Source: a virus
Strand: one strand, 5' to 3'
DNA: 64,000 bases
Virus record (IMG/VR): IMGVR_UViG_3300009128_001633
Coordinates: 31,857 to 95,856 of that record
The translations under genes were made by a program, and so were the position numbers. Shown here one piece after another: positions 1 to 64,000 of this stretch (within the stretch, counting starts at the first letter, position 1; every line of letters starts with the position of its first letter). The notes under the pieces were generated by a model. That model was not told where the DNA came from. It saw only the letters and a program-made list of their open reading frames with translations, and searched no databases.

Positions 1-318
1 ATTAATACCGCAATTATTACCAATCCTAGTATCTCCTTCACAATTAACTAATCCTCCTACATAAGTATTGTTCCCTATTATGGTACGAGGAAGGATGATT
101 GAATTATGACCTATGAATACTTTGTTTCCAAACTTACATCCTCCGTAAATAACACAACCAGATGAAAGTCTACACCAATCACCCAACTCAATTCTTCCAT
201 TTAATGGAAGTATATCCACAAAAGATACAGTTTCATCTATCGAAACATTATCGCCAACTTTCAAGTAGTTACGTTCAATTAGATGTTTGAATTTTTCTGG
301 TATTTTCGGAACTAACAC
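1..318 (-). CDS. Hexapeptide-repeat (left-handed beta-helix) acyltransferase, truncated by window edge
   Basis: Not in ORF track. Hand translation from GTG at 318 (GAAGGAG upstream) gives MLVPKIPEKF...VGDNVSID...IELGDWCRL...FGNKVFIGHNSII...IIGNNTYVG...IGNNCGIN, open to position 1. Confidence 0.8.
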   Translation of the reverse strand, partial: MLVPKIPEKFKHLIERNYLKVGDNVSIDETVSFVDILPLNGRIELGDWCRLSSGCVIYGGCKFGNKVFIGHNSIILPRTIIGNNTYVGGLVNCEGDTRIGNNCGIN

Positions 319-844
319 TTCCGCTACTCCTTCTTTCTCTAACACTAACAATACTAAAAACAGCTGGTTTTGAGATATGTACTAATTTAGCTAATTGTCC
401 ATAAGAAAAACCCATTTTCTTTCTCAGAATATATATCTCATCTTTTTGTTTTTTATTTAATTTCCATGTTGCTTTATTACTAACACGAAATCTATTTTTA
501 GAATAAAAATAATTTTTTGTACTCTTCACTGGACCAACACTTTTTTCTTTAACTCTGCTGAGTAAATGTTTTATCCGATCATATATTTCCCTTATTTCTC
601 TAAGTGCTTTATTATAAGAAGGATCGTTAACACCTAAACTGTTATGTATTTTCATAACCTTTTTTCTATACAACCAATCTGCCCAACTTAATTGTTCGCC
701 AATACATAACTTGTCATCTATATTAACAACTTCTTCTTCAAGAGCACCTAATGCGACAAAACACTTTTTCTTATTTAATGACTTTCTAACAACACTATAT
801 TTAACTTTCTTAGAAGGAAGTAGAGTATCCATATTATATACCAT
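275..844 (-). CDS. Basic protein with C-terminal helix-turn-helix
   Basis: C-terminal YILRKKMGFSYGQLAKLVHISKPAVFSIV is HTH-like. Confidence 0.55.
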   Translation of the reverse strand: MVYNMDTLLPSKKVKYSVVRKSLNKKKCFVALGALEEEVVNIDDKLCIGEQLSWADWLYRKKVMKIHNSLGVNDPSYNKALREIREIYDRIKHLLSRVKEKSVGPVKSTKNYFYSKNRFRVSNKATWKLNKKQKDEIYILRKKMGFSYGQLAKLVHISKPAVFSIVSVRERRSSGSVSSENTRKIQTSN

Positions 845-1748
845 ATACAGATTTTAATTTATCACCAATAGCTTTATAACTATGGTGATTTTCAACCCAT
901 AATCTAGTGTTTTTCTTGCATGAAAGTAGCTCCGAATTATTGAATTTAAGAAATTCTTTTAAGACACTTCTTAGTTCATTAATGTTATTAGCCACAATCA
1001 ACTCAGGATTATTATTGTATTCTCTAACATATCTATTGTAACTATTAAAATTAGTTATTACTAATTTTCCAAGAGCAGCAGCTTCTAACGCAGACACACC
1101 CCATTCACCTAATCTCATCTGCTCTATATAAATATCACATTCATTAACTCTTTCCATTTGCTCCTTCCAAGTAACTCTTTCTATAGAAAACCTGTATATG
1201 AATCTGCTTGCAACATCTCTATTGTGCTTTAATTCACTTATTGCTTTATTAACTATATTTGAACCTTTCGTATCAGCAGAAGATGGATAATGACCTACAA
1301 TTATTTTTTCACCTTCATTGAAGGAATAATCAGGCTTAATAGCTTCAATGTCTACAGCAGGAAGAACCCACTTCTCATTCTTGGCTCCCCTACCTAACAG
1401 ATCACCAGTTTGTATTAATGTTCTTTCTACAATGGGATTAAATACAGCATTTACTTTAGCAGGATTATCTCTATAGTGACCACCACCATGAAAAACAAAC
1501 ACTCTTTTTTTAGATAAATCAATACCGGTATCTATATAACTACTATGCATAAATTGTATAATGTCTGCTTCCTCAGCATAGTGTCTAACGTTTTCTAATG
1601 CAAAAGCTTTGTTTGGGTATTTATAGTAGTTAGGAGATTTACCCAACATTACAGCATCAACGCCAACTTTCTGTAGACACATGGAAAATGTGTACCCCAA
1701 ATTAGCCCAATCATTTTTTGCAAGTAACAAAACTCTCATTTCATCCAC
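834..1748 (-). CDS. Glycosyltransferase, GT-B fold (GT4-like)
   Basis: GHYPSSADTKG; CDIYIEQMRLGEWGVSALEAAALGKLVI; WVENHHSY. Confidence 0.8.
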   Translation of the reverse strand: MDEMRVLLLAKNDWANLGYTFSMCLQKVGVDAVMLGKSPNYYKYPNKAFALENVRHYAEEADIIQFMHSSYIDTGIDLSKKRVFVFHGGGHYRDNPAKVNAVFNPIVERTLIQTGDLLGRGAKNEKWVLPAVDIEAIKPDYSFNEGEKIIVGHYPSSADTKGSNIVNKAISELKHNRDVASRFIYRFSIERVTWKEQMERVNECDIYIEQMRLGEWGVSALEAAALGKLVITNFNSYNRYVREYNNNPELIVANNINELRSVLKEFLKFNNSELLSCKKNTRLWVENHHSYKAIGDKLKSVYGI

Positions 1749-2659
1749 CTCTCACAAACAAGATCTGTGAATTTATCAACCATGACCTTATTATTATAAT
1801 GTTTTCTAACAAATTCCATACCATTATTGGCAATCCACTCACGTTCGTGTTCTTGCTCTAAATAATATAGTATTTTTTTTCTCAAATCATTAAGACCATT
1901 ATAGATAACTAAATGTTTTCCATCAATGTAACCAAATTCTTTAAGATCCTCTGGTTTATCAGCTAATAAGAAAGATCCACAAGCCATCACTTCAGTATAT
2001 TTTCTACTTAGTGATCCAAAAATATTATTACTTGTGACAACTATCCTTGAATAATTAATATCATCAACATATTGACTAACTGTTGTTTTATTACGTTTAT
2101 AAGATACATTCATGGTTGATAACATATCCAACAACTTAGCTCTTAATGGATACACATCATCACGAATTGTGTATCTTGCACAAACATCATACTCTTTAAA
2201 AAAATTAAGTCTCTTTCTAAACACCTTAGTATTTACAGAAAATGGCATCAAAAAAGATTCTCTGCAAGCACCACATTCAACAACATATTTTCCCATATAT
2301 GACACTGGAACAAATGCTAAATCATATTTACTTCTTTCCATATATTCTTGATATTGCGGCTGACATCCTCTATAATTACCCTTCGGTGGAAAATAATCAA
2401 CAAGATAAATAAGTTTAGGTATAGTGACCTTATCCATATCTATTTCAAATGGCATTCTGAACCCATACTTAAATATAATATCAGGCTTATATTGGCTAAC
2501 AACATCTGTAATTGGCCTGTTTTCATCATAACCATCTCTAAGTGGACCCCACCATATAACCTCATGATATTTTGCAAACTCACTTACAAAATAGTGATGA
2601 CCAAGCAAATTCTGTTTCCCAACCTTCAACATATCTCTTACAATTAACAATATTCTCAT
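1736..2659 (-). CDS. Glycosyltransferase, CgeB/Glyco_trans_1_2-like
   Basis: KYTEVMACGSFLLAD...KILYYL...REWIANNGMEFVRKHY C-terminal signature. Confidence 0.85.
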   Translation of the reverse strand: MRILLIVRDMLKVGKQNLLGHHYFVSEFAKYHEVIWWGPLRDGYDENRPITDVVSQYKPDIIFKYGFRMPFEIDMDKVTIPKLIYLVDYFPPKGNYRGCQPQYQEYMERSKYDLAFVPVSYMGKYVVECGACRESFLMPFSVNTKVFRKRLNFFKEYDVCARYTIRDDVYPLRAKLLDMLSTMNVSYKRNKTTVSQYVDDINYSRIVVTSNNIFGSLSRKYTEVMACGSFLLADKPEDLKEFGYIDGKHLVIYNGLNDLRKKILYYLEQEHEREWIANNGMEFVRKHYNNKVMVDKFTDLVCERWMK

Positions 2660-3243
2660 TTTTTTATAAATAACCTTGTGCGTAGTTTTAATCTTCTAAA
2701 AACACTATTAAATTCATGTGCATAGAATCCAAACAATATTTTTCTCACTTCATCAGCATAATTATTAAACACTTCAGTTTCCCAATCATGAACACCGAGC
2801 ATATCCCCAGATTTTAAATATTCAGCATACATAATTATTTCTTTACCTTTATCACCATTATCACAATATAAAAATTTTCTACGAGGATTTGAAAGTAAAG
2901 AAACTAATAATTCATTTTTTTTATTCAAAATATTATCAACTATAAAAACTACATTACTATTAAACCCTTTTTCAACTAATTCAGTAATATCTTCGCTTGT
3001 AACTAACCCTCTGATTTTTTTACTTTCATATATAGAATTATTATCAAAAGAATATAGTAGAATGTTTTCATTACATTCATGCAATAATAAAGTAAACCCT
3101 CCAGTTCCTGTTCCCAATTCTATAATGATTTCAGGATCACGAAGTCTCACAGCATTTCTGATATATTGTTCAACTTCTTTTTCATGACACATTAACGCTT
3201 TCAACTCTGGAAAATATCTACTTTTATAAAAGTTTCTAATCAT
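2656..3243 (-). CDS. Class I SAM-dependent methyltransferase (CmcI/Methyltransf_24-like)
   Basis: Motif I IIIELGTGTGG; LYCDNG; LKSGDMLGVHD. Confidence 0.8.
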   Translation of the reverse strand: MIRNFYKSRYFPELKALMCHEKEVEQYIRNAVRLRDPEIIIELGTGTGGFTLLLHECNENILLYSFDNNSIYESKKIRGLVTSEDITELVEKGFNSNVVFIVDNILNKKNELLVSLLSNPRRKFLYCDNGDKGKEIIMYAEYLKSGDMLGVHDWETEVFNNYADEVRKILFGFYAHEFNSVFRRLKLRTRLFIKK

Positions 3244-3755
3244 TTTTTCACCATAGATTTAGCTGGAATACCAATAACTATATCACCTTCCTCAACGTTT
3301 TTTATCACAAGTGACATTGCTCCAACAACAGCATTCTCATCAACAACAACTCCTGGCATTATAGTTGACCCTGCACCAATATACGCACCATCGCATATGA
3401 TAGGAGGTAATTGAACACCTTTTACTTTACCTCTTAAAGTCATAACCATTGGACCAATAAAGACATCATTTCCTACAACAGTGCCGTCGGCTATGGATGC
3501 CGACGGCTTCCATTGTATGCGATTACCAAAAGAAGAATCAGTACCGGTTTTACAATAATGATCAATGAAAACATTATTACCTATTTTTGTTCCTTCCTTT
3601 AATAAAACCCAATTTTCTAATGTTACATCATCACCCACAATAACATTTTTTTCTATAACACACCAGCATCCAATCTTAAAATTACTTCCATGCTTAAAAG
3701 TAGGATGTACCGCATTGTTACCATAGCCCTCAACTTCTTTCCAATTTTCTAACAT
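3240..3755 (-). CDS. Hexapeptide-repeat N/O-acetyltransferase
   Basis: VGNDVFIGP...AYIGAGSTIMPGVVVDENAVVGAMSLVIKNV...VIGIPAK. Confidence 0.9.
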   Translation of the reverse strand: MLENWKEVEGYGNNAVHPTFKHGSNFKIGCWCVIEKNVIVGDDVTLENWVLLKEGTKIGNNVFIDHYCKTGTDSSFGNRIQWKPSASIADGTVVGNDVFIGPMVMTLRGKVKGVQLPPIICDGAYIGAGSTIMPGVVVDENAVVGAMSLVIKNVEEGDIVIGIPAKSMVKK

Positions 3756-4348
3756 AACGCCCTCCTATATATTAACTTTCTTACAATAAATGCTTCTGCA
3801 TATGCTTTTTCTGCATCTGTAATCAATGATGCCCAATATGCTTCTTTTTTCTTTATTATATTGATTTTTATAGTCTTCCTTTCAATTTGAGATTTAAAAT
3901 GTTTAACAAGTTTTAGTTTTAAATCAAAATCTATTAAACTAAACACATTCGGATGAAAATCATATGCACTACCACTATCATATATGTATGTTGTTATATA
4001 TTTTTTTCTACCAACCGACATGCCTATCCTAGAAGCTCTTATGTGATGTTGATGAGTATCCTTTTTAAATGGGACAAAGATAATATCAGGATGAAGATCA
4101 TCTAATTCCTTTATAACGGAATGATCTTCATCCATACTACAGAATGTAATGATATTAAACCTAGAAAATACATTAGCTTCTAACTGTTCTAAATATCTCT
4201 TCTTAGGATCTCCGGCCAAATCATCATCACTATTAGTTATACCAACAACAACTTTATCACCTCTCATTACATGCATATATAATGTTCCACCACAACTCAT
4301 CTCAGCATCATCGTAATGTGCTCCGACTGCCAATATGGTTTTACTCAT
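3749..4348 (-). CDS. PIG-L/LmbE family N-deacetylase
   Basis: LAVGAHYDDAEMSCGG (HxDD); DTHQHH; HFKSQ; start taken at MSKTIL after GGAGG. Confidence 0.9.
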   Translation of the reverse strand: MSKTILAVGAHYDDAEMSCGGTLYMHVMRGDKVVVGITNSDDDLAGDPKKRYLEQLEANVFSRFNIITFCSMDEDHSVIKELDDLHPDIIFVPFKKDTHQHHIRASRIGMSVGRKKYITTYIYDSGSAYDFHPNVFSLIDFDLKLKLVKHFKSQIERKTIKINIIKKKEAYWASLITDAEKAYAEAFIVRKLIYRRALC

Positions 4349-4539
4349 ACACCCTCCTTCATCCAATCTTTTATTTTTTTATAATCATTTTTAGTCCACT
4401 TTTCTTCTTTAGGATACACACAATATTTCGTACAATCAGGATGCATATCTCTAATGTTCTTCTTGTCTTGCTCGGTCAAAATAACCATCACCGGCTCTTT
4501 CTCTCTATCATAAACTTTATTACCAACTTTTACTTTCAT
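4345..4539 (-). CDS. Hypothetical protein (64 aa)
   Basis: Start/stop coupled to both neighbours. Confidence 0.6.
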   Translation of the reverse strand: MKVKVGNKVYDREKEPVMVILTEQDKKNIRDMHPDCTKYCVYPKEEKWTKNDYKKIKDWMKEGV

Positions 4540-5294
4540 TAGAAGTTATACCCCCCCTCATATGGTTTTTGATATTTTGCTGGTCTACCAAAATAAATCC
4601 CAGGTTTTTCTATATTTTTCATGACTAATGAACCCATTCCGATAATGACATTATCACAAATACTTACACCGTTTTTTATCGCAGTAGTTGCACCTATCCA
4701 ACAATTCTTACCAATTGTAACAGAACCACATATATGAACTGCTCCTGCTATAACTGTATTCTTACCTATGTAGCAATTGTGACCAACATTTGATTGAACA
4801 GCAATTTTGACACCATTTTTTATTATCGTTGAATCCATAGCTGCTCTATGCACTATTGCATGAGCTCCTATTTCAACATTATTACCAATGACAACATTTC
4901 CAACATGTATGAATTGTACTTTGCTTCCATCTGGACAATTAGCAAATTTGAATCCCTCAACACCAAGAACTGCTTTTGGATGTATTCTACAATTATTACC
5001 TATAAAAACAGATTGTATATCGAGTTTCATTCTACTTTTATTTATTTCATTATGTGTTACAGTAAACTCATAATCAGGATCATCAACAAAACAAATGTTA
5101 AGACTTTTATCTAAATTCAAACAGTTTCTCATATTTTTTGGAGCATATATAATAACATCAAACTCTTTACACTTATCTAATAGGTGTAGATAACTAAGAT
5201 CTCTTATGAATGTCATACAGCCATCTCTTGGTTTTAATAATGAACATGTATCAGTGTATTCTTTTTCAACTTTATACATCATACGCCCTCCCAT
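4539..5294 (-). CDS. LpxD-like hexapeptide acyltransferase
   Basis: LGVEGF...HVGNVVIGNNVEIGAHAIVHRA...STIIKNGVKI...VGHNCYIG, matching the LpxD core with its catalytic His. Confidence 0.85.
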   Translation of the reverse strand: MGGRMMYKVEKEYTDTCSLLKPRDGCMTFIRDLSYLHLLDKCKEFDVIIYAPKNMRNCLNLDKSLNICFVDDPDYEFTVTHNEINKSRMKLDIQSVFIGNNCRIHPKAVLGVEGFKFANCPDGSKVQFIHVGNVVIGNNVEIGAHAIVHRAAMDSTIIKNGVKIAVQSNVGHNCYIGKNTVIAGAVHICGSVTIGKNCWIGATTAIKNGVSICDNVIIGMGSLVMKNIEKPGIYFGRPAKYQKPYEGGYNF

Positions 5295-6040
5295 GATAAA
5301 AATTGATTTTTACTTGGTTTGTTGTAACCCATTTTCTCTCTCCAGTATCTACCACGTTTACCATCAACTAATGCATGATCTCCTGGATTGCCATATATGG
5401 CATAATCCCATTTCATAACTAACTGACTAAGGATTGGATCTTTTCTACGAAACTGCTTTTCTGGATTTACATCTCTTCTCATTAGTGGCAAAGCTTCTTT
5501 CATAAAAGATGTTCTTATTAAAGAAGGATTTAGAGAGAACGAATTTCCTGGGCTTTTAGATATACAAAAACCATCATGAACATCAAAAAACAAACCACTA
5601 ACTTCAACTATCCTTTTCGTATATGACTTTAGTTTTCTATTACAAAACCTTATAGAAGCCACACTATTATTTTTTTTCATAATTCGTATTAGACGACTTA
5701 TATCCACATCCCTAAATATTTGCCAATCATCTTCTAAATGAAAAAAATAATCAGATTCAACTTGATTCCATGCCCATATAACTGCGTTAGGGAAAGATGG
5801 CTTTGGTGATATGTTATATATAACATTTTTTCTGTTAAAAAATTTGTAACACATCTCAAGAACAACTTGTGGTATATGATTTTCACCAACAACATCTATA
5901 TTTATAATAAGCCTATAACTACCTTTTTCTTTAAAGACACGTTTAGTAAATGTTTCAAGTGTTCTTTTGACTATTTTGGGACGTATAACAGAAGTCATAG
6001 CTATGTCAATTTTTTTATTCAATTTCATCTCCATTTCCAA
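5279..6040 (-). CDS. Glycosyltransferase, GT-A fold (GT2-like)
   Basis: IAMTSVIRP; YFFHLEDDW; FSLNPSL. Confidence 0.75.
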   Translation of the reverse strand: MEMEMKLNKKIDIAMTSVIRPKIVKRTLETFTKRVFKEKGSYRLIINIDVVGENHIPQVVLEMCYKFFNRKNVIYNISPKPSFPNAVIWAWNQVESDYFFHLEDDWQIFRDVDISRLIRIMKKNNSVASIRFCNRKLKSYTKRIVEVSGLFFDVHDGFCISKSPGNSFSLNPSLIRTSFMKEALPLMRRDVNPEKQFRRKDPILSQLVMKWDYAIYGNPGDHALVDGKRGRYWREKMGYNKPSKNQFLSWEGV

Positions 6041-6812
6041 ATTGGAATGCTAACTCATTATTGTCACTAAAACAGCACATAGTAGACATTCGCTTATCTA
6101 TCCTTCTAGTAACCCAAGCATCAACAACTTTACCAACATCTATGGACCTACCACCATTTCTACGTATTTCACCACTATAAATCCGGCCTAATTCACCAGA
6201 AGCTAATATCCAAAGATCATAATCATTTGCCTCTTTTCTTATTTCATCTATAATACTATCATATGAAACATCATAATGATTACCAAAAAATCCAGGAATT
6301 AGTTTAACTGTAACAGATCTTGTATGTCTTGATAAAATTCTGTCAACCCTATAATAATTTGATATACAACATATGGAACGATGTCTAATTGTTTCAATTA
6401 GATTATGTCTAGCATTTTCAGCAAATAATAAAATACCCATTTCTGGACTACAAAACTTTCTGTTAATATTAATTCCTATCTCTGAATAAATTTCCTTCCA
6501 TTGAGATAACAATTTCCAATTATCAGGTGATGTTTTGCCTCTTTTTTTATGAGTTTTTTCAATAAAATAGAACTCAGGAGAATCAATATAATCAGCTTCG
6601 TTCGCACTATTTATCCAACTTTTTATTAAATTTTTAAAAAAGAAATGAGGAATGCCCTCCTGTCTACTGGTGGAATAGTCTGTGGTTCCATCTATAAATC
6701 TTTTCATGACCTTTAAACCACCATCATTAAACCTAATCATTGAAAATGGACTCCTAGAAACAATAGCCACTTGAAGATCACGAACAACCTCAGATACAGT
6801 TGACAATTTCAT
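6015..6812 (-). CDS. GT-D fold glycosyltransferase-like protein
   Basis: PFSMIRFNDGG...LWILASG...SIDVGKVVD resembles the RxxDGE...DxG signature. Confidence 0.65.
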   Translation of the reverse strand: MKLSTVSEVVRDLQVAIVSRSPFSMIRFNDGGLKVMKRFIDGTTDYSTSRQEGIPHFFFKNLIKSWINSANEADYIDSPEFYFIEKTHKKRGKTSPDNWKLLSQWKEIYSEIGININRKFCSPEMGILLFAENARHNLIETIRHRSICCISNYYRVDRILSRHTRSVTVKLIPGFFGNHYDVSYDSIIDEIRKEANDYDLWILASGELGRIYSGEIRRNGGRSIDVGKVVDAWVTRRIDKRMSTMCCFSDNNELAFQFGNGDEIE

Positions 6813-6821
6813 TTTAAACTC

Positions 6822-7886
6822 CTAAAGCACAGATTCAAATATGGTTTGCATTTTTATAGCATTGTCTTTAACACTACCAATTTTTTCATGCAGTAATTGT
6901 TTTAAATTAGATTTATGATTATTGGCCAAATCCAAATTTTCAGCGTACATAAATATTGAATGAATCGCATCAGGAATGCTTATATAATTAAGTGATGTGA
7001 AATTGTTTATAGCATAATCACTTACACCTGACTTAGTGCAATCTCTAACAACTAAATTACAATTGCATAATCCAGCTTCCATTGGTGGTATATGTAGTCC
7101 TTCAAGTATGGTTGTTGAAAGCCATATATCACACAAAGACATAATTTCGATTTTCTTCTCAAATGTAGGTCTTAAGAAAAACTTAAACGGAATATAAGAT
7201 AAACCATCAACAACTTGAGGCATGAGTGTTTTATCTCCAAATAAAATTAACTCATGTAATAAACCAATTGTTTGAAGATGATAAGCCATTTGCAATATAT
7301 CCATAAACTTTTTTGTATGTTTGTCCATATAATACAAAGCACCAATGGTAACTTTTCCCGTAGGACTTTCAGTCATACCATGCTTTAGACAAGAAAATAT
7401 TTCATCTATAGGTAATCCCGGATATTGAATTTTAGAATCAACAAGACAAACATCATTAAGCATTCTTTTTAACCACTCTGAATTAACAAGAAGATTTAAT
7501 CCTGATTTATATTTTTTAAAAAGTTGCTCCTCTGGATTAGCCCACGTTTCATGTCCCCTTATCCAATAAAACTTATTTTTCATTGATAAATGTGGATAAC
7601 TAACCGTACTTTCCACTGTATTACATCCAGTGGCTACAATTATATCATATTTCGGCCATCTACTAACATCTCTATCTATACCTGTGACAAAATGTTTCAA
7701 ACGTGCAGGTATTTCAAACCAAGTAAATCTATCTGGACTATCTAATAAAATTTTAACACTATGGCTTAATTCATCCAAAGCCATAGCCATTCTTGCTATT
7801 GATTGACTACCTCCATTATTGGCAAGCCCACATGAAACCAAATTGAATGCTATATTAATTCCTGGCATAAAATTACACCTCCGCAA
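6822..7886 (-). CDS. Glycosyltransferase, GT4-like
   Basis: NNGGSQSI; DIIVATG; CDIWLSTTILEGLHIPPMEAGLC. Confidence 0.85.
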   Translation of the reverse strand: MRRCNFMPGINIAFNLVSCGLANNGGSQSIARMAMALDELSHSVKILLDSPDRFTWFEIPARLKHFVTGIDRDVSRWPKYDIIVATGCNTVESTVSYPHLSMKNKFYWIRGHETWANPEEQLFKKYKSGLNLLVNSEWLKRMLNDVCLVDSKIQYPGLPIDEIFSCLKHGMTESPTGKVTIGALYYMDKHTKKFMDILQMAYHLQTIGLLHELILFGDKTLMPQVVDGLSYIPFKFFLRPTFEKKIEIMSLCDIWLSTTILEGLHIPPMEAGLCNCNLVVRDCTKSGVSDYAINNFTSLNYISIPDAIHSIFMYAENLDLANNHKSNLKQLLHEKIGSVKDNAIKMQTIFESVL

Positions 7887-7957
7887 AATTACTAAAACAC
7901 TGGCCTTCTCATATTGTGATTAACAATTTCTCAATCCACAATTAACAAGGTTAAAAG

Positions 7958-9820
7958 TTACATCCATATTCTACCCTCCTTTACTTGCTCTGCAAATTTC
8001 AAAACTTCCTCTACACACTTTTCTTTGTTAATTATATAGCCTATATCACTTTTTAAGCCTTCGAAAAATCCAGCAAATGTTTTAGCCCAATTTTCCTCAA
8101 TCATGTGTCTCTTCTTTTCATGACCAACAATGAAAGAAGGTATGCCGCATAATAAAGAAATTTTAGATAATCCAGACTGAGGACCAAATGTGAACATTGC
8201 TTTATTGAGATTACAAAAAGCAACCAATATATCTAAGGTTTCATTATCATTAAAGTAAACAAGATCACGATGCACTATCTCATCTTTTAGTTCATATGCA
8301 CCGCTCTTAGAGCCAATTGATATTAATAAATGATTAGGAAACTTATTACGCAATTCATGGCAAAGATCTACATAAAACCTATATGATAAATTCCTGTCAC
8401 CATGTATTCCTTCTCTTCTTCTGGGAAAAATTAATATGCTATTATCTTTGCCACACAATTTTCTAACATAATCTCTAGCTTTTTTACTTGAAATATACGG
8501 CGTATAAAACTTATTGGAAACATATTTCACTTTATCAAAACTATTAAAAATATCGCATTGTGGATAAATCTTACTTAATATTGAAGACATTTTTTTACCA
8601 ACAAAACGATTATTTATATTATGAGGATCTATCATGAAATGTTGTTCTGCTGACATATTTTTTGTCATTTCTTTAATTTTATCTGGCAATTCAAGTAAAT
8701 CATCACAACAATCTCTATAAAATACAAATTTAGCTTTTGAAGTTATGACTATTAATCTTCTCCACGGATGTTTTTCTCTAAACTTTTTAACAAAAGCAAC
8801 TAAATATTGAGTCCAACCAACTTCACCAACATCACAAAACAGTAATGGGTCATCATTGTAAAATCTACTTATGGGATGCGATGCTCGATCTTCCCTTACA
8901 ACCTTTTCATCAAAAATAATAGGCTTATCTATATTACCAAACCTAATTATTTCATCTATACATTTTTTATGATTATTTAATCTGTATTTACCATTTACTC
9001 TCTTAACAACATGAAATCCAACTCTTGTATTCATCCAATTATCATCGATCATATGTCTTTTCTTTTCATGCCCCATTATGAATGTTGGTACACCGCACAT
9101 TAAAGAAATTTTTGGTAACGAAGATTGGGAACCAACAGCAAAATCAACTTTTTGATACACACATGCTGCTATCATTAAATCCAAACTTTGTAGATCAGAC
9201 CAAGTTGTTAGATCTACAAAATTGTCGTACTTAATATTAGAATCGATATGATGGGATCCAACCACTGAACCCATGGCTGATACTGTATGCATGGGATAGT
9301 CGTTGCATAGTCTATTACACAAATTTATATAAAATTTTTCTGTCAAATTTCTATTGCCAAACTTACCTTTTCTTTTTCTTGGAAAAACTAATATTAATGG
9401 TTTATCACTAAAAAGATTTTTGCATGTTTTCATTGCTTTTTGAGATGAATTGAACCTATACGGCATTCTTTTATTAAAAAAAGCACCATATTCATTAACA
9501 ACTTCATAACTATCACGGAAATGTTTGTTTATATATTTAAAAAGTATGTCATTCGTTATGCATTTTTTCTTTTTATGTGAATATAAATGCGTACCGTCTT
9601 GATCAAGACTACTATCGTTTATATTATCAAATATTTTATCAGGAATTGGTATCCTTTCAATTTTTATGCCGTTATACAGTACAAAACGCTCTGGAAATGT
9701 ACAAACTGCTATCTTGCGGTTGTCATTTATGAGAAGCCAGTTCATATGAGCAGTTAACGGCAAGCTCCAACCTAATTCACCAACATCATAAAATAATAAT
9801 GGTTTCTTTTCATTTCCCAT
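7958..9820 (-). CDS. Tandem-duplicated GT-B (GT9-like) glycosyltransferase
   Basis: Two homologous halves, each LLFxDVGExGW...IFPRxR...KISLxCGxPxFIxGHEKKRHMI; start taken at MGNEKK. Confidence 0.65.
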   Translation of the reverse strand: MGNEKKPLLFYDVGELGWSLPLTAHMNWLLINDNRKIAVCTFPERFVLYNGIKIERIPIPDKIFDNINDSSLDQDGTHLYSHKKKKCITNDILFKYINKHFRDSYEVVNEYGAFFNKRMPYRFNSSQKAMKTCKNLFSDKPLILVFPRKRKGKFGNRNLTEKFYINLCNRLCNDYPMHTVSAMGSVVGSHHIDSNIKYDNFVDLTTWSDLQSLDLMIAACVYQKVDFAVGSQSSLPKISLMCGVPTFIMGHEKKRHMIDDNWMNTRVGFHVVKRVNGKYRLNNHKKCIDEIIRFGNIDKPIIFDEKVVREDRASHPISRFYNDDPLLFCDVGEVGWTQYLVAFVKKFREKHPWRRLIVITSKAKFVFYRDCCDDLLELPDKIKEMTKNMSAEQHFMIDPHNINNRFVGKKMSSILSKIYPQCDIFNSFDKVKYVSNKFYTPYISSKKARDYVRKLCGKDNSILIFPRRREGIHGDRNLSYRFYVDLCHELRNKFPNHLLISIGSKSGAYELKDEIVHRDLVYFNDNETLDILVAFCNLNKAMFTFGPQSGLSKISLLCGIPSFIVGHEKKRHMIEENWAKTFAGFFEGLKSDIGYIINKEKCVEEVLKFAEQVKEGRIWM

Positions 9821-11714
9821 TTGCTTCCCCCAACATTTCATCTAATTTTTGTAGAGTGTTAAAAAATTTTGGATATAATATATCAATTACACTTCTCATA
9901 TTCTCAACCCTTGGATATTCATGAGCAAAATGCATAATATAAGCTTCTGTTTTATTTGGATTTTGACCTCTGGAAGTAAACCCATTTATTTCCATACCAT
10001 TAAACTTTTTATCAAGTGGAAAAAACTTATACCCATTTCTAAATAAATTAAAGTTCAAAAGAGTCTGGTCTTTAAATTGAGAATTAAACCTTTCTCTTAA
10101 CTCTGGATTACTAAACAGACCTTTATGGTGTTTAGAAAATAACAACACTCCAGAATTGAAGTATCCAGAATGCCAACCAACAAAACCTAATGCTCTTTGA
10201 ACTTCCATTGCTTCATCGTATCTATTTAGATTACCCCATATACCATCAAAATTATCTGCAACAGCAGCAACATGATCGAAAGGTACTATATTAAATAAAT
10301 CTGGACAATCAGGATGAATAACTATGTCTACATCTAAATATAATATCCTATCATATTTATCCAAAAACTCAGCCATTTGAAATTTTTCTAAATTTGGGTA
10401 CATGCCATTAATTTTTTCATCATCAATTACTATAACCTCTGCATTTGTCTTACTACCATAATTCATAAAACAATCTAGCGTAACCCCCAACATCTCTTTT
10501 GCTTCATCACCAATAGCCAACGTAACTATTGCTCTTTTTTCATCTACATCATGCTCAAGTTGTTTAGACTTAGGTGTCATATGCTTTGTTACACTATATA
10601 ATGGCAATAACTCATTGTTAATTGTATCAACAATAACATCTGGCTCTATAACCACTAAACATGGACTATAGCCATCGGATAGAGCATGACGACATGGTCT
10701 ATTGCCATGCAAAAAACATGGAGAACAGTTTGTCGCACCATCAATACCTATTGCATTATCGAAATATTTAATCCTGAGTTCACTTGGTATCGGACCAAAT
10801 AATCCAATCATTGGTTTGTTAAGTGCTCCCGCTATATGTAACCCCGAAGTGTCTGCCCCAACAAATATGTTACAACAATTTATTATTGAAAATAAATGTT
10901 TTAAAGAAAGACAATGACGAGCAAAGTTAAATGACATCTTTTCGTCACACATATCGTATCTATTTATTAATTCAGTAACATTAGGTTCACCTATTATTAC
11001 TGTTTTTATATCTTGTGCGTTCAATAGTGAAACGAGATGCTTGAATTTTTCTAACGGATAATTCCTCAATATTGTTGAAGTTTGTAACTGAATCCCAACA
11101 ACAGGATAACCTTCAGCTAAACCCAATCCTTCAAAAGTTATTGCCACATCATGATCTATGTCAGGGTTGAAATGTATTTCAGGTATTTTATCGATTCTTG
11201 GAAAATCATCATGATTCATTGAGAACGCTTTTATAAACAAATCATAAATATTTATAGTAGTTGAATCCACTGTTTTTGTTTCAACTAAACCTTGAAAAAA
11301 TATTGTATAATCTGATTCGTTTACTATTTCGAGTGGATATGGTAGGTGTACATATTTGTCAACAAAAGGATTGTTGACAAACAATTCACTGTACATTTCA
11401 GAACTGCCAACTATAACTTTACACGAAGGATTTCTTTTCTTTATGATTTTAATAGGGACCATCATTGCCATAAGGTCCCCAATACCAGAAGTTCTAAAAG
11501 CAAATATTGTTTTACCTTCTAAATTCTGACCAGTATATGGCTTCATGTATTTATAAAAACTAAGTTCTTCACTTATAGCCCTTTCACCATATACAAGCTT
11601 TATTTCTGTTATCAACCTTTCATCCAAAATGTAAAACTTGCCCTTATCGACCTTAGTTGAGTCTCCCTTCGACAGAGGTAAATCTATATCTGTCGTAAAT
11701 GAAAATATTCTCAT
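9810..11714 (-). CDS. GT9 (heptosyltransferase-like) + GT8 fusion glycosyltransferase
   Basis: N part GIGDL...VGADTSGLHIAGALNKPMIGLFGP...CSPC; C part YDRILYLDVDI...YFNSGVLL...DQTLLN...IMHFA. Confidence 0.9.
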   Translation of the reverse strand: MRIFSFTTDIDLPLSKGDSTKVDKGKFYILDERLITEIKLVYGERAISEELSFYKYMKPYTGQNLEGKTIFAFRTSGIGDLMAMMVPIKIIKKRNPSCKVIVGSSEMYSELFVNNPFVDKYVHLPYPLEIVNESDYTIFFQGLVETKTVDSTTINIYDLFIKAFSMNHDDFPRIDKIPEIHFNPDIDHDVAITFEGLGLAEGYPVVGIQLQTSTILRNYPLEKFKHLVSLLNAQDIKTVIIGEPNVTELINRYDMCDEKMSFNFARHCLSLKHLFSIINCCNIFVGADTSGLHIAGALNKPMIGLFGPIPSELRIKYFDNAIGIDGATNCSPCFLHGNRPCRHALSDGYSPCLVVIEPDVIVDTINNELLPLYSVTKHMTPKSKQLEHDVDEKRAIVTLAIGDEAKEMLGVTLDCFMNYGSKTNAEVIVIDDEKINGMYPNLEKFQMAEFLDKYDRILYLDVDIVIHPDCPDLFNIVPFDHVAAVADNFDGIWGNLNRYDEAMEVQRALGFVGWHSGYFNSGVLLFSKHHKGLFSNPELRERFNSQFKDQTLLNFNLFRNGYKFFPLDKKFNGMEINGFTSRGQNPNKTEAYIMHFAHEYPRVENMRSVIDILYPKFFNTLQKLDEMLGEANGK

Positions 11715-11723
11715 TTTGCCCTC

Positions 11724-12089
11724 CTAACTTAAATTGTATTTAATTATCTCTATATCCCCATTCACCACCCCCTCTTGACTTACAATAATTTCATTAGACA
11801 TATATGTTGCGAATCTATTAACTATTATCTGATGTGGCATGTTTAAGACATCAGATAATAGTTTTAACAAAGAATTTGCAATAACACTTTGAATTGAGCA
11901 TTCCCTACGCAACTGAACAAAACCTTCTTTCATGTCAAGACTATCTTGTGTAGATGAGATTTTAAAATTAACAAAATCTCTAGCAATTACTGATATCATT
12001 TGATTCGTTCTATAGTCAGATTCAGTTCTACTAAGACTTTTTGATCTTGGCGGTTTTTTCTTTCCAACTTTACTCCTATTTTTACCCAT
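11724..12089 (-). CDS. Hypothetical protein
   Basis: ORF with GGAGG RBS. Confidence 0.6.
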   Translation of the reverse strand: MGKNRSKVGKKKPPRSKSLSRTESDYRTNQMISVIARDFVNFKISSTQDSLDMKEGFVQLRRECSIQSVIANSLLKLLSDVLNMPHQIIVNRFATYMSNEIIVSQEGVVNGDIEIIKYNLS

Positions 12090-12108
12090 ATCGCCCTCCT
12101 AAAGTTAA

Positions 12109-12342
12109 TCAATAACTTTCTAACTTTTTTTCCTTCTTCGGCTCTTCACTTAGCATATTGTATAATTTCTCTATATTTTTTACAGAATCGTTACCTTCGA
12201 ATCCAACAGAGATTTGCATACCTGCTGGAGTATATGTCTTTGTAATATGAGCTTTTTCAACACGCTCACCCTTAAACAATACAGTAAAACATCCAGATAA
12301 CAATAACGACAATAATATTATACTAAGCAGTAATTTTTTCAT
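12109..12342 (-). CDS. Lipoprotein (possible outer-membrane spanin)
   Basis: MKK + hydrophobic stretch + lipobox LSGC; near lysis genes. Confidence 0.6.
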   Translation of the reverse strand: MKKLLLSIILLSLLLSGCFTVLFKGERVEKAHITKTYTPAGMQISVGFEGNDSVKNIEKLYNMLSEEPKKEKKLESY

Positions 12343-13099
12343 AATATTCTATTAACACTCCTATTACGCCGACCTTCTGACCATAATCATCGTTACCATC
12401 ATGATCTCTATAGAGTTTCAACATAACAGTTTCACCCGCTACTAAATCTGTCACTGTAACTGTATTACTTAATGGAGTCATAAAAATATCATATTGAGCA
12501 TGTGTCATTCCAGTTTCATTAGAAGCAATCTCATCACCAAATGTACCATTCAAAGAATCTCCATCTCCTATTGAATATCCACTTAGTTTAAATTCAACTT
12601 CTTCGTTGCTGGGACCAGTCGCATTGGTTACTAAACATTTGACAATGAATTTTATTCCTGAAGATGCTATGATATTGGTTGGCACTTCCCACCCATAAAC
12701 TAGATCCTCACTAGAATCATTAGCAAAAGTTCTAGCAGATATAGCACCATTACCACTTGTGTAATTAGAAGCACTATCCGGCGGAGAAGATCCGTTTAGC
12801 CAATCTCTTACGGGAATAAAACTATACGTCTTTCGTATAGTTACAGGGCCAACAGAAGTCCAATCTGTTCCATTCCATGCCACTTCGTCATTAGCATAGA
12901 ATGATTGACCAGTGTTTGTCTTAGTACCGTCGTTATCTGTAACATCAGCGGTTACTCTATAAAACCAACCAGTTTCAACAGCGGCAGATGTTGGAAAATC
13001 AGCAGCAACACCAATTGCGCCCTTAAACTGTAAAGGAGAAGATATGTTCTGGACTTGATCAAAACTTCCAGAAATTGGATTTATCGTATGCTTTTTCAT
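12323..13099 (-). CDS. Fibre/spike-like virion protein; C-terminal domain related to 24424-26455 fibres
   Basis: LQFKG...GWFYRVT...VAWNGTDW N-part; C-terminal GETVMLKLYRD..NDDY..VGVIGVLIEY resembles GDLVLFKVSRN..TDDM..AWLFGCWIQY. Confidence 0.55.
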   Translation of the reverse strand: MKKHTINPISGSFDQVQNISSPLQFKGAIGVAADFPTSAAVETGWFYRVTADVTDNDGTKTNTGQSFYANDEVAWNGTDWTSVGPVTIRKTYSFIPVRDWLNGSSPPDSASNYTSGNGAISARTFANDSSEDLVYGWEVPTNIIASSGIKFIVKCLVTNATGPSNEEVEFKLSGYSIGDGDSLNGTFGDEIASNETGMTHAQYDIFMTPLSNTVTVTDLVAGETVMLKLYRDHDGNDDYGQKVGVIGVLIEYYEKITA

Positions 13100-13110
13100 T
13101 TATATACCTC

Positions 13111-13338
13111 CTAACTATAGGAATATCCTGCTCTTTCATCCCACTCTTTGTCAAACTCATTAGTACCATCTGCAAATTGAACATCTGTGACGTTGCCATC
13201 ACCATCAACTGTTACTTTTCTAATTTGCCATTCTGTATCACTTGTGGCAGTTCCTGGAGCAGCATATCCTATATAAACAGGATTACCACCAGAATACGTC
13301 GCTTTCATAGTCAGTGAAGTCTCTTGAAACGGTAACAT
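13111..13338 (-). CDS. Small acidic virion-associated hypothetical protein
   Basis: Strong RBS (AAAGGAGG); YIGYAAPG...WQIRK...WDERAGYSY. Confidence 0.6.
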   Translation of the reverse strand: MLPFQETSLTMKATYSGGNPVYIGYAAPGTATSDTEWQIRKVTVDGDGNVTDVQFADGTNEFDKEWDERAGYSYS

Positions 13339-13405
13339 TTTTCCACCTCCTTTAAATTAGTATAATATAGTTAATATACAAGTTAAGAAGCTAATTTATA
13401 ATAAA

Positions 13406-14053
13406 TTAATTTTTCAAATTCCCATCATTCAATCGCATCATGAACTTAGCTATCCTTCTATCTGAAAACCACCATGACACACAAGTTACTGTCAAATAAA
13501 TAGCAGCATCAACAGATAACATCACTATTTTAACAGCTTGTTCAACAGTCCATTGATGATTAGAAACTTTTAATATGCCCAATGCTTCCGTTAATATTTT
13601 ACCAAAAACAATAATAAGAAAAATTGTAATTCCAGGTCTCATTAAGTGTTTTATGAAATCAACAAGTCCGAAAGCAAAAGCAACAATAGTGGCAATTGGA
13701 ATTGTAAAATATCTAGGCCATCCCTCTACTTCCATCATCTTAGTCATAAAAGAAGCCTTAAACAAAGAAACCATAGCATTCTTTTGACTTTGCATAAATG
13801 ATTCAGCTTCTTTAAGATTAATAGCACCTTCAATTTCTGACTTCTTGATCTGCATATTCATATCAGCTTCGGCCATAGCATAAATATGATCTTGTCTATC
13901 TGCCTTAATTTCAAGCTCTTTCAACTCCATCTTTTGCTTGTGAGCCTGTTTTTGTTTGAAATAGTTAAATATGTTGGAGAACAATGATCCAAAAATACCA
14001 GTTACGACTCCTCCAACAGGTCCACCGAAAATAGTTGCTAATGTTGATAACAT
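13406..14053 (-). CDS. Holin-like membrane protein (3TM-type)
   Basis: Several hydrophobic helices; MRPGITI and WWFSDR motifs; adjacent to the endolysin candidate. Confidence 0.65.
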   Translation of the reverse strand: MLSTLATIFGGPVGGVVTGIFGSLFSNIFNYFKQKQAHKQKMELKELEIKADRQDHIYAMAEADMNMQIKKSEIEGAINLKEAESFMQSQKNAMVSLFKASFMTKMMEVEGWPRYFTIPIATIVAFAFGLVDFIKHLMRPGITIFLIIVFGKILTEALGILKVSNHQWTVEQAVKIVMLSVDAAIYLTVTCVSWWFSDRRIAKFMMRLNDGNLKN

Positions 14054-14472
14054 TAGAATTCCTCCCTTATTTTAAGTAAATACGTTTCACCGCACATAAT
14101 TCTCATAAACTTCTTTACTATTGGGCGAGAACACAAAACAGCTTCTTGCCCTTTTAGCTTTCCAAGATATTTTCCTAATAACTGGCATCCATTTGTATGT
14201 GTAAATAATCCTAAAGAAACATCTCCACATAGATTCCCAGAATGTTGTAATATATATAATCTGCCGGGAACATTTGTAATATGATAAGTTATCCCATATT
14301 TAGGAGATTCTCTTAGCTTAACCAAATAATCTCCTACTGGAATGCAAGATATACTTCTTACATTATTTCTCCATGGCAATTCACCAACAAAAAAAGAAAA
14401 CTCAGGAATTATAATACGACCAAACGTCCCATGATCTGATTTTTTGATTCTTATGTGTATTACTTCTATCAT
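14053..14472 (-). CDS. Putative endolysin (DUF5675-like)
   Basis: TFGR...ELPWRNN..SISCIPVGDY...SPKYG...VPGR..ILQHSGN...TNGCQLLG. Confidence 0.75.
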   Translation of the reverse strand: MIEVIHIRIKKSDHGTFGRIIIPEFSFFVGELPWRNNVRSISCIPVGDYLVKLRESPKYGITYHITNVPGRLYILQHSGNLCGDVSLGLFTHTNGCQLLGKYLGKLKGQEAVLCSRPIVKKFMRIMCGETYLLKIREEF

Positions 14473-14870
14473 TATATATCCCCTAGACATTCTGGTTTAA
14501 CACTAAGTGCAGATGGATAAGGAGACCCGTTAAAAAATTTATCAACTTTTCTATCAAAATCACTATCAATGTATAAAAATTTTAGTTTATAATCAAATAT
14601 AACAAAAGGTTGTTTCATTTTAACTCCATTACAAACAAGAAAAACAGCATTAAAAGCACAATTATCATTTTTATCATGATAATGATGCAATATTGCATCA
14701 TTAGGACTTATATTACGAACTAGACTAGTGAAAACAATATTATATCCACTAAGATCTGGCATAAAACGTTTATCAGAAGAATCAACATTATGTGGAGATG
14801 AAAAAACTATGAAGGGATAAAAAAAACATAAAAACAAAATAAACAACGAAAATCTTTTTAAAGTACACAT
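14472..14870 (-). CDS. Secreted/periplasmic hypothetical protein
   Basis: N-terminal signal-peptide-like hydrophobic stretch. Confidence 0.55.
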   Translation of the reverse strand: MCTLKRFSLFILFLCFFYPFIVFSSPHNVDSSDKRFMPDLSGYNIVFTSLVRNISPNDAILHHYHDKNDNCAFNAVFLVCNGVKMKQPFVIFDYKLKFLYIDSDFDRKVDKFFNGSPYPSALSVKPECLGDI

Positions 14871-14896
14871 AGTTATATCTCCTGTTTTGCTATGAA

Positions 14897-15373
14897 CTAT
14901 CTTATGTTTTTGTTACTAAAAAACTTAAATATTTTTTCATATTTTTTTACAATCCATCTACTAAAACCATTAGCAATTTTTAAATCTCTTAATCTACAAT
15001 AAATATGCAATGGATTTAAAAAATGACTAAAACCACCTTTCCTTAAAACAAATTTCTCAAGAAACATACGATAAATCATTGTGATCATTATTAAAAATGT
15101 ACCAATCACAATAAATAAATCTTTTACTTTCCAATACCATCTATGCAAAAAATCAAAATCATAAAACGTACTTCCAATTCTACCGTAAACTAACATGTAA
15201 TAATGTAATACAATCCCCGCCATGGTTATTCCTACAGAAAAATATACATGACCAATACTTCCACGTTTAACCCATTTTCTTGTCCAATCCCAAACAAACA
15301 AACATAAAGTTATATAAGAAAACAAAGATATTGAAATATAACTCCAAAGAGTCCAATCATTTAGCACATCCAT
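14897..15373 (-). CDS. Integral membrane protein (3 TM)
   Basis: Three hydrophobic segments; start taken at MDVLND. Confidence 0.6.
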   Translation of the reverse strand: MDVLNDWTLWSYISISLFSYITLCLFVWDWTRKWVKRGSIGHVYFSVGITMAGIVLHYYMLVYGRIGSTFYDFDFLHRWYWKVKDLFIVIGTFLIMITMIYRMFLEKFVLRKGGFSHFLNPLHIYCRLRDLKIANGFSRWIVKKYEKIFKFFSNKNIR

Positions 15374-15548
15374 TAGACATCCTCCCCCACTTATTTTCAC
15401 CATTAAGAGTAACTTCAGCATTCTCTAATAAACAGTTAGCATTTTTAATCGATTTTTTTGTTTCACTTATGACCTTTAACACTTCTTCTCTTGATGTTCT
15501 TAAAGGCTTCCTCCACAAATGAAATTCTATATTCCCAAATAGTTTCAT
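15357..15548 (-). CDS. Hypothetical protein
   Basis: AAGGAG RBS; collinear with the operon. Confidence 0.5.
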   Translation of the reverse strand: MKLFGNIEFHLWRKPLRTSREEVLKVISETKKSIKNANCLLENAEVTLNGENKWGRMSNGCAK

Positions 15549-15563
15549 TTTTCGTTAACTCCT

Positions 15564-15794
15564 TTACGGTTTTTGGATGACTTTCATAATACCATCAAGT
15601 ACACCTGAAAAATGATCTACCGAAGTCCTAACATCCTTAAATGTATCCTGCATATCACCAATGGTACTCCAAGCCTTATCAGCTTCTTTTTCTCTTGCTT
15701 TTTCTTGCCAATATATAACAACTAAAAGACAAAACATACCAACAAGAGGCAATGGAATAACATTAAAAGCATCAGCTAACCATTTCATAAACAT
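15564..15794 (-). CDS. Single-TM + coiled-coil protein (holin/antiholin-like)
   Basis: IPLPLVGMFCLLVVIYW followed by a charged helix. Confidence 0.55.
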   Translation of the reverse strand: MFMKWLADAFNVIPLPLVGMFCLLVVIYWQEKAREKEADKAWSTIGDMQDTFKDVRTSVDHFSGVLDGIMKVIQKP

Positions 15795-15797
15795 CTC

Positions 15798-15998
15798 CTA
15801 TATTACAAACATTTTACCATTCTCTGTTATGTCAATTGTGGCAGTTTCAACTATGAATTCTCCACCGACTATTAGCTGTTCATATTCATCTATTGTTAAT
15901 GTTCCACTTGCTATTTTCCAATCCGTCACATTTTCAGCAGCATGTTCATCAGCATCTAATGTGCCATCAATGTCAAGAGATGTAGTTTGTATAGCCAT
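15798..15998 (-). CDS. Small acidic beta-rich hypothetical virion protein
   Basis: MAIQTT N-terminus shared with 19799-20329; GAGG RBS. Confidence 0.55.
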   Translation of the reverse strand: MAIQTTSLDIDGTLDADEHAAENVTDWKIASGTLTIDEYEQLIVGGEFIVETATIDITENGKMFVI

Positions 15999-16008
15999 AA
16001 TGAATACC

Positions 16009-17253
16009 TCATAATGATGTCTTACTTAAAACTAATGAACAAATATCAAGAACTGCCTTCAGATGTCTGACTGTAAGTTCTTTTACACCACTTTTCGCTA
16101 TTGCTAATTCATACAACACAACGAATAACAATTTCTGCAAATCATTCAATATCGCAGAATTGATTCTTATTTCCTTACCAACTAATTTAGCATCCGAACT
16201 AAGAAAATTATACGGATTAATAACTATGTTTGAATCAACAATGGCGACCAATTTTCTACAAACACTAAGATTTCCATCTTCATCATCGCTCAGAATACTC
16301 TTGCTAATCATAACTTCCTTCTTTTCATCCAATGCTTCAACAACTTTAGCATCTGTATTAATAAATTCTGCAAGAATATTTGTTAAATCTTTTGGAAAAG
16401 ATACAACAACATATTTATCAATTGATTTAAGCCTTTTAGAAGCAGATTTATCAACAGAAAGAACAGCATTGTTGCCATATTCTTTGTAAAAAGCTTTTTT
16501 CCAACGACCAATGTTTTCCTTTTGAATTGAAACTAAATCAGCACCATATTCACCTTTTTTAGTCCTGACGGCCTTGTAAAAAGTTCTTATTAGAGAAACA
16601 TCATCTACGGAAGACCATATATAACCAATACACCTTCTTATATCATACGGATCAGCAACATTTCCTTCATCTAATTTTATAAAAGGAGAATTATAACTAT
16701 ATCTATATTGACTTATTCCCTGACAAAATATGTCTCTGACATACAAACCTGAAGGTCTTTCTGCAACTATCTGTCCTTTGTTAGAAGAAAAAATTATTCT
16801 TTTATCACCTTTCTTAATTATTCTATTTTCAAAAACATCACCATTATACCCTTTTATGAAAACAGTTGTTCCATTCTTATGTTTAGCGTTATTTGTATAT
16901 TCAACAGCAAAAACAGATTCATTTTCTATTTCTTCAACAACAGATGATATCAACAAATCACCAGTATGGACTTTGACAACATAACCATTACGCAGAAACA
17001 CTATCATCGCTATTTTTAAACCTTCTCCATGTTTACCTCTTGGATTTTTAATCTTCTTATCCGTAACACCTAATATCAAATGTTTGAAGCTGAAACCATT
17101 ACCATTATCAAATATGGTGACACCTTCAAGAGATTTTTTAACAATAAAATACCCCGCTTCATCAAGCGAATTTTGATAAATCTCTCTAAAAGCTTCCCAA
17201 AATCCCCAATTTTTACGATATTGAATGCTTATTGGATATACTATTTTCTCCAT
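16009..17253 (-). CDS. GHKL (HATPase/Hsp90-like) ATPase
   Basis: REIYQNSLDE (N box), DNGNG (G1), GKHGEGLK (G2), GTTVFI. Confidence 0.85.
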   Translation of the reverse strand: MEKIVYPISIQYRKNWGFWEAFREIYQNSLDEAGYFIVKKSLEGVTIFDNGNGFSFKHLILGVTDKKIKNPRGKHGEGLKIAMIVFLRNGYVVKVHTGDLLISSVVEEIENESVFAVEYTNNAKHKNGTTVFIKGYNGDVFENRIIKKGDKRIIFSSNKGQIVAERPSGLYVRDIFCQGISQYRYSYNSPFIKLDEGNVADPYDIRRCIGYIWSSVDDVSLIRTFYKAVRTKKGEYGADLVSIQKENIGRWKKAFYKEYGNNAVLSVDKSASKRLKSIDKYVVVSFPKDLTNILAEFINTDAKVVEALDEKKEVMISKSILSDDEDGNLSVCRKLVAIVDSNIVINPYNFLSSDAKLVGKEIRINSAILNDLQKLLFVVLYELAIAKSGVKELTVRHLKAVLDICSLVLSKTSL

Positions 17254-17255
17254 AA

Positions 17256-18032
17256 CTAATATCTTTCTGGATACTTTTCTTTTAATAAACTTAAATTATG
17301 TTTCCGCAATTTCTCATATTCATCATCATTAAACATAATTTTAAATGTAGCTTTTGAATGGTGTATTACATAACAACTTAATGCTAATGCTAATTCTAAG
17401 CCACTCTGTTCTAATCTCCTTGCATAATCATCGTCATCACCTAGCCCAACACCAAACCTTTTATCCAAAAGCCCGACCCTCTTGATCGTTTCTCTACGAA
17501 ATGCGACACAAAAGAAAGCCAACATGCCTCTAATTCTTAAAAAAGTTGACCCATATTTATCTTCTAAAATCTTATTACATTCTTTGAGATTATTTGGATT
17601 ATCAAATTTCGGCAAATCATAAACTAGTTTTTCCCTCACCCTACCAAAATATTGCCAATCATGATCATTTGAATTAATTGGACCACATGCACCTATGTCC
17701 GGATTATTAAGTGGAGACAAAAGTTTTTGAATCCATCCATCACTAACAACAACATCATTATTCATAAAAATAACATATTTTCCATTAGTAGCTTTTATGC
17801 CTTGATTCAAACCACTAATCCACCCTAAATTTACATTATTATTAATTACATTCACCCAACTATGCTTCTTTAACCTATCAAGATATTGACACGTACCATC
17901 AGTGGAATTATTATTTATAATAGTCAATTTAAAATTCATTCCTCCACTACCATGAAGCATTGAAGTGATACACCTATGAGTATATTTTAAATTATTCCAC
18001 ACTGGGATTAATATATCTATATAGCTACCCAT
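17256..18032 (-). CDS. Glycosyltransferase family 2
   Basis: ILIPVWN...NNNSTDGT...NLG...NQG...FMNNDV...GLGDDDD. Confidence 0.92.
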   Translation of the reverse strand: MGSYIDILIPVWNNLKYTHRCITSMLHGSGGMNFKLTIINNNSTDGTCQYLDRLKKHSWVNVINNNVNLGWISGLNQGIKATNGKYVIFMNNDVVVSDGWIQKLLSPLNNPDIGACGPINSNDHDWQYFGRVREKLVYDLPKFDNPNNLKECNKILEDKYGSTFLRIRGMLAFFCVAFRRETIKRVGLLDKRFGVGLGDDDDYARRLEQSGLELALALSCYVIHHSKATFKIMFNDDEYEKLRKHNLSLLKEKYPERY

Positions 18033-18034
18033 TT

Positions 18035-19078
18035 TTAATTCCTCTTATTACTTATATCCACAACTTCTTCATATAATTTTAGATATTTCTTCGTTGCATT
18101 ATCCATGCAAAAGTTTTCTTGAGCATATTTAAGTGTTTCATTAAAAACATTTTCTGGATTATCATTTATGTTTTTCCAACATTCATAAATTGCATTTGCT
18201 ATTGAAACTGGATCCATAACAATGGCATGATATCTAGTATATCCACCACGATATGAAACGACCGGAATGCCCATAGCCATAGCTTCCAAAGTATCTCTAC
18301 TAGTTATACCATTTATGTTTGAATTAAATGAAATATCGGCACCTCTTAAAAATGGCCTTAAATCCCTTAACTGTAGTTGAACATTTTCACAATATATGCT
18401 TAAATTTTTTGCTTTCAATATTGTTTCTCTCCATAATGAAACATCTGTAAGTCTGATGCAAAATATGTTCAACCTTGCCTTGGGGATTAACTTTATAACT
18501 TCAGACATAGACCATAATAAAGACATAGGAGTTTTATTAAACCGTATGTTGGCAGTAGATATTATTGCTGGTCTATAGTCATATTCCCACTTAAACCCAT
18601 CAGGATTAAATCTTTGCAGATCAACAGAATCCTGTATGAACACTAAATTATTACCACGCTCATACATTTTCATTATATAATAATCAGACTCATTTATTGC
18701 AACAACTTTGTCAAATCGTTCTAAAAACGAAATATGTATATCAAACTTTTGCTGACCAGTTTGAGTTTCTAACATAACCATATATTCAGCAGTTCCATGC
18801 ATAATTGCTATATTACCATGTTTCCTAACATAAGGAACTAACTTCATCGGAACTGACCTATGCACGACCCAAACATCACATTCGTGTGCGTTTTTCCAAG
18901 GTTTACAAACAATACCACGATCAGTAAACCTTTCTGGATCTGGGTTTTCTTCATCGCAGTTTATTAAAATAGAATCCAATTCAGCTCTACGTTCACAAGT
19001 AATCTGGTCTATAACAAATTCGTGTAATCCAGATCTCCTTGGAGCCCATAAGCTAAAGTGAGCTATTTTCACTATCAA
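18035..19078 (-). CDS. Glycosyltransferase, GT4-like
   Basis: SGLHE; ADISFNS...LEAMAMGIPVV; likely GTG start at 19072. Confidence 0.85.
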   Translation of the reverse strand: MIVKIAHFSLWAPRRSGLHEFVIDQITCERRAELDSILINCDEENPDPERFTDRGIVCKPWKNAHECDVWVVHRSVPMKLVPYVRKHGNIAIMHGTAEYMVMLETQTGQQKFDIHISFLERFDKVVAINESDYYIMKMYERGNNLVFIQDSVDLQRFNPDGFKWEYDYRPAIISTANIRFNKTPMSLLWSMSEVIKLIPKARLNIFCIRLTDVSLWRETILKAKNLSIYCENVQLQLRDLRPFLRGADISFNSNINGITSRDTLEAMAMGIPVVSYRGGYTRYHAIVMDPVSIANAIYECWKNINDNPENVFNETLKYAQENFCMDNATKKYLKLYEEVVDISNKRN

Positions 19079-19799
19079 CCTCCCTAAAGAACCTTTTCCA
19101 CTTTATCATCTTCTTATATTGCTTCCACTCATTTTTACAAAATAAGTTAAAATCTTTTTCAGGTTCATCAATTTCTACATTCATAGCACCTAAACAAAAA
19201 CCAAAAATTCCAGCAAGAATGAAACCACTTTTTTCATTTAACCATTTTTCGCACAATATGTTGAAATGTTCAAAATCTACATCAAAGAAAGAAGCAAATT
19301 TTTGACCAGTTCCATAAAATCTTTTAAAATACCCTTCTTCAGAAATTTCAGGCATATGTATTCCTAAATTTCTACAAATCTTATGCTCCTCATATCCCCA
19401 TTTTTGTTTTATACTTCCCAAAGCCCATCTATCCCAGCCTATTTGATTTTTTATTTCTATATCTTTAATATAAGCTGTCTTCCATATGCGTACACCATAT
19501 ATTGTTGTTTGTAAAGTTACATCAAATAAACTACCAATGACAGAAGCAACATTTATCCTAGATATTATTTTATATAGTACATCTATTGCACTTGGAAATA
19601 AAATACAATCAGAATCCAATATTATTAAGTATTCATAATTACATTCATTTATAGCCTCTGATACAGCATTATATAATGGCTTATTTTCTATAATACGAAT
19701 ACTAAACTTTTTAAACGTTTGATGTTGGAGAGAGTCGATGCATTTATTAAAACGACTCTCTCCAACAGTCAATATTACTATTTCTAGCTGTTTATTCAT
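19053..19799 (-). CDS. Glycosyltransferase, GT2-like
   Basis: CIDSLQHQT; YLIILDSDCIL (DxD). Confidence 0.75.
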   Translation of the reverse strand: MNKQLEIVILTVGESRFNKCIDSLQHQTFKKFSIRIIENKPLYNAVSEAINECNYEYLIILDSDCILFPSAIDVLYKIISRINVASVIGSLFDVTLQTTIYGVRIWKTAYIKDIEIKNQIGWDRWALGSIKQKWGYEEHKICRNLGIHMPEISEEGYFKRFYGTGQKFASFFDVDFEHFNILCEKWLNEKSGFILAGIFGFCLGAMNVEIDEPEKDFNLFCKNEWKQYKKMIKWKRFFREVDSENSSL

Positions 19800-20329
19800 T
19801 ATGCAACCGAAACATCATTCCATCTAAATACAAAATCTCCAGCAGAATCTCTACGAATATCCGTAACACGATATTCTTCAGAAACTGGTATTGACTTAAT
19901 GTATTGTTCTAAACTAACTTCACTCTCGGCTTTTCGTGCCATTGAAATAGCTTTTTCAGCTTCTGAATCGACAATAACAGCATATGACTCTGCTATATCG
20001 GCTATTGAATCACCAACGACACCAAAAGACTCTCCACGACGTGCAATCGAGATAGATTTCTCACCTTCAGACTTGGCAAGTTCAGTTTCTGAATCAACAA
20101 TAACAGCATATGACTGTGCTAACACAGCTATTGATCTTGCTTCAGAAGGATCAGTAGAAAGATCAGCTTCCGACCTAGCTTCACTGGCTTCATCTTCAGC
20201 TATTCTTGCAATTGATATTGCCTTCTCAACTTCCGATTTTGAAAGTTCAGTTTCTGAGTCAACAATAGTAGCATATGACTTTGCAGTAGAAACATCATTT
20301 GGATCAAACTTAGTAGTTTGTATTGCCAT
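19799..20329 (-). CDS. Ser/Ala/Glu-rich internally repeated protein
   Basis: Three copies of AxSYAxIVDSE...EKxISxAR. Confidence 0.7.
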   Translation of the reverse strand: MAIQTTKFDPNDVSTAKSYATIVDSETELSKSEVEKAISIARIAEDEASEARSEADLSTDPSEARSIAVLAQSYAVIVDSETELAKSEGEKSISIARRGESFGVVGDSIADIAESYAVIVDSEAEKAISMARKAESEVSLEQYIKSIPVSEEYRVTDIRRDSAGDFVFRWNDVSVA

Positions 20330-20330
20330 A

Positions 20331-21452
20331 TCATACCTCCATAATCTTAATTATGTCACTAACCATACTATCTAATTGATAATCTCTTAAATGAGAAAAC
20401 TTCTCCTCATAAGCATGTTCACCAACTTTCTTGACACTATGGTTGAATAATTCTTTATTTTTTAAGTAACTATATAACTCTTTGTGACTTTCTGATTTAA
20501 GGGAGACCTCTCTCTTTAACGCTTCCTCTAAACCATCACAAAACTTTTGCCAACTAAACTGTTTAATTTTTACCAATCCAGATCTAGAAAGAATTACTCT
20601 AAGTTCACCATTATTTTTCAAAATACTATAAAACCTAGCTATTGTTTCTGGATTTACGTCAGGAATAACTAACGCTGTCTCATTGTTTATGGCAAAATTA
20701 GTAGTTCCAGCACTTGTACAAATAACTGGAGTTCCACACGCCATCGCTTCAGCAGCAGTATTACACCATCCAGCAAGACCTTCGGCACTTATGAAAATAT
20801 CAGCTTTACTATACATTTCCCTTAAACTATCTTGCGGTGGATTAACGTAATGTTCTATTTCTAATGGTGTGTCATACTTCCATTTCTGTACATCATATAG
20901 CATTAATACTGGTGGATCTTTAACTAATTCTAATGCCTTAACGATATTACCAGTATTTTTCCATCCACGATCAAACTTTGCATAAATAAGAACTCTAAAT
21001 TTATCATCTTTCTCAACTTCAACAGGATAAAATTGCTCAAGATTCACACCACCACTTATTGTATAACCTTTATTATTGAACTTTTGTGGAAACCTTTTCT
21101 CCCAACCATTTGAAACACCTATTAATATATAATCACTTTTAATATCATATGTACCAATACCATACCTTCTTGTATATGGAAAAATAATAAAAACAAATTT
21201 CTTTTGAGCATTGCATCTATCAAATATATCTAATGAAGGTGCATCACCACACATAAGCACTTCATGTTTAACACTATGTACATTTTCAATTGGTGACAAT
21301 TTACCATTATATTTAAACCAATCTGGAGGAGAACCATCACTGTGATATATTGTATAATCATATCCCCTGATAACCATCTCATTACCTATCTCAAGAAATC
21401 TCTTAACTCCTCCGTATAATTTCAAATGTGGTAATATAACGCTTATTTTCAT
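20331..21452 (-). CDS. Glycosyltransferase family 4
   Basis: YGGVKR; MYSKADIFIS...EAMACGTPVICT...FSWQ. Confidence 0.92.
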   Translation of the reverse strand: MKISVILPHLKLYGGVKRFLEIGNEMVIRGYDYTIYHSDGSPPDWFKYNGKLSPIENVHSVKHEVLMCGDAPSLDIFDRCNAQKKFVFIIFPYTRRYGIGTYDIKSDYILIGVSNGWEKRFPQKFNNKGYTISGGVNLEQFYPVEVEKDDKFRVLIYAKFDRGWKNTGNIVKALELVKDPPVLMLYDVQKWKYDTPLEIEHYVNPPQDSLREMYSKADIFISAEGLAGWCNTAAEAMACGTPVICTSAGTTNFAINNETALVIPDVNPETIARFYSILKNNGELRVILSRSGLVKIKQFSWQKFCDGLEEALKREVSLKSESHKELYSYLKNKELFNHSVKKVGEHAYEEKFSHLRDYQLDSMVSDIIKIMEV

Positions 21453-21468
21453 TTTGCCCTCCTAAGAA

Positions 21469-21654
21469 TTAAATCGGACTATCATCCCATTCCAAAGCAA
21501 ATTGTCCATCGGCCTCTCTTTTAATCCTAACAACAGTATATTGTCCAGGATCTGGAATTGACTGTACTGCTCTCTGTAAAACAAGTTTATTAGCATCTGT
21601 CAATAGTCTACTTTCATCATCATTAACTTGTGTACTCATTCTTACTTGAGACAT
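21469..21654 (-). CDS. Small protein paralogous to C-terminus of 19799-20329
   Basis: VQSIPDPGQYTVVRIKREADGQFALEWDD vs IKSIPVSEEYRVTDIRRDSAGDFVFRWND. Confidence 0.6.
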   Translation of the reverse strand: MSQVRMSTQVNDDESRLLTDANKLVLQRAVQSIPDPGQYTVVRIKREADGQFALEWDDSPI

Positions 21655-21663
21655 AATAAACTC

Positions 21664-21909
21664 CTAACTACTTTTTATATAATGAACCCATAAAGTGTCA
21701 GCCGGAACAGGAGTTGACAATGGTGCATTAGTCATAACGAAACCATTAAGATTACCATTTTCAGCATAATCAGTATCTCTGATTTGTAATAAACCATTCA
21801 AATATACTTCTAGAGATTCAGTAACAAAAGTATATGAACAAGAGAATGTTTTATTAGAACCATCTATCGTTCCTGATGGTGTTTCATGAAATTCATGTTC
21901 GTGAGTCAT
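21664..21909 (-). CDS. Small virion beta-domain protein
   Basis: ETPSGTIDGSNKTF...VYLNGLLQ...DY; start taken at MTHEHE. Confidence 0.65.
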   Translation of the reverse strand: MTHEHEFHETPSGTIDGSNKTFSCSYTFVTESLEVYLNGLLQIRDTDYAENGNLNGFVMTNAPLSTPVPADTLWVHYIKSS

Positions 21910-21916
21910 AACAAAC

Positions 21917-22336
21917 CTACATAGTTGATTTAAGATAAATACCCCAAACAACATCACCACTCTCAGGAGCAGTCGTAAAAATAACCTTATTACTCTGCAC
22001 TCGCTCCTGATAATCAATATTATATTGCAACTGCAAACCATTCATAAAAAGCCTGACTGACCTTCCGACAAACTGTTGAGAAAAAATAAATTCAGTATTA
22101 GTGCCATTTATTAAGCCTGTTGGTATCTCGCACACATGATCATGATCAACAAGGAAACCATAGAAACTAACCTCATAATCAAGCTCATTAGAAAGCTGTT
22201 CAGCGACAATTCCAACTTGTGAAGTTGTTACATTATAATTAATCTCATTTTTGTCAATCTCATAAGTTAATGTTTGAGCTGACAGAAATTCATAATTAAT
22301 CTCATTTGTTATCTGTTCTGAAACTATTTTTCCCAT
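21917..22336 (-). CDS. Virion protein, paralogue of 21664-21909
   Basis: EIPTGLINGTNTEF...LFMNGLQL...DY...FTTAPESGD. Confidence 0.65.
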   Translation of the reverse strand: MGKIVSEQITNEINYEFLSAQTLTYEIDKNEINYNVTTSQVGIVAEQLSNELDYEVSFYGFLVDHDHVCEIPTGLINGTNTEFIFSQQFVGRSVRLFMNGLQLQYNIDYQERVQSNKVIFTTAPESGDVVWGIYLKSTM

Positions 22337-22614
22337 TATACTGCCAACACTTCTATATTTTCATCTATGATGGTATATATCTCAGTATCCTTAGTGACAA
22401 CCCAAATAAATTTATACTCTCCAGCAGCAGCAGTGACATTAGAAAAAGTAATTGTGTAATAAATTTGATTACCAGAAGCTCCAGCATTAGTAGTATCGAC
22501 AATAGTTGTTCCACCTTTTGTAATTTTTATAGTAGCAGAATCTGGCTCAAAATCGGCATTATCTAAGTATAACGCTAAAGTTATTATTCTCGCATCACCG
22601 ACATAAAGTTTCAT
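22336..22614 (-). CDS. Small Ig/BppU-N-like structural protein
   Basis: YVGD...ATIKITK...IYYT...AGEYKFIW beta-sandwich pattern. Confidence 0.5.
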   Translation of the reverse strand: MKLYVGDARIITLALYLDNADFEPDSATIKITKGGTTIVDTTNAGASGNQIYYTITFSNVTAAAGEYKFIWVVTKDTEIYTIIDENIEVLAV

Positions 22615-22616
22615 TT

Positions 22617-23126
22617 CTAATCTCCAATCGTAGGATCACTAGGCCATCTATTACTTTGAACTTCATCTATAACCTCAGTATTCCAATTAAATTCAACAAG
22701 ACTATCATAATCATTAAGAGCATTTATTTCATCTTCAATTGTATTAGATAAAGCTCTGACATTACTTCTAAAATCAGAAATATTTTTTGGAACATCAATG
22801 CTTTCAACACTCCTTATTACATACCAATCTGTATTATTAAGAAGAGATTTAGCTTGTTCTTTAACTTTTTTAATTAACATACCTTTAAGATCATCAATGG
22901 ACATTTTCGGTTCTATCTTATGAACTCTAGTAACAACTCCATTTAATTCAGAATCAACATGACTAACGGATTTATAGTAAATTTGATTAAATCCTTTTTC
23001 TACAAATTGTTTGATGTTAAGTTCATCAAGTGTATCTGGTTTATCAAAAATATTTGATTTGTGAAACTTTCCATCTAATATAAACTCTTTTCTATTAATC
23101 ACTCTTCCATCTGGTAATAACCACAT
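22617..23126 (-). CDS. Tail fibre assembly chaperone-like protein
   Basis: LLNNTDWYVIR...FRSNVR...WPSDP; follows the fibre genes. Confidence 0.7.
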   Translation of the reverse strand: MWLLPDGRVINRKEFILDGKFHKSNIFDKPDTLDELNIKQFVEKGFNQIYYKSVSHVDSELNGVVTRVHKIEPKMSIDDLKGMLIKKVKEQAKSLLNNTDWYVIRSVESIDVPKNISDFRSNVRALSNTIEDEINALNDYDSLVEFNWNTEVIDEVQSNRWPSDPTIGD

Positions 23127-23144
23127 TTGTTTTTTCCTCCTTTA

Positions 23145-23456
23145 TTATAATACTTTATCAGGATCCCAGTTATCCGTTCCTTTTGGAACAACCTGAAAAC
23201 AATCCTTATTATCCACTACTCTCTGTATGCCATTAGGATGCAAGGACTCAAGTTCCTCCATATTCATAATATACCTTCCATCCGGAACATATTCCTGATC
23301 TTCATCCACGGCAACCAAACAAGAAACATCTTCAATTTCATCCATTTTCATTATCGCTGCAAGACATTGATTACCTCTATTAACAACATAAGTACCACCA
23401 TCCCTAATATTAGAACAGGATAGAGGATTTTTCAGTCCAATGATTACCATTTCCAC
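23145..23456 (-). CDS. Hypothetical protein
   Basis: ORF collinear with the operon. Confidence 0.5.
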   Translation of the reverse strand: MEMVIIGLKNPLSCSNIRDGGTYVVNRGNQCLAAIMKMDEIEDVSCLVAVDEDQEYVPDGRYIMNMEELESLHPNGIQRVVDNKDCFQVVPKGTDNWDPDKVL

Positions 23457-23495
23457 TTACGTCCGTTCCAGCGCCATTCCCTTCCTCTATCATCT

Positions 23496-24413
23496 CTATG
23501 CTGCATCGTCTATTAAAAGGTCTGTTGACATCAAATGATAAAATAAATTTCCGCTCATACTTTCAGCTCCATGCCCTGTCATTATATAATTTTTCGTAAA
23601 ATCACCATTGGCAAATCCCCATGCGGCAGCACTATCCCATGACCAGGTCAGGTCTGACTTTTTTGTGGGCTGCCCATTGACGCCGCTGCCTCCTGTCCCA
23701 TTCTGAAAGCCAATGACAAACTTGGAACCGGTTACATTATACGCTACAAAATAGACGACCCCACCGCCGACATCCACGGCGGTATCTCCCGTATGGTTAC
23801 CGGTCTGAACGGTAGCATCCATCACATTAACGTTTATAAAACTGTTTGCTGATAATACTGCAATGGCAATATGATCAGTAGCCCACACACCTTCTAAATT
23901 GATCCAGGAAGGGTTGTTGTCGGTAAGGGTAACGTTAGAAATCTTGGTGATTATAGTACAGTTACCGCCACCATTAGCAGCGAAGTTATTGCAAAGACCG
24001 GTTGTGAACGAAAAATAATCTTCCGCATCCAACGCCCTTGACGGTGGTGATCCTGTTGCCCCAGCTATGCTGGCACCTGCATCCGTAAAAACAAGATCAG
24101 CTCCAGCAGCAACGCCCTGAGATGTTTCATTCGCATTGGCCGAGGTGTTCTCCATCATACAGAGGTTTATAGCCTCGCTTGCCCCACCATTAGTAAGGTC
24201 AAGCCCGCTTTCTGTTGATTCGTCCCAGTTGACATACAGCGACGTGCCACCTCCAAAAGCTTTCCTCCTATGTGATAAAACTGGTTGAACATAACCATTA
24301 TTATTTTGAAGAATTTTTTTAACTGTACCAGAACTTAAAATATTTCTTTGAAATGGGAATAGCCCTTTATGAATAAGATCCAATGTAAAATTTTTAAACT
24401 TATCAAGTATCAT
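23496..24413 (-). CDS. Putative receptor-binding/lectin-like tail-associated protein
   Basis: Basic leader ending HRRKAFGGG, then a beta-rich domain with markedly higher GC. Confidence 0.55.
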   Translation of the reverse strand: MILDKFKNFTLDLIHKGLFPFQRNILSSGTVKKILQNNNGYVQPVLSHRRKAFGGGTSLYVNWDESTESGLDLTNGGASEAINLCMMENTSANANETSQGVAAGADLVFTDAGASIAGATGSPPSRALDAEDYFSFTTGLCNNFAANGGGNCTIITKISNVTLTDNNPSWINLEGVWATDHIAIAVLSANSFINVNVMDATVQTGNHTGDTAVDVGGGVVYFVAYNVTGSKFVIGFQNGTGGSGVNGQPTKKSDLTWSWDSAAAWGFANGDFTKNYIMTGHGAESMSGNLFYHLMSTDLLIDDAA

Positions 24414-24423
24414 CTTAAACCTC

Positions 24424-25203
24424 CTACCAAGCTGCTACAGCTTTATCTACTTTATATTGAATCCAACAACCAAACAACCATGCATCTTCTGTCATGTCGT
24501 CTGTTCCGCTCACATTTCTAGATACTTTGAATAAAACAAGATCTCCCAACGCTGGAGTACCACCAATTGTTACAGCAGGAGTTGGCCCGGACACATGTAG
24601 ATCAGCATCTTTACCTGCCAAAACTGTATCTGAAATTACTTCTCCTGCATCACCTAATGCAACATCTATGGCATCATCATCACTAATTGCCTGACCTGCA
24701 ATTTGCCATTCTACAGTATCTGCAGCAGAACAAGCAGAATCACCTGGAGCCCAATAGAACTTGACTTTAATGGTTCCACGATCCCAATTCTCAGGCATGG
24801 CAAACTTGAAATTTACAAATTCCTCAGTTGCCCCATCAAAAGCAAAATAATCTAGATCCCAATCATTTGTTGTAAATTCACTAGAACCAGATTCAGCACC
24901 ATTAGTTGTTCCTGTAAGCATTGCTCCAGCATCTATATATATATTTTGATACTGCAAAAGATCACCTAATCCATCAGCAGTTATAGCTCTTGCAGTATCA
25001 GTCATGGCGATAATTTCAGCATTAGTTGCTATTTCTATTTTACCTTTAACAGTAGTTGAAGCATCAGCAACTCCTCCCATTAATGTTTCTGTTCCAGCAT
25101 CATCCTTTTGATACATTAATCCATCTGATTTTGGATATATAGAAACTCTATTAGATGCAGGAGTATCAGGAGCAGCTTGCTCCGTCATTACTATTTTACC
25201 CAT
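24424..25203 (-). CDS. Tail fibre/spike protein (short paralogue)
   Basis: DASTTVKGKIEIATNAE fibre repeat; C-terminal domain shared with 25217-26455. Confidence 0.75.
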   Translation of the reverse strand: MGKIVMTEQAAPDTPASNRVSIYPKSDGLMYQKDDAGTETLMGGVADASTTVKGKIEIATNAEIIAMTDTARAITADGLGDLLQYQNIYIDAGAMLTGTTNGAESGSSEFTTNDWDLDYFAFDGATEEFVNFKFAMPENWDRGTIKVKFYWAPGDSACSAADTVEWQIAGQAISDDDAIDVALGDAGEVISDTVLAGKDADLHVSGPTPAVTIGGTPALGDLVLFKVSRNVSGTDDMTEDAWLFGCWIQYKVDKAVAAW

Positions 25204-25216
25204 AATAAATATCTCC

Positions 25217-26455
25217 TTATGACCAAGCTGTTACTGCTTGATTTATTTTATATTGTATAGCACAACCGAACAACCATGCATCCTCAGTCATATCGTCTGT
25301 TCCACTCACATTTCTACTTATCTTAAATAATATAATATCATCAAGAGCAGGAGTTCCACCTACGGTCACAGCAGGAGTTACCCCAGAAACATGTAGGTCA
25401 TCATTTTTCCCTGCTAAAACAATATCTGATATGACTTGAGTTGTCCCAAGCGTAGCATCAATTGCATCATCATCACTAATTGCAACACCACCAATCTCCC
25501 ACTCAACAGTATCTGCAGCAGTACAAGCACTGTCTCCAGGAGCCCAATAGAACTTGACTCTTATTGTACTGCGATCCCATGCTGATGGAAATCTAAATTT
25601 AAAGCAAACAAATTCCTCAGTTGCCCCATCAAAAGCAAAATAATCAATCTTATGATCATTTGTTGCATATTCGTTGGATCCAGATCCTGCTCCATTAGTT
25701 GTTGTTGCAACCATTGCTCCAGCATCTATGTATATTTCTTGATATTGTAAAATGTCAGCTACAAGATCAGCAGTAATGTATCTAGTAGCATCTGTCATAG
25801 TTAAAAATTCTGCCTGAGTAGCCAACTCAACAATACCCTTAGCTGTAGCTGAGGCATCATCGTATATTCCAGTATTGTATTGTGGTTGTCCATAAAAAAC
25901 ACCACTTAAAGAACCATCCAAAACAGCATCTTGTATGACTATTGATGTTGAAGATGTATAAGTAGAACTAACAACTCTAGAATATTGTGGAGCTCCAGCA
26001 ACTCCCGAAAAATAAACTGGTCTTCCGACTGTATAGACAGCTGTCTGATCACCTGGAAGTGTAAACGTTGTCGTGTTAACATACGTTGCAGTTTCACCTT
26101 CCGTAGACCACCATCCAGATGCAGGAGCAGAACCTTTTAGTGTACCATCTTCATTTAATGCTTGATCAAGTCTAGCATCTAAAGAAGCAGCCGTTCCACG
26201 AGCTTCTATTACTTCATCATTAATAGCAGACTCATAATCTATATCTTCCCAAGTAGCACCATTGTACTTCTTTAACATACCATTTGTGCCAAGATCAGTA
26301 CGATAACATAATTGCCCTGCAACTGGACTAGAAGGGTAAGAAGTTCCAGAGAAACTACTAACAAGAGCAGCTATATGATCCCTTATGATTTGATACAATT
26401 CTCCAAGTGTAGTCACCCCACTCTCAGGCTTAGTTGAATTATAAGTTTGTGACAT
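25217..26455 (-). CDS. Tail fibre protein
   Basis: FSGTSYPSSPVAGQL; EVIEARG..SLDARL; DASATAKGIVELATQAE; follows the tip protein. Confidence 0.8.
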   Translation of the reverse strand: MSQTYNSTKPESGVTTLGELYQIIRDHIAALVSSFSGTSYPSSPVAGQLCYRTDLGTNGMLKKYNGATWEDIDYESAINDEVIEARGTAASLDARLDQALNEDGTLKGSAPASGWWSTEGETATYVNTTTFTLPGDQTAVYTVGRPVYFSGVAGAPQYSRVVSSTYTSSTSIVIQDAVLDGSLSGVFYGQPQYNTGIYDDASATAKGIVELATQAEFLTMTDATRYITADLVADILQYQEIYIDAGAMVATTTNGAGSGSNEYATNDHKIDYFAFDGATEEFVCFKFRFPSAWDRSTIRVKFYWAPGDSACTAADTVEWEIGGVAISDDDAIDATLGTTQVISDIVLAGKNDDLHVSGVTPAVTVGGTPALDDIILFKISRNVSGTDDMTEDAWLFGCAIQYKINQAVTAWS

Positions 26456-26467
26456 TTTTTGACCTCC

Positions 26468-29400
26468 TTAAAAACCTTTAATTCTAAATTTAACTGTACC
26501 ATCTGATGTATTTCCATCGGAATCATATAACTTAACATCGAAAACGGTAAGCGTATCATTGCTCATCACAGGATAAAGACCAGTAGATCCAATAACCGTT
26601 ATACCAACAACATAATGATCCTGAAATGTTAGCCCAAAATCAGATGACATATTAAAAGTTGTCCCACTGGCAGATACACTCTGATTAGAAGATACATAAT
26701 CAATATCAGGAACATCAACTGTCATTGCCAATTTCGTAAACTTTAAATATGAAGTAGTATTGTCTAATTCAAATGCAAACTTTATTTGAAAAGTTCTAGC
26801 CTCAACTTCTACAGACGATGAATATGGCAACCAAGATTCTCCAGTTGGATCAGCTCCTGTGGAATATCTATAGTAATAGCTTAACGCCAGTTCAGAAGTT
26901 ATACTTATATCCGTATCATTAGGATATGTTGTATCCAATCTATCAGGATATGTAAGATCAGTAGTTGATATGTTTTGTGATTCCCATTCAGTGTCAAGTT
27001 TTATACTTATATCATCGCTAATGGTACAATCTATAATTTCTGTTATATATGAACCAGTTAGAACAGAATCACCTTCGTAACTTGTTATGTCTGGATTAGC
27101 AGTTGTGTCAAGCCAACCAGTAATAATTTCGTCATCATCCAGAAACGCATGTGGTACTCCCAAATATGGCGTTGAAGCAGCAACAAATAAACAATTATCC
27201 TTAGTTCCAGGACATGGAGTTGGGCTTAGAGTTATTTCATCTCTTGTTATAATTACGTTAAGATTATTTAAAACATTTCTAACAGTTAAACTAACAGAAT
27301 CTTCTGTGCTTGACTCATTTCCACTGTCATCAACAGCTTTGATCATGTAAATCTTGCTACCATCACTTGTTGGCATGAAATCATAACTATTCTGTTGAAC
27401 GAGATTGACGACAATTGTTCCAGCTCCCCATGTTGGCCCTTCTTTTATTCTGTACCCATCCCTATCAACATCAGTTATGTGATCCCAATTAAAATATACC
27501 CTCCTATCACTGTCTTGATAAACTGTAAAGTTTTCAACATCATCTGGCTTAGCTTGCTTCCATCTAATTGTTATTCTCTCAGTTGTTACGTTTTCAACAG
27601 AATCAGTTGCTCCGGTTAAATCAGATACTCCAACAACAGCTATCTCATACTGATTATTCATTTGCCAATTATCAGATGAAATAAAAGTATTTTCACTTGT
27701 TTCACCTAAATATTGCCAAAATGCATCATCGGCAGTCAAATTTTTCCTATGTATTCTCCAAAAACCCTCAGCAGAACCAGAAGTCTGTTCCCAAGTTATA
27801 TGTAATTCAGATACATAAGCACCACCTTTATTGAATCTTAATCTCTCAGCAATATCGAGTTCAGTCGCGACAGGATAGACAGTTAATGCAGATTCTGTTA
27901 AATAAGTTGGTGTACCCTCCACATACATGGAAGCATTATACTCCGCACCTTGTATTGTTCTTTTAAGTTCACCATTTCTACTTATTGCAGATATTCTGAA
28001 ATTTTTGTACTCAGAACCATCTACACCAAATAGAAAAATATCATATTTCTCAGGAGTTATTGTCCAAGTTCCGCTAATGGTTAGTGTATCAGTTGTTGTA
28101 TTTGAAGTTGTTACAGTTTGTTCTTCGAAAGTATCTGTATCAGAATCACGGATATGAATTTTATATGTGCTAACAGCATCTAGTGTAACTTCTTTATCTA
28201 ATGTAACCGTATTAGAAGTAGCTGATACAACTCTGCCACTATATCCCCATTGTGGAAGGTCACATTGAAATGCAATCACATCACCTATTTGACACCCTAT
28301 TGCGTCAACATCGGCATCAAAACTAATTGCTCTTATTAGATACAAATTGCTTTTTAATAAAAAATCACCAAATTTCCAAGCACGATCATAATTGATACAT
28401 CCATGTAGTGTTATTTGAGCCTTCTTCACAATTAAAGCTGTATTGTAATCATTGCCATATACAGGAAATGTTTCGCGTTGATAACTCCTATCTTCATCAA
28501 AGTATGTCACTTCTACCATATTTGCCCTATCTTCTAATGGCAAATAGTTTATTTTAACAGAATCAGTATAAACATTAGCTGTACTGAACCATTGTCTCAC
28601 AGTATCAGTTTTATCAATCACACATGAAAACTTAGTACCCTTCATAACAACTGACCCATGACCCATTTGACCAACTTGTGCAAGAGCAGACCATATACTC
28701 ATCTGTGAATCAAAATATATATCTACGGTGTATCCATAAGTATCACAATGATTAGCCCAAACTAAAAAATCAGCATATATTATTCTTGAATAATCAACTC
28801 CCTCCAAATGATGAACATCTAAACTAGACCCATCATAATTTATATCGTAGACAGGACGTGTAAGTATATCATAGGAAGCCCATGCTGGATTATCAGAACT
28901 TTTAGCAACCCATTCAGTCCCATCATGTACAGGGACATATCCTCTATCAGCAATACAGGTTACAGTTGGCCGATTTCCAGATATTTGCGAAGTGGCAAGG
29001 ACTCTAACTCCTAACAATGCTGTACTTGGATAAGTAAAATCATCTGGAATTAATTCGGATATACCAACAAGATAAGTCTTATTAATATATCTTGCAGTTG
29101 TTCCACCAAACGAAGAAACTTTAAATCTTGCTTCATATTGACCAACAGGAAGGTTTCTAATAGTATATGTCCTTTTTACAGAACTATTTGAAGCATCAAC
29201 TATGTTAACATAACCTCCAGCACCTCCGGTATTTATATACCTTGTATGATCTGCAGTCCACCAGGTAGGTTGATTCATCGGACTTTCAGTGATCTTAACT
29301 TCAACTGGTTGTCTTCCTATACCAGTTATCGTTACGGAAACATTATACCCAGAAAAACTACCCCAAAGTCTCCAACCACTTGTTGTATCACCACTTGGAT

Positions 29401-30613
29401 AGGAACCTATACGATAATATACTGGCTGATTATTAGCTGCATTTGGAAGTTGATTAGTTGCTAATGTAAACGTTATATAATCACATGGATCAACAAACAA
29501 AAAGCCTCTTTGGGTATAAGTGGAATTAGTATATGAAGTAATTCCACCTTCACCAGAAGCAAAATTAACCCAAGATCCAGCGCCAACGATCCTATATTCC
29601 ATTATAATCTCAACATTAGTGGAATTAATCGACCCATCAGCTGCAGAATAAAATAGCCCATTAGGACACGTTATTTCAAATCTTAAACCCTCGGCACTAT
29701 CTCCTTCTGTTTGTTTTGTAATATATGAACCAGTAGTTAATTCAACAGAATATGATTGCCTATTAAAAGTATCACCAAAATACTGTAGACATAGCTGGTC
29801 AGTTCTACCATGAGTAGCATTTTGCCAAGCATCTGTATAATTACCTATTGGTTGTTTATTCAGTTCAACACTACTCGCGCTAATTATACACCCTTCACAT
29901 AATGATTGTAGAATATTTATATATTGATTATTACCAGATTGCTCTATGAATCTATTTATTATATTACCCGCAATTCTACGTTTACCATACAGTCGTGGAA
30001 TAGGAAACCCTTGATTCTGAAGGTTTCCCATATCACCCCAACCATATGTCTGTGTTTGGTCCATCTCACCAAGAGCTCCGGCATGAGTGGCGGCGGTAGC
30101 TCCAAGAGTAGGCATGGTTGGAGGAGTTATCGGAAATAAAGCATTTACTATTAATCCTCCAACAGTAGCGACTACTGCTGCCGCAGTAGCAGCGACCCAG
30201 ACTGGATAGAATTTAGCTGCTGCACCATAAGTCAAAATTGTAGCAATTGTAATTACTATAAATCCAATAATCCTAGCAACACTATTACCACCACCATGAA
30301 CTCTTGATATAACAACTATTTGATCACCAGGATTTGGACAAATGTGTACCGCATCATAGCTATCAAGAACACGACCATTTACAGAATAAGCAAGCTCTAT
30401 ACTGCTTTTAGTAATAAGATTTAACTCAGAAACATATTCACTTACTGGTTTGGCTATTTCAAAAGGAACTTTAAACTCTTTTTTATCACGTGGATTAAAC
30501 GGATTATAGAGAATGGTTATACGAACCCTCTCCCTATAAATAACAGGCAAAAATTCTTTATTACCTTCACTATTTAGAATTATTGCTTCCACCGACCCAC
30601 CTATAATATCCAA
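26468..30613 (-). CDS. Tail tip/central fibre (lambda gpI+gpJ-like fusion)
   Basis: N-terminal ubiquitin-like VNG...GDQIVVISRVHGGG; PIPRLYG; LCEG; YPSTALLGV; SDNPAWASYDIL; FnIII-like C-region. Confidence 0.9.
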   Translation of the reverse strand: MDIIGGSVEAIILNSEGNKEFLPVIYRERVRITILYNPFNPRDKKEFKVPFEIAKPVSEYVSELNLITKSSIELAYSVNGRVLDSYDAVHICPNPGDQIVVISRVHGGGNSVARIIGFIVITIATILTYGAAAKFYPVWVAATAAAVVATVGGLIVNALFPITPPTMPTLGATAATHAGALGEMDQTQTYGWGDMGNLQNQGFPIPRLYGKRRIAGNIINRFIEQSGNNQYINILQSLCEGCIISASSVELNKQPIGNYTDAWQNATHGRTDQLCLQYFGDTFNRQSYSVELTTGSYITKQTEGDSAEGLRFEITCPNGLFYSAADGSINSTNVEIIMEYRIVGAGSWVNFASGEGGITSYTNSTYTQRGFLFVDPCDYITFTLATNQLPNAANNQPVYYRIGSYPSGDTTSGWRLWGSFSGYNVSVTITGIGRQPVEVKITESPMNQPTWWTADHTRYINTGGAGGYVNIVDASNSSVKRTYTIRNLPVGQYEARFKVSSFGGTTARYINKTYLVGISELIPDDFTYPSTALLGVRVLATSQISGNRPTVTCIADRGYVPVHDGTEWVAKSSDNPAWASYDILTRPVYDINYDGSSLDVHHLEGVDYSRIIYADFLVWANHCDTYGYTVDIYFDSQMSIWSALAQVGQMGHGSVVMKGTKFSCVIDKTDTVRQWFSTANVYTDSVKINYLPLEDRANMVEVTYFDEDRSYQRETFPVYGNDYNTALIVKKAQITLHGCINYDRAWKFGDFLLKSNLYLIRAISFDADVDAIGCQIGDVIAFQCDLPQWGYSGRVVSATSNTVTLDKEVTLDAVSTYKIHIRDSDTDTFEEQTVTTSNTTTDTLTISGTWTITPEKYDIFLFGVDGSEYKNFRISAISRNGELKRTIQGAEYNASMYVEGTPTYLTESALTVYPVATELDIAERLRFNKGGAYVSELHITWEQTSGSAEGFWRIHRKNLTADDAFWQYLGETSENTFISSDNWQMNNQYEIAVVGVSDLTGATDSVENVTTERITIRWKQAKPDDVENFTVYQDSDRRVYFNWDHITDVDRDGYRIKEGPTWGAGTIVVNLVQQNSYDFMPTSDGSKIYMIKAVDDSGNESSTEDSVSLTVRNVLNNLNVIITRDEITLSPTPCPGTKDNCLFVAASTPYLGVPHAFLDDDEIITGWLDTTANPDITSYEGDSVLTGSYITEIIDCTISDDISIKLDTEWESQNISTTDLTYPDRLDTTYPNDTDISITSELALSYYYRYSTGADPTGESWLPYSSSVEVEARTFQIKFAFELDNTTSYLKFTKLAMTVDVPDIDYVSSNQSVSASGTTFNMSSDFGLTFQDHYVVGITVIGSTGLYPVMSNDTLTVFDVKLYDSDGNTSDGTVKFRIKGF

Positions 30614-30995
30614 TTATCATATTTTTCCAAAAAGGATTATCAAGTCTATCAATCATTGAACTACTATACCTTTTTAACGTATGTATGAAATCACCATTAC
30701 CTATACATATTCCAACATGACCAACAAAACTTGTTTCACCATCCAAATCCCTAAATAATATTAAACACCCATCTTCTGGCTCGTTTAATTCCTCCCAATC
30801 TTCATGTATTTTTGAATATTCAACAAATTCATTAAATTTTTCTGTATCTCCAGCACTTATATTGGCATCAGGTATATTCATACCATACCTTTTAAACACT
30901 TGTATTGCAAGACCAGCACAATCTAAAGCCACTTTTGGATCACGACCTCTATTTTTAAACGGTATTCCTACTAAATCACTAACATCTATTGACAT
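30570..30995 (-). CDS. NlpC/P60 tail tip peptidase (gpK-like)
   Basis: LVGIPF..GRD...DCAGL...HVGICIGNGDFIH. Confidence 0.9.
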   Translation of the reverse strand: MSIDVSDLVGIPFKNRGRDPKVALDCAGLAIQVFKRYGMNIPDANISAGDTEKFNEFVEYSKIHEDWEELNEPEDGCLILFRDLDGETSFVGHVGICIGNGDFIHTLKRYSSSMIDRLDNPFWKNMIIGYYRWVGGSNNSK

Positions 30996-31003
30996 AATAT
31001 CAC

Positions 31004-31651
31004 CTATTCATTAGCAGCATATAAACCACCTTCTGGAATTCCTGGAAAACCACCAAACGGTAACGTATCAGAATCAGCAAACCTTAATCTGCAATTAGCT
31101 AATGTTTTATTACATTCCTGATAAGCATCTCCGGTGTATCCACATCTAACATCAGTTCCAACCGGATAATTAAATTTAAACCTACACCAACTTCTAAGAT
31201 ACCTATTATCCGGAAATTGAACTTGAAATAAATTGGCAGCAGACAACGACACATTTATCCACTGATTATCTGCATGCGAAGAGGTTACTGTAAAAGTTTC
31301 TTCTATTGCGGGATTTGCTTCACCTAAATTATCAGAATGAACGACATATAGCGTACAATCACAACCAACAAGACCTTTTTCGCCTTCCATATAGACCATC
31401 AAAGCTCGTGTTACGTTACCGACTCTAATATTCAATATAGTATGTTCGCCACCCTTTTCCTCTTTAAGATCATCAATTACAAGAGGAAACTTTTGATATG
31501 TTTGCCCATCCCAAACTATATCATCTGTATTTTTAGCTAATCTAACATGCGTAGTTCCATCAGAAAGAGTTAGATCAATTAAAATAATCCAAGCACCAGA
31601 CGAACTTAGTTTATTCTTTTCAGCTAAATATGCACTTGATAATGTTAACAT
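31004..31651 (-). CDS. Minor tail protein L-like (Fe-S cluster)
   Basis: C-terminal CRF...CGY...CNKTLANC...FGGFPG. Confidence 0.88.
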   Translation of the reverse strand: MLTLSSAYLAEKNKLSSSGAWIILIDLTLSDGTTHVRLAKNTDDIVWDGQTYQKFPLVIDDLKEEKGGEHTILNIRVGNVTRALMVYMEGEKGLVGCDCTLYVVHSDNLGEANPAIEETFTVTSSHADNQWINVSLSAANLFQVQFPDNRYLRSWCRFKFNYPVGTDVRCGYTGDAYQECNKTLANCRLRFADSDTLPFGGFPGIPEGGLYAANE

Positions 31652-31653
31652 AA

Positions 31654-32004
31654 TTATTCCTGAGCTAAATCAAACTCACATGACCAATAATCATCGTTTT
31701 CATTTGGTTTATATACTATTGGAGCCATAAATGTCACATCATAAACTGTATTATCCATTGGATTAGTCCAATCAAAATTCCCAGCAAAGTTAATAGTTGT
31801 TTGCTCAAATGTTTTTAAAGTATTCTTGTCAGCAGTTGGCAATACTTCATATGCAACATGCCACTTCTGTGGGGTTCTTGTATACCTTGCTCTCTTCTGA
31901 ACATATCCAGCTTCAAAAGGAGACCTTATTACAGGATCACTAACAACAGTTTCTTTCCATGCTTTAACAGACGGTTTTTCAGTTAATGTTGGAAAAGTTG
32001 GCAT
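31654..32004 (-). CDS. Distal tail protein (gpM-like)
   Basis: SPFEAGYVQKR...FDWTNP; directly follows the tape measure. Confidence 0.8.
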   Translation of the reverse strand: MPTFPTLTEKPSVKAWKETVVSDPVIRSPFEAGYVQKRARYTRTPQKWHVAYEVLPTADKNTLKTFEQTTINFAGNFDWTNPMDNTVYDVTFMAPIVYKPNENDDYWSCEFDLAQE

Positions 32005-32006
32005 TT

Positions 32007-35000
32007 TTACCTCGCATTCATTGTATCACGAAACTGCTTTGATGTTTGTTGTTTACTAACAACAACATCTATTATCATACTTTGAAAATCTATTTTTGGA
32101 ATAACATCAGCTGCTTCAAGGTTTTCACCTGTATTATTAATTACATTTACTTGAACATTTTTAATACCAGTCGAACCACCTGACGAACCATTAGATGAAC
32201 TATCTGTACTAACAAGACCACCAGTCTGCATTTTCCTTATTGATTGGCTTCGAAGACGATCAAACAATTCTCTGCCGTAAAAATCAACAGAATCTTTTGG
32301 AATCATATATTCTCCAGGCATTCCCATAATAGGAACAGAATCTTTATTAGGAATTCCACCAACAAGCAAACCACCATATTGATATTGCATAGATATGCCA
32401 GAAGGCATATTACCTAATTGAACAGATGCACCACTCACCGGAGCACTTCCTCCAGTCGGCGATCCAGCCATAGCACCTGATGGCTCGGGACCACTACCTG
32501 CTCCACCTCCTATAGCACTACCGACCATACCTATAACTTGCTGCCAGAAAGCAACTACGATTAATTGCATAACATATTTTTGCATCGCAGACAATATATC
32601 TGTCAATACACTCTCAATTACATCTTTCCAATCCATAGCTGCATCTCTGTTACCAAGAAGCCAATCATTAGTCTTTTTAAATATAGCTTCACCAACCATA
32701 TTTATAGCTTCGTATGTTGTTCCAGTTATAGTCTCAGCATACGTTTTTTGCTCACCAACTAACTGAAAAGTTGCTGCCTTCATTGCATCAGCTATTCCAC
32801 TAAAATGAGTTGTTAAATTAGTAAATTGTTGTAGTTTGAACTCAGCGTCACGCCTAAGAGCTGCTTCCTCCATTGTAAGCCAATCTTCCTGCCATTTTAA
32901 CTTTATATCAAATTTTCTTCTTTGATGATTCTCTTCCATATTTTCAATAATTGTATCCATTTGACTTTTTAATCCAGATCTTCTACCTTCATCACTCTCA
33001 CCCGCAATTCTACCTTCCCATAGCTTCGTCGCTTTAACAATAGCCTGTTGTTGTCTAAATGCTTCTGATTCTAATCTACCGCCTAAGCCTTCACTATAGT
33101 TTCTTGCACCCATTTGAGACTTAGCATATTCACCCCATGTTGTTCTCGCCTTTCCCAACCTTGTTATTTCTTTAGTTAACTCAGCTCTTCTTTCTAGTTC
33201 GTTATTGTATAATATCGTAATATCAATTTCTTCTTTTAAATTACTTATCCTCGTCCTAGTCTGCATTAACATTTTTTCATAATAAAACTCTTGTTCCGAA
33301 TTTAATAAACCTTTTTCACTTAACAACGCAAGTATTCTACCTTCTTGCCACTCATACTCTTCCAGAGATCTTCTTAACTTACGAATCTGACGACTATGAG
33401 TTTCTCTAAGTCTATCCATTTGTTCTTCAATAGTATGATACTCTTTCATCTTATACGTCAAATCATACACTTTATTAGAATGAGTTTCAACCAATTCTGC
33501 AGATGTTTTATTATATTTATGCCAAGCTTCCTTACTAACTATCTTTTTCTGTAATTCATGATATTTCTCCAATTCCTTTACTTGTTTCTCCCACTCTTTT
33601 CTAGCACTTTCAACAGTTGTCTTTTCACCTGTAAAGAAACTTTTAACATCTCCAGGTTTCCTTCTTTTAAGATCCTCAAAAAAAGCTACTTGTTTATCCA
33701 TAAGTTGTTTCCTTTGAAAAGCAGCTCGATCATCAAACTGTAGCAACTTTTCAAATGGACCAACTCCACCTGCTATTCCTTTTATAACATCTAGTTTAGC
33801 TTTCTTTAGACTATCAATTATACCGTCATAAGCTCTTCTCAGAGTTTCAATATTCGAAATTTGACTACGAATATCTCTCTTGGCTTTATTAGCCCTATTC
33901 TGTTCTTCTTTGGCAATTTGCCTTAACAAGCTTTGTTCTTCCTTTGTTAACTTTACAATTTTCTCACCCTCAATACCTATCTTGACTTTTGCACTTTCCT
34001 CTCTGTTACTAAGAATTAATAATGCTGACATATTCTTAGCATAATCAATAACCCATTTATCAGAAGTACCATATTGTAAACGAATTGCTTGCTCCAAATT
34101 TAGTCTAACATCTTTTAACTCACGTCTTAATTGCAATATCCTATTTTTACCTTCATCCTCAGATCTTTCTTGCAAAACTTCCAGTGATCCAAGCGGAGAT
34201 TCAGAAAGTAACCAACCCTCATCAGGTTTTACTATTTCTTTTTTAGAAGCAGTAAAAACTCCCTTTAACGACTTGTTGTATCTAGTAAACTCACCAATAA
34301 TTGTCTTATTAAGATGCTTTATGCGTTTAATATTGTATTTAAGTTCACCAATTCTCACTTCCCAAAACCTTTTCTCTTCTTGAGTTTCCGATTCCAACAT
34401 ATATCTAGTTGTTTGATTAAGTTTAACATTTAATTCTGTATAAACCTTCATTAATTCCCTATTAGTTTTTGTTAACTCTTTAAAAGCCTCATTTCTTTGA
34501 ACCTTTAAAGCTTCTTTAAGATCCTTTTCAGATAATGGTAATCTCTGCCTTAAATTTTTGGATAACCCTTCAACATTAACATCAGAAATCTGACTAAAAA
34601 CATTTTTATAAAACCAGTTTATATCTTTCCGAATTTCCTTCATGCTATCCTTAAAACCAATCATAAACTGCTCTTTCTTCATTAATTTTTCTTCTTTCAA
34701 CAATCTAATTTGCTCACCAAGCTGTTCATTGGTTTTAAGAATTGCTTCGCCTTCAAGATTTCTATAACTTATTAGTTCGGGATATTTACTAACCAACTCA
34801 CTATGAGTCATTGCATTTTCTTTCATTACTTTTTGTATTTCTTTGTATCTATTTATTTTTTTACTAATTTGTATTACTTCATCTTGACCTTGCTTAATGT
34901 TCTCAATAAGTTTCATCGTATTGGAAGATATTTCTGCAGAAGTTTTATTAAAATACTTATATAGCTTATATCCAATAATTCCAGCAGAAGCAGCAGCAAG

Positions 35001-38000
35001 AGCAATTAATCCAGCAACTCCACCTGGAATTGCAGCAGTTAAAGCAACTAGCCCTCTCTTAATCCATACTAATTTTGCAGAAAGAACTCCTAAGCCAATA
35101 TGTTTTACTGCTTTTCCAAAGGTTTTAAACCTCTTTGTTATACCTTTTAATAATTCAGACACAGTCCTATAATCTTCTCCTCCTTTTTTAAACTTGTTTG
35201 AAAAGAATAATAGGAGTTTACTAGCTACAACAAATTGAGCAAAAACAGCCAATATTTGAACAACTGAAGACATGAATTCTCTAGTGAAACTACTGGTTTC
35301 ACTAAATGATCGTCCTATTTGTCCAGAAAAGACAGCTACTTGAGCCATCATCTTAACCAAAGGCTCAAAACCCAATCTAATAAGAGCTTCTAGGGATTGT
35401 TGTAATTGCTTAAAGGCAACATCTGGCTTTTCCAACATAACTCGTGCCATAACCTCAGCAGCATCTTCTGCTTCATATTTCAGCTTATAAATATTATTAT
35501 GCAACTCATCAACATTTCTTATTAGAGTAATAAATGTCTTGGCTCCACGCATTCCCATACGCTCAAATATTGTACCAACTTCTTCAACTGTTAATGAACC
35601 TTGTTTATATTTTTTATTAAGTTTATCCAAAATATCTATTAAATCAAGCGGTCCTTTTAAATTAACTTTAATTCCAAAAGCTTCTGAGAATTGTACTGGT
35701 TGTTTAGCAATTCTACTTAAAACAGTCTGCATAGATCTACCGGCAATACCAGATTTAATTAAATGATCATTGAGAGTTCCTAATAAAGCAGACATCTGGA
35801 GAAAAGTAAGATTACTTTCTTTACCCATAGCCATGAGATATTTATAACCTTCACGTAATTCATTTAACTCAACCTGATGATCTCTAAACGTAGCAACAAC
35901 TATATCATTTATGTATTTAAATTTCATTTGCAATGAAGTAACACCTTCTATGCTATTTTTGAAATTATTATAAACAGCAGCAACCATCTTAGTTGAATCG
36001 GTTACATCACCCTCAGTTGCAACCAACATATTCATAGTGGAATTAAGAGCAGCTAAATTCTCCTCAGCAGTTAATCCAGCACTACCTAATTGGTAAAGAA
36101 CCTCACCAACATAATCAGCTCCTTCACCAAACTTAATCATTGCAGTAACACCTTCTGTCTCGTATCTTTTTAATACTCCAGCAGTAGTTTCAAACTCAGA
36201 CCTTGCTGTTCTCATTGCTCTCGCCATCTGGTGTTCAACTTCTATTACAGAACCTAAAGCTTCTTTGAATCCACGAATGGCACCAAACATAACACCATAT
36301 CCTAGAACCCATGCAGCTTGAGATTTCATCATGTCTTTGAAACCTCTTAGTTGCGTACGAATTGTTCCACGAAAAGCTTCAGCAGTACGGTCAAGTTCTC
36401 TACGTTCTTTCATCTGTAACTTAGACAAATCCTGCTCATACTTTCTTCTTTCTTGAGCAACTATCTGCAGCCTTCTTCCAACAGATTTTAAAGCTTGTTC
36501 CTCATTTCTGTACTGTGTTGTTCCTTTCTTGCCCTGCATTTCCAACTTGGCAATTTTATCCAGATGCTGATCCATAATTGCATTTAATCCAGCTTCTGTA
36601 CTTTTTAACTTATTAATGTTATCGGACAAAACTCTCATACCAGAATTAAGCCTAACAATGCCCTGTCCCCATTTATCTGCATCAACACCAACAGCCTTAA
36701 AACGTAACCTCAATTCTCTTGTTAGTTCACTAATCTTCCTTTGATTTGTCTCTAAATCAAGAAATTCTTTACGATTATGAGCAACGGCTTGTGAGAGAAC
36801 TTGCATTGTTTTAGAAACATTGTTCGCACCATCAGCTAATCTTCTTAATTCCTTATCTTCTCTAACAACAACATCAACTGACTCTTTTAAATCAGAAGTG
36901 AGCTTATCTGTCTTATCGCTCACTTTTTCTTCTCCACGAACTACTCGTGACAACGTTTTCACAAATTTATCATGCTCACCTCTTAAACGCTGAGATTCAC
37001 CCTTAGTTTTATTCATCTCTCTAGCCACTCTTTGGAGTTCCATGGCCCTTTCTTTCTCAACTCCAGAAACGGACTTACTAAGTTCTTTTGTTCTTTGAAT
37101 TTCATCTTCTGTGAGAACCCCGCCACCCGCTAACTTCTCTCTATATCCTTCTTGAACTTTTCCCTCAAATTTAGTTATACCTCCAGCACGTCTTTGTAAT
37201 TCAGCAAATCTAGAATCTAATGCAATAGCTTCTTTTAATTTATTATCATATAATGTTAATTGCTTTATTAGATTTTCAGTATGAGCAGCTTTTTTAGTTT
37301 GTGCATTATCTGCAGAAGATTCAGCAGAAACATAGTTACTCATTGTAGCAGATAAATCATTAATCATCTTATCATACTGAGTCATTTTAACTTTAGTTAA
37401 ATTAACACTTTGACCTAACATTTGTTGTTTCAAATAAGTTTGTGTTAAAGCTTGATCATACTGACTAAGAGCAACCACTGAATCACTTATTGCTCCTCTA
37501 CCTTTTAATGTTCTATCCCAAACAAGACTAGTAAATGGAGTTCCACCTCCTCCACCAGAAGGTGGTGTTCCAGCAGGAGGTACTCCTCCTGCTCCTCCAC
37601 GTCCAGATGCTGTTATTATTCCTTTCTTAAAGGCATCCTTTTGTTTTATTAAACTATTGATTTGTCTTTCACTATTCAACTCTCTATTTTGTAATTCAGC
37701 TATTTCTTTATCTTGTGCTAATATCCTTTCATTTGTTTCTCTTTCTTTTTGTTTCTCTGCAACATATTGCTTTTGATCTTCCAATATTTGCTTACCGGAA
37801 GCAAGTTCTTTAGACCTTATATCTGTTTCAGAAACACCAAAACCAGTCTCAGATAAAGAACTTTTCCTTGTGGAATATGTAAAAGACCCAACGCCACCCT
37901 TTCCCCAACCCATCGGAATCATTTTCTCACGACCAAGCTGTAATGAATATGGCATAGCCTGACCACGAGCATATCTTGGATCTGCCATTCCTGTTTTATA

Positions 38001-39725
38001 ATCTATGTTAGCAATATTCCCAGCTATTTCGAGAACTAAATCTGCCTTTCCTGCTAACACCATGCCGTATCTATTTATATCAGCCATAAAAGCCTTAAAC
38101 TCTACAGATTCTTCACCAACAGCTTCTCTGACTTTGCGGATACGCTCATCCATATATTTCTGAGCGTCTTTTTGTAGAATTTGCGGTAGTTTTCTTGATA
38201 CTTGAACTGCTCCAGTTTTTGCATCAACTGCTCCAGGTTCAGCTATTTGTAATGGAGCCAAAGTTTTTTCAACTTCAACACCCATACTCCTCAACATATG
38301 CTTATATTTCTTTTCTACACTACCACCTTGTTTTCTGGCAAGTTCTAAAACCATACTATCAATCCTACCAAAAATACTGCCAGGACCAACAAATGATTTT
38401 TCTATATCTCTTCTGAGATTAGCAGCAGCTCTTCCTATGGACTGTAATATTTTTGGATCTGCTACTTGTTCTTTGCTAAGAAGCCTTGTAGCCATTTTTG
38501 TAAACTGACCTTCAGCTTTTTCAGCTTCTTGTATCATTCTACTTTTATGCCCACCAGTCTCATACCCTTTTCCAGCTATAAACTTGCCAAGACCTCCAGT
38601 TGCACCTATTTTCTTTACAAATTGTTCTGAAAACTCATGAAATGCAGTTCCACCCGCCATTGCAATTCCAGTTTGTATGCCCTTAGCACCTTCACCCCAT
38701 TTTTTACCAGAAAACAATGACCCTTCCATTGAACCAGTTACAATCCCCGCTGTACCCATCTTAGACTTTTGTATATCGGCAGCAAATTTTCTAACCCATT
38801 TATCAGGATGTTTTGCCCACTCTTCAAGATATTTCTGTATTCGTAAATTACTACCTTGTATGGATTCCCTTATTCTACTTACAGCTTCTTTTGGACCAAA
38901 TTCTCCACCGGCAGATGTATCTTTTATCGCACCTTCTAATGACTTGTATATTTTTTCAGCACCACTACCCTTCTTCCTTGGATCCCAACCCATAATAGAC
39001 ATGTTAGTTACAATTCTACCATAGTCGGGACCACTACCTGCTCCACCAGTAGTTCCACCTCTGGGACCCCATCCAGCAGAACCCATAACGCCACCAACCA
39101 TTCTGGCAGATCCTGCCTGAGCACTTGTGCTTCCTAAAGCAACTGTCATAGAAGTTATTGCATTAGAAATGGCAATTATATCGTCCTTCATCGTTCTTAT
39201 CTGAGTCAGAGCAGGAACTAATCCACTTGTAGTGTTAACATTAGCCATTTTCTGAAACATATCACCAATTGTCTTAAATTTGTTAACACTACCAGATTCA
39301 CCCATTTGCTTCATAGCACTAGCAATCCTACTAAAGGCCCCAGAAGCACTTTTAACATTTTTGTCAAACTTCTGTAAATGTTCTCCTGTAGCCATTATTG
39401 TTGCTGACGCTTTCGCAAACGCACTTATACCTTCTCCAGCTTGCTTACTAAAAGAAGCTATCTGACCAAAAGACTTTGCTACATCCTGAAAGCCTTTAAA
39501 ATACTGCGTCTTAGTACCAACACGATTCATCTCCTTCATAAACGATATCATCGTGTCTTTTGTTTTCTTTAGTTTAGCATCACTAACTTGACCGAGAGCA
39601 GTATTGAAGTCTTGGACGCCTTTTTTCATCATCTCAATATCTTGTTTAAAATGACCCATTTCTGCACTAAACTTATTAGTCATTTTAACAACAAAATCAA
39701 TCTCTCTATTAACCTTCTTAGCCAT
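32007..39725 (-). CDS. Tape measure protein (2572 aa) with internal nuclease-like domain
   Basis: TP901-type core (YQLGSAG...AGRSMQTVLSRI), long coiled coils, C-terminal GG..G...DSVP...PGEY; lies between the chaperones and distal tail. Confidence 0.93.
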   Translation of the reverse strand: MAKKVNREIDFVVKMTNKFSAEMGHFKQDIEMMKKGVQDFNTALGQVSDAKLKKTKDTMISFMKEMNRVGTKTQYFKGFQDVAKSFGQIASFSKQAGEGISAFAKASATIMATGEHLQKFDKNVKSASGAFSRIASAMKQMGESGSVNKFKTIGDMFQKMANVNTTSGLVPALTQIRTMKDDIIAISNAITSMTVALGSTSAQAGSARMVGGVMGSAGWGPRGGTTGGAGSGPDYGRIVTNMSIMGWDPRKKGSGAEKIYKSLEGAIKDTSAGGEFGPKEAVSRIRESIQGSNLRIQKYLEEWAKHPDKWVRKFAADIQKSKMGTAGIVTGSMEGSLFSGKKWGEGAKGIQTGIAMAGGTAFHEFSEQFVKKIGATGGLGKFIAGKGYETGGHKSRMIQEAEKAEGQFTKMATRLLSKEQVADPKILQSIGRAAANLRRDIEKSFVGPGSIFGRIDSMVLELARKQGGSVEKKYKHMLRSMGVEVEKTLAPLQIAEPGAVDAKTGAVQVSRKLPQILQKDAQKYMDERIRKVREAVGEESVEFKAFMADINRYGMVLAGKADLVLEIAGNIANIDYKTGMADPRYARGQAMPYSLQLGREKMIPMGWGKGGVGSFTYSTRKSSLSETGFGVSETDIRSKELASGKQILEDQKQYVAEKQKERETNERILAQDKEIAELQNRELNSERQINSLIKQKDAFKKGIITASGRGGAGGVPPAGTPPSGGGGGTPFTSLVWDRTLKGRGAISDSVVALSQYDQALTQTYLKQQMLGQSVNLTKVKMTQYDKMINDLSATMSNYVSAESSADNAQTKKAAHTENLIKQLTLYDNKLKEAIALDSRFAELQRRAGGITKFEGKVQEGYREKLAGGGVLTEDEIQRTKELSKSVSGVEKERAMELQRVAREMNKTKGESQRLRGEHDKFVKTLSRVVRGEEKVSDKTDKLTSDLKESVDVVVREDKELRRLADGANNVSKTMQVLSQAVAHNRKEFLDLETNQRKISELTRELRLRFKAVGVDADKWGQGIVRLNSGMRVLSDNINKLKSTEAGLNAIMDQHLDKIAKLEMQGKKGTTQYRNEEQALKSVGRRLQIVAQERRKYEQDLSKLQMKERRELDRTAEAFRGTIRTQLRGFKDMMKSQAAWVLGYGVMFGAIRGFKEALGSVIEVEHQMARAMRTARSEFETTAGVLKRYETEGVTAMIKFGEGADYVGEVLYQLGSAGLTAEENLAALNSTMNMLVATEGDVTDSTKMVAAVYNNFKNSIEGVTSLQMKFKYINDIVVATFRDHQVELNELREGYKYLMAMGKESNLTFLQMSALLGTLNDHLIKSGIAGRSMQTVLSRIAKQPVQFSEAFGIKVNLKGPLDLIDILDKLNKKYKQGSLTVEEVGTIFERMGMRGAKTFITLIRNVDELHNNIYKLKYEAEDAAEVMARVMLEKPDVAFKQLQQSLEALIRLGFEPLVKMMAQVAVFSGQIGRSFSETSSFTREFMSSVVQILAVFAQFVVASKLLLFFSNKFKKGGEDYRTVSELLKGITKRFKTFGKAVKHIGLGVLSAKLVWIKRGLVALTAAIPGGVAGLIALAAASAGIIGYKLYKYFNKTSAEISSNTMKLIENIKQGQDEVIQISKKINRYKEIQKVMKENAMTHSELVSKYPELISYRNLEGEAILKTNEQLGEQIRLLKEEKLMKKEQFMIGFKDSMKEIRKDINWFYKNVFSQISDVNVEGLSKNLRQRLPLSEKDLKEALKVQRNEAFKELTKTNRELMKVYTELNVKLNQTTRYMLESETQEEKRFWEVRIGELKYNIKRIKHLNKTIIGEFTRYNKSLKGVFTASKKEIVKPDEGWLLSESPLGSLEVLQERSEDEGKNRILQLRRELKDVRLNLEQAIRLQYGTSDKWVIDYAKNMSALLILSNREESAKVKIGIEGEKIVKLTKEEQSLLRQIAKEEQNRANKAKRDIRSQISNIETLRRAYDGIIDSLKKAKLDVIKGIAGGVGPFEKLLQFDDRAAFQRKQLMDKQVAFFEDLKRRKPGDVKSFFTGEKTTVESARKEWEKQVKELEKYHELQKKIVSKEAWHKYNKTSAELVETHSNKVYDLTYKMKEYHTIEEQMDRLRETHSRQIRKLRRSLEEYEWQEGRILALLSEKGLLNSEQEFYYEKMLMQTRTRISNLKEEIDITILYNNELERRAELTKEITRLGKARTTWGEYAKSQMGARNYSEGLGGRLESEAFRQQQAIVKATKLWEGRIAGESDEGRRSGLKSQMDTIIENMEENHQRRKFDIKLKWQEDWLTMEEAALRRDAEFKLQQFTNLTTHFSGIADAMKAATFQLVGEQKTYAETITGTTYEAINMVGEAIFKKTNDWLLGNRDAAMDWKDVIESVLTDILSAMQKYVMQLIVVAFWQQVIGMVGSAIGGGAGSGPEPSGAMAGSPTGGSAPVSGASVQLGNMPSGISMQYQYGGLLVGGIPNKDSVPIMGMPGEYMIPKDSVDFYGRELFDRLRSQSIRKMQTGGLVSTDSSSNGSSGGSTGIKNVQVNVINNTGENLEAADVIPKIDFQSMIIDVVVSKQQTSKQFRDTMNAR

Positions 39726-39727
39726 TT

Positions 39728-40540
39728 CTACCTCTTACCAGTATTCTTCTTGGTCTTAGCGTCGGCCTCTTTTTTTAATCTATCCATTTCTTCCTTCAAC
39801 ATTGCATTCTGCTCTGACAAAACTATCGCCCTAACAACATAGAAAAAATTTGATTGTTCTAACGCTCCTTCTTTGAATGGTAATGACTTTGAATTATCAA
39901 TGTAATTTATTAAATTGGTTAACTTTATTGATCTTGAAGTTAACAATCCCAGAGGACATCTTGTTACGAAATCATTGTTTCTATTACTGAACCTAAATTT
40001 GAATTTCAATCTTTTTTTAACTCCACACGCACTACAAGTATCATCATTATTGTTTTCTTGACAAGATGGACATATCCAAGTTAAAGCACCATCACAATTA
40101 CGAGATTTAAACATTTTATGATCAACGCAATATTCACAATCCCATTGATATGCTTTATCAGCTCTACTCAGCCAATCAGACCATCTTGCTATTAACCTCA
40201 ATTCACTTGCTAAATCATCATCAACTTCAGATAGTTCCATTATTTTTTCAGCAAGTTCCTGTTGATAATGTGGGGAAATAGCACTAAAATTCTCCACATT
40301 AAATGGGATAACTTCACCATTTTCAAAGGCAAAGTTATCCCATCCGACTAGACCATACATGAGAACCCTTAGTATGAAATTACCAGAAAAACGAGGATGA
40401 AGTTCCTCACAAGAACGATATCCCAACACCGTTAACGGCCTGAGAATAAACGAAGTGGAAGACCCATTATTTCTGTCATTCTTACATATATAAGAAAAGA
40501 CAGTTTTTGGGTCTAGTCTTAGCATTACCGAATTTTCCAT
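39728..40540 (-). CDS. Tail assembly chaperone GT-like (G-domain copy + Cys-rich domain)
   Basis: N-half homologous to 40561-40917; CEYC, CPSC, CSAC; GALEQS motif. Confidence 0.7.
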   Translation of the reverse strand: MENSVMLRLDPKTVFSYICKNDRNNGSSTSFILRPLTVLGYRSCEELHPRFSGNFILRVLMYGLVGWDNFAFENGEVIPFNVENFSAISPHYQQELAEKIMELSEVDDDLASELRLIARWSDWLSRADKAYQWDCEYCVDHKMFKSRNCDGALTWICPSCQENNNDDTCSACGVKKRLKFKFRFSNRNNDFVTRCPLGLLTSRSIKLTNLINYIDNSKSLPFKEGALEQSNFFYVVRAIVLSEQNAMLKEEMDRLKKEADAKTKKNTGKR

Positions 40541-40560
40541 AATACATTCCTACTGCTATG

Positions 40561-40917
40561 TTAAATTTCATCTTCTTCTATACCTCTGATATAGTTAGCG
40601 ATTTCATCTCTCTCAGCAGGAGGAATGCAAGAAAAATTCTCAACATTAAATTCTATTTTCTCACCTGTATCTGCATAAACAAAATTTTTCCAACCTAACA
40701 GACCTTTCTTTAATGCCATCAGAGCTGACGATCCAGTAAGAAATTTTTCTCTTCTAGCATTACCTATGCCTGTCACATTAAACATTGCATCCCTAATTTC
40801 AGCTTGCTCATCAGCAGTTAAATACCTGACTTCAAAAGCTGTTCTATCGGCCTTTGGTGACTTTCTATCGGCCTTACAAACATACTCATGTGGTTTATCA
40901 AACCTTATACCTTTCAT
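40561..40917 (-). CDS. Tail assembly chaperone G
   Basis: Start taken at MKGIRF after GGAGG; GLLGWKNF; lies between tube and tape measure. Confidence 0.75.
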   Translation of the reverse strand: MKGIRFDKPHEYVCKADRKSPKADRTAFEVRYLTADEQAEIRDAMFNVTGIGNARREKFLTGSSALMALKKGLLGWKNFVYADTGEKIEFNVENFSCIPPAERDEIANYIRGIEEDEI

Positions 40918-41178
40918 AATGAATTTTACCTCCTTCTGTTTTAATAGATTTAAAATAATCCTATTGCAAATTATTAGTATATATCCAAATTTCCGCTGTC
41001 TAAACCTTGAGTAAGCAATCCAATCCAATATACGAATAGTAGCAAGGTTAATGAATATGTAGGAGACTAACGGAAACCAAAACATACAAATTGCTAGTCT
41101 TATCGCCCTCCAATCTATTAACAGTAGAAAGAAGATCAAGACTATTATTAAATTTAAACTATAATCGACCATTTTGGC

Positions 41179-41209
41179 AAAAAGGCGGGGTTCTTAATCC
41201 CGCCTTTTT
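41179..41209 (-). terminator. Intrinsic terminator after tail tube gene
   Basis: AAAAAGGCGGGATT-AAG-AACCCCGCCTTTTT hairpin with T tails on both strands. Confidence 0.8.
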
Positions 41210-41226
41210 CATCAGTTATTTAATTA

Positions 41227-43266
41227 TTAAATATAAGATTGTCCATTAGTTAAAACAATTCTCATATCGGGAATATCCTCCGTATCATCAAACAAAGCAT
41301 TAAACGGAAAATCAGTAGCTATTAATTCCTCACCACCAACAACAGGAGTTGACCCAGAATACTTAATGTTCGGCAACCTAATCTGAATACTATAAAATGT
41401 AGAACTTCCACCAACATATTCATCAGAAGTGACAGTAACAACTAAATCTCCAGCAGTACCGTTTACAAACATTCTATAGACATCAAGATCATCAAATTCA
41501 AGATTCATTGAACCATCAGTCGTTCTCCTTTGTGGAACTAACGCTGCTCTCTGCCTGTCACCCAACTCATATTTATCACCATACAGATTATTATTAATTG
41601 TTGCAGTAAGACCCATAATGGATTGAGCAACAGCACCAGCCCCATCTCCCTTATTCAGTGTAACATCACCCTGATATCCAGTTAAGATATCTTCTGTTTG
41701 ATATGTTGCACTAGCATTCTCATCCTTAAATGTAGTGAATGACCAAGTATCATTTGCAACTAATGTAACATTCTCAGGAAACATTATATCAAATCCAGTA
41801 TCAGTGTCATTTTCATCTAAAATATTATACCAAGTATTGTAAGTTATAAGTGTTTCAGTGCTCCAATTCGCATTATCACTGGAACCCTTGAAACCCGCTG
41901 TTCCATCGCAGGCTCCACCAGTAGTAATATCAACATAGAACGTAGCACTATCTCCAGCATCAGTCCCAATGTAATTACCCCTAAACAATGGCATGATAGT
42001 TGTTGAAATTAAAAGAGTTAAATCCGTATCAGAAGTTGTAGAAATGGTCGTACTATTAAGATCAGTCATACCAGTAGACAGTGTATCTATATCAGCTCCT
42101 GCCTTCCTAGCTATCGTAAAATACGTAGACTCATATTCCATAAACTCTAATAACCCTTTAACATAACTAGTTTCCCAATAATAACCATCATGATCATAAT
42201 AATTGCGTTCAAGAGAAAAATGATACACTGTATCACCACCATGAGCAAAATAGAACATTTCTCTTGTTCCGTCTAAGTCAAGTTCCAAAGTTGGTGTAGC
42301 AGAAGAACCTGCATATCTAACGGAACATAACGGAGCAGCCCATCCTGTATTAGAACCAACAACAGCAGGATCACCAATTGTACCTCCACCTTTAAACATA
42401 ACATTAGCTGTTCCGGTAATGATCTCTCCGGGATTAATTGTGAATGAAAGAGAGTTGAGACGTCCACCATAATAATTAAACGCAGCAACATCCCTTCCAA
42501 CCTCAAGTGTGAGCCCCTCAGGAAGATCTTGATGAGCATCCAAAGTGTGTTCATAAATACCATACCTATAATTAACTGGAAAAAACACGTATTTATTTCC
42601 ACTTGTATCAGCACCAATTGCCATATTTTCAAACGCTACTTCAAGATTAACAACTCCAGCAGCAGTTTTCGCATAAGCAGTTGTACTATAATCAGAAGAA
42701 CCAAGAGTTTGAGCAGCACTACCTTTGCTCGCAAGAGCTCTTGCAAAATATCCTCCATTAGAAGTATCAGTACCATCTCCCCATGGAGCATAACAACTAT
42801 GATTAGTCGCACTATTGATTGAATTAATTACAGTTTGCACAGTTGTTCCGGGTGCAAACTCAACTTCCCAATTGTCACCTGCTGTAGTTCCAACAGATCT
42901 AATCATCGCACTTGTTAATGTGATAACTCTATCTGTATCACTACCATCATACACTATGACAAAGGCCACATCCTTCCTTTTTGTTCGCTTTTTGCCCAAA
43001 GCATGTTTCAATAAAGTTCCAAATCCCTCGGGAGCAAATTCGAAGTTAACATCACCTCCAGCAGTTTCTGTTCCTATCCTCTGTTTATGAATAGCTCTAT
43101 CTGCCCTAACAGCAGCACTTACTAGATTAGTATAATCACTAACAATACCTTCACTAGTAAATTCGACAAATTTGTTAGGAGGTGAAGCAGGATAACCCCA
43201 CTTGCTCTCTTCTTTAAAACCGATCTGGCCTTTACTTCCAACTGCCGGACCTACAGTTCTTACCAT
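41227..43266 (-). CDS. Major tail tube protein with two large insertions
   Basis: IGFKEESKWG...GGDVNFE...LLKHALG; LTLEVGR...LNSLSFT; INNNL...RTTDGSM...IRLPNIKY. Confidence 0.85.
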   Translation of the reverse strand: MVRTVGPAVGSKGQIGFKEESKWGYPASPPNKFVEFTSEGIVSDYTNLVSAAVRADRAIHKQRIGTETAGGDVNFEFAPEGFGTLLKHALGKKRTKRKDVAFVIVYDGSDTDRVITLTSAMIRSVGTTAGDNWEVEFAPGTTVQTVINSINSATNHSCYAPWGDGTDTSNGGYFARALASKGSAAQTLGSSDYSTTAYAKTAAGVVNLEVAFENMAIGADTSGNKYVFFPVNYRYGIYEHTLDAHQDLPEGLTLEVGRDVAAFNYYGGRLNSLSFTINPGEIITGTANVMFKGGGTIGDPAVVGSNTGWAAPLCSVRYAGSSATPTLELDLDGTREMFYFAHGGDTVYHFSLERNYYDHDGYYWETSYVKGLLEFMEYESTYFTIARKAGADIDTLSTGMTDLNSTTISTTSDTDLTLLISTTIMPLFRGNYIGTDAGDSATFYVDITTGGACDGTAGFKGSSDNANWSTETLITYNTWYNILDENDTDTGFDIMFPENVTLVANDTWSFTTFKDENASATYQTEDILTGYQGDVTLNKGDGAGAVAQSIMGLTATINNNLYGDKYELGDRQRAALVPQRRTTDGSMNLEFDDLDVYRMFVNGTAGDLVVTVTSDEYVGGSSTFYSIQIRLPNIKYSGSTPVVGGEELIATDFPFNALFDDTEDIPDMRIVLTNGQSYI

Positions 43267-43301
43267 GATTGATACCTCCGTAAATTATTATTTTTAAAAT
43301 C

Positions 43302-43326
43302 TTTTGTGGCTCACTAAATTGTTTAA
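43302..43326. repeat. Arm of 25-nt long-range inverted repeat (partner 46666-46690)
   Basis: TTTTGTGGCTCACTAAATTGTTTAA matches the reverse complement of 46666-46690 at 24/25. Confidence 0.9.
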
Positions 43327-43787
43327 GAAATAGATGTTACAATATCCTGATAGGGAGCTAACACTATCAGTCTGGCCGAAGCCATTAGACCACCAGACCT
43401 TATTCTGGGTGTATAAGAACATGACCTAACAATCGCTCTGGTGGATGTTAACCAACTATTTAACGAAGCATTCTCCATTATATGCCTCATTATTTTGTAT
43501 GCATGTCGCATAACCAGATTTTTTCCTAAATCTGGATTAGCAACACCGTGATAATACCACAACTCTCCAACTATATCTAACTCATATCTGACAGTATTAC
43601 TACCAATTGTCCTCTTATCATTAAATACAGCAGAACAAGAAATAGATAAAGAAGGAGTAACTGGAATTAAATGCACATCTTCCTTGAAAATTTCCTTCAG
43701 TTCTAATGATTCTTGACTTCCCTCAAGAGTTTCGTATGTGTTTAATATGAAATTATCAATTAAATTATCTACATCTATTGCAGTCAT
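43323..43787 (-). CDS. Tail terminator/completion protein (putative)
   Basis: Size and position just upstream of the tube; beta-rich pattern. Confidence 0.6.
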   Translation of the reverse strand: MTAIDVDNLIDNFILNTYETLEGSQESLELKEIFKEDVHLIPVTPSLSISCSAVFNDKRTIGSNTVRYELDIVGELWYYHGVANPDLGKNLVMRHAYKIMRHIMENASLNSWLTSTRAIVRSCSYTPRIRSGGLMASARLIVLAPYQDIVTSIS

Positions 43788-45418
43788 TATATTTTACTCA
43801 AAATTTTGTGTTGAACAATATCAGCAACCTTATCTTGCAACCCAGATCTATTAAAAAGTTCATGGCTAACTATTGCTCTTATGTCTTTTATTAAATTATC
43901 CGATACACCAATTGCTCTTAGATTTGAATTTAATTGTCTATTTATATAAAAAACATGCCTTATTGACATATCACTATCTTTAACACGTCTGTGACCGTAA
44001 AACTCCATTGGCCTTCCAGACCTTATTTCACCATGCTCAACATCATTAACAACTTTCTTCAATCCAGTAGGACCAAAATATTTATCATATTCAGCACGAG
44101 AGGGAGCAGAACTTTCCAAATTGTTAAGAATGTTAATAAAGCCCTTAAATGAACCTGATATCCATGATAGATTTGTATATAACATATTAAGTATTAATCC
44201 ACCACTATAACTTGAACCAATGCTAATTCCTCTTCTTTTTGAACCACTAACTGATGTTCTGCCAATTGCAGCCTCAGAAAACACTTTTCCGACTAATTTT
44301 TCTATAATATCTAATAATAATTCAATTTTAAAACTTAAATCAGAAATAATTGACTCATTTACATTCTCAATACCAAAATTAACCAAACTATTATTGTTTG
44401 TAAAATCAAGAAAACTATTCGATAAAAATTCAAGCTCTATGGCATATGATCTCAACTCCTTTTCAGACCTATCAACTACTCTCTCATATTCATACAATAA
44501 ATCTCTATATGAATATCCAGAAACATTCTCATAATCACCGCTGAACATATCTTTTAAATGTCTCTGCATACCAACATTGTGCTTTGATCTATCAGCTGAA
44601 AGGTTATTCAATGTTGCATCTAGTCTACTTTTAGAATGTGTTAGTATCCTATTATACTCAACAGCCAAACCATATCTTTGATTAAAGCTACCTTCCAACT
44701 TCATAAATTCTTCTTCCAAAAAATCATTAACTGTTGTTCTAACCTGTTGTAAAATTGATTTATTGAAAATGACATTAGAAACATGTTGAAGATCCTGCTT
44801 TTTTAATAAGGTTTTTCTACTAAACTCCTTGAGAAAACGATCGGCATCTGTAGCATCAAATATGACTTCCCAATTCTTTTTAGCTTGTGTTATTTTAGGA
44901 GTAGCAATACCCATATGTTCTCTTAATACAGGAAATGCTTCTTTTGTTTCCAAAATTCTAGCAGGATTATCAGTATATGTATAGTTATCAATCAAATTCA
45001 TTATCCCTTCAACAGCTTCTTTTCCCTTACCACCTTTGGCATATAAGGATAACAATTGAACTTGAGCTCTCTCCAATTTAACATTTGTTTTAAGATCGCC
45101 AATAGCTGCTTCTATCAACTCCATATCAGCTCTTTCTCTAGCTTCAGAATATGACGTTTGCTTACTTGCATCAAGTTCACCAAAAACATCTCTACTGTCC
45201 TCATACAACAATCTTTCACCTGCTAATAACTCTTCTGTTGACAACTGCTCAGTTATCGTTTTTTCCTCACCTACCATCCTCCTAGTTATTACTCTCTTTT
45301 TCCACTCACTAGCTTGAGAAGCAGCATCTGCAACTAACTCTTCATCAGTTAATTGATCAGGATCCTGATCCAACTCATCAAGAAAATCTTCTAATTCTTC
45401 TTCATCATAAGTAGCCAT
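43787..45418 (-). CDS. Unknown 543-aa neck-region protein
   Basis: Coupled to neighbours; acidic N-terminus; helical. Confidence 0.6.
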   Translation of the reverse strand: MATYDEEELEDFLDELDQDPDQLTDEELVADAASQASEWKKRVITRRMVGEEKTITEQLSTEELLAGERLLYEDSRDVFGELDASKQTSYSEARERADMELIEAAIGDLKTNVKLERAQVQLLSLYAKGGKGKEAVEGIMNLIDNYTYTDNPARILETKEAFPVLREHMGIATPKITQAKKNWEVIFDATDADRFLKEFSRKTLLKKQDLQHVSNVIFNKSILQQVRTTVNDFLEEEFMKLEGSFNQRYGLAVEYNRILTHSKSRLDATLNNLSADRSKHNVGMQRHLKDMFSGDYENVSGYSYRDLLYEYERVVDRSEKELRSYAIELEFLSNSFLDFTNNNSLVNFGIENVNESIISDLSFKIELLLDIIEKLVGKVFSEAAIGRTSVSGSKRRGISIGSSYSGGLILNMLYTNLSWISGSFKGFINILNNLESSAPSRAEYDKYFGPTGLKKVVNDVEHGEIRSGRPMEFYGHRRVKDSDMSIRHVFYINRQLNSNLRAIGVSDNLIKDIRAIVSHELFNRSGLQDKVADIVQHKILSKI

Positions 45419-46233
45419 TATGTTGAACCAATTGCCTCTTCTTCATTATAATCATAATCATACTGTTCATTAATAGTTTCGATTTCACCCTTCATGTTTT
45501 CAACTCCAGCCGCTTCTTTAATACCTATTTGTTCTTGCAAGAGAGGTTCATGAGATACAAATCTTGCATATCTAGAATACTTAAATTTAGCTTTACCTGG
45601 AATACTCTCAAGGTATAATTTGACAAAATTTTTACCTTGATTATACCATCTTCTAACCAATGTTGGAACTTGGTCAGTGTTTAAGTTTGAAAACACAGAA
45701 GTGAAAATAACACTTGCACCAATATATTGACAAGCTCTCTTTAATAAAGATGGAGGTGAAACAAAAGGAACATATTGATCATCTATAAACTCTAATGCCA
45801 TACCATTAATTATTTCGTTAGCATCTTCTAAAAAGCCAATACCATCTTCCTCAGATATATTTGAATCAGTACGAAACTTAAACTGGTCTCCAGTAATAGG
45901 AGTTCCAGCCCACTGAGCAGCAGCTATAGTTATAATACCAGAAGTTGACGTGAAACTAGAGCTTATAGTTCCAGTACCATCAGGCGTACTAGTACCTTCT
46001 CCTCTATATAGAGTAAAAGCTGTACTAGAGGAAAATGTTATATGCCAAAGCTCACTTCCAGCATAACTATCAACTATAGAAGAAATACCTTTAAGAATAC
46101 CACTTCCGGTATTTGAACTATAAGCCTTCGGTATTGTATATGAACCAGAAAATTTAACTTTATGCTGATTATTTCCAGCAACTGAGAGAACTCTCAGCAA
46201 TCTTTTGGTATCATCAAGTTTACAGTAAGCCAT
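45418..46233 (-). CDS. Head-tail adaptor (Mu gp36-like) with S/T-rich insertion
   Basis: MAYCKLDD N-terminus; ANEIING...PSLLKRAC...RWYNQG. Confidence 0.7.
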   Translation of the reverse strand: MAYCKLDDTKRLLRVLSVAGNNQHKVKFSGSYTIPKAYSSNTGSGILKGISSIVDSYAGSELWHITFSSSTAFTLYRGEGTSTPDGTGTISSSFTSTSGIITIAAAQWAGTPITGDQFKFRTDSNISEEDGIGFLEDANEIINGMALEFIDDQYVPFVSPPSLLKRACQYIGASVIFTSVFSNLNTDQVPTLVRRWYNQGKNFVKLYLESIPGKAKFKYSRYARFVSHEPLLQEQIGIKEAAGVENMKGEIETINEQYDYDYNEEEAIGST

Positions 46234-46234
46234 A

Positions 46235-46642
46235 TTATATAGTCCTTAGAAATTGAATTATTTCTTTTAATTTATTTTTATCCTTTATTGTCTTAACAAT
46301 TGGCTTTTTCATTCCAAGGGTAGAAGCTAAAGTAATCAGCTCGCTTCTACCCTTGTCCTGAAGATCATCATCAAATCCTCCAGAAACAAATACAGGAGTA
46401 CGCTTAATATCACTTTTGCTCTTATTTATCTCAATTTCGTACTCTTCATACTCACCTTCATCATCCAACCTAACAAACTTGCAAATTCTCAATTCCTTTT
46501 TAGAGTCGGTATGATATTGTTTGGTTTTATTTCTAGCTGCATCCATTAAATAATCTGAAGGATTTTTCTCTATATCTCCAACGTTATACATTTTACCCAT
46601 ATGGGTTAGTCCAGGAAATAAAACTTTAACGGCCTTTGGCAT
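46235..46642 (-). CDS. Head-associated hypothetical protein
   Basis: Follows capsid; C-terminal small helical (HeH-like) region; contains IKRTPV. Confidence 0.55.
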   Translation of the reverse strand: MPKAVKVLFPGLTHMGKMYNVGDIEKNPSDYLMDAARNKTKQYHTDSKKELRICKFVRLDDEGEYEEYEIEINKSKSDIKRTPVFVSGGFDDDLQDKGRSELITLASTLGMKKPIVKTIKDKNKLKEIIQFLRTI

Positions 46643-46665
46643 TTTTCGCCCTCCTTTTTTATTAT

Positions 46666-46690
46666 TTAAACAATTTAATGAGCCACAAAA
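46666..46690. repeat. Arm of 25-nt long-range inverted repeat (partner 43302-43326)
   Basis: TTAAACAATTTAATGAGCCACAAAA. Confidence 0.9.
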
Positions 46691-46717
46691 AAATTTTATA
46701 TCACCTGCATACTATCA

Positions 46718-47956
46718 TTATGCGATAGTTGCAGCTATGAAACCACGTTTCCTATAAAGAACAGGAAGAGCATTAATACCAGCAATAATTTCAATCTGTT
46801 TAGGATCTTTATTAAGAAAAATAGTTTCAGCAAATTTTCCAGGAGCGGGATTAGTGAGACTACCCTGTCCATAAACAGCGTCTACACTAATAACCTCACC
46901 TTTTGGACCAGATCCCGGAGGAAATTCAAGTTCCATAAGAAATACATTATCGGGAATGTATGTTTTATAACATCTCAACATACTCTGGGCTGGATATGTT
47001 CCTGTAACTGTAGTTCCTGTAAAATCAATTGTATCACCAGATATACTGGCAATAGTCATATTCTCCTCCGCACTTTCATCAGCAGCAGAGAATTGGCAAA
47101 CATCGGCAGCAGCAAATCCCTTAGCATCGTCCATAACTATGGTAGTTACTGATCCTGCGGCTTGAGCAGCCTGAGAATAAGTAATCAAGTTATATCCTGC
47201 ATCATAAACTTCATATTCATAATTGCCAATATAGGTACTGAAAATTTGTTGGAGTATCTTACGACTCATAAGACCAACATTGCCAGCATTAAACACTCGA
47301 TCAACAAGAGCTAGTACCCTGGCATTCCTAAACAAATACTGTTCACACATTGTATTAAACCAGAATTTCTTGACTTTACCACCAGACCCACGAGCAAGAC
47401 GTACCCAAGTCTGAATATCATTGATTGGGTCTGAAGTCGCAGCTGTACTCCACAACGGAGAAGCAGTAGGCCTCTGTCTTCCAGGAATATTATATGAAAT
47501 TGTAAACTGAACCTTATTATCGTTGATAGCTAAGGTATTAGCAACCGGAGGTTGCCACCTCATCCATTCAATTCTTGTTTCTAACCTCGAATCAAGATCA
47601 ATCATAATATCGGCAATAAGCTCCGCAGCAGTTGATCTTTGCTCCCACGTCCCAAGTTTTCTCAATGTGGTCACATCAGACTCACCAAGGATAACTTTTT
47701 CACGAAAATGAGCAGGCTCAAAAGACGCTTGCCCGACACCCCTACGATGGATAACCGGAGATTCGGCTCCTCGTGCGACTGCTTGAGTCATTCCACCAAG
47801 TGGTCTTTTTATATCCCATTCAACCTTTGGTCCAGGCTGAGTGACTAACGGCATAATATCCTGACCACGATAAGTTTCTGTCTGAGGAGGAATGTCATCA
47901 ATCACCTTCATAAGATACCTCGGGGTCAAGAGTGTGCTTTCTACTAATGCATCCAT
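46718..47956 (-). CDS. Major capsid protein (HK97 fold, lambda gpE-like)
   Basis: VARGAESP...FEPAHFREK...RIEWMRWQ...WST..SDPINDI...ALPVL. Confidence 0.9.
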   Translation of the reverse strand: MDALVESTLLTPRYLMKVIDDIPPQTETYRGQDIMPLVTQPGPKVEWDIKRPLGGMTQAVARGAESPVIHRRGVGQASFEPAHFREKVILGESDVTTLRKLGTWEQRSTAAELIADIMIDLDSRLETRIEWMRWQPPVANTLAINDNKVQFTISYNIPGRQRPTASPLWSTAATSDPINDIQTWVRLARGSGGKVKKFWFNTMCEQYLFRNARVLALVDRVFNAGNVGLMSRKILQQIFSTYIGNYEYEVYDAGYNLITYSQAAQAAGSVTTIVMDDAKGFAAADVCQFSAADESAEENMTIASISGDTIDFTGTTVTGTYPAQSMLRCYKTYIPDNVFLMELEFPPGSGPKGEVISVDAVYGQGSLTNPAPGKFAETIFLNKDPKQIEIIAGINALPVLYRKRGFIAATIA

Positions 47957-48005
47957 ATTTATAACCTCCTAAATTGTTTTATATAGTTAATTGTTCACTA
48001 AACTG

Positions 48006-48446
48006 CTATGCAGACGGACTATCAACGAAAGTCAAATGCTGCATTTCCTCAACCTGATCATCAGTAAGGGCAGTTGAAGATGAGTAGTTATATTTAATTT
48101 TACTCCAATCAAAAGTCCCTTTAATATATGCTTTAACAGGCTGATCACCCCAAGAAGCATCAAGGATTGTTTCTGCTAATACAACAGCGTCACCAAGGAA
48201 CTGAGTAGGAGTACCGTTAACACCATTATTTCCAGCTTCAGTATCAACGACATTATAAGTCCCGTCAGCCAAATCAGTATCCTTAGTCAACAAAACACCC
48301 TTAGGAATCTTAACCACTCCTGACCCAAATCCGGCAGCAGCATATCTCGCAGTTGAATCAAGCGTAACGCTTATTAACTGAAAGTTACCGCTTCGAAGGA
48401 TCTCAGAATCGAATTCCCCTGTTTGAAAAGTTGTTCCAGGTTTCAT
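48006..48446 (-). CDS. Head decoration protein
   Basis: ISVTLDS...IPKGVLL...VVLAE; directly before capsid. Confidence 0.7.
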   Translation of the reverse strand: MKPGTTFQTGEFDSEILRSGNFQLISVTLDSTARYAAAGFGSGVVKIPKGVLLTKDTDLADGTYNVVDTEAGNNGVNGTPTQFLGDAVVLAETILDASWGDQPVKAYIKGTFDWSKIKYNYSSSTALTDDQVEEMQHLTFVDSPSA

Positions 48447-48481
48447 AACTATGACCTCCTATAATTAATAATTAATTTTTA

Positions 48482-49048
48482 TTACGAAAAATCACGCTTT
48501 GTTATAGTCGTTTCTTTTCTATTCCAGAGCAATGCTCTGACTAACGTTTCTGTTCTATCATAAATAGCCATCCCAGATGGAATCCTATTAATCCTTTGAC
48601 ATTTATTCCACTGAGCAGTAGTTATCGCTAAGTTACTTGAATTATTATAATAAACCTTACCAGACTTGATGTTGCACTTGATGTATGCAGGAACAACTCG
48701 ATCCTCAGCATCTACTATTCTTCTACGTTTATTGCCCATAATATAGGCATAAATCATATGTTCTTCTCGAGCCAAAACAACAACATCCTTCATATACTGA
48801 GTCGGAGTACCATTTATAAAACCATCAACAGTACTCACAGGAAAATATTTATCGCTATATCCAGTAGTTGGTGCTAATAGCAAACCCTTTCTCAGCTTTG
48901 TTGTATCAGCAGAATTACCATCATCTCGAGAAGTAGAATCAATGGTCACGGAGATAATTTGATAAGTCCCATCCATTAACAGGTCGTCATCATAAAAACG
49001 ACTCTGTTCTCCGAAACCTGATGCTGCAAAATTTACATCTTGTGACAT
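48482..49048 (-). CDS. Head decoration protein paralogue
   Basis: ISVTIDSTSRD...LRKGLLL...NGTPTQY..VVVLA, homologous to 48006-48446. Confidence 0.7.
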   Translation of the reverse strand: MSQDVNFAASGFGEQSRFYDDDLLMDGTYQIISVTIDSTSRDDGNSADTTKLRKGLLLAPTTGYSDKYFPVSTVDGFINGTPTQYMKDVVVLAREEHMIYAYIMGNKRRRIVDAEDRVVPAYIKCNIKSGKVYYNNSSNLAITTAQWNKCQRINRIPSGMAIYDRTETLVRALLWNRKETTITKRDFS

Positions 49049-49056
49049 CTGTCAAC

Positions 49057-49686
49057 CTACTTCTTTTCTACTAAACGAAGACCCTTTTTCCTGAAAGACC
49101 TACCAATAGCTTCGTTTTCCATTTTATTTTGCTCTTCTTCTGTAAAAGAAACACCGTCGCCTATATTGGTTTCCTCATTATAGTTAGCACGCTGAGAAGT
49201 AGGAATGGCTTCAAGAATCTTAAGAACAGCTTCGCGAATTGTAAGTTCAAGATCAACACTCTTCTCTTCTTCGCCTTCACCAATTGTTTCAGTAAATTTT
49301 ATAATCCTATCCTCTTCCTGATCACTAAGCATAATCTCTTTGGCAATACTAACAACAGCAGGATGATGATGTTTATCAGTAAGAAGCTTATCACAAATCC
49401 GATCAATCTCAACAACACGAGCTCTTTCATCACTCGCAATCTGTTTACTATGAAGTGTTTTTGTCTTCTCTTCATATTTTTCAATTTTATCAGACATTTC
49501 CTTCATTTCTTTTTTCTGTTCAAGGATGAAATCTTGCAACTCTTTATTGTTATCATCTGAAGATTCATCAAGCTTTTTCTGAAGCTCATCATTCTTTTTC
49601 TCAAGCTCCTCGTTCATTGCTTGCAAATCTTCAAGAGTCACATCTTCATCCTTAACAGCAGGATCACGTTTAATATCTTTTTTCAT
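49057..49686 (-). CDS. Nested in-frame scaffolding protein
   Basis: Internal AAGGAGGTAAATAGT-ATG at 49686; acidic coiled coil, as with Mu gpZ inside gpI. Confidence 0.7.
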   Translation of the reverse strand: MKKDIKRDPAVKDEDVTLEDLQAMNEELEKKNDELQKKLDESSDDNNKELQDFILEQKKEMKEMSDKIEKYEEKTKTLHSKQIASDERARVVEIDRICDKLLTDKHHHPAVVSIAKEIMLSDQEEDRIIKFTETIGEGEEEKSVDLELTIREAVLKILEAIPTSQRANYNEETNIGDGVSFTEEEQNKMENEAIGRSFRKKGLRLVEKK

Positions 49687-50244
49687 ACTATTTACCTCCT
49701 TGGTTTGTAATCTATAAACAGAAACGTCGGAATCATCACTGTTTAATGAAAATTCTATTTTCTTCAGTTTAGAAATAAATGGTCTATTAGTTAAAGCTCC
49801 ACCCATTATGGCCGGACCAAATTCTTCACCACTTTCTGGATCCTCATAGTTATCACTGTATTCAATGCTAAAATATCCATAACGTTTCTTTTCAATGCTA
49901 TCTTTACCCTCTTCAGTAAGTTCAGTTGTCCCTATGAGTACGCCTTCTTCAATCTTAAGTTCTTTTAACCAACCACTTGCAGCTTCAGCTTTGTGATTCC
50001 AATCAAAACTAATCTCTCTACCAACTATCTCTTCGTTAAAATTAGTGACCATACTTTCAAGCATTTCTTCAGTAATTTCAAGATCACCATAAATCTTATG
50101 CTTGAAATCCCCTACCCTAAGCATTTCAATATTAACAAAATTTTCAGCTAATTCAGATACAATTTCCGAATCTAAAGAGACTATGCTGAAAAACTTGCCT
50201 TTATCAAAATGCACATCAGATAATTTCTTTCTTTTTTTGCCCAT
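49057..50244 (-). CDS. Mu gpI-like prohead protease/scaffold
   Basis: FDWNH..AASGW...YGYFSIEY...GGALTNRPF; C-terminal coiled coil. Confidence 0.9.
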   Translation of the reverse strand: MGKKRKKLSDVHFDKGKFFSIVSLDSEIVSELAENFVNIEMLRVGDFKHKIYGDLEITEEMLESMVTNFNEEIVGREISFDWNHKAEAASGWLKELKIEEGVLIGTTELTEEGKDSIEKKRYGYFSIEYSDNYEDPESGEEFGPAIMGGALTNRPFISKLKKIEFSLNSDDSDVSVYRLQTKEVNSMKKDIKRDPAVKDEDVTLEDLQAMNEELEKKNDELQKKLDESSDDNNKELQDFILEQKKEMKEMSDKIEKYEEKTKTLHSKQIASDERARVVEIDRICDKLLTDKHHHPAVVSIAKEIMLSDQEEDRIIKFTETIGEGEEEKSVDLELTIREAVLKILEAIPTSQRANYNEETNIGDGVSFTEEEQNKMENEAIGRSFRKKGLRLVEKK

Positions 50245-50253
50245 AGCATCTCC

Positions 50254-50892
50254 TTAAATTAATTTACCAGCAATCTCACAATTACTATTCTTCTTCTTAT
50301 CGCAATGTTTATTCAAAAGACGTTTAGCCTTAGAAGCTATTTTTGGTCTTTTTGGAGCTCCACGAGCTCCACGAGCAGCACTATACGCAGCCTTAAGACC
50401 TCCACAATTAACAGTACCATCAGCATTTTTATATGGAAACTTTTTCTCTTTTGGCATGAGAAAATGATTAGAAGGAACTTTCTTACGAGCAGTAGGAGCA
50501 GTCCATAATGAAATTGCACCAAACTCCTGCAAAATAACCCTATATTCAGTTTCTTCTAGATCAAACATACTTTGATCAGGCGGAGGATCATACCCACTAC
50601 TTGCCATTTTTAAATCATCCGGCAATGTATCATCCAAATCACTATCCCAATCATCATACCAATGACCACTCCCATTATCAATAAGAATTCTAGCAATGGA
50701 AGTATGTATCTCTTCTAATGACTTTTCTGAATAGCCTTTCAAACTCTCTTCACCAACAAGAAGCGAAACTGCTCTGCGAAGTTTGTAAAGATAATGAACA
50801 TCCCTATGGTCTTTACTTGTTGCAGAAGTAATAACTATAACACTGCCATCATCCTCTAACAACTTCTTTTTTGGTTCAAAGATTTTAAACAT
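50254..50892 (-). CDS. Head-module hypothetical protein
   Basis: Acidic N part; basic C domain RKKVPSNHFLMPKEKKFPY...GLKAA. Confidence 0.6.
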   Translation of the reverse strand: MFKIFEPKKKLLEDDGSVIVITSATSKDHRDVHYLYKLRRAVSLLVGEESLKGYSEKSLEEIHTSIARILIDNGSGHWYDDWDSDLDDTLPDDLKMASSGYDPPPDQSMFDLEETEYRVILQEFGAISLWTAPTARKKVPSNHFLMPKEKKFPYKNADGTVNCGGLKAAYSAARGARGAPKRPKIASKAKRLLNKHCDKKKNSNCEIAGKLI

Positions 50893-50904
50893 AACTAAGC
50901 TCCC

Positions 50905-51234
50905 TTAATATGCATATTGGATCATAACTTGATGTCCGCTAAGATCAGTCAAATAAGTAATTGTGCCACTTGCTCTTGAATAATCAGTATCCTCAACTCT
51001 TTGAGTGAGCGTATTGGCAGTCCCCTGAGCAGTAGCAATGGTCATGAAATTAAAGACCCCACCACTTATTGGAGTTTGCGCAAGGGCCTTAGTCGCACCA
51101 CTGGAATCACCAACAAAGCATTCAGTTTGGATTTTGAACGGTCCAACAATCTTAGGAGCTGCATCAGCAGAAAGGATGCCTATTTCACGCAACTCCCTAA
51201 TTAATGGATGATTTACACCTACATTAATTGACAT
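50905..51234 (-). CDS. Small virion beta-domain protein
   Basis: Strong AGGAGG RBS; VEDTDYS..SGTITY. Confidence 0.6.
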   Translation of the reverse strand: MSINVGVNHPLIRELREIGILSADAAPKIVGPFKIQTECFVGDSSGATKALAQTPISGGVFNFMTIATAQGTANTLTQRVEDTDYSRASGTITYLTDLSGHQVMIQYAY

Positions 51235-51266
51235 AACATACCTCCTATAATTTTAATAATAATTCA

Positions 51267-51512
51267 TCACTCTGAGCAAAAACCAAGACATTTACCATCA
51301 GCATCAAGATGCACATCCATTCCCTGACAAACATAAATGTCAAACTCATCGATTTTCTTATTCCATTTGCAATCATTGTTATCACAGGTCATGGAAACTT
51401 TACCTAATTTACAAAAACCACCTTTCATCCAATGTGCGCACATCTTAGCTTGACAAACATACTTGCCATCGACCTTTTCCCAAGTACATTCTGAACTATC
51501 ATCACTCATCAT
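51267..51512 (-). CDS. Cys-rich small protein
   Basis: Nine Cys in 81 aa; overlaps the portal stop. Confidence 0.6.
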   Translation of the reverse strand: MMSDDSSECTWEKVDGKYVCQAKMCAHWMKGGFCKLGKVSMTCDNNDCKWNKKIDEFDIYVCQGMDVHLDADGKCLGFCSE

Positions 51513-53742
51513 TGCCCTCCTCAGTAAGTTTTTTCAGCAAATACACTTGAATAAAATGTTTATGCTCACCATTCTCATCTTCTTCAACGTCACCTTCCGT
51601 ACTATAGGTATCCATTACAGTTAAATTGTTAACAACAAATGTATCCTTGAGTTCAGCAGAATCAAAATTAACCTCAACAGTATCTTCATCACCATAATAT
51701 TCTGTCTTTTCATACATAAAGACCAGAACAATACCACCTTCTTTAGTAACTCTACTTATTTCACCAAAACTTTTATCCATATTAGTAGAATGAAGTACAG
51801 AAAGTGAATACACTAGATCAAACTCCTCATCATCAAACTCTAAATTTTCTGCATCACCGACCATATACTCAACATTTTCATGGTTATTACTCTTTATAGC
51901 AGCATCTATGGCAACAGGAGTTATATCTATAGATATAACTTTATATCCACTTTCACCAAAATATTTACTATCTCTGCCATTACCACACCCTATTTCTAAT
52001 ATATTCCCTTTTGTTTTATTAACTTTTTCATTAGCTATTAAAACCTCTGCCAAATCAGAATGTTCATCAGAATCAGCCCAATGGACTTCACCAGACTTAT
52101 ATGCATCTAACCATCCTTTTTTATCTATATCTTTAAATTTAAGAATCTTATCATTCTTAACATTCCAAACCCTTTCTGATTTCTTAACAGGTTCACGCTT
52201 CACTTCTTTAGCAGCAGGTTTACGTTTTACTTCTTTTTCCTCCTTTTCTTTTTTTGGAGTTTCCTTAGGAGAGACATTTGGATCAATGCCAGCACCAGAA
52301 TTTTCATACTCTTCTTCTACTGGAATTATCGGAATACCCAAAACATCACTCATTTGCTTGATACTTGGCATCACTGTAGGTATAACTCCGGCCTTCATCC
52401 AAGTATTCATGTTCTGAATAATTGATACCATTATTTCCTTAAGAATACGCCTCCTATCATATTGTATTTTTTCAATTTTAACACGACATGGGACAATTTT
52501 CTTTGGATTAAAGTTAAATTGAACAATAGGTGGTATCAATTGAGCATTAACCGAATCAGCTAATTCGCTAGCCAAACCCTCTTCACTTAGCAAAAAAATC
52601 TCAGCATGAGAAGAAGCCATACTGAAGCTACCAGTTGAAAGATCTTGCGTCATAACTCTTTCTGGAGTTAACAAACCTCTTAATATTTGAGCATTTAAAT
52701 GATTAAGTGCATTTACAAACATTTCACCACGACGATCATCTGCCAAATACTCTATTGCCCACTGATTACCACCTTCCCTATCAGCTTCATACGGTAAAGT
52801 AACTGTACTATTTTCCAACAAATTTTGCGAGATTCTTAATGCTATTTCAGAATTATCATATTCAGTACCATCCAACGTAACACCACCACCTATTGGATGA
52901 GTAACAACAGTGGCAGGACTTCCCTTCCTCTCAAAATATCTCAACATAAACTGTGTTAAGACCTCTTTCCAATACCATGATTTATAGGCAGCTTTCAAAC
53001 GAGCATTACCAAAAAAGTTACCAAATTCGTCGCCAACTGTAAATAACAAACATTTCTCAGCATCTAATTTGATATTCTGACCACTTATATTCTGAACTAT
53101 TCCAATAAAATCATCCGTCTTACTATCAGTTCTAATTTTAATCGTAGCAGGATAATGTGCTTTGATCTTCTTCCATACTTCTGCCTTACCACTAAAATGG
53201 GTTTTCTTTCTACCATTTGGACTTTGAGAAGATATATCTATGTCTAACAATTCCCATATTATTTCATGACTCGCAAAACCAAAGTCAATTGAAGTCAACA
53301 TAGAAATTATTAGTTTTTTCCATACCCTTGTTAATGCTTCCTTAACAAACTCCCTTATATCAGGATCCTCACATTCTATAGTCCATCCCAATGAAACTAT
53401 TGGCATTTTAATCATTGCTAGACCAATTGCAATCTGGGGATCCGTCTTCATTTTAATATATGTATCAATTGGAATTGTATCTGGATTATAAACACCTATT
53501 GTTTCTGAACCAAAAGCAGCAGCAGTCAAAGGACTACCGTGTCTTGTTACATCCCTATGCATAGCAGTTTTCTTAAACTTAGCTTGTTGAGTGGATAAAT
53601 AAACCCTCATTTCATCACGAACATCTTTAGGCATACCTCTTTGTCTCATTAGAGATATTAACCTTCTACCACCCTCAGGATATGAATGTGCTCTGTAATT
53701 CAAAAAGTTAGGGTCAATTACTCTTGCTATGGTCTGTTTCAT
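51502..53742 (-). CDS. Portal protein (Mu gp29/DUF935-like) fused to C-terminal SAM-dependent methyltransferase
   Basis: MLTSIDFGFASHEIIW...GNFFG..LKAAY..WYWK..FERKGSP...GSFSMASSH...LIPPIVQFNF; then ILEIGCGNGRD...SIDI...GDAE..FDLVYSLSVLH..KEGG. Confidence 0.9.
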   Translation of the reverse strand: MKQTIARVIDPNFLNYRAHSYPEGGRRLISLMRQRGMPKDVRDEMRVYLSTQQAKFKKTAMHRDVTRHGSPLTAAAFGSETIGVYNPDTIPIDTYIKMKTDPQIAIGLAMIKMPIVSLGWTIECEDPDIREFVKEALTRVWKKLIISMLTSIDFGFASHEIIWELLDIDISSQSPNGRKKTHFSGKAEVWKKIKAHYPATIKIRTDSKTDDFIGIVQNISGQNIKLDAEKCLLFTVGDEFGNFFGNARLKAAYKSWYWKEVLTQFMLRYFERKGSPATVVTHPIGGGVTLDGTEYDNSEIALRISQNLLENSTVTLPYEADREGGNQWAIEYLADDRRGEMFVNALNHLNAQILRGLLTPERVMTQDLSTGSFSMASSHAEIFLLSEEGLASELADSVNAQLIPPIVQFNFNPKKIVPCRVKIEKIQYDRRRILKEIMVSIIQNMNTWMKAGVIPTVMPSIKQMSDVLGIPIIPVEEEYENSGAGIDPNVSPKETPKKEKEEKEVKRKPAAKEVKREPVKKSERVWNVKNDKILKFKDIDKKGWLDAYKSGEVHWADSDEHSDLAEVLIANEKVNKTKGNILEIGCGNGRDSKYFGESGYKVISIDITPVAIDAAIKSNNHENVEYMVGDAENLEFDDEEFDLVYSLSVLHSTNMDKSFGEISRVTKEGGIVLVFMYEKTEYYGDEDTVEVNFDSAELKDTFVVNNLTVMDTYSTEGDVEEDENGEHKHFIQVYLLKKLTEEGNDE

Positions 53743-55595
53743 CTTCCTAAATTCTCCCGAAATATTGGAACTTCAAACTGATCCATATGATTAGGAATAG
53801 CAGGAAACTTATTCCAATTAACACCATGTATATCTGGAAGTTTCTTAAACTCTCTTGGACGTGTTGCGGGAATTAATCTCTTTGAAATAATCGGAGTAGA
53901 AAGTGAAGATCCTATTAATCTAACTCTATGCATTTGTGCAAGCTTTCCAGCAGACGACGCTAATGCTAAAGCCCAAAACTTATCACCATGATGACGCCGT
54001 CTTTCACTTGGACTAACTTCATATTTTATAATAGCACCTTCCATTACCTTTCTTTTAATACTATGTATCTGCCTTATTAAACCCTTATCGTTTGGATAGG
54101 CCAATGTCTGATCTTCCATCCGCAGCTTTACATTGGTCGCCATTTCACCCTTATTAGCATTATTGAACTTCACATCCTCAATTCTACTATGAAATTTGTG
54201 TCTAAGATCCTCAGCAAGATTATCACCTTGCCCAGTTGAATCTATTTTCATTTTATTTATAGGCATTAAGCCAAATAACTTTTCAACAGTCTGAAATTGC
54301 TTCCTATATCTAGTTTTTCTAAGAGAAATTATTAATCTAACAACTTGTAAAAAATCCAATTCAGGAATTTCCTCTAAAACAAATATCTCAGATGAATCCT
54401 CCCTTCTACCTATATCGTATCCTGCAAATAACCTTTTGCTAACTATTCCCTTGCTAATAGCATGAGATAGTTCTTCCATTGTTTTATATATTTTAAAATT
54501 AAAGTCAGGATAAATAGGATTGGTATAAACAGGATTGTCACCGTATAAATCACCTTCCTCAACACTAGCAAATCCCATCAATGCTTCGAAAGTACATTGC
54601 TTAATTAAATCCATCGGATAGTATGAAACAGACTCATCTATGGCTTCTAACTCATATTCCTGTTGAAAATACTCTATCAACATGCTATTAAAAGCCTGTT
54701 TAATAGCTTCGTTTCCAAACTGCAATACTCTATCTTCTGTTTCTAACTCTAAAGCTACTTTATGGATTTCATCAAAATTTCTAACAGCATCTTCATTTAA
54801 AAAGTCAGGATTATTCCACCAATACACTCTGTGTCTTGAATAATTACTATAAGTCTCGATATCACTACCTATTTCATAATGTAAACCTGACTGTCCCAAT
54901 GGAGAAGAAGCCATACTTAGCTGACCAAATCCACGAGTTACTATTGGAACAGCAGCAATATAAACTTTCTCAGGCCATTGATAATGTGCTATCTCATCAA
55001 GAAATACATCAGTATTATAACCCTTACCACGAGGTTCTCGTTGAGGATGACTTATAAGGCGAGTGCGTGTTTTCCTGCCATCAGGGAGTTTTCCCTCCCA
55101 TTCAAGAGCAGTAACACGATCAACCACAAGTTTTTTCTTGTATTTATAAGGAACACTTTCATTAAGAGTTCTTGCATAAGTTATCTTTTCATTAGCTTCA
55201 TCCTGATTAAATGATACAAATATACCAGTATATATGTCAAGCAGTTGGCTCTTAGCATAACCTTCACAAGAAAATCCATAGGATTGTCCAATTTGACGAC
55301 TTTTATCACAGTGACGATATTTACTGCGATCACTCATGAAATCTCTCTGATATGAATAGAGGCAGGTTGGTTCAAGGTTGGTTTCCGTCAAGGTCTCTAT
55401 GTAACCAACCTCATTTGATATTTTATCAATGAAATTACTTCCAGCACGTTTTCTAGCTTTAATAACCTCCTTTTTATAATCCTCCAAGTTATCACGAGGA
55501 TCCTTTTTAGACAGAATCAGCGGACCCGTAACCGGAGTCCGCTTAACTTTACCCTTTAAAACAGGAGTTCTTTTAATAGCAGGAGTTCTTTTCAT
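53739..55595 (-). CDS. terL: Terminase large subunit (Mu gp28-like)
   Basis: KSRQIGQS Walker A, VFLDEIAH Walker B, FQQEYE, GYDIGR nuclease motif, HGDKFWALALA. Confidence 0.93.
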   Translation of the reverse strand: MKRTPAIKRTPVLKGKVKRTPVTGPLILSKKDPRDNLEDYKKEVIKARKRAGSNFIDKISNEVGYIETLTETNLEPTCLYSYQRDFMSDRSKYRHCDKSRQIGQSYGFSCEGYAKSQLLDIYTGIFVSFNQDEANEKITYARTLNESVPYKYKKKLVVDRVTALEWEGKLPDGRKTRTRLISHPQREPRGKGYNTDVFLDEIAHYQWPEKVYIAAVPIVTRGFGQLSMASSPLGQSGLHYEIGSDIETYSNYSRHRVYWWNNPDFLNEDAVRNFDEIHKVALELETEDRVLQFGNEAIKQAFNSMLIEYFQQEYELEAIDESVSYYPMDLIKQCTFEALMGFASVEEGDLYGDNPVYTNPIYPDFNFKIYKTMEELSHAISKGIVSKRLFAGYDIGRREDSSEIFVLEEIPELDFLQVVRLIISLRKTRYRKQFQTVEKLFGLMPINKMKIDSTGQGDNLAEDLRHKFHSRIEDVKFNNANKGEMATNVKLRMEDQTLAYPNDKGLIRQIHSIKRKVMEGAIIKYEVSPSERRRHHGDKFWALALASSAGKLAQMHRVRLIGSSLSTPIISKRLIPATRPREFKKLPDIHGVNWNKFPAIPNHMDQFEVPIFRENLGR

Positions 55596-56102
55596 TTATC
55601 GCTTATCGTTCAGATTAACAACTTTTTTACCATTAGTACGATCGGTTTTATACTTTTTTCTTGCTTCAGCTAAAGAATCCTCACCATCATCCTCCTCAGA
55701 TATTTCTTTACCTTTCTGTTCACCGTCACCAACACTGAGGAACTTTTTATTAAAATTACCATCAAGTCTTAACTCAGACTGTAATTGCACCATTATTCTA
55801 AGCAATTCTTTAAATGGAATGTTATCTAATGCACCTTCCTCATCTAATCTTCTTTCTATTTCTCTATAAACTGGTTTTAGGTATTTATTAATTCTTTTTG
55901 TACGATAAGTTCTATCAAGATCTATGTTTCCATCAAAAAGTTTAAGAACTTTTAACTTAAACTTGATATCGCTTTTCCATGACCTAAGCGTACTCATTTT
56001 AACACCGACTTTCTTAGCAACTTGTTTATCACTCATCTGTTTTCCAGAAGCCATAAGTCTAGCTGCTTTTTCTTGTTCTATGGATAAACCATTTTTCGGC
56101 AT
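55596..56102 (-). CDS. terS: Terminase small subunit (HTH)
   Basis: LSIEQEKAARLMASG...VAKKVGV..STLRSWK; AGGAG RBS; precedes terL. Confidence 0.75.
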   Translation of the reverse strand: MPKNGLSIEQEKAARLMASGKQMSDKQVAKKVGVKMSTLRSWKSDIKFKLKVLKLFDGNIDLDRTYRTKRINKYLKPVYREIERRLDEEGALDNIPFKELLRIMVQLQSELRLDGNFNKKFLSVGDGEQKGKEISEEDDGEDSLAEARKKYKTDRTNGKKVVNLNDKR

Positions 56103-56360
56103 AGCAACACTCCTAAACAAACCAATACGCCACAAATAAATGTCTGCAACGTATCAGTTAGGAAGAAAGAAAACGAAAAATAAAATCTTATTCATTATTT
56201 TACATATACCGTAAATAGAATAAACATTTAATCTTTTTTACAATTTTGACAACAGAAATTAGTATGATCAAAACGCTTTCCATAGTACAGAAAACTCTAA
56301 AAAACAAATTACAACTTTAATGTATTTTACTGTATATAATAGGTTAAGTGCAATCTTTAA
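56103..56360. promoter_or_regulatory. Divergent AT-rich control region between late operon and plus-strand block
   Basis: Strand switch point; TATAAT at 56335-56340; no well-spaced -35 identified. Confidence 0.45.
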
Positions 56361-57302
56361 ATGAAGGGAGTCCATATGGAAATAGTGGTCATAGACAGCA
56401 GTTATTTGACATACAAATCATTCTACGCACTCAAGAACAAACATTTATTTGTCAAGAAGGATGGTGAAAAAATAATAACAAGTGCTGTATTTGGATTTGT
56501 ACGAGAAGTAATAAATCTAACAACAAAATATAAGTATAACTTCATTATATGTGCTTGGGATGCACCACCATATATAAAGAAAACAAAAGTTAGTTCATAT
56601 AAAGAAAGACCAAGAACTGATACACCTGAATTAATTTCTGAAAAAGAAATTATAAAAGCAATAATGTTCGACTTAAACATCCCTTCCATAATAGCAAAAG
56701 GTTATGAAGGTGAAGAAGTTGCAGCATCAATAATAGACAGATTAAATGACAATAAAATAGATCTATATACGAATGATGAAGACTGCTACGCACTGATATC
56801 AAACAGAACAAGTATTGTTAATTCAAAAGACGCTTCACTAATAAGATTTAAAGCAGAAAATCTCAACAAAAAATACAAAGTAACACCAGAACAATTTACA
56901 CACTTTAAGACATTAACAGGATGTAAATCAGACCATATATCTGGAGTAGAAGGCATCGGACCAGTATATGCATCATGGCTCATAAATAAGTTTGGTACAA
57001 TAAGCGGTATAATGGAAAATATAGATAGAATAGAAAAAGAAAAACCAAAAATAGCAGAAAAAATAATAAGATCAATGAAAGACAGAAGTATAATGGTTTC
57101 AAAATATTTAGTTAAAATAAATAGACCAAAAAAATTGCTACAAATAATCCCATCAGAAAGTTTAACTTATAATGAAATATTAGAATATTTAGAAGCAAAT
57201 TCATTTCTAAGAGGATCTAATCTTATAGCTTTAAAATTTATAAAAAAGAATCAGAGAAAATTAATAAAAAAGATAAGAAAGGTTGTGAAATGGAAAAACT
57301 AA
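56361..57302 (+). CDS. 5'-3' exonuclease/flap endonuclease (PolI N-terminal/T5 FEN-like)
   Basis: VIDSS..YKSFYA; AWDAP; YK.R; GYEGEE; TNDED; LTGCKSDHISGVEGIG. Confidence 0.9.
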   Translation: MKGVHMEIVVIDSSYLTYKSFYALKNKHLFVKKDGEKIITSAVFGFVREVINLTTKYKYNFIICAWDAPPYIKKTKVSSYKERPRTDTPELISEKEIIKAIMFDLNIPSIIAKGYEGEEVAASIIDRLNDNKIDLYTNDEDCYALISNRTSIVNSKDASLIRFKAENLNKKYKVTPEQFTHFKTLTGCKSDHISGVEGIGPVYASWLINKFGTISGIMENIDRIEKEKPKIAEKIIRSMKDRSIMVSKYLVKINRPKKLLQIIPSESLTYNEILEYLEANSFLRGSNLIALKFIKKNQRKLIKKIRKVVKWKN

Positions 57303-57463
57303 TAATGCCATTTGGTGAATATGCAGGTGAATATTTAGAAGATGTTGTGACAGAAAAAACAGATTATATTAAATGGTTAATGAATCAAGACTGGTTTAAA
57401 TACAAATTCAAAAACTTGTACAGAGAAGCTGAAAAATTACTAGAAGAAATGGGAATTAATTAA
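57290..57463 (+). CDS. Small MPFG-x-Y-x-G protein (DUF3820/ExoX C-terminal-like)
   Basis: Hand translation MEKLIMPFGEYAGEYLEDV...DYIKWL; below ORF track cut-off. Confidence 0.7.
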   Translation: MEKLIMPFGEYAGEYLEDVVTEKTDYIKWLMNQDWFKYKFKNLYREAEKLLEEMGIN

Positions 57464-57523
57464 AAATGCACTTTTTTATTATAACTTTACATCTTTTTTT
57501 GTACATACATAGTGTAATAAAAT

Positions 57524-57646
57524 CCTTTCCGTTTTCCTTGTCAGTGTATGTGTTGAGATCGTTTTTTGTCATGTTTCTTTTCTTCGTAGTCTCCTCCTTT
57601 CTTAAGAGTCACCAACCAAGCGGGGCATTGGTTGGTGACTTTTTTT
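57524..57646 (+). ncRNA. Candidate anti-Shine-Dalgarno sRNA ending in an intrinsic terminator
   Basis: Pyrimidine-rich, contains CTCCTCCTTT; 13-bp stem AGTCACCAACCAA/TTGGTTGGTGACT followed by a T run. Confidence 0.45.
57607..57646 (+). terminator. Intrinsic terminator
   Basis: Perfect 13-bp stem, 8-nt loop, T tract. Confidence 0.8.
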
Positions 57647-57659
57647 ATGGATAAATATA

Positions 57660-57968
57660 ATGATTAAAGATCTCATACATCCTAAATACATAGCTTATCT
57701 TGAACATAGAACAGGTGATGACTTGTCATTACTGTTCTCCCACATAGCGTTTTATATACCGAAAAAAAAAGCCAAACACATTAAGAAAAATAAAACTTAC
57801 AAAACATTTTTAAGATGGAAAAGTTTAAAATTAATAAGTTTTAATGTAACAAGCATAGAAAAATTGTCAAGAAGAACTAACACTAATATGTTGCCACAAG
57901 AAGTAGAAACTATGAAGTTTAGAAGTTTATTATTAATAAAAGGCAAACTAAAAAAAGGGAGGAGTTAA
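57660..57968 (+). CDS. Hypothetical basic protein
   Basis: ORF; composition matches the plus-strand block. Confidence 0.5.
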   Translation: MIKDLIHPKYIAYLEHRTGDDLSLLFSHIAFYIPKKKAKHIKKNKTYKTFLRWKSLKLISFNVTSIEKLSRRTNTNMLPQEVETMKFRSLLLIKGKLKKGRS

Positions 57969-58047
57969 AATGAAGAACTTCAATGTTTTTTTAATTAGAA
58001 ATTTTGTTTTAAAATAGAAGGAGAATAAATGATTCCTTATATAGAAA

Positions 58048-58461
58048 GTGGGAGGGTGTAGAATTATGTGTTTACATAGGCTTAAAAAAGATATTAAAAT
58101 TAGAAAAGAAAAAGGATTTAATGTTGGATTTAAAAGATTTAGAAAAGATAGTAAAGGAAATTTATATTCATGTTTTAGAGGGAAAAGAAAAAGATATCAA
58201 GTAGGAAAGTGGCTGAATCAAAAAGATTTTAGAGAACATCCTGAAATGGATTATATAGGATGTGATTCTGCATCAGATTTTTATTATAAAACAGGTTTTC
58301 ATATATATACTGGAAAATCATTTGTAGGTTTTAGAAAAGTTTATTTTAGAAAAGTAGTTGCTAGAGGTTTAGAAGTTAATGATGAGATTATTGTAGCAGA
58401 AGAAATGTATATAGTTCCTTTTAAAGATCTTACTAAAGAAGAAAGAAAATTATATAAATAA
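58048..58461 (+). CDS. Hypothetical phage protein
   Basis: GGAGG before MCLHR (58066); YKTGFHIY motif. Confidence 0.6.
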   Translation: MGGCRIMCLHRLKKDIKIRKEKGFNVGFKRFRKDSKGNLYSCFRGKRKRYQVGKWLNQKDFREHPEMDYIGCDSASDFYYKTGFHIYTGKSFVGFRKVYFRKVVARGLEVNDEIIVAEEMYIVPFKDLTKEERKLYK

Positions 58462-58471
58462 AGGAGTTAAA

Positions 58472-59098
58472 ATGGAAGATTTATTATTTATAATGAAATT
58501 ATATTTAATGGCATTCAAAAAAGAAATTGGATTATCAATACAAAGATACGAAATCGGTGTAAATAACAATGTTAAAATTAAGAAACTACCATGGAGTGGA
58601 AAATACAATATACATAAGATAAACGATTGGAGAAAAAGAGAACTAGAAATTCTAGAACCAAGCATGAAGAATAGAATAACTGGACTATTAACCGCAGAAC
58701 ATATAAAAGCAACAAACAAAATCCACTGGGAAATACATAGAAAAATAAAGTATATAAAAGACGATATTAAATGGTACAAAAAAGACCATTGGCAAACAAG
58801 TGACAATACTTTCAGAACAGAAACTGGAGATTGTGAAGACCAAGCTTTCGCTCGTATGGCTTTAATGCGTTTAGCAAAAATACCGGATTGTTATCTTGGA
58901 ATAGTTATTACACAAAGACATGCTCTAGCCATTCTATACAAAAACATAAATGCAGATGACTTCTATTTGCTAGACAATGGAAACACCTGTTATAGTATGC
59001 AACATGCATCAAAAGTTTTTCCGTACATTAAAGATAAAAAATACCCATTATTTGGATTTAATTTATTTGACCAATGGGAGTATGGATATTACCTGTAA
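58472..59098 (+). CDS. Transglutaminase-like cysteine protease (BTLCP/C93, LapG-like)
   Basis: IKYIKD...DHWQT..T..GDCEDQA...HALA...YLLDN gives a Cys-His-Asp triad. Confidence 0.8.
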   Translation: MEDLLFIMKLYLMAFKKEIGLSIQRYEIGVNNNVKIKKLPWSGKYNIHKINDWRKRELEILEPSMKNRITGLLTAEHIKATNKIHWEIHRKIKYIKDDIKWYKKDHWQTSDNTFRTETGDCEDQAFARMALMRLAKIPDCYLGIVITQRHALAILYKNINADDFYLLDNGNTCYSMQHASKVFPYIKDKKYPLFGFNLFDQWEYGYYL

Positions 59099-59190
59099 TT
59101 TCATTATACATTTTACTCAAATGTTGTATATAGTTTATTAGCTTAAAAGTTTAAGTTTATAATCTACTCAAATAGTATGTCGAAATAAAT

Positions 59191-59229
59191 GAGGGATGGA
59201 GCAAATATGTGTTCCCTCCCTATTTTTTT
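59191..59229 (+). terminator. Possible intrinsic terminator
   Basis: AGGGATGGAGCA...TGTTCCCTCCCT followed by a T run. Confidence 0.5.
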
Positions 59230-59235
59230 ACCTGA

Positions 59236-59469
59236 TTGGAGGTAAAAATGAAAAAAACATATTTAAAAGGAAGATTACACATTAGCTATATAGCTGAAAA
59301 AACTATAATTGAATATATAACTAAGAAAAAGTGGAAAAGAATGTCTTTGTTTGAAAAAACCAAAGCTGAATATGGAGATGATGCAGAACAATTTATAGAT
59401 GATATTAAGAGTGGAAAAATTAAAAAAAGAACAGAACCACAGCCTAATGGAATAATTATAGGAGATTAA
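59236..59469 (+). CDS. Hypothetical protein
   Basis: GGAGG before ATG at 59248. Confidence 0.6.
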   Translation: MEVKMKKTYLKGRLHISYIAEKTIIEYITKKKWKRMSLFEKTKAEYGDDAEQFIDDIKSGKIKKRTEPQPNGIIIGD

Positions 59470-59479
59470 GGAGGATAAA

Positions 59480-59707
59480 ATGATTTGTGATGGATGTGAC
59501 AAAAGAGTTCAAAAGACAATTTATAAAGCAGAAGATGGAAAACATTTATGCAAAGAATGTAGGGGTTACTATATTAAACCACTAGATATTCACATGAACT
59601 TTACAGATTACGTCCAACAAGAAGCAGAAGAAATAGTTAAAGACAGAATAGGTAAGGGGGTGCAATATGGAAAACCAGCAGACTTAGGAAAGAAATTCAG
59701 AAGATAA
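59480..59707 (+). CDS. Small Zn-finger protein
   Basis: CDGC...CKEC; GGAGG RBS. Confidence 0.65.
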   Translation: MICDGCDKRVQKTIYKAEDGKHLCKECRGYYIKPLDIHMNFTDYVQQEAEEIVKDRIGKGVQYGKPADLGKKFRR

Positions 59708-59709
59708 AT

Positions 59710-59860
59710 AGTGCTGTTGACGTATTCTTGGAAAAACATATTGCCAATATTTGAAGGCAGGTATGGATGGAGAGACATTAATATAGCTGAAGAGCCATAA
59801 ACTTAGAGATATTATTAACCTTTACTCCGATACTATGCCACGAATCACGTTGACAGCACT
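59710..59860 (+). ncRNA. Candidate structured RNA element
   Basis: Closing stem AGTGCTGTTGACGTATTC / GAATCACGTTGACAGCACT plus internal hairpins. Confidence 0.45.
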
Positions 59861-59885
59861 CTGTTCCATACCATAGGAGATTGCA

Positions 59886-60173
59886 ATGGAAATAGTTAAA
59901 TGTATAAAATGTGGAAGATCATTAGACGGTAGTTATTGTTATATAATATATCCTCCACAAATCAAGATAGTTAAAGCGTACCAACCATCTGTGGATATAG
60001 AGTTTTTGTGTGAATCCTGTAATAACGAATTGTTTGGAAATAACAACAAACAAAATAGACCATTACCAGATCCAGATTTAAGAGATCCATTCCCAAAACC
60101 ACATTCCAGCAAATTAGTTGATAAACTAACAAAATCCATATTTGTAACTATGCTCAAAAGGTTTAGGCTATAA
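59886..60173 (+). CDS. Zn-ribbon hypothetical protein
   Basis: CIKC...CESC; AGGAG RBS. Confidence 0.6.
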   Translation: MEIVKCIKCGRSLDGSYCYIIYPPQIKIVKAYQPSVDIEFLCESCNNELFGNNNKQNRPLPDPDLRDPFPKPHSSKLVDKLTKSIFVTMLKRFRL

Positions 60174-60329
60174 ACAAAAATCATTTAAAAGAGTATAAGA
60201 TAAGGGAGGTGAATGATATATATAGACTAATACAAAATACACTGACAGTACTCGCAGTAATATCCATTCTATTATGGATAACATTAAAATATATGGGATA
60301 TTAATTTAACATTACAAAAGGAGGAGACT

Positions 60330-60470
60330 ATGGGATTATGTATGTTTAGAAATGAAGAGGTTAACCCATACAGGATATATGAACTATATCCAAGAATAGA
60401 ATGTGGAGGAGCAGCATTTAACATAATAGAAAGGGAAAACAAATGCTCAGTAAAAGAGAATGGAAGTTAA
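60330..60470 (+). CDS. Small ORF (46 aa)
   Basis: AAAGGAGGAGACT-ATG; MGLCMFRNEE...KENGS. Confidence 0.45.
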   Translation: MGLCMFRNEEVNPYRIYELYPRIECGGAAFNIIERENKCSVKENGS

Positions 60471-60649
60471 ACAAAATAGACTGTCCTGGACTTAACAAAG
60501 TTCCAAAATGGAGACCAAATCAAAATCCAACATTTAAAAGCAAATGTCTTTTATTACAAATTGGAGAAACAAGAACAAGAATAGATTGCTCATACGAAAC
60601 TTGCCCATTTATGTTTTGGGGTAGGAGGACTGAAATAGTGAAAAAATAA
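60443..60649 (+). CDS. Hypothetical Cys-containing protein
   Basis: ORF with CSYETCPF. Confidence 0.5.
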   Translation: MLSKREWKLNKIDCPGLNKVPKWRPNQNPTFKSKCLLLQIGETRTRIDCSYETCPFMFWGRRTEIVKK

Positions 60650-60772
60650 GAGATCTAATAATAAAGTGGAGTGAAGAAGCAGAAAAAATGGAACAATTTA
60701 ATTCAATACCTGATGATGATGCAGCAAAGATGTTGAAATCAGTTGCTGATGAATTAGAAGAAACAATGAAAG

Positions 60773-60958
60773 ATGGAGAGAGCTTTAATGAAACATACTA
60801 AAATCTCATTTGGTCATGTTACTCATACACAAGATTCCGTAGTTGTGTATGTAACGAAAGAAGAAAAAGAAGATATACGAAAAACAGCACGTGAACAAAA
60901 TAAATCTATGTCAAAATACTTGTTAGACTTACATTTAAAACAGAAGCCGTTTATTTAA
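60773..60958 (+). CDS. Ribbon-helix-helix (MobC/CopG-like) DNA-binding protein
   Basis: VVVYVTKEEKEDIRKTAREQNKSMSKYL. Confidence 0.7.
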   Translation: MERALMKHTKISFGHVTHTQDSVVVYVTKEEKEDIRKTAREQNKSMSKYLLDLHLKQKPFI

Positions 60959-60960
60959 AA

Positions 60961-61530
60961 ATGACATATCTTGAACCTGAATATTATTACGAATTCGTCA
61001 GAGCATTGGCATGGAAAAAGGTGTATGGGAATCCGTATGTTGAATTTGACGACGTCAGTCAAGAAGGAATGATAGGACTACTCAACGGAATAAAGAAAGT
61101 GAAACAACACTATAATAAAAAACAAACAATATCTTATATCAAAATACGTATTTACGGTGCTATAATGGATTATATTAGAATACAAGCATCAAAAGGATTC
61201 ACAAAGACAAACCAAAGAAGAACGAAAATACTACCAAATATAAATTATTTTAATGACCCTATATATCCACAATTTAAAAATAATCCGTATTCATATCCAA
61301 CATTAGGAGACACATTTGGAGAAGAATATGTGATACAAACAAAAATATTCATAACACAAGCGTTCACAAAAATACTAAAAACATTACCAATGAGAACTGC
61401 AATCATATTAAAAATGTACACAATTTACGGATATACTTTTGATGAAATTGGTGAAAAAATTGGATTAACAGGATCAAGGATATTTCAAATAATTAGTCCC
61501 ATTATAAAAAAATTTGAATACACATTATAG
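60961..61530 (+). CDS. Sigma-70 family factor, FliA/WhiG-like
   Basis: DDVSQEGMIGLL...SYIKIRIYGAIMDYIR (region 2); TFDEIGEKIGLTGSRIFQI (region 4). Confidence 0.88.
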   Translation: MTYLEPEYYYEFVRALAWKKVYGNPYVEFDDVSQEGMIGLLNGIKKVKQHYNKKQTISYIKIRIYGAIMDYIRIQASKGFTKTNQRRTKILPNINYFNDPIYPQFKNNPYSYPTLGDTFGEEYVIQTKIFITQAFTKILKTLPMRTAIILKMYTIYGYTFDEIGEKIGLTGSRIFQIISPIIKKFEYTL

Positions 61531-61671
61531 GAGAATAGAAATGAGCTGTAAATGTGAAAAACAGTATAAAGTAGACTTATTGGTATCATGGTTGTGGGAT
61601 TATGCCTCTATTGAGGAACCGGAGAGAGCTATGATGTTGGCAATTAAACACATGAAGGAGGCTGAGTAACT

Positions 61672-62025
61672 ATGATCATTATAGAAAATGGACAATGGAA
61701 TAGTATGGATGATATTAAAAACGCTATTGTTAATCTTTGTTCTAAGACAGTAGAGGATATGTTACGAGAAGGAATTTGTCCACGTGTCATACGTGGCATA
61801 TTTGAAGAGGAAGTAAATCACCTTATCAAGAAAATAAAACTGGATAAACATAGTATGGATGGTAAGATGACAGTAGAAATAGACGGACAAATCACTACAA
61901 GAAAAATAGATCATTATGAAACATTTGAAACTGATATTAGTCCAAAAGCAGTGCCGGTTTTGTTTTCTAATGAAGAGTTGGTAATTGAATTTGGCAAGGA
62001 TTACCCGATAATTGTTAAGATATAA
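61672..62025 (+). CDS. Hypothetical protein
   Basis: AAGGAGG RBS. Confidence 0.6.
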   Translation: MIIIENGQWNSMDDIKNAIVNLCSKTVEDMLREGICPRVIRGIFEEEVNHLIKKIKLDKHSMDGKMTVEIDGQITTRKIDHYETFETDISPKAVPVLFSNEELVIEFGKDYPIIVKI

Positions 62026-62173
62026 TAACCTACTTTCAAAAAGGAGAAAACACTAGGATAACCTCTCTTATCCCACTCTATTGACATATCATAGTTTTGC
62101 TACTTAAATCTACTTCGAATATTTTTATTTACAAGTAAAAACATGACTCAGTTATAATTTCGACAAATTTTTT

Positions 62174-62217
62174 AAAATGCCCTTATCGTTCAAGAATAAC
62201 GGTAGGGGTATTTTTTT
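62174..62217 (+). terminator. Intrinsic terminator ending the plus-strand block
   Basis: AAAATGCCCTTATCGTT / AACGGTAGGGGTATTTT stem with G-U pairs and a T run. Confidence 0.7.
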
Positions 62218-62393
62218 GCATAAACTCACTACCCACTTATATATTTTTTTAACCTCAAAACTCCTGAGGCCAAAATTGGACAAATTGTATTAGGTTTATT
62301 AGGCACTATAATGTATTTAAAGTTCTATACGTAGCTCTCTTTGGTGTTTTTAAGTAATCTAGATTTTTACAGGTGGTCTGGGTTTTTAAACTT

Positions 62394-62459
62394 AAAAACG
62401 GATGGTCGAATATATTTTTATAGGGAGTCAATATTTTTTGACGAAAAAACGGATGGTCG
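62394..62459. repeat. 15-nt direct repeat AAAAACGGATGGTCG (x2)
   Basis: Copies at 62394-62408 and 62445-62459. Confidence 0.8.
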
Positions 62460-62549
62460 TTCAAGATGGTGGTGAACATAAGTATATGTAACGTGCCTAA
62501 CAATAAGTATGGGTACGCCTTTAAGAAGGCAACTCTATAAAGAAAGGAG

Positions 62550-62783
62550 GTGATATCATTGAGGAAAACTTGGGGAGAATGGTCCCTCGAACGTGTTTAT
62601 AAGCACAAGCTGTTAGATGTGCTAACACGTCGTATGGCCATTCACTTCTGGTCACTTCCAACAGGACACTGTGCTGGAATATACTTCATTCGTGAAGGAT
62701 GGGAAAGCAAAGTGCTTGTTGCGAAGTTCAACAGGCAAGTGCCTTTTGTCCATGTATCTATGGTCGAAACGTGCTCCTGTTAG
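62550..62783 (+). CDS. Hypothetical protein
   Basis: GAAAGGAGGTGAT RBS; probable TTG start at 62559. Confidence 0.5.
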   Translation: MISLRKTWGEWSLERVYKHKLLDVLTRRMAIHFWSLPTGHCAGIYFIREGWESKVLVAKFNRQVPFVHVSMVETCSC

Positions 62784-62986
62784 ACCAGCAGTGAGCCACT
62801 GAATAAGATTCCGGGTCTTTGCCGTACCTGGGAACAGAAACGGCTTTCACCAGCAAAGCAATGGTAATAAATAGCGTGTCTATGTTTAAATATAGATTTG
62901 CTTATAAGCAATGCCTTATTTAGCCTACTATGTAAGCCTATTCAGCACCCCTATGCCACTATGATAAATTATGAAAGGAGATAGTT

Positions 62987-63463
62987 ATGATAACAATTAG
63001 ATGGTTAGATTTATATGGTAGCGGGCATGGAATACAAATGGAACGGCATATAGAAAACCCATACAACCAGGCATCTGCTGAAACTATATTCAATTTAGAA
63101 AGCCAGATTAGTAAGGCTCGTTTTGGCTTATTAGTTGATACGAGCAAAACAAAACTAATAGCTGCATACGAAGATGATATTAATTCATGGTTTGTAGATG
63201 GTAAGGTCGTACCAGACGAACTATGTGAATGCTATGACTATGTTACTGAATGGGATGCAATACCAGAATTACTAAAGACAGAATGGGCTATTGAAAGGAA
63301 TGACAAAGGTGTAATTGAAACAGTAATAGAAAACCCAACATTTAAGGCTGTCGTAGTGGCAGGTAATAAAGCCACAAAAGAAACGATTAAAGAAGCAAAA
63401 GAAGCATCTGAATTCCTAGATCTTCCAATGTACATTATGAATGAACTAAAAATAAAGGATTAA
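62987..63463 (+). CDS. Hypothetical acidic protein
   Basis: GAAAGGAG RBS; 158 aa. Confidence 0.7.
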   Translation: MITIRWLDLYGSGHGIQMERHIENPYNQASAETIFNLESQISKARFGLLVDTSKTKLIAAYEDDINSWFVDGKVVPDELCECYDYVTEWDAIPELLKTEWAIERNDKGVIETVIENPTFKAVVVAGNKATKETIKEAKEASEFLDLPMYIMNELKIKD

Positions 63464-63610
63464 CCCTAATCCTTTTCATATATCCACCTTGGCTATAACA
63501 GACCTATTGGTCTGACTACATATAAATATTAACCAGTTTGTTTTCATATGATGTCCCTCCAATTATATGAAAGCCCATTTAATAACTTAGGAGGAGAAAG
63601 GGGAACAACT

Positions 63611-63838
63611 ATGACTTTCGACATCTTCAGTCCTGCTGTTGGACTTCACGTGGCTCTTAGCGGAACCTATTTCCGCTTTCACGTGTCGTTGCACAGGGCC
63701 TTTTGTTTGGAAACTTGTTGGTCATGTAATCCACATGACCATGGCTTTAGGCTTCAGCTATGGTTAAATGGCGTGACCAACAGGGTCCAACGGACCACGG
63801 CCTTGTTGAGGGGCGGTAGTGTACGCATTTTTATTTAA
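63611..63838 (+). CDS. Hypothetical protein
   Basis: Start taken at MTFDIF after GAAAGGGG. Confidence 0.4.
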   Translation: MTFDIFSPAVGLHVALSGTYFRFHVSLHRAFCLETCWSCNPHDHGFRLQLWLNGVTNRVQRTTALLRGGSVRIFI

Positions 63839-64000
63839 CAGTTTGACCTAACCATGTTGACCTCTAATTAACTTCATAACCTTAACACGAAAGGACATAA
63901 GAAATTTAACTATAATGGTTCATTGAACCTGATAGTATATAAGCGTTTGTCTACTAACTAACCTAACTACGAAACTTTAAATCCCTGAAAGGAGGTGATA

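Follow-up and report, generated by a model that had tools for sequence, protein, structure and literature searches.

An enzyme island of about 27.1 kb, more than a quarter of the known genome of an uncultured marine tailed phage, most likely serves to sugar-coat the phage's own fibre-like (virion) proteins, a reading to which we give slightly less than an even chance. As the best explanation of the region itself, we propose a horizontally mobile glycan-assembly region. The window that we analysed is a stretch of 64,000 nucleotides (positions 31,857 to 95,856 of IMG/VR record IMGVR_UViG_3300009128_001633); the record as a whole is 95.9 kb and 69% complete. Eleven island genes within the window encode glycosyltransferases (GTs), together carrying 13 domains, and others encode three hexapeptide acyltransferases, one PIG-L deacetylase and one probable methyltransferase. 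The preliminary description had listed the same GT genes and domains, and its enzyme calls all hold. It had also noted that the island runs off the window edge, and the block proves larger than claimed, extending 5.7 kb beyond base 1 and ending at record position 26159. Two further GTs, a GT-B and a PF13524 GT, lie in this outer part together with WecB (UDP-GlcNAc 2-epimerase; 1.9e-88), an amidohydrolase, a methyltransferase and a pair of hexapeptide transferases, so that the island in full totals 13 GT genes with 15 domains.

The island genes all run in the same direction as the virion genes and lie close against one another and against them (minus strand for every gene described here between positions 1 and 22614), occupying the distal end of this virion-gene operon or strand, as previously described; terminators show no excess across the island. 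The density of GTs is not a chance outcome, with five PF00534 and two PF00535 matches in this record, whereas four related phage records have 0-1 apiece. Relatives with a 74-82% identical major capsid protein lack the island, which is therefore accessory; because these relatives share the head-tail module, no core virion protein requires it. The island is not part of the conserved virion programme. Three modules make it up, A (17256-21452), D (3749-12089) and E (at the window start), and they do not form one operon-like unit. Neither an integrase nor a resolvase was found in the record, and the phage is apparently lytic, siphovirus-like and marine.

Module A opens with a GT1/GT4 (20331-21452; PF00534 3.1e-13), 59% identical to a homologue encoded by a longer ORF (587 aa) in another phage, L057. 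Its other enzymes, a GT2-like protein (19053-19799; PF00535 4.2e-8), a GT-B (18035-19078; PF13692 26.2 bits, just under the cut-off) and a GT2 (17256-18032; PF00535 1.5e-26), have L057 homologues at 44%, 61% and 61%, respectively. A GHKL-ATPase-like protein of 414 aa (16009-17253; PF13589 0.0022; phrog_6077 2.8e-36) travels with the module, its 43% homologue lying at the same place in L057, and four small non-enzyme genes (21469-22614; 61, 125, 139 and 92 aa), which matched no Pfam or PHROG family, are syntenic there in the same order at 39-74% identity. In L057, module A sits between tail proteins and a tail-fibre gene. Enclosed by the module at the same position in both phages is an acidic Ser-Glu-repeat protein of 176 aa (19799-20329) with three internal repeats, in which the SE dipeptide is 12-fold as frequent as in the phage background (23-fold in the homologue from L057). 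It shares a conserved C-terminal domain of ~40 aa with 21469-21654, and is a candidate glycan acceptor or fibre.

The first enzyme of module D is a GT9+GT8 fusion (9810-11714; PF01075 1.6e-15, PF01501 4.6e-11) with an invariant four-cysteine insert, C-x2-C-x7-C-x10-C, in the GT9 C-lobe. The best PDB folds for its model (pLDDT 82) were 3TOV, WaaF and WaaC, with TibC at rank 11; WaaF/WaaC-type enzymes are nearest to the GT9 domain by both sequence and fold, and the family model of the protein-modifying TibC gave no match. For the GT8 domain, the nearest enzymes are WbbM and an LPS galactosyltransferase. All 15 full-length homologues of the fusion come from metagenome or viral sources, and a search of 185,579 cellular species genomes returned one distant match (32% over the GT9 part). 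Judged by these searches, the family appears essentially phage-restricted and almost absent from cellular genomes. A protein of 121 aa (11724-12089), whose N-terminus is basic and Ser-rich and whose model shows one long helix, is always encoded immediately before the GT9+GT8 gene, its homologues in contigs L041, L042, L044, L046 and L047 included, and is a candidate partner, acceptor or regulator.

The next enzyme is a tandem double GT9-like protein (7958-9841; Atlas TM 0.75-0.78), whose halves (residues 13-306 and 327-624) each align to viral Atlas clusters of ~300 aa named GT9. In L041-L051 the two halves match the same genes, whether single or double, and in L044 and L042 the double-GT9 gene is fused to the GT9+GT8 gene. 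A GT-B follows (6822-7886; BLASTP 6.7e-5 to the C-lobe of 20331-21452; homologues in 7 contigs at 40-48%), then a GT-D-like GT (6015-6812; PF22882 2.4e-4 and NF040628 1.8e-5, both below cut-offs) with homologues at 43-51% in L043, L044 and L048; the corresponding slot in L046 holds a GT-D gene (PF08759, 2e-10). A GT-A of GT2-like type (5279-6040; 43% homologue in L043) matched GT2-labelled, mostly viral clusters by Atlas structure (TM 0.67-0.81). Pfam gave no match for this protein or the double GT9, whose GT calls come solely from ESM Atlas feature and structure searches; in their nearest clusters, 63-96% of the members that have a taxon are viral. The module also encodes an LpxD-like left-handed beta-helix N-acyltransferase (4539-5294), whose NCBIfam LpxD match (9.7e-47) lies under the equivalog cut-off and leaves the N-terminal domain unmatched; it also has a NeuD/PglB/VioB match (1.2e-23) and homologues in L043 and L046. 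The last conserved gene encodes a PIG-L/LmbE-type GlcNAc de-N-acetylase (3749-4366; PF02585 3e-9; homologues in L043, at 44%, and L046).

Toward the window start lie a hexapeptide-repeat acyltransferase with paralogues (3240-3755; Pfam Hexapep 1.3e-21), a GT of the PF13524 (CgeB-like GT-B) family (1736-2659; 1.2e-15) with a paralogue at record 28801-29748 (41% aa), and, in module E, a GT4-like GT-B (834-1748; PF00534 26.5 bits, at the cut-off, and 28.2 bits in a six-frame search) and the C-terminal part of a 219-aa hexapeptide-repeat acyltransferase (1-351; Pfam Hexapep 1.1e-11, whole gene 1.4e-26), whose gene begins outside the window (record 31548-32207). Pfam confirmed the three hexapeptide acyltransferases and the PIG-L enzyme of the preliminary description. 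Its SAM methyltransferase could be placed at 2656-3243 as a probable class I enzyme, from weak NCBIfam Erm/KsgA SAM-binding matches, a motif I (IIELGTGTGG, that is, E-x-G-x-G-x-G) and BLASTP similarity (E 0.001) to a methyltransferase, supported by Pfam, at record 28242-28811. Module E arose by duplications. A very basic 189-aa protein (275-844; net charge +24) with a C-terminal HTH like sigma-70 region 4 (NCBIfam 6.6e-4 to 0.03, below cut-offs) is not an enzyme but a candidate regulator within the island.

Small structural genes had been described as interleaved with the enzymes. This is borne out for two fibre-like proteins, 19799-20329 and a 258-aa protein at 12323-13099, whose C-terminus resembles those of the tail-fibre-like proteins 24424-25203 and 25217-26455 (BLASTP 2.8e-5 and 8.3e-5, with tblastn cross-matches); otherwise the genes between the modules (12109-15794) are mainly a lysis-like cassette. 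That cassette, which divides the island (13406-15794; PF18925 1.9e-21; TM scan), encodes a DUF5675 protein, two proteins with three and two TM segments, one anchored at its N-terminus and a small TM protein. DUF5675 has been reported as a C82-like lysin domain (bioRxiv 10.64898/2026.04.11.717860), and its product here is a candidate C82-peptidase-like lysin. Homologues of the cassette precede module D in L041. A small o-spanin-like lipoprotein (12109-12342; lipobox L-S-G-C; TM scan) makes a diderm host probable.

This arrangement bears on whether all modules share one target. Module A, embedded among tail and fibre genes, might act on a virion fibre protein while D and E target something other than the virion, such as a lipid-linked acceptor of the host: the modules occur apart elsewhere (A without D in L057, D without A in L041-L051), the lysis cassette separates them here with D and E following it like classic morons, and the repeat protein is enclosed by module A only, in both carrier phages. 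We nevertheless consider such a division improbable, as beyond enzyme families there is no positive sign that D or E is directed at the host, and the poly-serine neighbours of module D in L046 suggest that D, too, has a protein target. There, two co-oriented giant proteins, 78% and 63% serine, lie beside a homologous module D cassette 3.6 kb downstream; they are obvious O-glycosylation acceptors, a link to module D that comes from L046 as the single contig with enough flank. In the relative G002, the fibre region holds a beta-helix protein with a serine tract of ~220 residues.

The gene order of module D is fixed in at least ten metagenome contigs, at 40-60% identity, with differing flanks and a GC content of 29-36%. 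The tailoring genes beside it vary, from acyltransferases in this phage to about seven methyltransferases in L044. This pattern fits an autonomous conserved backbone with variable decoration.

We favour a virion target, as the preliminary description did, because the enzyme families are phage-restricted, module A encloses the Ser-Glu-repeat protein and the poly-serine giants lie beside a homologous cassette. Its inference needs qualifying: no protein of this phage, structural proteins included, carries a poly-Ser or Ser/Thr-rich acceptor tail, and its candidate acceptors are no more than moderately rich in serine. We infer the acceptor, sugars, timing and benefit of the glycan as follows. Late in infection, soluble phage enzymes in the cytoplasm would assemble a hetero-oligosaccharide or polysaccharide specific to the phage, building it straight onto phage-encoded fibre-like proteins that then enter the particle. 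Host pools would supply the sugar donors, with phage WecB turning part of the UDP-GlcNAc into UDP-ManNAc and the four GT9-type domains drawing on ADP-heptose-type donors. The module D core (GT9+GT8, the two GT9, GT-B, GT-D and GT-A) would lay the conserved backbone, the PIG-L deacetylase and LpxD-like acyltransferase would exchange N-acetyl for another acyl group, and the remaining hexapeptide transferases and methyltransferases would add lineage-specific decoration. Module A (GT1, GT2, GT-B, GT2) would work on or with its enclosed repeat protein. The resulting particle coat could alter adsorption, stability or recognition.

The GTs might instead lengthen a sugar chain on hydroxymethylated bases of phage DNA, since the record encodes a thymidylate-synthase-family (hydroxymethylase-type) gene (record 7944-9146) and LPS-related phage GTs can put mono-, di- or trisaccharides, including heptose, on DNA, some of their clusters lying near structural genes (Pyle et al., bioRxiv 10.1101/2023.12.21.572611). 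We regard this as very improbable: the hydroxymethylase-type gene is 17 kb off, on the other strand among early genes, no island enzyme matched T4-type DNA GTs in the searches run, and the DNA glycans of that study reach at most a trisaccharide (bioRxiv 10.1101/2023.12.21.572611), needing far fewer steps than the 15 GT domains and five acyltransferases here could provide.

A TM scan found no anchor on any island enzyme, all of which are soluble, and the 95.9-kb record contains no flippase, polymerase, polytopic membrane protein or other ORF with at least six TM segments. These observations agree with the preliminary description; its use of them as an argument for a virion target fails to discriminate. 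LPS-core GTs of the same families (GT9, GT8, GT4) are likewise soluble, peripheral and TM-less, and use the host's own MsbA and ligase (Waa pathway); such pathways require neither anchored GTs nor a phage flippase. Soluble phage GTs on the cytoplasmic side of the inner membrane could then act on host lipid-linked acceptors (lipid A-core, Und-PP-GlcNAc), with host MsbA, Wzx or an ABC exporter and the host ligase carrying the changed glycan (LPS, O-antigen-like or capsule) to the cell surface. Superinfection would thereby be blocked, or progeny would be kept from binding to debris and to cells already infected. The probable diderm host is consistent with such remodelling, the changing acyl and methyl tailoring resembles O-antigen diversity, and fibre genes are natural companions of a receptor modifier; co-location with them is equally expected for such a system. 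We judge this remodelling credible but on balance unlikely. The enzymes are not host-like, the GT9+GT8 family being almost absent from cellular genomes, and the same cassette in phages with unrelated fibres and differing GC would have to suit many hosts' acceptors. In a phage without integrase, a place at the far end of the virion genes is late for altering the surface. The number of GTs, thirteen, suggests that a whole glycan is made de novo and not that an existing one is modified, and the poly-serine neighbours in L046 would be left unexplained.

Compared with known systems, the island has likenesses on both sides. GT9, GT8, GT4, LpxD-like and WecB enzymes make up the classic LPS and O-antigen toolkit, likewise TM-less, and this counts against virion glycosylation, as do the WaaF/WaaC-type folds of the GT9 domain and the absence of a match to the TibC family model. 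In favour of envelope remodelling, GT-rich fibre regions in pelagimyophages and cyanophages have been read in print as host O-chain modification (PMC7029224, PMC12801897). Glycosylation of virions by phage GTs has a mycobacteriophage precedent (PMC12619734). The enzyme set had been called unusually large for a phage, which is true against published isolates; GT-rich host-recognition regions were already described (PMC7029224), and similar GT islands beside phage fibre genes are known from published work.

Searches against Pfam, NCBIfam and the ESM Atlas supported every entry of the enzyme list that the preliminary description had drawn up from the sequence alone: the window holds 11 glycosyltransferase (GT) genes with 13 GT domains, three hexapeptide acyltransferases, a PIG-L deacetylase and a probable methyltransferase (2656-3243). 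Two GT calls come solely from Atlas searches (7958-9841, tandem GT9-like, and 5279-6040, GT-A), and three lie at or just under Pfam cut-offs (834-1748, 18035-19078 and 6015-6812). The island had also been said to run off the window edge, and it indeed extends past base 1 to record position 26159, adding the rest of the first acyltransferase, an amidohydrolase, two hexapeptide transferases, a PF13524 GT, a methyltransferase, a UDP-GlcNAc 2-epimerase (1.9e-88) and a terminal GT-B. The whole island measures ~27.1 kb, or 28% of the record, and totals 13 GT genes (15 GT domains), five acyltransferases, two deacetylase/hydrolase genes, two methyltransferases and one epimerase. The feature is real and larger than first reported. 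The lack of TM anchors described for the GTs holds for all island enzymes, and no ORF with six or more hydrophobic/TM segments, as expected of polytopic membrane proteins, was found in the 95.9-kb record.

The GT9+GT8 protein at 9810-11714 matched both of its families well above threshold. Its GT9 part scored 57.5 bits against PF01075 (cut-off 22), and its GT8 part, whose profile matches the WbbM GT8 domain, scored 43.2 bits against PF01501 (cut-off 24.3), with both aspartates of the GT8 D-x-D motif (D461 and D463) invariant in 15 homologues. The predicted structure found 3TOV, 1PSW (WaaF) and WaaC as its top PDB matches (E 4e-16 to 1e-10), and the G-D and D-S-x-x-x-H-I-A-G-A-L motifs align with those of WaaF. 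The NCBIfam equivalogs for LPS heptosyltransferases were all missed (TIGR02195, 44.1 bits against a cut-off of 134.6; TIGR02193, 38.8 against 185.3; TIGR02201, 32.7 against 170.2). The double-GT9 protein (7958-9841) was assigned to its family by an Atlas feature and structure search. The GT-D-like protein (6015-6812) falls below the cut-offs of both Pfam (20.9 bits vs 27) and NF040628 (24.4 vs 75), and the gene in the equivalent slot of the related contig L046, matched by position, reaches 41.3 bits against 27 for PF08759. A PDB sequence search returned nothing significant for 7958-9841, 5279-6040 or the DUF5675 protein discussed below.

The IMG/VR record of 95,856 bp, of which the window spans bases 31857-95856, is rated 69% complete, giving an estimated full genome of ~140 kb. 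From the terminase (53739-55595), which has only distant cultured relatives, to the left edge of the window, all sizeable ORFs are tightly packed on the minus strand, and the switch to early genes on the other strand lies beyond the island end at record position 26159. Upstream of the island are a Mu-type portal, a protease, a major head protein, a 2572-aa tape measure and a lambda-J-like central fibre (phrog_31, 7e-126). The late region is siphovirus-like, and no sheath or baseplate match was obtained among the proteins scanned. GC content of the island is 30-32%, against 35-39% for the structural genes. No integrase or resolvase was found in the 69%-complete record and no tRNA in the window, and a promoter/terminator scan gave signals no higher than those of shuffled sequences. 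The early region, 15.2 kb before the window start, encodes a Lys-rich protein that contains several Cys pairs and 14 consecutive Asp (record 15572-16687 (+)). The sole poly-Ser ORF in the record is the antisense shadow of this poly-Asp tract and was rejected as an acceptor.

The island is a composite of three modules: A (17256-21452), D (3749-12089) and E, the duplication-built remainder. Module A, together with the adjoining GHKL gene and four small genes (21469-22614), recurs in the same order in the IMG/VR contig L057 at 39-74% identity; there, a tape measure and tail proteins border one flank, and a tail-fibre gene the opposite flank. A Ser-Glu-repeat protein keeps its position between the GTs in L057; the L057 homologue is longer and richer in Ser-Glu (23x background), and its final ~40 residues are nearly identical. 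Module D, read from 12089 to 3749, encodes a 121-aa coiled-coil protein, GT9+GT8, double GT9, GT-B, GT-D-like and GT-A proteins, a hexapeptide transferase, an LpxD-like transferase and PIG-L, an order repeated in at least 10 metagenome contigs (contig GC 29-36%) at 40-60% identity. Module E consists of paralogues, the five hexapeptide transferases sharing 29-38% identity and two PF13524 GTs sharing 41% (aa) and 72% (nt).

The tailoring genes of module D vary among the contigs. L044 has its acyltransferases swapped for about seven sugar-type methyltransferases (TylF, FkbM, CmcI-like), and those of L046 comprise a methyltransferase, PIG-L and a hexapeptide transferase, its cassette ending, as the island does, in a homologue (53%) of the terminal GT-B. 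In L044 a single 1260-aa ORF (4106-7888 (+)) fuses GT9+GT8+GT9+GT9, and the GT-B and GT-D genes are followed at 9751-15573 (+) by nine ORFs of ~200-245 aa, including at least six methyltransferases (TylF, FkbM, Methyltransf_24/11). L046 also encodes two adjacent giant ORFs (3554-8907 (+)), of 807 aa (78% Ser, in runs of five to eight serines broken by K/R) and 963 aa (63% Ser), co-oriented, tightly spaced and 3.6 kb upstream of its module D homologue; the 963-aa ORF includes a ~200-aa globular domain in the same frame, and the pair is immediately preceded by genes for a nucleotide-sugar epimerase and a radical-SAM protein. A 125-aa beta-rich protein conserved ahead of module D in L041, L044 and L046 is missing from this genome.

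The island is missing from relatives with the same head-tail module. Four such records are known, their capsids being 74-82% identical to that of this phage; none of the four has a GT2 match, one has a weak GT1 match located elsewhere, and phmmer with all island proteins gave essentially no match to them. In the most complete relative, G002 (114.6 kb), large fibre-like ORFs take the place of the island in the 20 kb that follow the central fibre. The island is accessory, and since the relatives differ after the central fibre, this region is hypervariable in the lineage. One of the fibre-like ORFs of G002, at 1621-3504 (-), encodes 628 aa, in which a ~220-residue serine tract links an N-terminal part resembling a beta-helix to a C-terminal domain; its surroundings hold no GT island, and a weak GT9-like ORF lies at 90743-91807 on the opposite strand.

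Homologues of the GT9+GT8 protein come almost entirely from viral or environmental sequence. All 15 full-length homologues are metagenomic or viral in source, the 185,579 cellular species genomes searched yielded a single distant partial match, and no cultured phage was found to carry one. Against 50,697 phage records, megablast with the whole island found no match and tblastn with 9810-11714 and 1736-2659 found no actinophage match; for 7958-9841 and 5279-6040, most of the closest Atlas clusters are viral. When IMG/VR was scanned with one protein at a time, neither the GT9+GT8 protein nor the J-like fibre returned anything, and a profile scan returned one weak locus.

A stretch without glycan enzymes (11724-17253) splits the island. 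It encodes a lipobox protein (12109-12342), a 3-TM protein, a DUF5675 protein, an N-terminally anchored protein and a 2-TM protein, and DUF5675 has been described in a 2026 preprint as a C82-peptidase-like lysin domain (bioRxiv 10.64898/2026.04.11.717860). We therefore read the stretch as the lysis cassette of a phage with a diderm host. The DUF5675 (C82-like) candidate endolysin and the neighbouring 3-TM protein (phrog_6637) lie at 13406-15794 (-), and the pair is kept ahead of module D in L041 (1376-2442; 52% and 48%). At one end, the 11724-12089 protein is modelled as a single long helix. At the other, a 414-aa GHKL/HATPase_c_3-like protein (16009-17253 (-), phrog_6077) adjoins module A, as it does in L057; a role as a chaperone or ATP-dependent step in fibre or glycan assembly is possible. 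Within the enzyme blocks, a 189-aa, very basic (+24) protein at 275-844 (-) has a sigma-70 region-4-like HTH and may regulate the distal part of the island.

Other interrupting genes look like parts of fibres. The 258-aa protein at 12323-13099 (-) resembles, at its C-terminus, the two tail-fibre-like proteins at 24424-26455. The domain concerned (~175-210 aa) is common to 24424-25203, 25217-26455 (these two 73% identical) and 12323-13099, and is found again, 51-63% identical, in eight IMG/VR contigs that share nothing else with this phage or each other (L006-L013); an IMG/VR scan with 25217-26455 likewise recovered just the ~175-aa domain, in unrelated contigs. It has the look of a mobile module for the fibre tip or for receptor binding. 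The Ser-Glu-repeat protein of module A (19799-20329 (-)) is an acidic 176-aa protein with three internal repeats, in which the Ser-Glu dipeptide is 12x as frequent as in the remaining phage proteins. It shares an N-terminal M-A-I-Q-T-T with 15798-15998 (-) and a ~37-aa C-terminal domain with 21469-21654 (-), a pattern that suggests interchangeable attachment domains. A likeness of its C-terminus to the T4 fibritin foldon was considered and set aside, a PDB sequence search with the last 50 residues having given no significant match.

The enzyme families allow a tentative outline of the glycan. WecB implies a ManNAc-type sugar. Four GT9-type domains retain G-D and D-S-x-x-x-H motifs alignable to WaaF, which suggests ADP-heptose-type donors; the ADP-heptose pathway families SIS_2 and CTP_transf_like are absent from the record, so the host's ADP-heptose pool would have to serve. 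The gene for a GlcNAc de-N-acetylase adjoins that for an LpxD-like N-acyltransferase, and this pair suggests that an N-acetyl group is exchanged for another acyl group by the logic of LpxC/LpxD. The remaining transferases and the methyltransferases would then add variable decorations.

What the glycan is attached to bears on the central claim of the preliminary description, that the phage glycosylates its own particle. Virion or fibre-protein glycosylation is the best-supported reading, to which we give close to an even chance, and to that extent the claim stands. One argument advanced for it, the absence of TM anchors and of a flippase, is not decisive, because LPS-core GTs of the same families are peripheral too and depend on host export. 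A phage-protein target is favoured instead because the island enzymes are phage-restricted, because the L046 cassette comes after two Ser-rich giant proteins, and because module A sits among tail genes and encloses the Ser-Glu-repeat protein in both phages that carry it. Moreover, the backbone is conserved in a fixed order, with swappable tailoring, in phages whose flanks are unrelated, which speaks for a glycan that is autonomous and not fitted to a single host's lipid acceptor.

Several observations weaken a phage-protein target. The poly-serine link rests on a single contig, L046; a poly-serine protein is present there and in G002 and was not found in this phage, and none of its proteins, including the capsid (46718-47956) and the C-termini of the tube region, has a Ser/Thr-rich acceptor tail. 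The best folds for the GT9 domain are 3TOV, WaaF and WaaC, with the protein glycosyltransferase TibC at rank 11 and the TibC/Aah family model unmatched. The location among fibre genes would be expected equally of a system that modifies the receptor, and remodelling of the host envelope is a serious rival, which we hold to be less likely.

Glycosylation of the phage DNA is unlikely. In the DNA hypermodification clusters of Pyle et al. (bioRxiv 10.1101/2023.12.21.572611), GTs lie beside a base-hydroxymethylating enzyme of the 5mYOX or ThyS type, and the DNA glycans demonstrated there are trisaccharides at most. The GTs here are not next to such an enzyme: the sole PF00303 (hydroxymethylase-type) gene, at record 7944-9146, is separated by 17 kb from the nearest island gene and lies on the opposite strand.

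Returning to phage proteins as the target, we offer a fuller picture tentatively, as possible: a mobile, phage-restricted cassette would build a conserved core oligosaccharide on phage fibre proteins that is re-decorated in each lineage, the viral equivalent of the way O-antigen serotypes diversify. Here the cassette would be stacked with a second fibre-linked module, making the island among the densest glycan factories of tailed phages. The novel aspects are how densely such genes are packed in a siphovirus-like genome, the resolution of the island into mobile modules, a GT9+GT8 cassette that is restricted to phages and always accompanied by a small partner gene, and the pairing of two acyl-editing enzymes. 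Should the glycan sit on the particle, tailed phages that infect Gram-negative marine bacteria would bear complex, variable, bacterial-like sugar coats of their own making, which to our knowledge have so far been shown just for giant viruses and a few mycobacteriophages. How marine viruses adsorb, aggregate, are grazed and decay would all be affected by such a coat, and so would the interpretation of 'LPS genes', at present routinely classed as host-directed auxiliary metabolic genes. If the target is the host envelope, this would be an unusually complete phage-borne receptor-masking pathway in a lytic phage. The fixed-order cassette offers a compact unit of ~8 kb for reconstitution, and the phage-restricted GT9+GT8 family a handle for finding similar systems in metagenomes.

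Among known glycan systems, a Gtr-type serotype-conversion module is not a match: such modules belong to temperate phages and consist of membrane proteins (the flippase GtrA, GtrB and a polytopic Gtr-type transferase), and the 69%-complete record showed neither an ORF with six or more TM segments nor an integrase or resolvase. Chlorovirus PBCV-1 and Mimivirus use clusters of soluble virus GTs with acetyl- and methyltransferases to make bacterial-like methylated or acylated glycans, which vary between clades, on particle proteins in the cytoplasm; these giant viruses infect eukaryotes, and we liken them to the island by description, not by sequence.

LPS core assembly uses the same CAZy-type families, WaaC, WaaF and WaaQ being GT9, WaaG GT4, and WaaO, WaaR and WaaJ GT8. 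The likeness extends to peripheral enzymes without TM segments, to WaaF as the best sequence match and to a deacetylase beside an LpxD-like acyltransferase. The island differs in that NCBIfam equivalog scores are far under the cut-offs (heptosyltransferase II, 44 vs 134.6 bits), the GT9 domain bears an N-terminal extension of ~65 residues and a four-Cys insert, the deacetylase is of the PIG-L type and not LpxC, the LpxD-like protein has no LpxD N-terminal domain, and the gene fusions and gene order are unseen in cellular genomes.

TibC and Aah, which are soluble and have the GT9 fold, modify proteins in the cytoplasm, and TibC has an extra N-terminal domain and a four-Cys iron finger, C-x2-C-x15-C-x11-C, inserted in its C-lobe (PMC4358343). 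The GT9 C-lobe of 9810-11714 likewise has an insert, C-x2-C-x2-H-x4-C-x10-C, absent from the neighbouring double-GT9 protein (7958-9841), in which C330, C333, C341, C352 and H336 are invariant (15 and 7 homologues). It is modelled at low confidence (pLDDT ~50), and at the N-terminus the model has ~65 additional residues that include beta strands. Among the significant fold matches to this model is TibC (rank 11, TM 0.54), WaaF-type folds ranking higher, and the family model of the bacterial autotransporter heptosyltransferases (BAHT) TibC and Aah, TIGR04414, matched nothing in the whole 95.9-kb record at E up to 1. Insert and extension are reminiscent of what TibC has as iron finger and extra domain, though with a different Cys spacing; we treat this as a resemblance only, and the insert as a putative metal site.

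Virion glycosylation is established for mycobacteriophages (as cited in PMC12619734), with Che8, Corndog and Myrna as the examples (Freeman et al. 2023, as cited in PMC12619734 and PMC11256854). In these systems soluble phage GTs, with a methyltransferase in some phages, are proposed or shown to glycosylate the phages' own structural proteins in the cytoplasm (PMC12619734, PMC11256854). Those systems have few enzymes and place glycans on capsid and tail-tube C-termini, whereas the island has 13 GTs, five acyltransferases and deacetylases. In addition, this phage has no Ser/Thr tail on capsid or tube, the two island GTs tested (9810-11714 and 1736-2659) gave no actinophage homologue among 50,697 phage records, and so none of the Che8 type, and the host is read as diderm.

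A parallel in setting is the GT-rich fibre region of pelagimyophages and cyanomyophages, which has been read as modifying the host O-chain (Zaragoza-Solas et al. 2020, PMC7029224). Like this host recognition cluster (PMC7029224; S-SCSM2R, S-SCSM1 and P-SSM2 in PMC12801897), the island is a marine, hypervariable, post-tail region that mixes fibre genes with many GTs: fibre-like genes lie among its GT modules at 24424-26455, 12323-13099 and 19799-20329, where the head-tail relatives carry other genes. Prominent GT8 domains, sugar epimerases and close relatives that differ in content are also common to both, and in both the function is predicted from sequence. The phages that carry the host recognition cluster are T4-like myoviruses of ~200 kb, whereas this phage is siphovirus-like and does not match a T4-like backbone. 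GT density also differs, with 13 GT genes in the 27 kb of the island against 13 in a whole genome there, a number called a possible record. Finally, in contrast to the host recognition cluster, the island's enzymes are phage-restricted rather than host-like, and its core is a mobile cassette of fixed order with acyl-editing enzymes.

Follow-up and report, generated by a model that had tools for sequence, protein, structure and literature searches.

A tape measure protein gene with a module between two glycine-rich linkers

The window, the 64,000-nucleotide stretch that was analysed (positions 31,857 to 95,856 of IMG/VR virus record IMGVR_UViG_3300009128_001633), belongs to an uncultured marine siphovirus-type phage. 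A single open frame on its minus strand, at 32007-39725, encodes a protein of 2,572 aa. Residues 1196-1375 match Pfam PF10145 (PhageMin_Tail, E 1e-21), and in PHROGs the ORF matches phrog_28, phrog_167 and phrog_1272 ('tail length tape measure protein'). The surrounding tail module is lambda-like: the gene is flanked by two unnamed ORFs and by minor-tail and J-like genes, with phrog_384, phrog_18, phrog_329 and phrog_31 (J-like) downstream and phrog_290 upstream, and the same gene order recurs in a relative (locus L002). Judged by its core domain and its position in the tail module, the product is a phage tail tape measure protein (TMP), in agreement with the initial annotation. By comparison with other TMPs, it would set the length of the tail, reside in the tail tube and be expelled at infection. 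The gene and the features within it are listed below, with residue numbers of the TMP.

32007-39725, minus strand: tape measure protein gene, single open frame, 2,572 aa, cysteine-free (PF10145, phrog_28/167/1272)
39021-39725, minus strand: N-terminal helical head (aa 1-207) and first Gly-rich linker (aa ~208-235), common to all homologues
37611-39020, minus strand: full insert (aa 236-705), flanked on each side by a Gly-rich linker, at the identical site in 10 TMP sequences, 9 of them distinct
37806-38723, minus strand: predicted RecB-family PD-(D/E)XK nuclease domain (aa 335-640), from PF12705, the AF2 model and VIA matches
38637-38651, minus strand: motif I, G359-T360-x-x-H363
38268-38270, minus strand: E486, the Glu of VEVEK, on the predicted first core strand
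38040-38051, minus strand: motif II, G559-x-x-D562, on the predicted second core strand
37992-38003, minus strand: motif III, D575-x-K577-T578, on the predicted third core strand
37947-37961, minus strand: motif IV, Q589-x-x-x-Y593, on the predicted helix after strand 3
37545-37805, minus strand: C-terminal long helix of the module (aa ~641-705, from AF2) and second Gly/Pro-rich linker (aa ~706-727), with invariant glycines

The bracketing of this region by Gly-rich linkers, described earlier, was borne out. The first linker includes GGTTGGAGSGP (aa 223-233) and the second, GRGGAGGVPPAGTPPSGGGGG, runs from about aa 707; glycine is abundant in the two linkers of every homologue, with G227 and G230 invariant in the first and G719 and G726 in the second. 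The N-terminal head ahead of the module, with a mean identity of ~23% among homologues, would by analogy be the head-proximal end of the TMP. At the other side of the module, the C-terminal long helix reached a pLDDT of 70-77 in a first AF2 run on aa 236-705. The five motifs quoted in the initial annotation are all in the translation, in the order given there: GGTAFHEF (aa 358-365, 38631-38654; its coordinates had been placed 3 nt off), GVEVEK (aa 482-487, 38265-38280), LAGKADLVLE (aa 557-566), NIDYKTG (aa 573-579, 37989-38009) and GQAMPY (aa 588-593). Cysteine is absent from the whole 2,572-aa TMP and from the module in all ten sequences.

A diverged RecB-family nuclease domain in the module

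Sequence profiles point to a nuclease at this site. Against a curated gathering cut-off of 22 bits, Pfam PF12705 (PDDEXK_1) scored 24.2 bits with the whole TMP, 26.7 bits (E 6.7e-6) with aa 236-705 and 26.3 bits with aa 335-640, and a six-frame search of the genome gave 26.4 bits at the module. Searched singly, six of nine homologues matched the same profile, the best at E 3.4e-8 (4.7e-10 in a separate search). The window's own match spans motifs II-IV and lacks motif I because a helical insert of ~120 aa separates motif I from the first core strand. Independent libraries match the same stretch more weakly, with phrog_69 'exonuclease' in PHROGs (3e-4) and TIGR00372 (3e-3; 17.2 bits against a cut-off of 65). 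A profile search against the PDB placed MGME1 on top at E 0.03, with GxxD, DxKT and QxxxY aligned; phmmer of the module against PDB sequences gave no match, and another profile returned coiled-coil noise only, which came from its N-terminal columns. In the ESM Atlas, PF12705 is present in 17 of the 30 nearest clusters. The composite pattern G[TS]xxH...GxxD...[DE]xK[TS]...QxxxY occurs once in the real TMP (aa 359-593) and was met in 5 of 20,000 shuffles.

An AF2 model of aa 335-640 was built from nine alignment rows, all from the TMP family and with no nuclease sequence among them. It reached a pLDDT of 87.5 and a pTM of 0.84; an earlier run on aa 236-705 with a four-row alignment had a pLDDT of 48.5 and was unusable. 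Each motif falls on the expected helix or strand: motif I on the first long helix (model residue 29 in helix 16-41), E486 at residue 152 in strand 148-161, motif II at residue 228 in strand 221-233, motif III at residues 241 and 243 in strand 236-243, and motif IV at residues 255 and 259 in helix 249-267. The alpha-beta-beta-beta-alpha-beta core fold is thus predicted to be present. Using VIA-align against 48,161 chains, the best whole-domain matches were Dna2 (Z 9.8; 169 aligned, rmsd 3.5), AdnA (9.6) and AddA (9.0), followed by ACE1 (8.3), Cas4 (8.2), MGME1 (7.5), Exo5 (7.2), RecB (7.0) and RecE (6.6), and the listed nuclease matches each span model residues ~1-299. Helical-bundle noise that matches the helical insert alone has a Z of about 8, so that the nuclease Z of 9-10 stands modestly above it. 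The Foldseek lists from the PDB and BFVD consist mostly of RecB, Cas4 and PD-(D/E)XK exonucleases, at weak E-values (best 0.012 in the PDB and 5.6e-4 in BFVD), and the solved structures are 11-17% identical to the domain in sequence.

The earlier proposal of a RecB-family PD-(D/E)XK domain embedded in the TMP holds up on the Pfam scores above cut-off, the confident model and the structural matches. We consider it confirmed, at the level of sequence and modelling, that the module core (about aa 335-640) is a diverged RecB-family PD-(D/E)XK nuclease domain with an intact motif set. The initial annotation had staked its reading on the fold and on conserved catalytic residues. Both expectations were borne out: the confident AF2 model predicts a PD-(D/E)XK fold for the region, and no catalytic residue varies across the eight distinct full homologues that we found.

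Conservation of the module among relatives

The module occupies the same TMP site in nine further sequences (eight distinct), in which it is 18-33% identical to that of the window. No full-length relative was found without it, and no cultured member is among the relatives found. Loci L006/L014 and L007, which end N-terminally at contig ends, were left out of module scoring. Across six aligned full-length TMPs, invariance between the linkers is limited to G359, T360, H363, E486, G554, G559, D562, D575 and K577. Motif I is invariant in all ten TMP sequences and also in the truncated fragment P0003; the ten likewise all have G559-x-x-D562 and D575-x-K577. In motif IV, every row of the module alignments has Q589, and Y593 is kept in seven of ten sequences (L008 has F there, and in L015 and L017 the Tyr is one residue away). 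The module drifts at the pace of its surroundings, with a mean identity of 23% against 19-23% for the ruler helices.

An exhaustive search of representatives gave only two, P0002 and the truncated P0003, and one homologue search of the protein returned the TMP itself alone. Searching the module by tblastn against 50,697 phage records gave nothing at 1e-5; with E allowed up to 10, chance-level matches (E 7-8) to 'exonuclease' genes appeared and are not counted as evidence. Pattern scans of genome contigs and of metagenome contigs, each with one peptide pattern and hence weak evidence, found no relative.

Proposed delivery and action of the nuclease

Since every active-site residue is conserved in the TMP domain, the phage probably brings the nuclease into the cell along with its DNA. 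We lean towards a reading in which a catalytically competent, Fe-S-free nuclease is fixed in the TMP, is ejected ahead of the DNA and cuts near the pore. A TMP trimer inside the tail tube would point its C-terminus to the tip and its N-terminus to the head, where the end of the DNA lies, and each virion would thus hold three copies of the nuclease. They would probably be stored in a non-native, extended form, because a folded 300-aa domain is too large for the tube lumen. At infection, the TMP would exit tip-first, so that the module is the last part to come out, just ahead of the DNA; it would then refold at or near the entry pore and cut DNA there. Phage 80alpha offers a parallel: its TMP N-termini touch the tail completion protein, close to where the DNA ends, and its TMP is believed to exit together with the DNA. 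To our knowledge, arrival of an N-terminal TMP part in the cytoplasm is established for no phage, beyond an inference for P23-45. A counterpoint to delivery is that a nuclease beside the phage's own DNA end is hazardous unless it is kept inactive.

The initial annotation had suggested delivery with the DNA for end processing, host-DNA attack or anti-defence, which is reasonable in the light of other TMPs. As for the target, our preferred candidate is the incoming phage genome's own end, a tentative guess that follows from the action of RecE, AddA, MGME1 and Dna2 on ends. Resection of that end could drive annealing or recombination of terminal repeats, and three tethered copies would suit a one-off job at the entry pore. 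Host or defence DNA, with the phage DNA shielded by base modification, ranks second and is a rather unlikely target. Speculatively, the three tethered copies may act seconds after entry and before phage gene expression, either resecting the leading genome end for recombination or circularisation without host help, or, at the entry pore, destroying host or rival DNA that is unmodified and leaving intact that of the phage itself, which is possibly hydroxymethyl-uracil-based.

Several other explanations of the module were weighed. The nuclease could work in the producer cell, as part of unassembled TMP or after proteases had freed it at the Gly-rich linkers ahead of tail assembly. It would then possibly serve host DNA breakdown, recombination or replication, and the virion TMP would lack the module or carry it as a passenger. 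Neither the 95.9-kb record nor a complete 140-kb relative yields a further detectable nuclease of the PF12705 type, so the phage may depend on the TMP copy; the module is flanked by flexible linkers; and TMPs are often processed, as lambda gpH is, with fragmentation also noted for the 80alpha TMP. Against this, a late, low-copy structural gene is a poor supply of a replication or recombination enzyme. The module is, moreover, internal to the ruler: with the conserved N-terminal head on one side and the remaining protein on the other, its excision would split head from ruler, and the architecture is unchanged in all ten TMP sequences. We judge a producer-cell role to be improbable.

A real but non-cutting domain is similarly hard to credit. 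Such a domain would cap or plug the phage DNA end against host exonucleases such as RecBCD, or tether that end to the TMP during ejection. The module does lie near the DNA-facing end of the TMP, nuclease folds are frequently reused for binding, and T4 gp2 is an ejected end-protecting protein. Another such protein is gp44 of 80alpha (PMC7290940). A domain that binds only would normally be expected to lose some metal-binding or catalytic residues, whereas H363, D562, D575, K577 and Q589 are all invariant while the remaining domain has drifted to ~23% identity.

Very improbable, too, is a selfish origin, in which the phage would tolerate rather than use a homing endonuclease or intein-like element inserted in its TMP gene. 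Relative to ordinary TMPs the module is a clear-edged insert, and PD-(D/E)XK homing endonucleases exist. Yet the Pfam matches of the TMP include none to Hint, LAGLIDADG, GIY-YIG or HNH, and a QxxxY motif set of the RecB type belongs to end-processing nucleases. Presence among the full-length relatives is not patchy, as each one found has the module; its shared position and its divergence in step with the flanking ruler indicate old vertical inheritance, and we rejected an intein or homing element. Chance resemblance of a helical or mixed ruler segment is scarcely credible: the motifs are short, single-sequence E-values are modest (1e-5 to 1e-6) and the first AF2 run, on four sequences, failed, but the shuffles, the independent Pfam matches of the homologues, the limitation of invariance to the motif residues, and a confident model that resembles RecB-family structures best with no nuclease in its alignment all speak against it, and this reading was rejected.

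Should the TMP-borne nuclease be active after ejection, as in the reading we favour, there would be a nuclease step ahead of any phage gene expression. This would bear on the survival and circularisation of linear genomes, on the phage's encounter with host defences at the entry site, and on how a folded enzyme is stored in and threaded through a 4-nm tube.

Comparison with known systems

The closest counterparts of the module are the nuclease domains of AddA and AdnA, the C-terminal domain of RecB, MGME1 and RecE, with which it shares the motif set GxxxH / GxxD / DxK(T) / QxxxY, the predicted core fold and the absence of cysteines. It differs from RecB-family enzymes in its setting, being neither attached to a helicase nor a free enzyme but embedded in a virion tail protein, and in its helical insert. 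Cas4 and the phage Cas4-like exonucleases (TIGR00372, PF01930; PDB 4ic1, 8d3l; ACE1 9iab) have the superfamily and the motif order in common with it (Z 8.2-8.3), and phage 'Cas4 family exonuclease' models are among its BFVD matches. The label 'Cas4-like' in the initial annotation is nevertheless too specific. Unlike Cas4, the module has no CRISPR context, and with no cysteine, let alone four, it can hold no 4Fe-4S cluster and is hence not Cas4 proper; the TIGR00372 score lies far below its cut-off and PF01930 is not listed in the Pfam results.

We found no publication describing a RecB-type nuclease in a phage TMP. TMPs are familiar as measuring and channel-forming proteins, and the additional domains in them break down the cell wall; T5 Pb2 and others carry such muralytic cargo. 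The TMP of mycobacteriophage TM4 has an Rpf-like motif (PMC1796659). The catalytic domains of these proteins sit within the ruler and reach the host at infection, as proposed for the module here. Their domains act on envelope peptidoglycan, whereas the module would be a nucleic-acid enzyme at the opposite, head-facing end.

The one published exception, and the sole precedent that we found for non-muralytic TMP cargo, is gp96 of Thermus phage P23-45, whose N-terminal part is a working virion RNA polymerase that transcribes pre-early genes; the paper does not mention a nuclease (PMC10770324). There, as predicted here, an enzyme for nucleic acid in the cell forms part of the N-terminal stretch of a siphovirus TMP and would hence be present in the virion. 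The cargo differs, being an RNA polymerase there and a predicted nuclease without a polymerase here: the window's TMP contains no DxDxD, Pfam and PHROGs give no RNA polymerase family, and 235 aa lie ahead of the module. That an intact nuclease domain is conserved at the corresponding N-terminal site in a marine lineage unrelated to P23-45 suggests that the head-facing end of the TMP may be a general slot for nucleic-acid enzymes that act at genome entry.

The tape measure protein gene and its setting

The source is a 95,856-bp IMG/VR virus record with a CheckV-estimated completeness of 69%. A single open frame of 2,572 codons on the minus strand of the window (32007-39725) encodes a tape measure protein (TMP). 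PF10145 (PhageMin_Tail) is matched by Pfam at aa 1196-1375 (E 1e-21), and aa ~880-2310 match six PHROG families, each named 'tail length tape measure protein'. The gene lies within a lambda-like tail module. It is preceded by two unnamed ORFs and a phrog_290 tail protein and followed by minor tail proteins and a J-like central fibre of 1,381 aa; the terminase, portal, protease and major head genes are farther upstream. The 203- and 270-aa ORFs just upstream of the TMP gene (window 39728-41172, minus strand) occupy the expected place of tail assembly chaperones; they have zero PHROG or NCBIfam family matches and are separated by a 20-nt gap rather than sharing the overlap of a frameshift pair. 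The portal protein (phrog_113, aa 92-489; window 51502-53742, minus strand) carries a fused methyltransferase-like domain at its C-terminus (aa ~560-740, phrog_22502/4752). Toward its own C-terminus, the TMP has a conserved motif, DSVPIMxMPGEYxIPKDxVDxYG (aa ~2462-2484; window ~32274-32342, minus strand), present once here and in three tandem-like copies in the homologue P0002.

A RecB-family nuclease module between two Gly-rich linkers

The initial annotation described a RecB/Cas4-like PD-(D/E)XK nuclease domain embedded in this protein and bracketed by Gly-rich linkers. Both linkers were found, enclosing a module of ~470 residues, and the quoted motifs all occur in the TMP translation in the order claimed, with coordinates off by no more than 3 nt.

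Linkers and nuclease motifs of the TMP (gene on the minus strand, window 32007-39725)
aa 223-233 and about 707-727: Gly-rich linkers
aa 358-365: GGTAFHEF
aa 482-487: GVEVEK
aa 557-566: LAGKADLVLE
aa 573-579: NIDYKTG
aa 588-593: GQAMPY

The TMP has one match to a composite pattern of the four motifs, which turned up in 5 of 20,000 shuffled versions of the protein. Depending on how the TMP was cut, PF12705 (PDDEXK_1) scores 24.2, 26.7 or 26.3 bits, every time exceeding the curated threshold of 22 bits; across the entire 95,856-bp record, searched in six frames, the module is its sole match. The same family is matched individually by six of nine module-bearing sequences (best E 3.4e-8, or 4.7e-10 in a separate search) and is found in 17 of the 30 nearest ESM Atlas clusters. 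PHROG matches to the nuclease stretch, phrog_69 and phrog_298 (both 'exonuclease'), are weaker than PF12705. Against PDB sequences, the top match of the family profile is MGME1, a RecB-type exonuclease, with an E of only 0.03; GxxD, DxKT and QxxxY are aligned between the two.

AlphaFold2 failed with four alignment rows (pLDDT 48.5); with nine rows, all of them TMP sequences and none a known nuclease, it returned a confident model of aa 335-640 (pLDDT 87.5, pTM 0.84). The model begins with a long helix (H363), then has a helical insert of ~120 aa, followed by strand 1 (E486), two helices, strand 2 (D562), strand 3 (D575 and K577), a helix with Q589 and Y593, and two more strands. This predicted structure is a PD-(D/E)XK core with every motif at its family position, which bears out the fold claimed. 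In a structural search against representatives, RecB-family nuclease domains rank top, each across nearly the whole model, with Z-scores of 9.8 for Dna2, 9.6 for AdnA, 9.0 for AddA, 8.3 for ACE1, 8.2 for Cas4, 7.5 for MGME1, 7.2 for Exo5, 7.0 for RecB and 6.6 for RecE, where a Z of 9-10 is only moderately over background. Unrelated structures interleaved in the same ranking match within the helical insert only. Foldseek gives weak E-values, at best 0.012 in PDB and 5.6e-4 in BFVD; most entries in both lists are RecB/Cas4/PD-(D/E)XK exonucleases, and neither list includes a tape measure by name. The fold call draws on agreement between the sequence profiles, the placement of the motifs and the structural ranking, with no single score carrying it.

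Conservation of the module among relatives

Relatives came from two sources. HMMER, run exhaustively over 1.84 billion representatives, yielded P0002 (a 2,788-aa TMP) and P0003 (a truncated 560-aa fragment); IMG/VR scans with TMP alignments added further contigs. The module is present in ten TMP sequences (nine distinct), namely those of the window, P0002 and the IMG/VR loci L002, L004, L005, L008, L009, L011, L015 and L017, at an identical position between the same two linkers. Two more relatives, ended by contig ends, fall outside this scoring, and no module-free full-length relative was seen among the TMP relatives found. Among cultured phages a close TMP is lacking, with the best match at 28% identity across 37% of the TMP core. 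The window's module core is 18-33% identical to those of its relatives (mean 23%) and no better conserved than the ruler helices (19-23%); the PhageMin_Tail core reaches 55%. In an alignment of six full TMPs, exactly nine residues between the linkers are invariant (G359, T360, H363, E486, G554, G559, D562, D575 and K577); the module alignments also show Q589 as invariant and keep Y593 in 7 of 10 sequences. Read from the alignment, the invariant residues are the RecB-family motifs, so the putative catalytic residues are conserved in the homologues despite a mean identity of ~23%.

The most diverged module is that of locus L016 (record IMGVR_UViG_3300022677_000027), which keeps GTLMH and DLKTG, without a PF12705 match. 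This 140,126-bp relative is classed as complete with direct terminal repeats, and its length likely gives the full genome size of the lineage.

We hold with high confidence that the module truly has a RecB-family nuclease fold, with its active site intact, and is integral to the TMP. The RecB part of the 'RecB/Cas4-like' label stands on PF12705, the motifs and the fold; the Cas4 part does not. TIGR00372 (Cas4) scores 17 bits on the nuclease stretch, far under its cut-off of 65, and there are zero cysteines in the whole 2,572-residue TMP and in the modules of all ten sequences, so an iron-sulfur cluster is absent and Cas4 proper is ruled out. An intein or homing element is excluded by the fixed position, by divergence in step with the flanks and by the absence of any splicing or homing-endonuclease family in the TMP by Pfam. 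A polymerase-carrying TMP is rejected, with no DxDxD motif and zero RNAP matches in the protein. Antisense to the module runs a 115-codon ORF (window 38677-39024, plus strand), which is most likely open by chance within the TMP gene.

Proposed delivery and target

In phage 80alpha, the three TMP N-termini touch the tail completion protein holding the DNA end, the C-termini lie at the tail tip, and TMP and DNA are believed to exit together (10.1101/2024.12.10.627806). The TMP of Thermus phage P23-45 has, as its N-terminal part, an RNA polymerase that transcribes pre-early genes (PMC10770324). By analogy, the nuclease module, since it lies ~235 residues from the N-terminus, would be the last part of the TMP to exit and the nearest to the entering DNA. 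Each virion would carry three copies. A 300-aa domain, if folded, should be too large for the lumen of the tube, so storage in a non-native form is probable; after exit, the copies would regain their fold and cleave DNA at the point of entry. Taken whole, a nuclease in the TMP that is delivered and cuts DNA after ejection is an account towards which we lean, with clearly less assurance than for the fold.

As the target, we favour the incoming phage genome's own end, because enzymes related in structure work on ends, three tethered molecules would suit a single event, and the complete 140-kb relative is classed with direct terminal repeats, a class that may only reflect circular assembly. The second option is host or rival DNA, with phage DNA shielded by modification. 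A thymidylate-synthase-family ORF of ~400 aa, longer than ordinary ThyA, is found in the window's record (G000:C1:8139-8726, outside the window) and in two large relatives (loci L021 and L022); the family match fits a synthase or a hydroxymethylase alike.

Comparison with known tape measure proteins

Full-text literature searches found no paper describing a nuclease domain inside a TMP, and the study of the P23-45 TMP does not mention a nuclease (PMC10770324). A TMP with enzymatic cargo is a known kind, as is a RecB-family nuclease; here the TMP carries a nuclease only, and its marine lineage is distinct and uncultured.

What the first reader, a model, noticed from the sequence alone, without database searches (positions are those of the whole stretch)
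43302..46690. 25-bp long-range RNA duplex joining the capsid 3' end to the tail-tube leader, looping out four neck genes
Seen: on the mRNA strand, UUUUGUGGCUCAUUAAAUUGUUUAA (46690-46666, starting 27 nt after the capsid stop) is complementary to UUAAACAAUUUAGUGAGCCACAAAA (43326-43302, ending about 22 nt before the tube SD). The only non-Watson-Crick position is G-U on this strand (A-C on the other), which favours RNA-level selection. A further UAAAAU/AUUUUA pairing extends it past a bulge. Two partial copies of the second arm (CAGUUUAGUGA, AAACAAUUUAG) sit in the capsid's own leader. Inference: pairing across 3.3 kb places the stop of one high-copy gene beside the RBS of the other. This could allow ribosome hand-off, or RNase III excision of the low-copy neck cistrons, as a stoichiometry control.
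Basis: partly seen in the sequence, partly recalled or inferred. Interest (0 to 1): 0.8.

Follow-up and report, generated by a model that had tools for sequence, protein, structure and literature searches.

The report
Kilobase-spanning mRNA helix bracketing phage neck genes
In this uncultured marine tailed phage and nine relatives, a roughly 27-base-pair RNA helix joins the spacer after the capsid gene to the spacer after the tail-terminator gene, 3.0-3.5 kb away. It has been kept through many matching changes on both sides, so it is a real, apparently undescribed RNA element that most likely controls how the four looped-out neck genes are processed or translated.

Summary
On the mRNA (minus) strand, 46692-46666 pairs with 43326-43300, giving 27 bp (25 Watson-Crick, 2 G-U). 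This is the best antiparallel complement in the 64-kb window: score 60 against 47 for the next best.

Ten distinct related phages (capsid 63-87% identical) carry a helix at the same two spacers, 3.03-3.48 kb apart.
- The arm sequences differ between phages but stay complementary within each phage.
- 96% of cells are paired across 27 columns, against about 46% just outside.
- 20 of the 27 columns show double compensatory changes.
- Each arm A pairs best with its own arm B in 10 of 10 cases (-35 to -48 kcal/mol, against a mean of -16 for cross pairs).
- Transition mismatches are G-U on the sense strand in 25 of 27 cells, which points to selection on the mRNA.

The invariant anchor of arm B is the stop codon of the tail-terminator gene, not the tube ribosome-binding site. 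Two phages have an extra ORF between arm B and the tube gene. The partial copies in the capsid leader are not conserved.

I found no invertase, transposase or inverted form.

My best reading is an RNase III-type processing stalk, like the rRNA operon stems, that sets the neck-gene block apart from the capsid and tube messages. This mechanism is untested.

The scan has noted similar gene-bracketing helices on other DNA (for example e1-2980266).

The parts
46666..46692 (-). Arm A (5' arm) of the long-range helix, in the capsid-g135 spacer.
   Evidence: Homologous arms in 9 other phages. An arm-A-like core is also present in 5 of 6 further distinct contigs that hold only this spacer.
43300..43326 (-). 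Arm B (3' arm) of the helix. Its first bases overlap the TAA stop of the tail-terminator gene (43325-43323). It ends 20 nt before the tube GGAGG.
   Evidence: Co-folding the two spacers gives the arm-arm helix as the minimum-energy structure in all 10 phages.
46718..47956 (-). Major capsid protein gene, upstream of arm A.
   Evidence: Pfam Phage_cap_E 1.1e-25 and PHROG 29 major head protein 3.8e-36.
46235..46642 (-). g135, first gene inside the loop. Function unknown. Conserved in relatives.
   Evidence: No family or PDB match.
45418..46233 (-). g271, second gene in the loop. Predicted helical bundle with an inserted beta domain. Possibly a head-tail adaptor, not established.
   Evidence: fold search inconclusive. 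Its start lies 1 nt after the g135 stop.
43787..45418 (-). g543, third gene in the loop. Fast-evolving and of unknown function. Its start overlaps the g271 stop by 1 nt.
   Evidence: (24-31% identity among relatives). No transposase or recombinase signature.
43323..43787 (-). g154, the tail terminator and last gene in the loop. Its stop codon lies inside arm B.
   Evidence: AlphaFold model with pLDDT 77.5. Foldseek matches neck/terminator proteins of Pa193, lambda gpU, T5 p142 and SPP1 gp17 at E 4e-6 to 3e-3.
41227..43266 (-). Tail tube protein gene (679 aa), downstream of arm B.
   Evidence: Pfam Phage_tube_2 1.3e-21 and PHROG 290.

Best explanation
The two arms form a helix of about 27 bp (25-35 bp) within the late polycistronic mRNA. 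The helix closes a 3.0-3.5-kb loop holding exactly the four tightly coupled genes from g135 to the tail terminator. This places the capsid 3' end and the next cistron's leader (the tube in 8 of 10 phages) at the base of the helix.

Shown here: the helix is under selection at the level of a single sense-strand nucleic acid, as seen from compensatory changes, sharp helix boundaries and the G-U excess.

Inferred: its most likely job is to serve as a double-strand-specific (host RNase III-type) processing stalk, as the stems flanking 16S and 23S rRNA do. One enzyme binding event would cut both borders of the neck block. This would separate the capsid, neck and tube messages so that their stability and translation can differ, which suits very different copy numbers in the virion.

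Ribosomes terminating at the terminator gene's stop codon, which lies inside arm B, would transiently melt the loop-side end of the helix. Helix formation or cleavage could therefore depend on translation of the block. This step is also inferred.
For: 1. Ten distinct phages have the pair at the same two spacers, 3030-3483 nt apart.
2. In the joint alignment 259 of 270 cells are paired over 27 columns, against about 46% in the flanking columns. Twenty of the 27 columns hold two or more different Watson-Crick pair types.
3. Own-pair duplexes are -35.4 to -47.7 kcal/mol. Cross-phage pairs average -16.1 (SD 6.3, best -29.2). Every arm A prefers its own arm B.
4. Transition mismatches are G-U on the sense strand in 17 of 19 cases and in 25 of 27 helix cells. 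This gives p = 3.6e-4 to 2.8e-6 at 50:50, and still 0.017 to 0.001 at the 65:35 ratio allowed by the composition skew at 4-fold sites.
5. The pair is the top hit in unbiased self-scans of the window and of 5 of 6 loci of 17-18 kb.
6. The arms are not tied up in local structure. Local folds are no better than shuffles, and co-folding gains -21 to -37 kcal/mol with the arm-arm helix in the minimum-energy structure.
7. No terminator-like site lies in either spacer, and the genes in the loop abut or overlap by 1 nt. Both fit a single transcript and a single translational unit.
8. A helix of 25-35 bp is the size of RNase III substrates. B. subtilis RNase III cuts long-range intramolecular mRNA duplexes of 10-36 bp (PMC11780869). 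The rRNA stems pair sequences 1.7 kb apart (Young & Steitz 1978, cited in PMC8708148).
9. More distant relatives (capsid about 35% identical) have a long local hairpin, often 14-20 bp and without a clear U-tract, at the same place after the capsid gene. An RNA processing or stabilising element at this position therefore seems to be ancestral.
Against: There is no RNA data. No RNA run holds the phage, so neither co-transcription of the arms, nor the helix in vivo, nor any cleavage has been observed.

No RNase III gene is encoded by the phage or by a complete 140-kb relative, so a host enzyme must be assumed, and the hosts are unknown.

After a central cut the capsid 3' end would be left paired only in trans. 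That gives no obvious stabilising hairpin, unlike T7 RNase III sites (my own knowledge).

The conserved core (UUGCGAC and its variants, with an invariant G-C and C-G) is not explained by what is known of RNase III. It could reflect another protein or a nucleation seed.

One relative (L029) has a short capsid spacer without the core, so the element can apparently be lost.

The constant closeness of arm A to the g135 Shine-Dalgarno sequence and of arm B to the terminator stop fits translational models equally well.
Confidence: 0.45

Rival explanations
1. The RNA helix acts without cleavage, through translation. By closing the loop it places the terminator-gene stop next to the g135 start, allowing closed-loop re-initiation within the neck block. 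Alternatively it occludes the standby region just 5' of the g135 Shine-Dalgarno sequence and so throttles the whole coupled block. It also places the capsid stop next to the following cistron's start.
For: The geometry is constant across the 10 phages: capsid stop to arm A 13-31 nt, arm A to the g135 ATG about 7-26 nt, the terminator stop inside or within 1 nt of arm B, and arm B to the next ATG 23-45 nt. The four genes in the loop abut or overlap by 1 nt, so initiation at g135 can set the output of the whole block. A terminating ribosome must unwind the loop-side end of the helix. For precedents of long-range pairing that controls translation, see icaR (PMC3868564) and the MS2/Qbeta long-distance interactions (my own knowledge).
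Against: The arms never cover a Shine-Dalgarno sequence or a start codon, apart from a marginal case in L006, so icaR-style masking is not met. In L013 and L014 an extra ORF, weakly endonuclease VII/HNH-like, separates arm B from the tube gene by about 450 nt. Capsid-to-tube adjacency is therefore dispensable. A helix of 25-35 bp is longer than tethering would need. There is no precedent for ribosome transfer across a helix in bacteria.
Confidence: 0.25
2. The RNA helix is a decay barrier or stabiliser rather than a cleavage site. It would block 5'-end-dependent RNase E/J scanning or 3' exonucleases, and so define segments of different half-life in the late transcript.
For: Outgroup phages carry a long local hairpin at the same position after the capsid gene, which is a classic stabiliser arrangement. 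The hbs 5'/3'-UTR interaction modulates RNase Y access (PMC5737220).
Against: A local hairpin would do this more simply. This model gives no reason why the partner should sit 3 kb away at exactly the other border of the neck block in all ten phages.
Confidence: 0.12
3. It is a DNA-level inverted repeat. Candidates are sites of an invertible segment (Gin/Hin type), terminal inverted repeats of a mobile cassette, paired binding sites of a DNA-looping protein, or repeats kept alike by gene conversion. Pairing of the coding strand as single-stranded DNA is a further variant.
For: Inverted repeats of 25-35 bp flanking about 3 kb resemble invertible segments and transposon ends. Repeats homogenised by gene conversion would also 'covary'. 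G-T is tolerated in DNA hairpins as well.
Against: No serine recombinase is found in this record or in four relatives, one of them complete. None of the four enclosed proteins has a transposase or recombinase domain. All 10 phages have the block in the same orientation, collinear with the operon. Contigs from four metagenome runs cross both arms collinearly with no strand-switch joints (low depth, so this is weak). The position is syntenic, not mobile. The arm sequences diverge freely, which does not suit a protein-recognition site. The similarity stops sharply at 27 bp. The mismatches are strand-asymmetric (25 G-U against 2 A-C), which double-stranded DNA processes do not predict beyond the roughly 1.3-1.8-fold composition skew.
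Confidence: 0.05

Closest known systems
RNase III processing stems flanking 16S and 23S rRNA in bacterial rrn operons (Young & Steitz 1978; Bram et al. 1980; reviewed in PMC8708148)
   Same: Two complementary segments kilobases apart in one transcript form a helix of about two to three turns that encloses a functional unit. In both cases the helix sits in spacers at exactly the borders of that unit.
   Different: Here the enclosed RNA is a translated four-cistron mRNA segment of a phage late operon, not a structural RNA. Cleavage has not been shown, and there is no known tethering system for co-transcriptional pairing (the Nus/boxA complex plays that part for rrn).
Long-range intramolecular RNase III target duplexes in B. 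subtilis mRNAs (PMC11780869)
   Same: These are mRNA duplexes of 10-36 bp formed by distant segments of one mRNA. They are cut on both strands and are thought to affect gene expression.
   Different: The reported spans reach 505 nt, in a search limited to 1 kb. Here the span is 3.0-3.5 kb across four genes, is conserved with covariation in a phage clade, and is located precisely at gene-block borders.
icaR mRNA 5'-UTR/3'-UTR pairing in S. aureus (PMC3868564) and the hbs 5'/3'-UTR interaction in B. subtilis (PMC5737220)
   Same: An mRNA is closed by pairing of untranslated segments at its two ends, with effects on RNase access and, for icaR, on translation and RNase III cleavage.
   Different: Those are monocistronic, with short helices (a UCCCCUG motif; 14 bp), and the icaR pairing masks the Shine-Dalgarno sequence. 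Here the helix is internal to a polycistronic RNA, is 25-35 bp long, and leaves the Shine-Dalgarno sequences free.
Invertible DNA segments of phages Mu (G), P1 (C) and Salmonella Hin (my own knowledge)
   Same: Inverted repeats of roughly 26-34 bp flank a segment of 1-4 kb in a phage structural region.
   Different: There is no invertase gene, no second orientation, no conserved recombination-site sequence, the block is collinear with its operon, and the mismatch pattern is strand-asymmetric. Membership was tested and not met.

Membership tests
Long-range RNase III processing stalk (rRNA-operon type / B. subtilis mRNA type) | Two distant complementary segments able to form about 20 bp or more of near-continuous dsRNA | tested here: met
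   The helix is 25-35 bp in all 10 phages, at -35 to -48 kcal/mol.
Long-range RNase III processing stalk (rRNA-operon type / B. subtilis mRNA type) | The pairing is maintained by evolution (compensatory changes) | tested here: met
   Twenty of 27 columns hold two or more Watson-Crick pair types, 96% of cells are paired, and own-versus-cross duplex preference holds in 10 of 10.
Long-range RNase III processing stalk (rRNA-operon type / B. subtilis mRNA type) | Both arms lie on one transcript | tested here: inconclusive
   All genes are co-oriented and abutting, and no terminator-like site lies in the spacers. There is no RNA data.
Long-range RNase III processing stalk (rRNA-operon type / B. subtilis mRNA type) | RNase III-dependent staggered cuts (2-nt 3' overhang) in both arms | not testable with these tools
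   This needs end mapping or an in vitro cleavage assay.
Site-specific invertible segment (Gin/Hin/Cin) | A cognate serine invertase is encoded by the element or phage | tested here: not met
   PF00239 is absent from the window's record and from 4 relatives, including a complete 140-kb genome.
Site-specific invertible segment (Gin/Hin/Cin) | Both orientations occur in populations or relatives | tested here: not met
   The orientation is the same in 10 of 10 phages. There are no strand-switch joints in contigs of 4 runs (weak).
Transposon / IS with terminal inverted repeats | A transposase lies inside and the insertion site varies | tested here: not met
   There are no transposase domains. The enclosed genes are structural (terminator fold) and the position is syntenic in all relatives.
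SD-masking 5'/3'-UTR pairing (icaR type) | The pairing covers the Shine-Dalgarno sequence or start codon | tested here: not met
   Arm A ends upstream of the g135 Shine-Dalgarno sequence. Arm B ends 23-45 nt before the next ATG.
Any Rfam family | Match to a curated covariance model | tested here: not met
   No match at E <= 1 in 43000-48200.

The most novel reading that the evidence does not exclude
The helix may be a topological device for translation rather than a cleavage site. It would fold the late mRNA so that the neck block becomes a closed translational loop whose own terminating ribosomes open the helix next to the block's start site. Ribosomes leaving the very heavily translated capsid gene would then be delivered across the base of the helix to the next cistron. 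This would be a bacterial analogue of mRNA circularisation or ribosome shunting, and it may recur in phage structural operons, since the scan has noted other gene-bracketing helices.
Probability: 0.2. Interest if true: 0.9.

Novelty: new variant of a known kind. Interest (0 to 1): 0.72.

Why it matters
How tailed phages make hundreds of capsid and tube subunits but only 6-12 copies of each neck protein from one late transcript is mostly explained by ribosome-binding-site strength and local hairpins.

A conserved helix spanning 3 kb and four translated genes would be a new layer of control. It shows that mRNA pairing at the kilobase scale can be maintained by selection in a dsDNA phage. [quoted passage not shown]

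It also gives a clean test system. The arms are short and intergenic, and natural variants supply ready-made compensatory pairs. With similar brackets noted elsewhere in this scan, it may be one case of a general but unrecognised way of delimiting gene blocks within operons.

Tried and rejected
- **RNA evidence.** No RNA holder was listed for the stretch, so expression and RNA ends could not be examined.
- **Metagenome contigs.** Contigs of 4 marine metagenome runs laid on 42800-47200 showed only collinear pieces across both arms and no joints. Depth was low and only contigs were available, so rare inverted forms cannot be excluded.
- **Cultured relatives.** Nucleotide search of GenBank phages found no match. 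The capsid protein search gave only hits at 29% identity or less. No cultured relative is therefore available for experiments.
- **Genome contigs.** The scan with the capsid profile gave only one remote hit, in an actinobacterial MAG, so host assignment was not possible.
- **Capsid leader as third partner.** Rejected, because there is no lineage-specific pairing in relatives.
- **Other conserved long-range pairs.** None recur in the same loci. A capsid-coding/tube-coding complement in L006 (score 49) is not shared by the others.
- **Promoter reading of arm A.** A TTG..-N17-..-10-like arrangement fits only the window, not the relatives, and promoter-like hits occur at shuffle frequency. Rejected.
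- **Archaeal bulge-helix-bulge reading.** Rejected, because the helix has no 3-nt bulges.
- **Sequence searches on the enclosed proteins.** PDB profile searches with g135, g271 and g154 gave nothing significant. The fold search for g271 was inconclusive. The ESM Atlas search for g543 was uninformative.
- **Distant phages.** L054 (tube 36% identical) and L015-L023 (capsid about 35% identical) lack the long-range pair.
- **Formal pair-counting tool.** I did not run it, because two arms 3 kb apart cannot be given as one reference. The counts were made in scripts instead.
Full report
**The observation**

All genes between 41227 and 50244 lie on the minus strand, which is therefore the mRNA strand. 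On that strand 46690-46666 and 43326-43302 are complementary at 24 of 25 positions, and the remaining position is a U-G pair.

The pattern occurs only at these two places in the 95.9-kb viral record and never in shuffles. It is the best inverted repeat of the window. In an exhaustive scan of the mRNA strand that tolerates G-U pairs, it scores 60 and the next best pair scores 47. In the register shared with relatives the helix is 27 bp, 46692-46666 with 43326-43300, made of 25 Watson-Crick and 2 G-U pairs.

**The genes**

- 46718-47956 is the major capsid protein (Phage_cap_E, PHROG 29).
- 41227-43266 is a 679-aa tail tube protein (Phage_tube_2).
- 49057-50244 is a Mu-like protease/scaffold.

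Four genes lie between the arms: g135, g271, g543 and g154. They abut or overlap by 1 nt. g154 folds like tail terminators such as lambda gpU, T5 p142 and SPP1 gp17. g271 is a helical bundle with a beta insertion and its fold search was inconclusive. g135 and g543 have no recognisable family. 'Neck genes' is therefore shown for the terminator and is plausible but unproven for the other three.

**Relatives**

Scans of IMG/VR and JGI metagenomes with the capsid and tube proteins gave nine further distinct phages with the same gene order: L003, L004, L005, L006, L007, L008, L013, L014 and L046. Their capsids are 63-87% identical to the window's.

In every one, the best complement of the spacer after the capsid gene lies 3.03-3.48 kb downstream, at the end of the terminator gene. 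In all-against-all self-scans of loci of 17-18 kb this pair is the top hit in 5 of 6. In the sixth it is split by a 1-nt bulge, which the ungapped score cannot bridge. No other pair recurs.

**Covariation**

The arms differ greatly between phages but stay complementary within each.

- In a joint alignment of all arm A and reverse-complemented arm B sequences, 27 consecutive columns are paired in 259 of 270 cells. The columns just outside are paired in about 46% of cells.
- Twenty of the 27 columns hold at least two different Watson-Crick pair types. Two pairs are invariant (G-C and C-G, inside a core of UUGCGAC and its variants).
- Own-pair duplex energies are -35.4 to -47.7 kcal/mol. Cross-phage pairs average -16.1 (best -29.2). 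Each arm A prefers its own arm B in all ten rows and columns.
- The core variant seen in the window recurs in the distant L014, while the window's closest relatives have the common core. This suggests independent compensatory events.

**RNA or DNA?**

Transition mismatches between the arms are G-U on the sense strand in 17 of 19 cases under strand-neutral alignment scoring. In the 27 helix columns they are G-U in 25 of 27 cells. The two A-C cells lie where L007's helix has ended and where L013 has a bulge.

A strand-biased mutation spectrum could produce some excess. At 4-fold degenerate sites (T x G)/(C x A) is 1.8, which allows at most roughly 57-65% G-U. The observed excess remains significant against that (p = 0.017 to 0.001).

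The other evidence on the DNA-level readings is as follows:

- The similarity stops sharply at the ends of the helix.
- No serine recombinase is encoded in this record or in four relatives, one of them a complete 140-kb genome.
- No transposase or recombinase domain is present in the enclosed proteins.
- The block has the same orientation in all ten phages.
- Metagenome contigs cross both arms collinearly. This check is weak, because the contigs are of low depth.

Taken together, these make inversion, transposition, protein-site and gene-conversion readings unlikely. Pairing of the coding strand as single-stranded DNA cannot be formally excluded from sequence alone.

**Anatomy**

The geometry is constant across the ten phages:

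| Interval | Distance |
|---|---|
| Capsid stop to arm A | 13-31 nt |
| Arm A to the g135 ATG | about 7-26 nt (arm A ends just before the Shine-Dalgarno sequence) |
| Terminator-gene stop to arm B | stop inside arm B in 8 phages, 1 nt before it in 2 |
| Arm B to the next ATG | 23-45 nt |

In L013 and L014 the next gene is not the tube gene but an extra ORF of 121-139 aa, weakly endonuclease VII-like. The invariant partner of arm B is therefore the terminator stop, not the tube leader.

The spacers have no more local structure than shuffled sequence. Co-folding them yields the arm-arm helix with a gain of -21 to -37 kcal/mol. By my estimate this is well above the entropic cost of closing a 3-kb loop. 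No terminator-like site lies in either spacer, and Rfam has no match.

**Limits of the clade**

Phages with about 35% capsid identity (L015-L023) have a long local hairpin immediately after the capsid gene and no distant partner. L054 also lacks the pair.

Of six further distinct contigs that hold only the capsid spacer, five carry an arm-A-like core. L029 has a shortened spacer without the core, which is a possible loss.

**Mechanism**

What is shown is a selected sense-strand helix that closes a loop holding exactly the neck block. What it does is inferred. I favour an RNase III-type processing stalk, with confidence of about 0.45.

- The helix has the length of RNase III substrates.
- It sits in spacers at the two borders of a unit, as the rRNA stems do (PMC8708148).
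- An RNA element at the capsid 3' end seems ancestral in this group.

A single double-strand cut would release the capsid, neck and tube segments for separate fates.

G-U pairs cluster in the loop-side half of the helix: 20 cells in columns 25-38 against 5 in columns 12-24. The outer half holds the conserved core. That asymmetry would suit a protein reading one half of the helix, but this is speculation.

The rivals are a translational role without cleavage (0.25), a decay barrier (0.12) and a DNA-level repeat (0.05). The translational role could be closed-loop re-initiation, standby-site occlusion at g135, or hand-off at the helix base.

The capsid-leader 'partial copies' are real in the window but not conserved.

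**Comparison and novelty**

The closest known systems are:

- the rRNA processing stems;
- the B. subtilis long-range RNase III duplexes;
- more loosely, the icaR (PMC3868564) and hbs (PMC5737220) UTR-UTR interactions.

I found no report of a conserved multi-kilobase helix bracketing a gene block in a dsDNA phage late operon, though the library is incomplete. No cultured relative exists.

Earlier unchecked notes of this scan describe similar gene-bracketing helices in other genomes. I treat them as leads, not support. They suggest the phenomenon may be general. I class this finding as a new variant of a known kind.

Noticed in passing
window 40301-40345 (minus strand); L008 15336-15380; L006 15808-15860: A hairpin of about 18 bp (GGATGGGATAAC...GTTATCCCATTT) is conserved in sequence inside the second chaperone-like ORF downstream of the tube gene in three phages. 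It could be a frameshift or pausing element, or it could reflect a conserved peptide repeat.
   Followed up: no
L015 6603-6646; L016 9267-9315; L019 9270-9324; L021 9152-9185; L022 9269-9299: Distant relatives (capsid about 35% identical) carry a long local hairpin, often 14-20 bp and mostly without a U-tract, directly after the capsid gene. This is the position where the studied clade has arm A of the long-range helix.
   Followed up: partly
L013 12434-12853; L014 12572-12937: An extra ORF of 121-139 aa lies between arm B and the tube gene in these two phages only. The two copies share an N-terminal 44 residues at 50% identity. The L013 copy weakly matches endonuclease VII (PHROG 3281, E 5e-4), so it may be a homing-endonuclease-like insertion.
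   Followed up: partly
L029 8925-8978: A relative with 79% capsid identity has a spacer of only about 50 nt after the capsid gene and lacks the arm A core, so it appears to have lost or truncated the helix. The contig ends before the arm B position.
   Followed up: no
L046 2012-2865: In this contig the capsid gene matches only residues 1-20 and 147-412 of the window's capsid, an apparent internal deletion of about 125 residues. Both helix arms are nevertheless intact.
   Followed up: no
window 46705-46733 (minus strand): A local stem-loop of about 11 bp spans the capsid stop codon in the minimum-energy fold of the window's spacer. No matching local stem appeared in the folds of L006 and L008.
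   Followed up: partly
L006 9142-9175 and 14680-14713: A 34-nt antiparallel complement (score 49) links the 3' coding end of the capsid gene to the 3' coding part of the tube gene. It is seen only in L006, so it is probably chance.
   Followed up: partly
window 41227-47956, genes of the late operon: There is a strong T over A excess (about 1.9-fold) at 4-fold degenerate sites on the sense strand, and only 16% G+C at those sites. Relatives range up to about 47% G+C at such sites, which suggests quite different hosts for phages that share the helix.
   Followed up: partly

Follow-up and report, generated by a model that had tools for sequence, protein, structure and literature searches.

The window analyzed here, 64,000 nucleotides of a metagenomic contig from an uncultured marine phage (IMG/VR record IMGVR_UViG_3300009128_001633), carries a gene in which a Mu-type portal protein is continued, through a low-complexity linker, by a class I methyltransferase (MTase), and which is followed by the gene of a small Cys-rich protein (table 1). 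This portal–MTase gene (P0001) stands between those of the large terminase subunit (TerL) and of a Mu-like prohead protease/scaffold protein, the latter being a candidate processing enzyme for head-interior proteins. The terminase assignment comes from a weak Terminase_6C match; the terminase-then-portal gene order is common to loci L001 and L002. The first-pass annotation had described portal, linker, and MTase as parts of one uninterrupted ORF, and the translation agrees with it, including all the motifs that it had quoted (W..AY...HW, ILEIGCGNGRD, SIDI, GDAE, FDLVYSLSVLH, and KEGG). The segment that it had singled out, 51502–52300, corresponds to the linker and MTase part only, the whole gene extending to 53742.

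Table 1. Genes and domains at the portal–MTase locus (positions in the window)
Feature	Position	Strand	Remarks
Cys-rich partner protein, 81 aa	51267..51512	-	7 invariant Cys, near-invariant His
Portal–methyltransferase fusion gene (P0001)	51502..53742	-	single 746-aa ORF, unbroken
Class I SAM-dependent MTase domain, TehB/TPMT-like, residues ~541–740	51523..52122	-	from Pfam and predicted model
K/E/P-rich low-complexity linker, residues ~481–540	52123..52302	-	ends VKRKPA...VKREPVKK
Mu-type portal domain, residues 92–489	52276..53469	-	Pfam PF06074, 4.6e-33; PHROG portal profile phrog_113, 4.8e-41, spanning the whole interval
Large terminase subunit gene	53739..55595	-	directly upstream of portal–MTase; stop/start overlap
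Mu-like prohead protease/scaffold protein	49057..50244	-	Pfam Mu-like_Pro, 1.4e-13

The Pfam model Portal_Mu matches residues 93–427 with 115.4 bits, against a cut-off of 23.9, and the portal domain is 52–67% identical to unfused portals of 504–557 aa (P0006–P0028). Most of the unfused portals shown in alignment A1 stop directly after a [VI]KRxPVKK-like motif; the linker of the fusion protein has a net charge of +5.8. The portal tails of the sister loci L002 and L003 are KRxP-like only loosely.

The MTase domain is recognized by Methyltransf_11 over residues 582–673 (79 bits, cut-off 21.2; 3.9e-22). Weaker Pfam matches to TehB and TPMT overlap this region: the first, with 37.2 bits against a loose cut-off of 20.4, lies under stronger generic models, and the second is limited to the N-terminal 93 of the 218 profile positions. 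In NCBIfam no family scored above its cut-off, and the best match, TehB, stayed far below the curated equivalog thresholds (57.1 bits vs. 218 for NF008405 and 41.1 vs. 219.5 for TIGR00477). Little or no variation is seen among 27 fused and 30 domain-only relatives in motif I (LEIGCGNGRDS), in the acidic residue of "IDI," in "DAE," or in the family-specific W..Y..G.PHW, LSVLHST, and DE.GE.H; LEIGCGNG and the Asp of "IDI" are invariant across the family. The predicted structure is a confident class I fold (pLDDT 88.9), only its first residues being disordered. Given these SAM motifs and this model, the domain looks intact, as the first-pass annotation had proposed. A structure search returned solved class I small-molecule MTases at Z scores of 20–23, the closest structures being small-molecule and natural-product enzymes. 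TehB and the thiopurine/thiol MTases (PDB 2xva, 4dq0, 2i6g, and 9h0d) share with the window domain the class I fold and an N-terminal aromatic lid (W..Y....HW), and TehB has the highest sequence identity among the structural matches (24–27%). Because many small-molecule MTases are structurally tied in this search, a substrate is not transferable from any one of them; no DNA MTase was among the top structural matches. Residues 517–746 contain neither a PPY nor a PC dipeptide, which agrees with the earlier observation that the DPPY/NPPY and PC motifs of DNA MTases are missing. At the position of motif IV stands LSVLHST, the consensus in alignment A3, whose Leu and His are invariant in the 27 fused members. 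Judged by these motifs, the domain is not a canonical DNA methylase. It is also strongly acidic (net charge −28.6; median pI of 5.1 family wide), and an acidic, compact, TehB/TPMT-like domain argues against a DNA or RNA substrate.

Since the window is a single low-coverage metagenomic contig (depth about 4–5), an assembly or frameshift artefact might have joined two genes, and the first-pass annotation had asked that this be checked. The portal–MTase architecture is, however, kept in four proteins from other assemblies (P0002–P0005; 719–760 aa, 59–71% identity), among which the length of the linker varies, and dozens of other loci have the same kind of fusion. Moreover, contigs from two marine samples cross the junction: one of 982 nt from run X1, which may be the source sample of the window itself, spans 51393–52374 with one substitution and zero indels, and one from a second sample, X2, covers 52140–52312 and is free of indels at the junction. 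These comparative data already refute the artefact, whose probability we regard as practically nil.

The small protein encoded next to the MTase belongs to a family of about 75 aa with seven invariant Cys and one near-invariant His, whose gene usually abuts or overlaps the MTase stop. In the window, the two ORFs share 11 nt, the ATG of the Cys gene being preceded by GAGGAGG and standing inside the 3' end of the MTase ORF. The pairing is reciprocal: a homolog of the Cys protein immediately follows the MTase ORF in 37 of the 41 loci found through the MTase, and an MTase lies directly upstream on the same strand in 51 of the 53 loci found through the Cys protein. Distances within the two families covary (Mantel r 0.45; 0 of 999 permutations as high), the Cys protein being more conserved than the MTase in 91% of divergent pairs, and it forms at least 171 clusters at 90% identity in metagenomes. 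DUF1540 (PF07561) matches the window protein with 19.1 bits, below its cut-off of 22.1, and gives weak matches in 11 of 23 members; the ESM Atlas labels the corresponding cluster "DUF1540 domain-containing protein." The sole hint from PDB sequences is a nonsignificant Rieske-like alignment (E 0.08). Searches bearing on a relation to Trm112-type zinc-binding methyltransferase activators gave no sequence match in Pfam or PDB, and fold searches with the partner gave no match of any kind, although its model reaches only pLDDT 70. By its sequences, this is an apparently new and very conserved Cys-rich protein family, and its seven Cys and one His probably bind metal. Locus L010 was considered as a natural MTase–Cys fusion and rejected, because a stop codon separates the two in translation.

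The first-pass annotation had suggested a search for other portal–MTase fusions, and many were found. In 93 distinct members, almost without exception, only 0–6 residues separate the MTase domain from the C-terminus, and its carriers fall into at least 18 groups unlinked by BLAST. Portals of at least six families are represented (phrog_12/2662 [PF04860], 113 [Mu], 3753, 146, 10963, PF06381, and a P23-45 barrel), along with MuF proteins, an ADP-ribosyltransferase (ART)/minor head protein, a prohead protease, and giant polyvalent proteins with LPD38, such as P0054 (2671 aa). MuF domains occur in L088, L010, and P0050; Pfam found none in P0001. About three quarters of the MTase loci are fused; where the MTase gene stands alone, it immediately follows that of the portal in most of the loci checked, abutting or overlapping its stop. 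The MTase tree requires about 29 changes of carrier, and metagenomes contain dozens of MTase clusters at 50% identity. The family is thus a recurring passenger domain on unrelated head-interior proteins. The proposal that the MTase sits inside the head is strengthened by these many different capsid-interior carriers, from which we infer packaging: the MTase is probably loaded into the virus head.

The sister loci L002 and L003 have neither the MTase nor the Cys gene next to the portal, and a 114.6-kb sister phage record (82% complete) lacks both genes anywhere in its sequence. In the portal tree, fused and plain portals are interleaved. Tblastn searches of 50,697 GenBank phage records (INPHARED) returned no match to the MTase domain (E ≤ 1e-10) or to the Cys protein (E ≤ 1e-3), so that the cassette, although abundant in metagenomes, is absent from the GenBank phage records searched; nor did we find a near-DNA match of the window in phage records or a match to it in the one metatranscriptome compared. 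A literature search on portal–methyltransferase fusions and on DUF1540 found no description of the MTase/Cys-protein arrangement. Considering the near-obligatory partner gene and the family-wide recurrence, the object of study is a mobile two-gene cassette rather than a one-off fusion, and by its distribution in the sequences compared, this cassette is accessory.

Few capsid-carried phage enzymes are known, namely Alt, DarB, the N4 vRNAP, and the proposed MuF toxins. They act before any phage gene expression and are prime candidates for host takeover or counter-defence. If packaged, the cassette would add to them a non-DNA methyltransferase, repeatedly grafted onto unrelated head-interior proteins, and the portal C-terminus could show how nature brings foreign proteins into capsids, which would be useful for phage engineering. 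A close parallel is with the MuF polymorphic toxins of temperate phages, in which a head-interior carrier bears a C-terminal enzymatic domain and is followed by a small ORF of less than 150 aa (Jamet et al. 2017; PMC5576092). In both systems the carrier is encoded in the packaging module, and cargo plus small ORF form a swappable unit; the window MTase is at the extreme C-terminus, with the 81-aa ORF overlapping its stop, and some relatives of the cassette sit on true MuF domains. The differences are that here the portal itself is the carrier and a class I MTase the cargo (the word "methyltransferase" is absent from the main text of PMC5576092), that the small protein, with its Cys7His pattern, is strongly conserved where theirs is a variable immunity protein, and that MuF toxins are found in Firmicutes prophages whereas the cassette belongs to uncultured marine or environmental phages. 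In the sections of Iyer et al. (2017; PMC5512222) considered here, PBECR RNase and 2H phosphoesterase domains fused to portal or MuF proteins are proposed to be packaged and injected effectors; their simplest architecture, one effector domain on a portal or MuF, is that of P0001, and the LPD38 of P0054 connects the cassette to the polyvalent proteins of the same sections. The methylases treated there act on N6-adenine in DNA and come paired with SNF2 helicases or ParB, unlike the compact, acidic, TehB/TPMT-like family with its small partner gene. P1 DarB and T4 Alt, described in those sections, are likewise head-loaded enzymes available at DNA entry, but each is a protein of its own whose targeting to the head works differently; DarB is a DNA methylase-helicase and Alt an ADP-ribosyltransferase.

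On balance we favor, with a probability slightly above even, a capsid-loaded accessory enzyme cassette built like the MuF toxin/immunity modules and the portal-fused effectors and directed at a protein or small molecule. The sequences show directly that portal and MTase are fused, that the SAM motifs and the fold are intact, that the domain recurs on head-interior carriers, that the two genes are tightly paired, and that the cassette is accessory; to this we add, as inferred steps, packaging, release, delivery, a target, and a role for the partner. Solved portals have a crown, made of their C-terminal end, that faces the capsid interior. A complete class I SAM MTase on the C-terminal tail of a Mu-type portal would then reach into the capsid, with up to twelve enzyme copies per virion. 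Phages appear to have repeatedly docked the cassette, that is, the MTase and a presumably translationally coupled protein of about 75–81 aa, onto portals, MuF, an ART-type minor head protein, a prohead protease, and polyvalent proteins. The most likely use would be a pre-made enzyme, ready at genome delivery and either released from its tether or active at the portal, whose target would be a protein or small molecule and not a nucleic acid. The partner may inhibit the enzyme or confer immunity in the producing cell, may activate it as a subunit, or may itself accept the methyl group. That it is more conserved than the enzyme would be unusual for an immunity protein, and a small-molecule-type MTase present in twelve copies would be scarce for altering a metabolite pool, which counts against a capsid-loaded effector, as does the proteolytic release that delivery would require, the portal not being ejected. 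Depletion of SAM by a "SAM-burning" enzyme was rejected on the estimated stoichiometry (about 12 enzymes for roughly 1e5 SAM molecules per cell). A more specific version, possible but rather doubtful, is that of a widespread virion-delivered MTase/Cys7His system of uncultured phages, in which the enzyme, pre-loaded by its fusion to head-interior proteins, methylates one particular host target at infection, either a protein or a small molecule, such as a component of defence or signalling. The metal-binding partner would then either inhibit the enzyme stoichiometrically in the producing cell or be a subunit indispensable for its activation or specificity; in a sharper variant, its metal-bound thiolates would themselves accept the methyl group, as an Ada-like switch carried in the virion.

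The same tether to portal, MuF, or protease that puts the enzyme inside the prohead would also suit an MTase that stays undelivered and modifies phage components there or in the virion. Its substrates might then be the Cys-rich protein, scaffold or capsid proteins, the basic tails of head proteins, or a modified-DNA moiety passing the portal. A TPMT/TehB-like enzyme beside a thiol-rich protein does suggest S-methylation, and basic tails would attract a strongly acidic MTase domain. However, the first-pass idea that the KRxP tail is the substrate is weakened by the unfused sister portals, which keep a basic KRxP-like tail without any MTase, and by the presence of the cassette on portal families unrelated to that of the window. 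DNA fits poorly, the domain being acidic and compact, without a recognition module or DPPY/PC motif. A cassette that close relatives can do without, and that is found on virion types unrelated to one another, does not, moreover, look like a morphogenetic step, and we rate an undelivered enzyme as unlikely.

A DNA methyltransferase packaged to shield the incoming genome from restriction, in the manner of P1 DarB, would have a precedent in the head-packaged DNA methylases mentioned in the same sections of Iyer et al. (2017; PMC5512222), and the best PADLOC match of the domain is mad2, predicted to be the methylase of the MADS defence system (preprint 10.1101/2023.03.30.534895). The latter match, however, covers the generic SAM-binding core only, with a significance like that of the generic Pfam MTase models. 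With no DPPY/NPPY or PC/ENV motif, LSVLHST in place of motif IV, no target-recognition domain within its approximately 200 aa, its low pI, and the absence of DNA MTases from its top structural matches, the domain makes such a shield very improbable. The fusion could instead be incidental: the cassette would be a cytoplasmic accessory enzyme pair, for example, for metabolite or glycan methylation, that usually inserts right behind the portal gene, and repeated loss of the intervening stop codon would have led to tolerated read-through fusions devoid of functional meaning. The nearest structures, being small-molecule and natural-product MTases, agree with such a role, as do the stand-alone MTase genes that adjoin the portal stop; because the cassette normally lies right after the portal gene, some fusions could come from simple stop-codon loss. 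We nevertheless consider an accidental origin unlikely, as fused loci make up so large a share and the domain is borne by MuF, ART, protease, and polyvalent proteins as well as by portals. The Cys gene also abuts or overlaps the MTase gene, yet when longer, fused versions of the Cys protein were looked for, none turned up; although this evidence is weak, the frequent fusion of the one gene and not of the other argues for selection rather than accident.

The fusion of a Mu-type portal to a methyltransferase (MTase) in the window (protein P0001) is not an artefact. The first-pass annotation had described one ORF holding a portal, a linker and an MTase, and the translation and domain assignments bear this out. 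Pfam places the Mu-type portal model at residues 93–427 (4.6e-33, 115 bits) and Methyltransf_11 at residues 582–673 (3.9e-22; overlapping TehB and TPMT matches are weaker), in agreement with PHROGs (portal phrog_113, residues 92–489; methyltransferase, residues 576–685), and a linker of ~60 residues, rich in K/E/P, joins the two domains. All the motifs quoted in that annotation were found in the translation and, as it had stated, DNA-MTase motifs are lacking, with neither PPY nor a PC dipeptide in the MTase part. A search of 5.8 billion proteins retrieved four more full-length fusions (P0002–P0005; 719–760 aa, 59–71% identity) from other assemblies, along with 23 close portals of 504–557 aa without the MTase. 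In the alignment, most unfused portals stop a few residues past a conserved [VI]KRxPVKK-like motif, which fused portals retain before running directly into the MTase; the linkers of the fused relatives vary in length and sequence and are always in frame. The annotation had also raised the possibility of an assembly frameshift. Because four other assemblies share the fusion, and because a 982-nt contig from marine run X1 (possibly the window's own source sample) spans the junction with one substitution and zero indels, joined there by a contig from a second sample, an assembly artefact has a negligible probability. The window comes from a viral contig in IMG/VR (95.9 kb, estimated completeness 69%), found in runs that are marine metagenomes. 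Past the 81-aa ORF, two small ORFs precede a Mu-like protease/scaffold gene (Pfam).

Coordinates of the features discussed (L-handles, related loci)
Feature	Sequence	Coordinates	Strand	Remark
Portal–MTase ORF	window	51502..53742	minus	single uninterrupted 746-codon reading frame
Large terminase subunit (TerL) gene	window	53739..55595		adjoins portal–MTase gene on one side
81-aa Cys-rich ORF	window	51267-51512	minus	adjoins portal–MTase gene on other side
X1 contig	window	51393-52374		
Second-sample contig	window	52140-52312		
KRxP(V/A), TerL	window	55530-55595		N-terminus; three copies, present too in L001 and L002
KRxP(V/A), portal	window	52186-52230		tail end
KRxP(V/A), protease/scaffold	window	49657-49674		~residue 193; in window and L001, not L002
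212-aa head-module protein	window	50254-50892	minus	no family match
Its counterpart	L001	10894-11547		
Its counterpart	L002	9955-10668		
Intein-containing portal–MTase	L008	2116-5796		1227 aa; also L009
Stand-alone MTase, N-terminus	L012	5803-5970		
Cys protein behind MTase-less MuF	L089	2296-7154		

Further portal–MTase fusions, envisaged in the first-pass annotation, are thus represented by P0002–P0005 and by other portal families. When the MTase domain was searched exhaustively with phmmer against 1.84 billion representatives, 13 matches fell below 1e-30 and ~45 full-domain matches below 1e-22, in proteins of 185–3763 aa. The domain ends 0–6 residues from the C-terminus in nearly all 93 distinct members (proteins and viral loci), the exceptions being L042, P0080 and L128. 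The N-terminal carriers form 18 or more groups without BLAST link between them, the annotated ones being HK97-type portals (PF04860/phrog_12; 25 members, one with an intein), Mu-type portals (10, window included), portals of phrog_3753 (4), phrog_146 (3) and phrog_10963 (2), Phage_portal_3, a P23-45-type barrel, the minor head protein MuF (L088, P0050), a triple portal–MuF–MTase fusion (L010), an ADP-ribosyltransferase (ART)-type minor head protein (P0029), a prohead protease and LPD38 polyvalent giants. In a FastTree phylogeny of the MTase domains, carriers are interleaved and ~29 carrier changes are required, indicating that fusion or un-fusion occurred many times; Mu-type portals alone occupy at least two well-supported places. 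On these sequence comparisons, the MTase is a recurrent passenger of head-interior proteins.

The Cys-rich protein encoded by the 81-aa ORF is an almost obligatory partner of the MTase. Its reading frame overlaps the portal–MTase stop over 11 nt and is preceded by the Shine-Dalgarno sequence GAGGAGG; homologues of the protein share 50–76% identity with it. In 37 of the 41 loci found via the MTase, the next ORF after the MTase encodes such a homologue, with two contig ends, a single atypical N-terminal MTase and three more distant MTases as exceptions. The reverse search, starting from the Cys protein only, yielded 53 loci (on 50 viral and 3 MAG contigs). In 51 of them an MTase-family domain lies upstream on the same strand, usually ending no more than 15 nt away and never beyond ~250 nt; the two exceptions are a contig end and L089, with a MuF protein lacking the MTase there. 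Across 43 unique cassette pairs, the divergence of one protein correlates with that of the other (Mantel r 0.45, reached by none of 999 permutations), the Cys protein being the more conserved in 91% of divergent pairs. It has seven invariant Cys, one near-invariant His and a nearly invariant MDVHLDADGKCLG end, and resembles two C-x4-C-x8-13-C repeats; it would probably contain two metal sites. Its family comprises at least 171 clusters, none with a functional name; the best Pfam match, DUF1540, is below threshold, and neither the model (pLDDT 70) nor profiles matched a solved structure. A search for a fused form of the Cys protein found none, which is weak evidence.

This cassette (MTase domain or gene plus Cys gene) is an accessory element. 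At sister loci L002 and L003, whose portal is 62% identical, both genes are missing next to the portal, and a sister record of 114.6 kb (82% complete) lacks them altogether. In the portal tree, fused P0001–P0004 cluster with a single plain portal (P0006) and fused P0005 is placed elsewhere, while the MTase domains of all five form one clade, consistent with a single acquisition and later losses or recombination. Neither gene occurs in any of 50,697 GenBank phage records (INPHARED set).

The MTase domain looks functional from its conservation. Among 27 fused and 30 domain-length relatives, motif I (LEIGCGNGRDS), the acidic residue of IDI, DAE, a family-specific lid (W..Y..G.PHW), LSVLHST at the motif IV position, E..RVL and a C-terminal DE.GE.H hairpin are invariant or nearly so. 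A confident AlphaFold model on the family alignment (pLDDT 88.9, pTM 0.86) was nearest, by Foldseek and VIA-align, to compact small-molecule, lipid and natural-product MTases, tied at Z 20–23, with TehB highest in identity (24–27%). TehB is also the best NCBIfam match, yet at 57 bits it falls short of the cut-off (218), which places the domain outside every curated NCBIfam family. The domain is strongly acidic (net charge −28.6 in the window; median pI 5.1, n = 43 family members) and contains no recognition module; together with the absent DNA-MTase motif IV, this argues against a DNA or RNA substrate. A PADLOC match to mad2 (MADS methylase) is limited to the generic SAM-binding core, and a DarB-like DNA methylase is highly improbable.

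By the established structures of SPP1, P22, T4 and HK97-type portals, a C-terminal extension would point toward the capsid interior. It is therefore reasonable to infer that a virion could hold up to twelve MTase domains. We lean, as the most likely reading, toward an accessory enzyme that would be loaded in the capsid and act at or shortly after genome delivery on something other than nucleic acid. Every identified carrier resides inside the prohead, which is the strongest, though indirect, argument for an enzyme meant for the capsid interior. Stand-alone MTases have 20–70 additional N-terminal residues, and their genes lie directly behind the portal gene in most loci checked. Incidental fusion of a cytoplasmic enzyme seems to us rather improbable. 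The Cys protein may inhibit the MTase or confer immunity to it, may activate it, or may accept the methyl group; action of the MTase on virion components, this protein among them, is an unlikely alternative. The arrangement, with a carrier inside the head, an enzymatic domain at its extreme C-terminus and a co-moving small downstream ORF, shares its grammar with PBECR and 2H domains carried on MuF or portal proteins, for which Iyer et al. (PMC5512222) suggested a role as packaged effectors. That portal or MuF can carry effector domains is already published as a principle; the literature searched contained no description of this MTase cargo family, its obligatory Cys-rich partner or its carrier breadth.

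Several minor observations concern these loci. The L008 intein (Pfam Intein_splicing, LAGLIDADG_3, Hint_2), with a LAGLIDADG homing endonuclease, lies near the start of an HK97-type portal domain. KGG.GSG..GHR(T/I) is common to the N-termini of a stand-alone MTase (L012) and of P0042 and to the N-terminal region of the ART–MTase P0029, and other stand-alone MTases (L026, L033, L040 and P0062) share a different conserved ~55-aa leader (…IPANP…YF..LD.AFPY); both sequences are candidate peptides for capsid targeting or portal binding. In its second half, the Cys protein aligns weakly with Rieske cluster-binding loops (PDB 5cxm; E 0.08, not significant) without conserved histidine ligands, at most hinting at a metal-knuckle fold. 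Among 185,579 species genomes, only L087, L088 and L089 matched the cassette. These contigs were binned into MAGs of an uncultured archaeon (one) and of Dehalococcoidia (two) and probably derive from phages or prophages; the bins could hint at hosts. L089, the sole locus with a Cys protein behind an MTase-less MuF, next encodes a 630-aa ChaB-domain protein, and may represent the remains of a cassette or an alternative partner enzyme. Copies of the basic KRxP(V/A) motif occur in TerL, the portal and the protease/scaffold protein of the window and could serve in docking or cleavage; the MTase is inserted immediately after the portal's copy, and unfused sister portals have a similar basic tail. 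In the 212-aa head-module protein, a K(K/R)(F/Y)P(Y/F)KN motif is kept in all three phages (the window and L001 and L002, which share its TerL–portal gene order).
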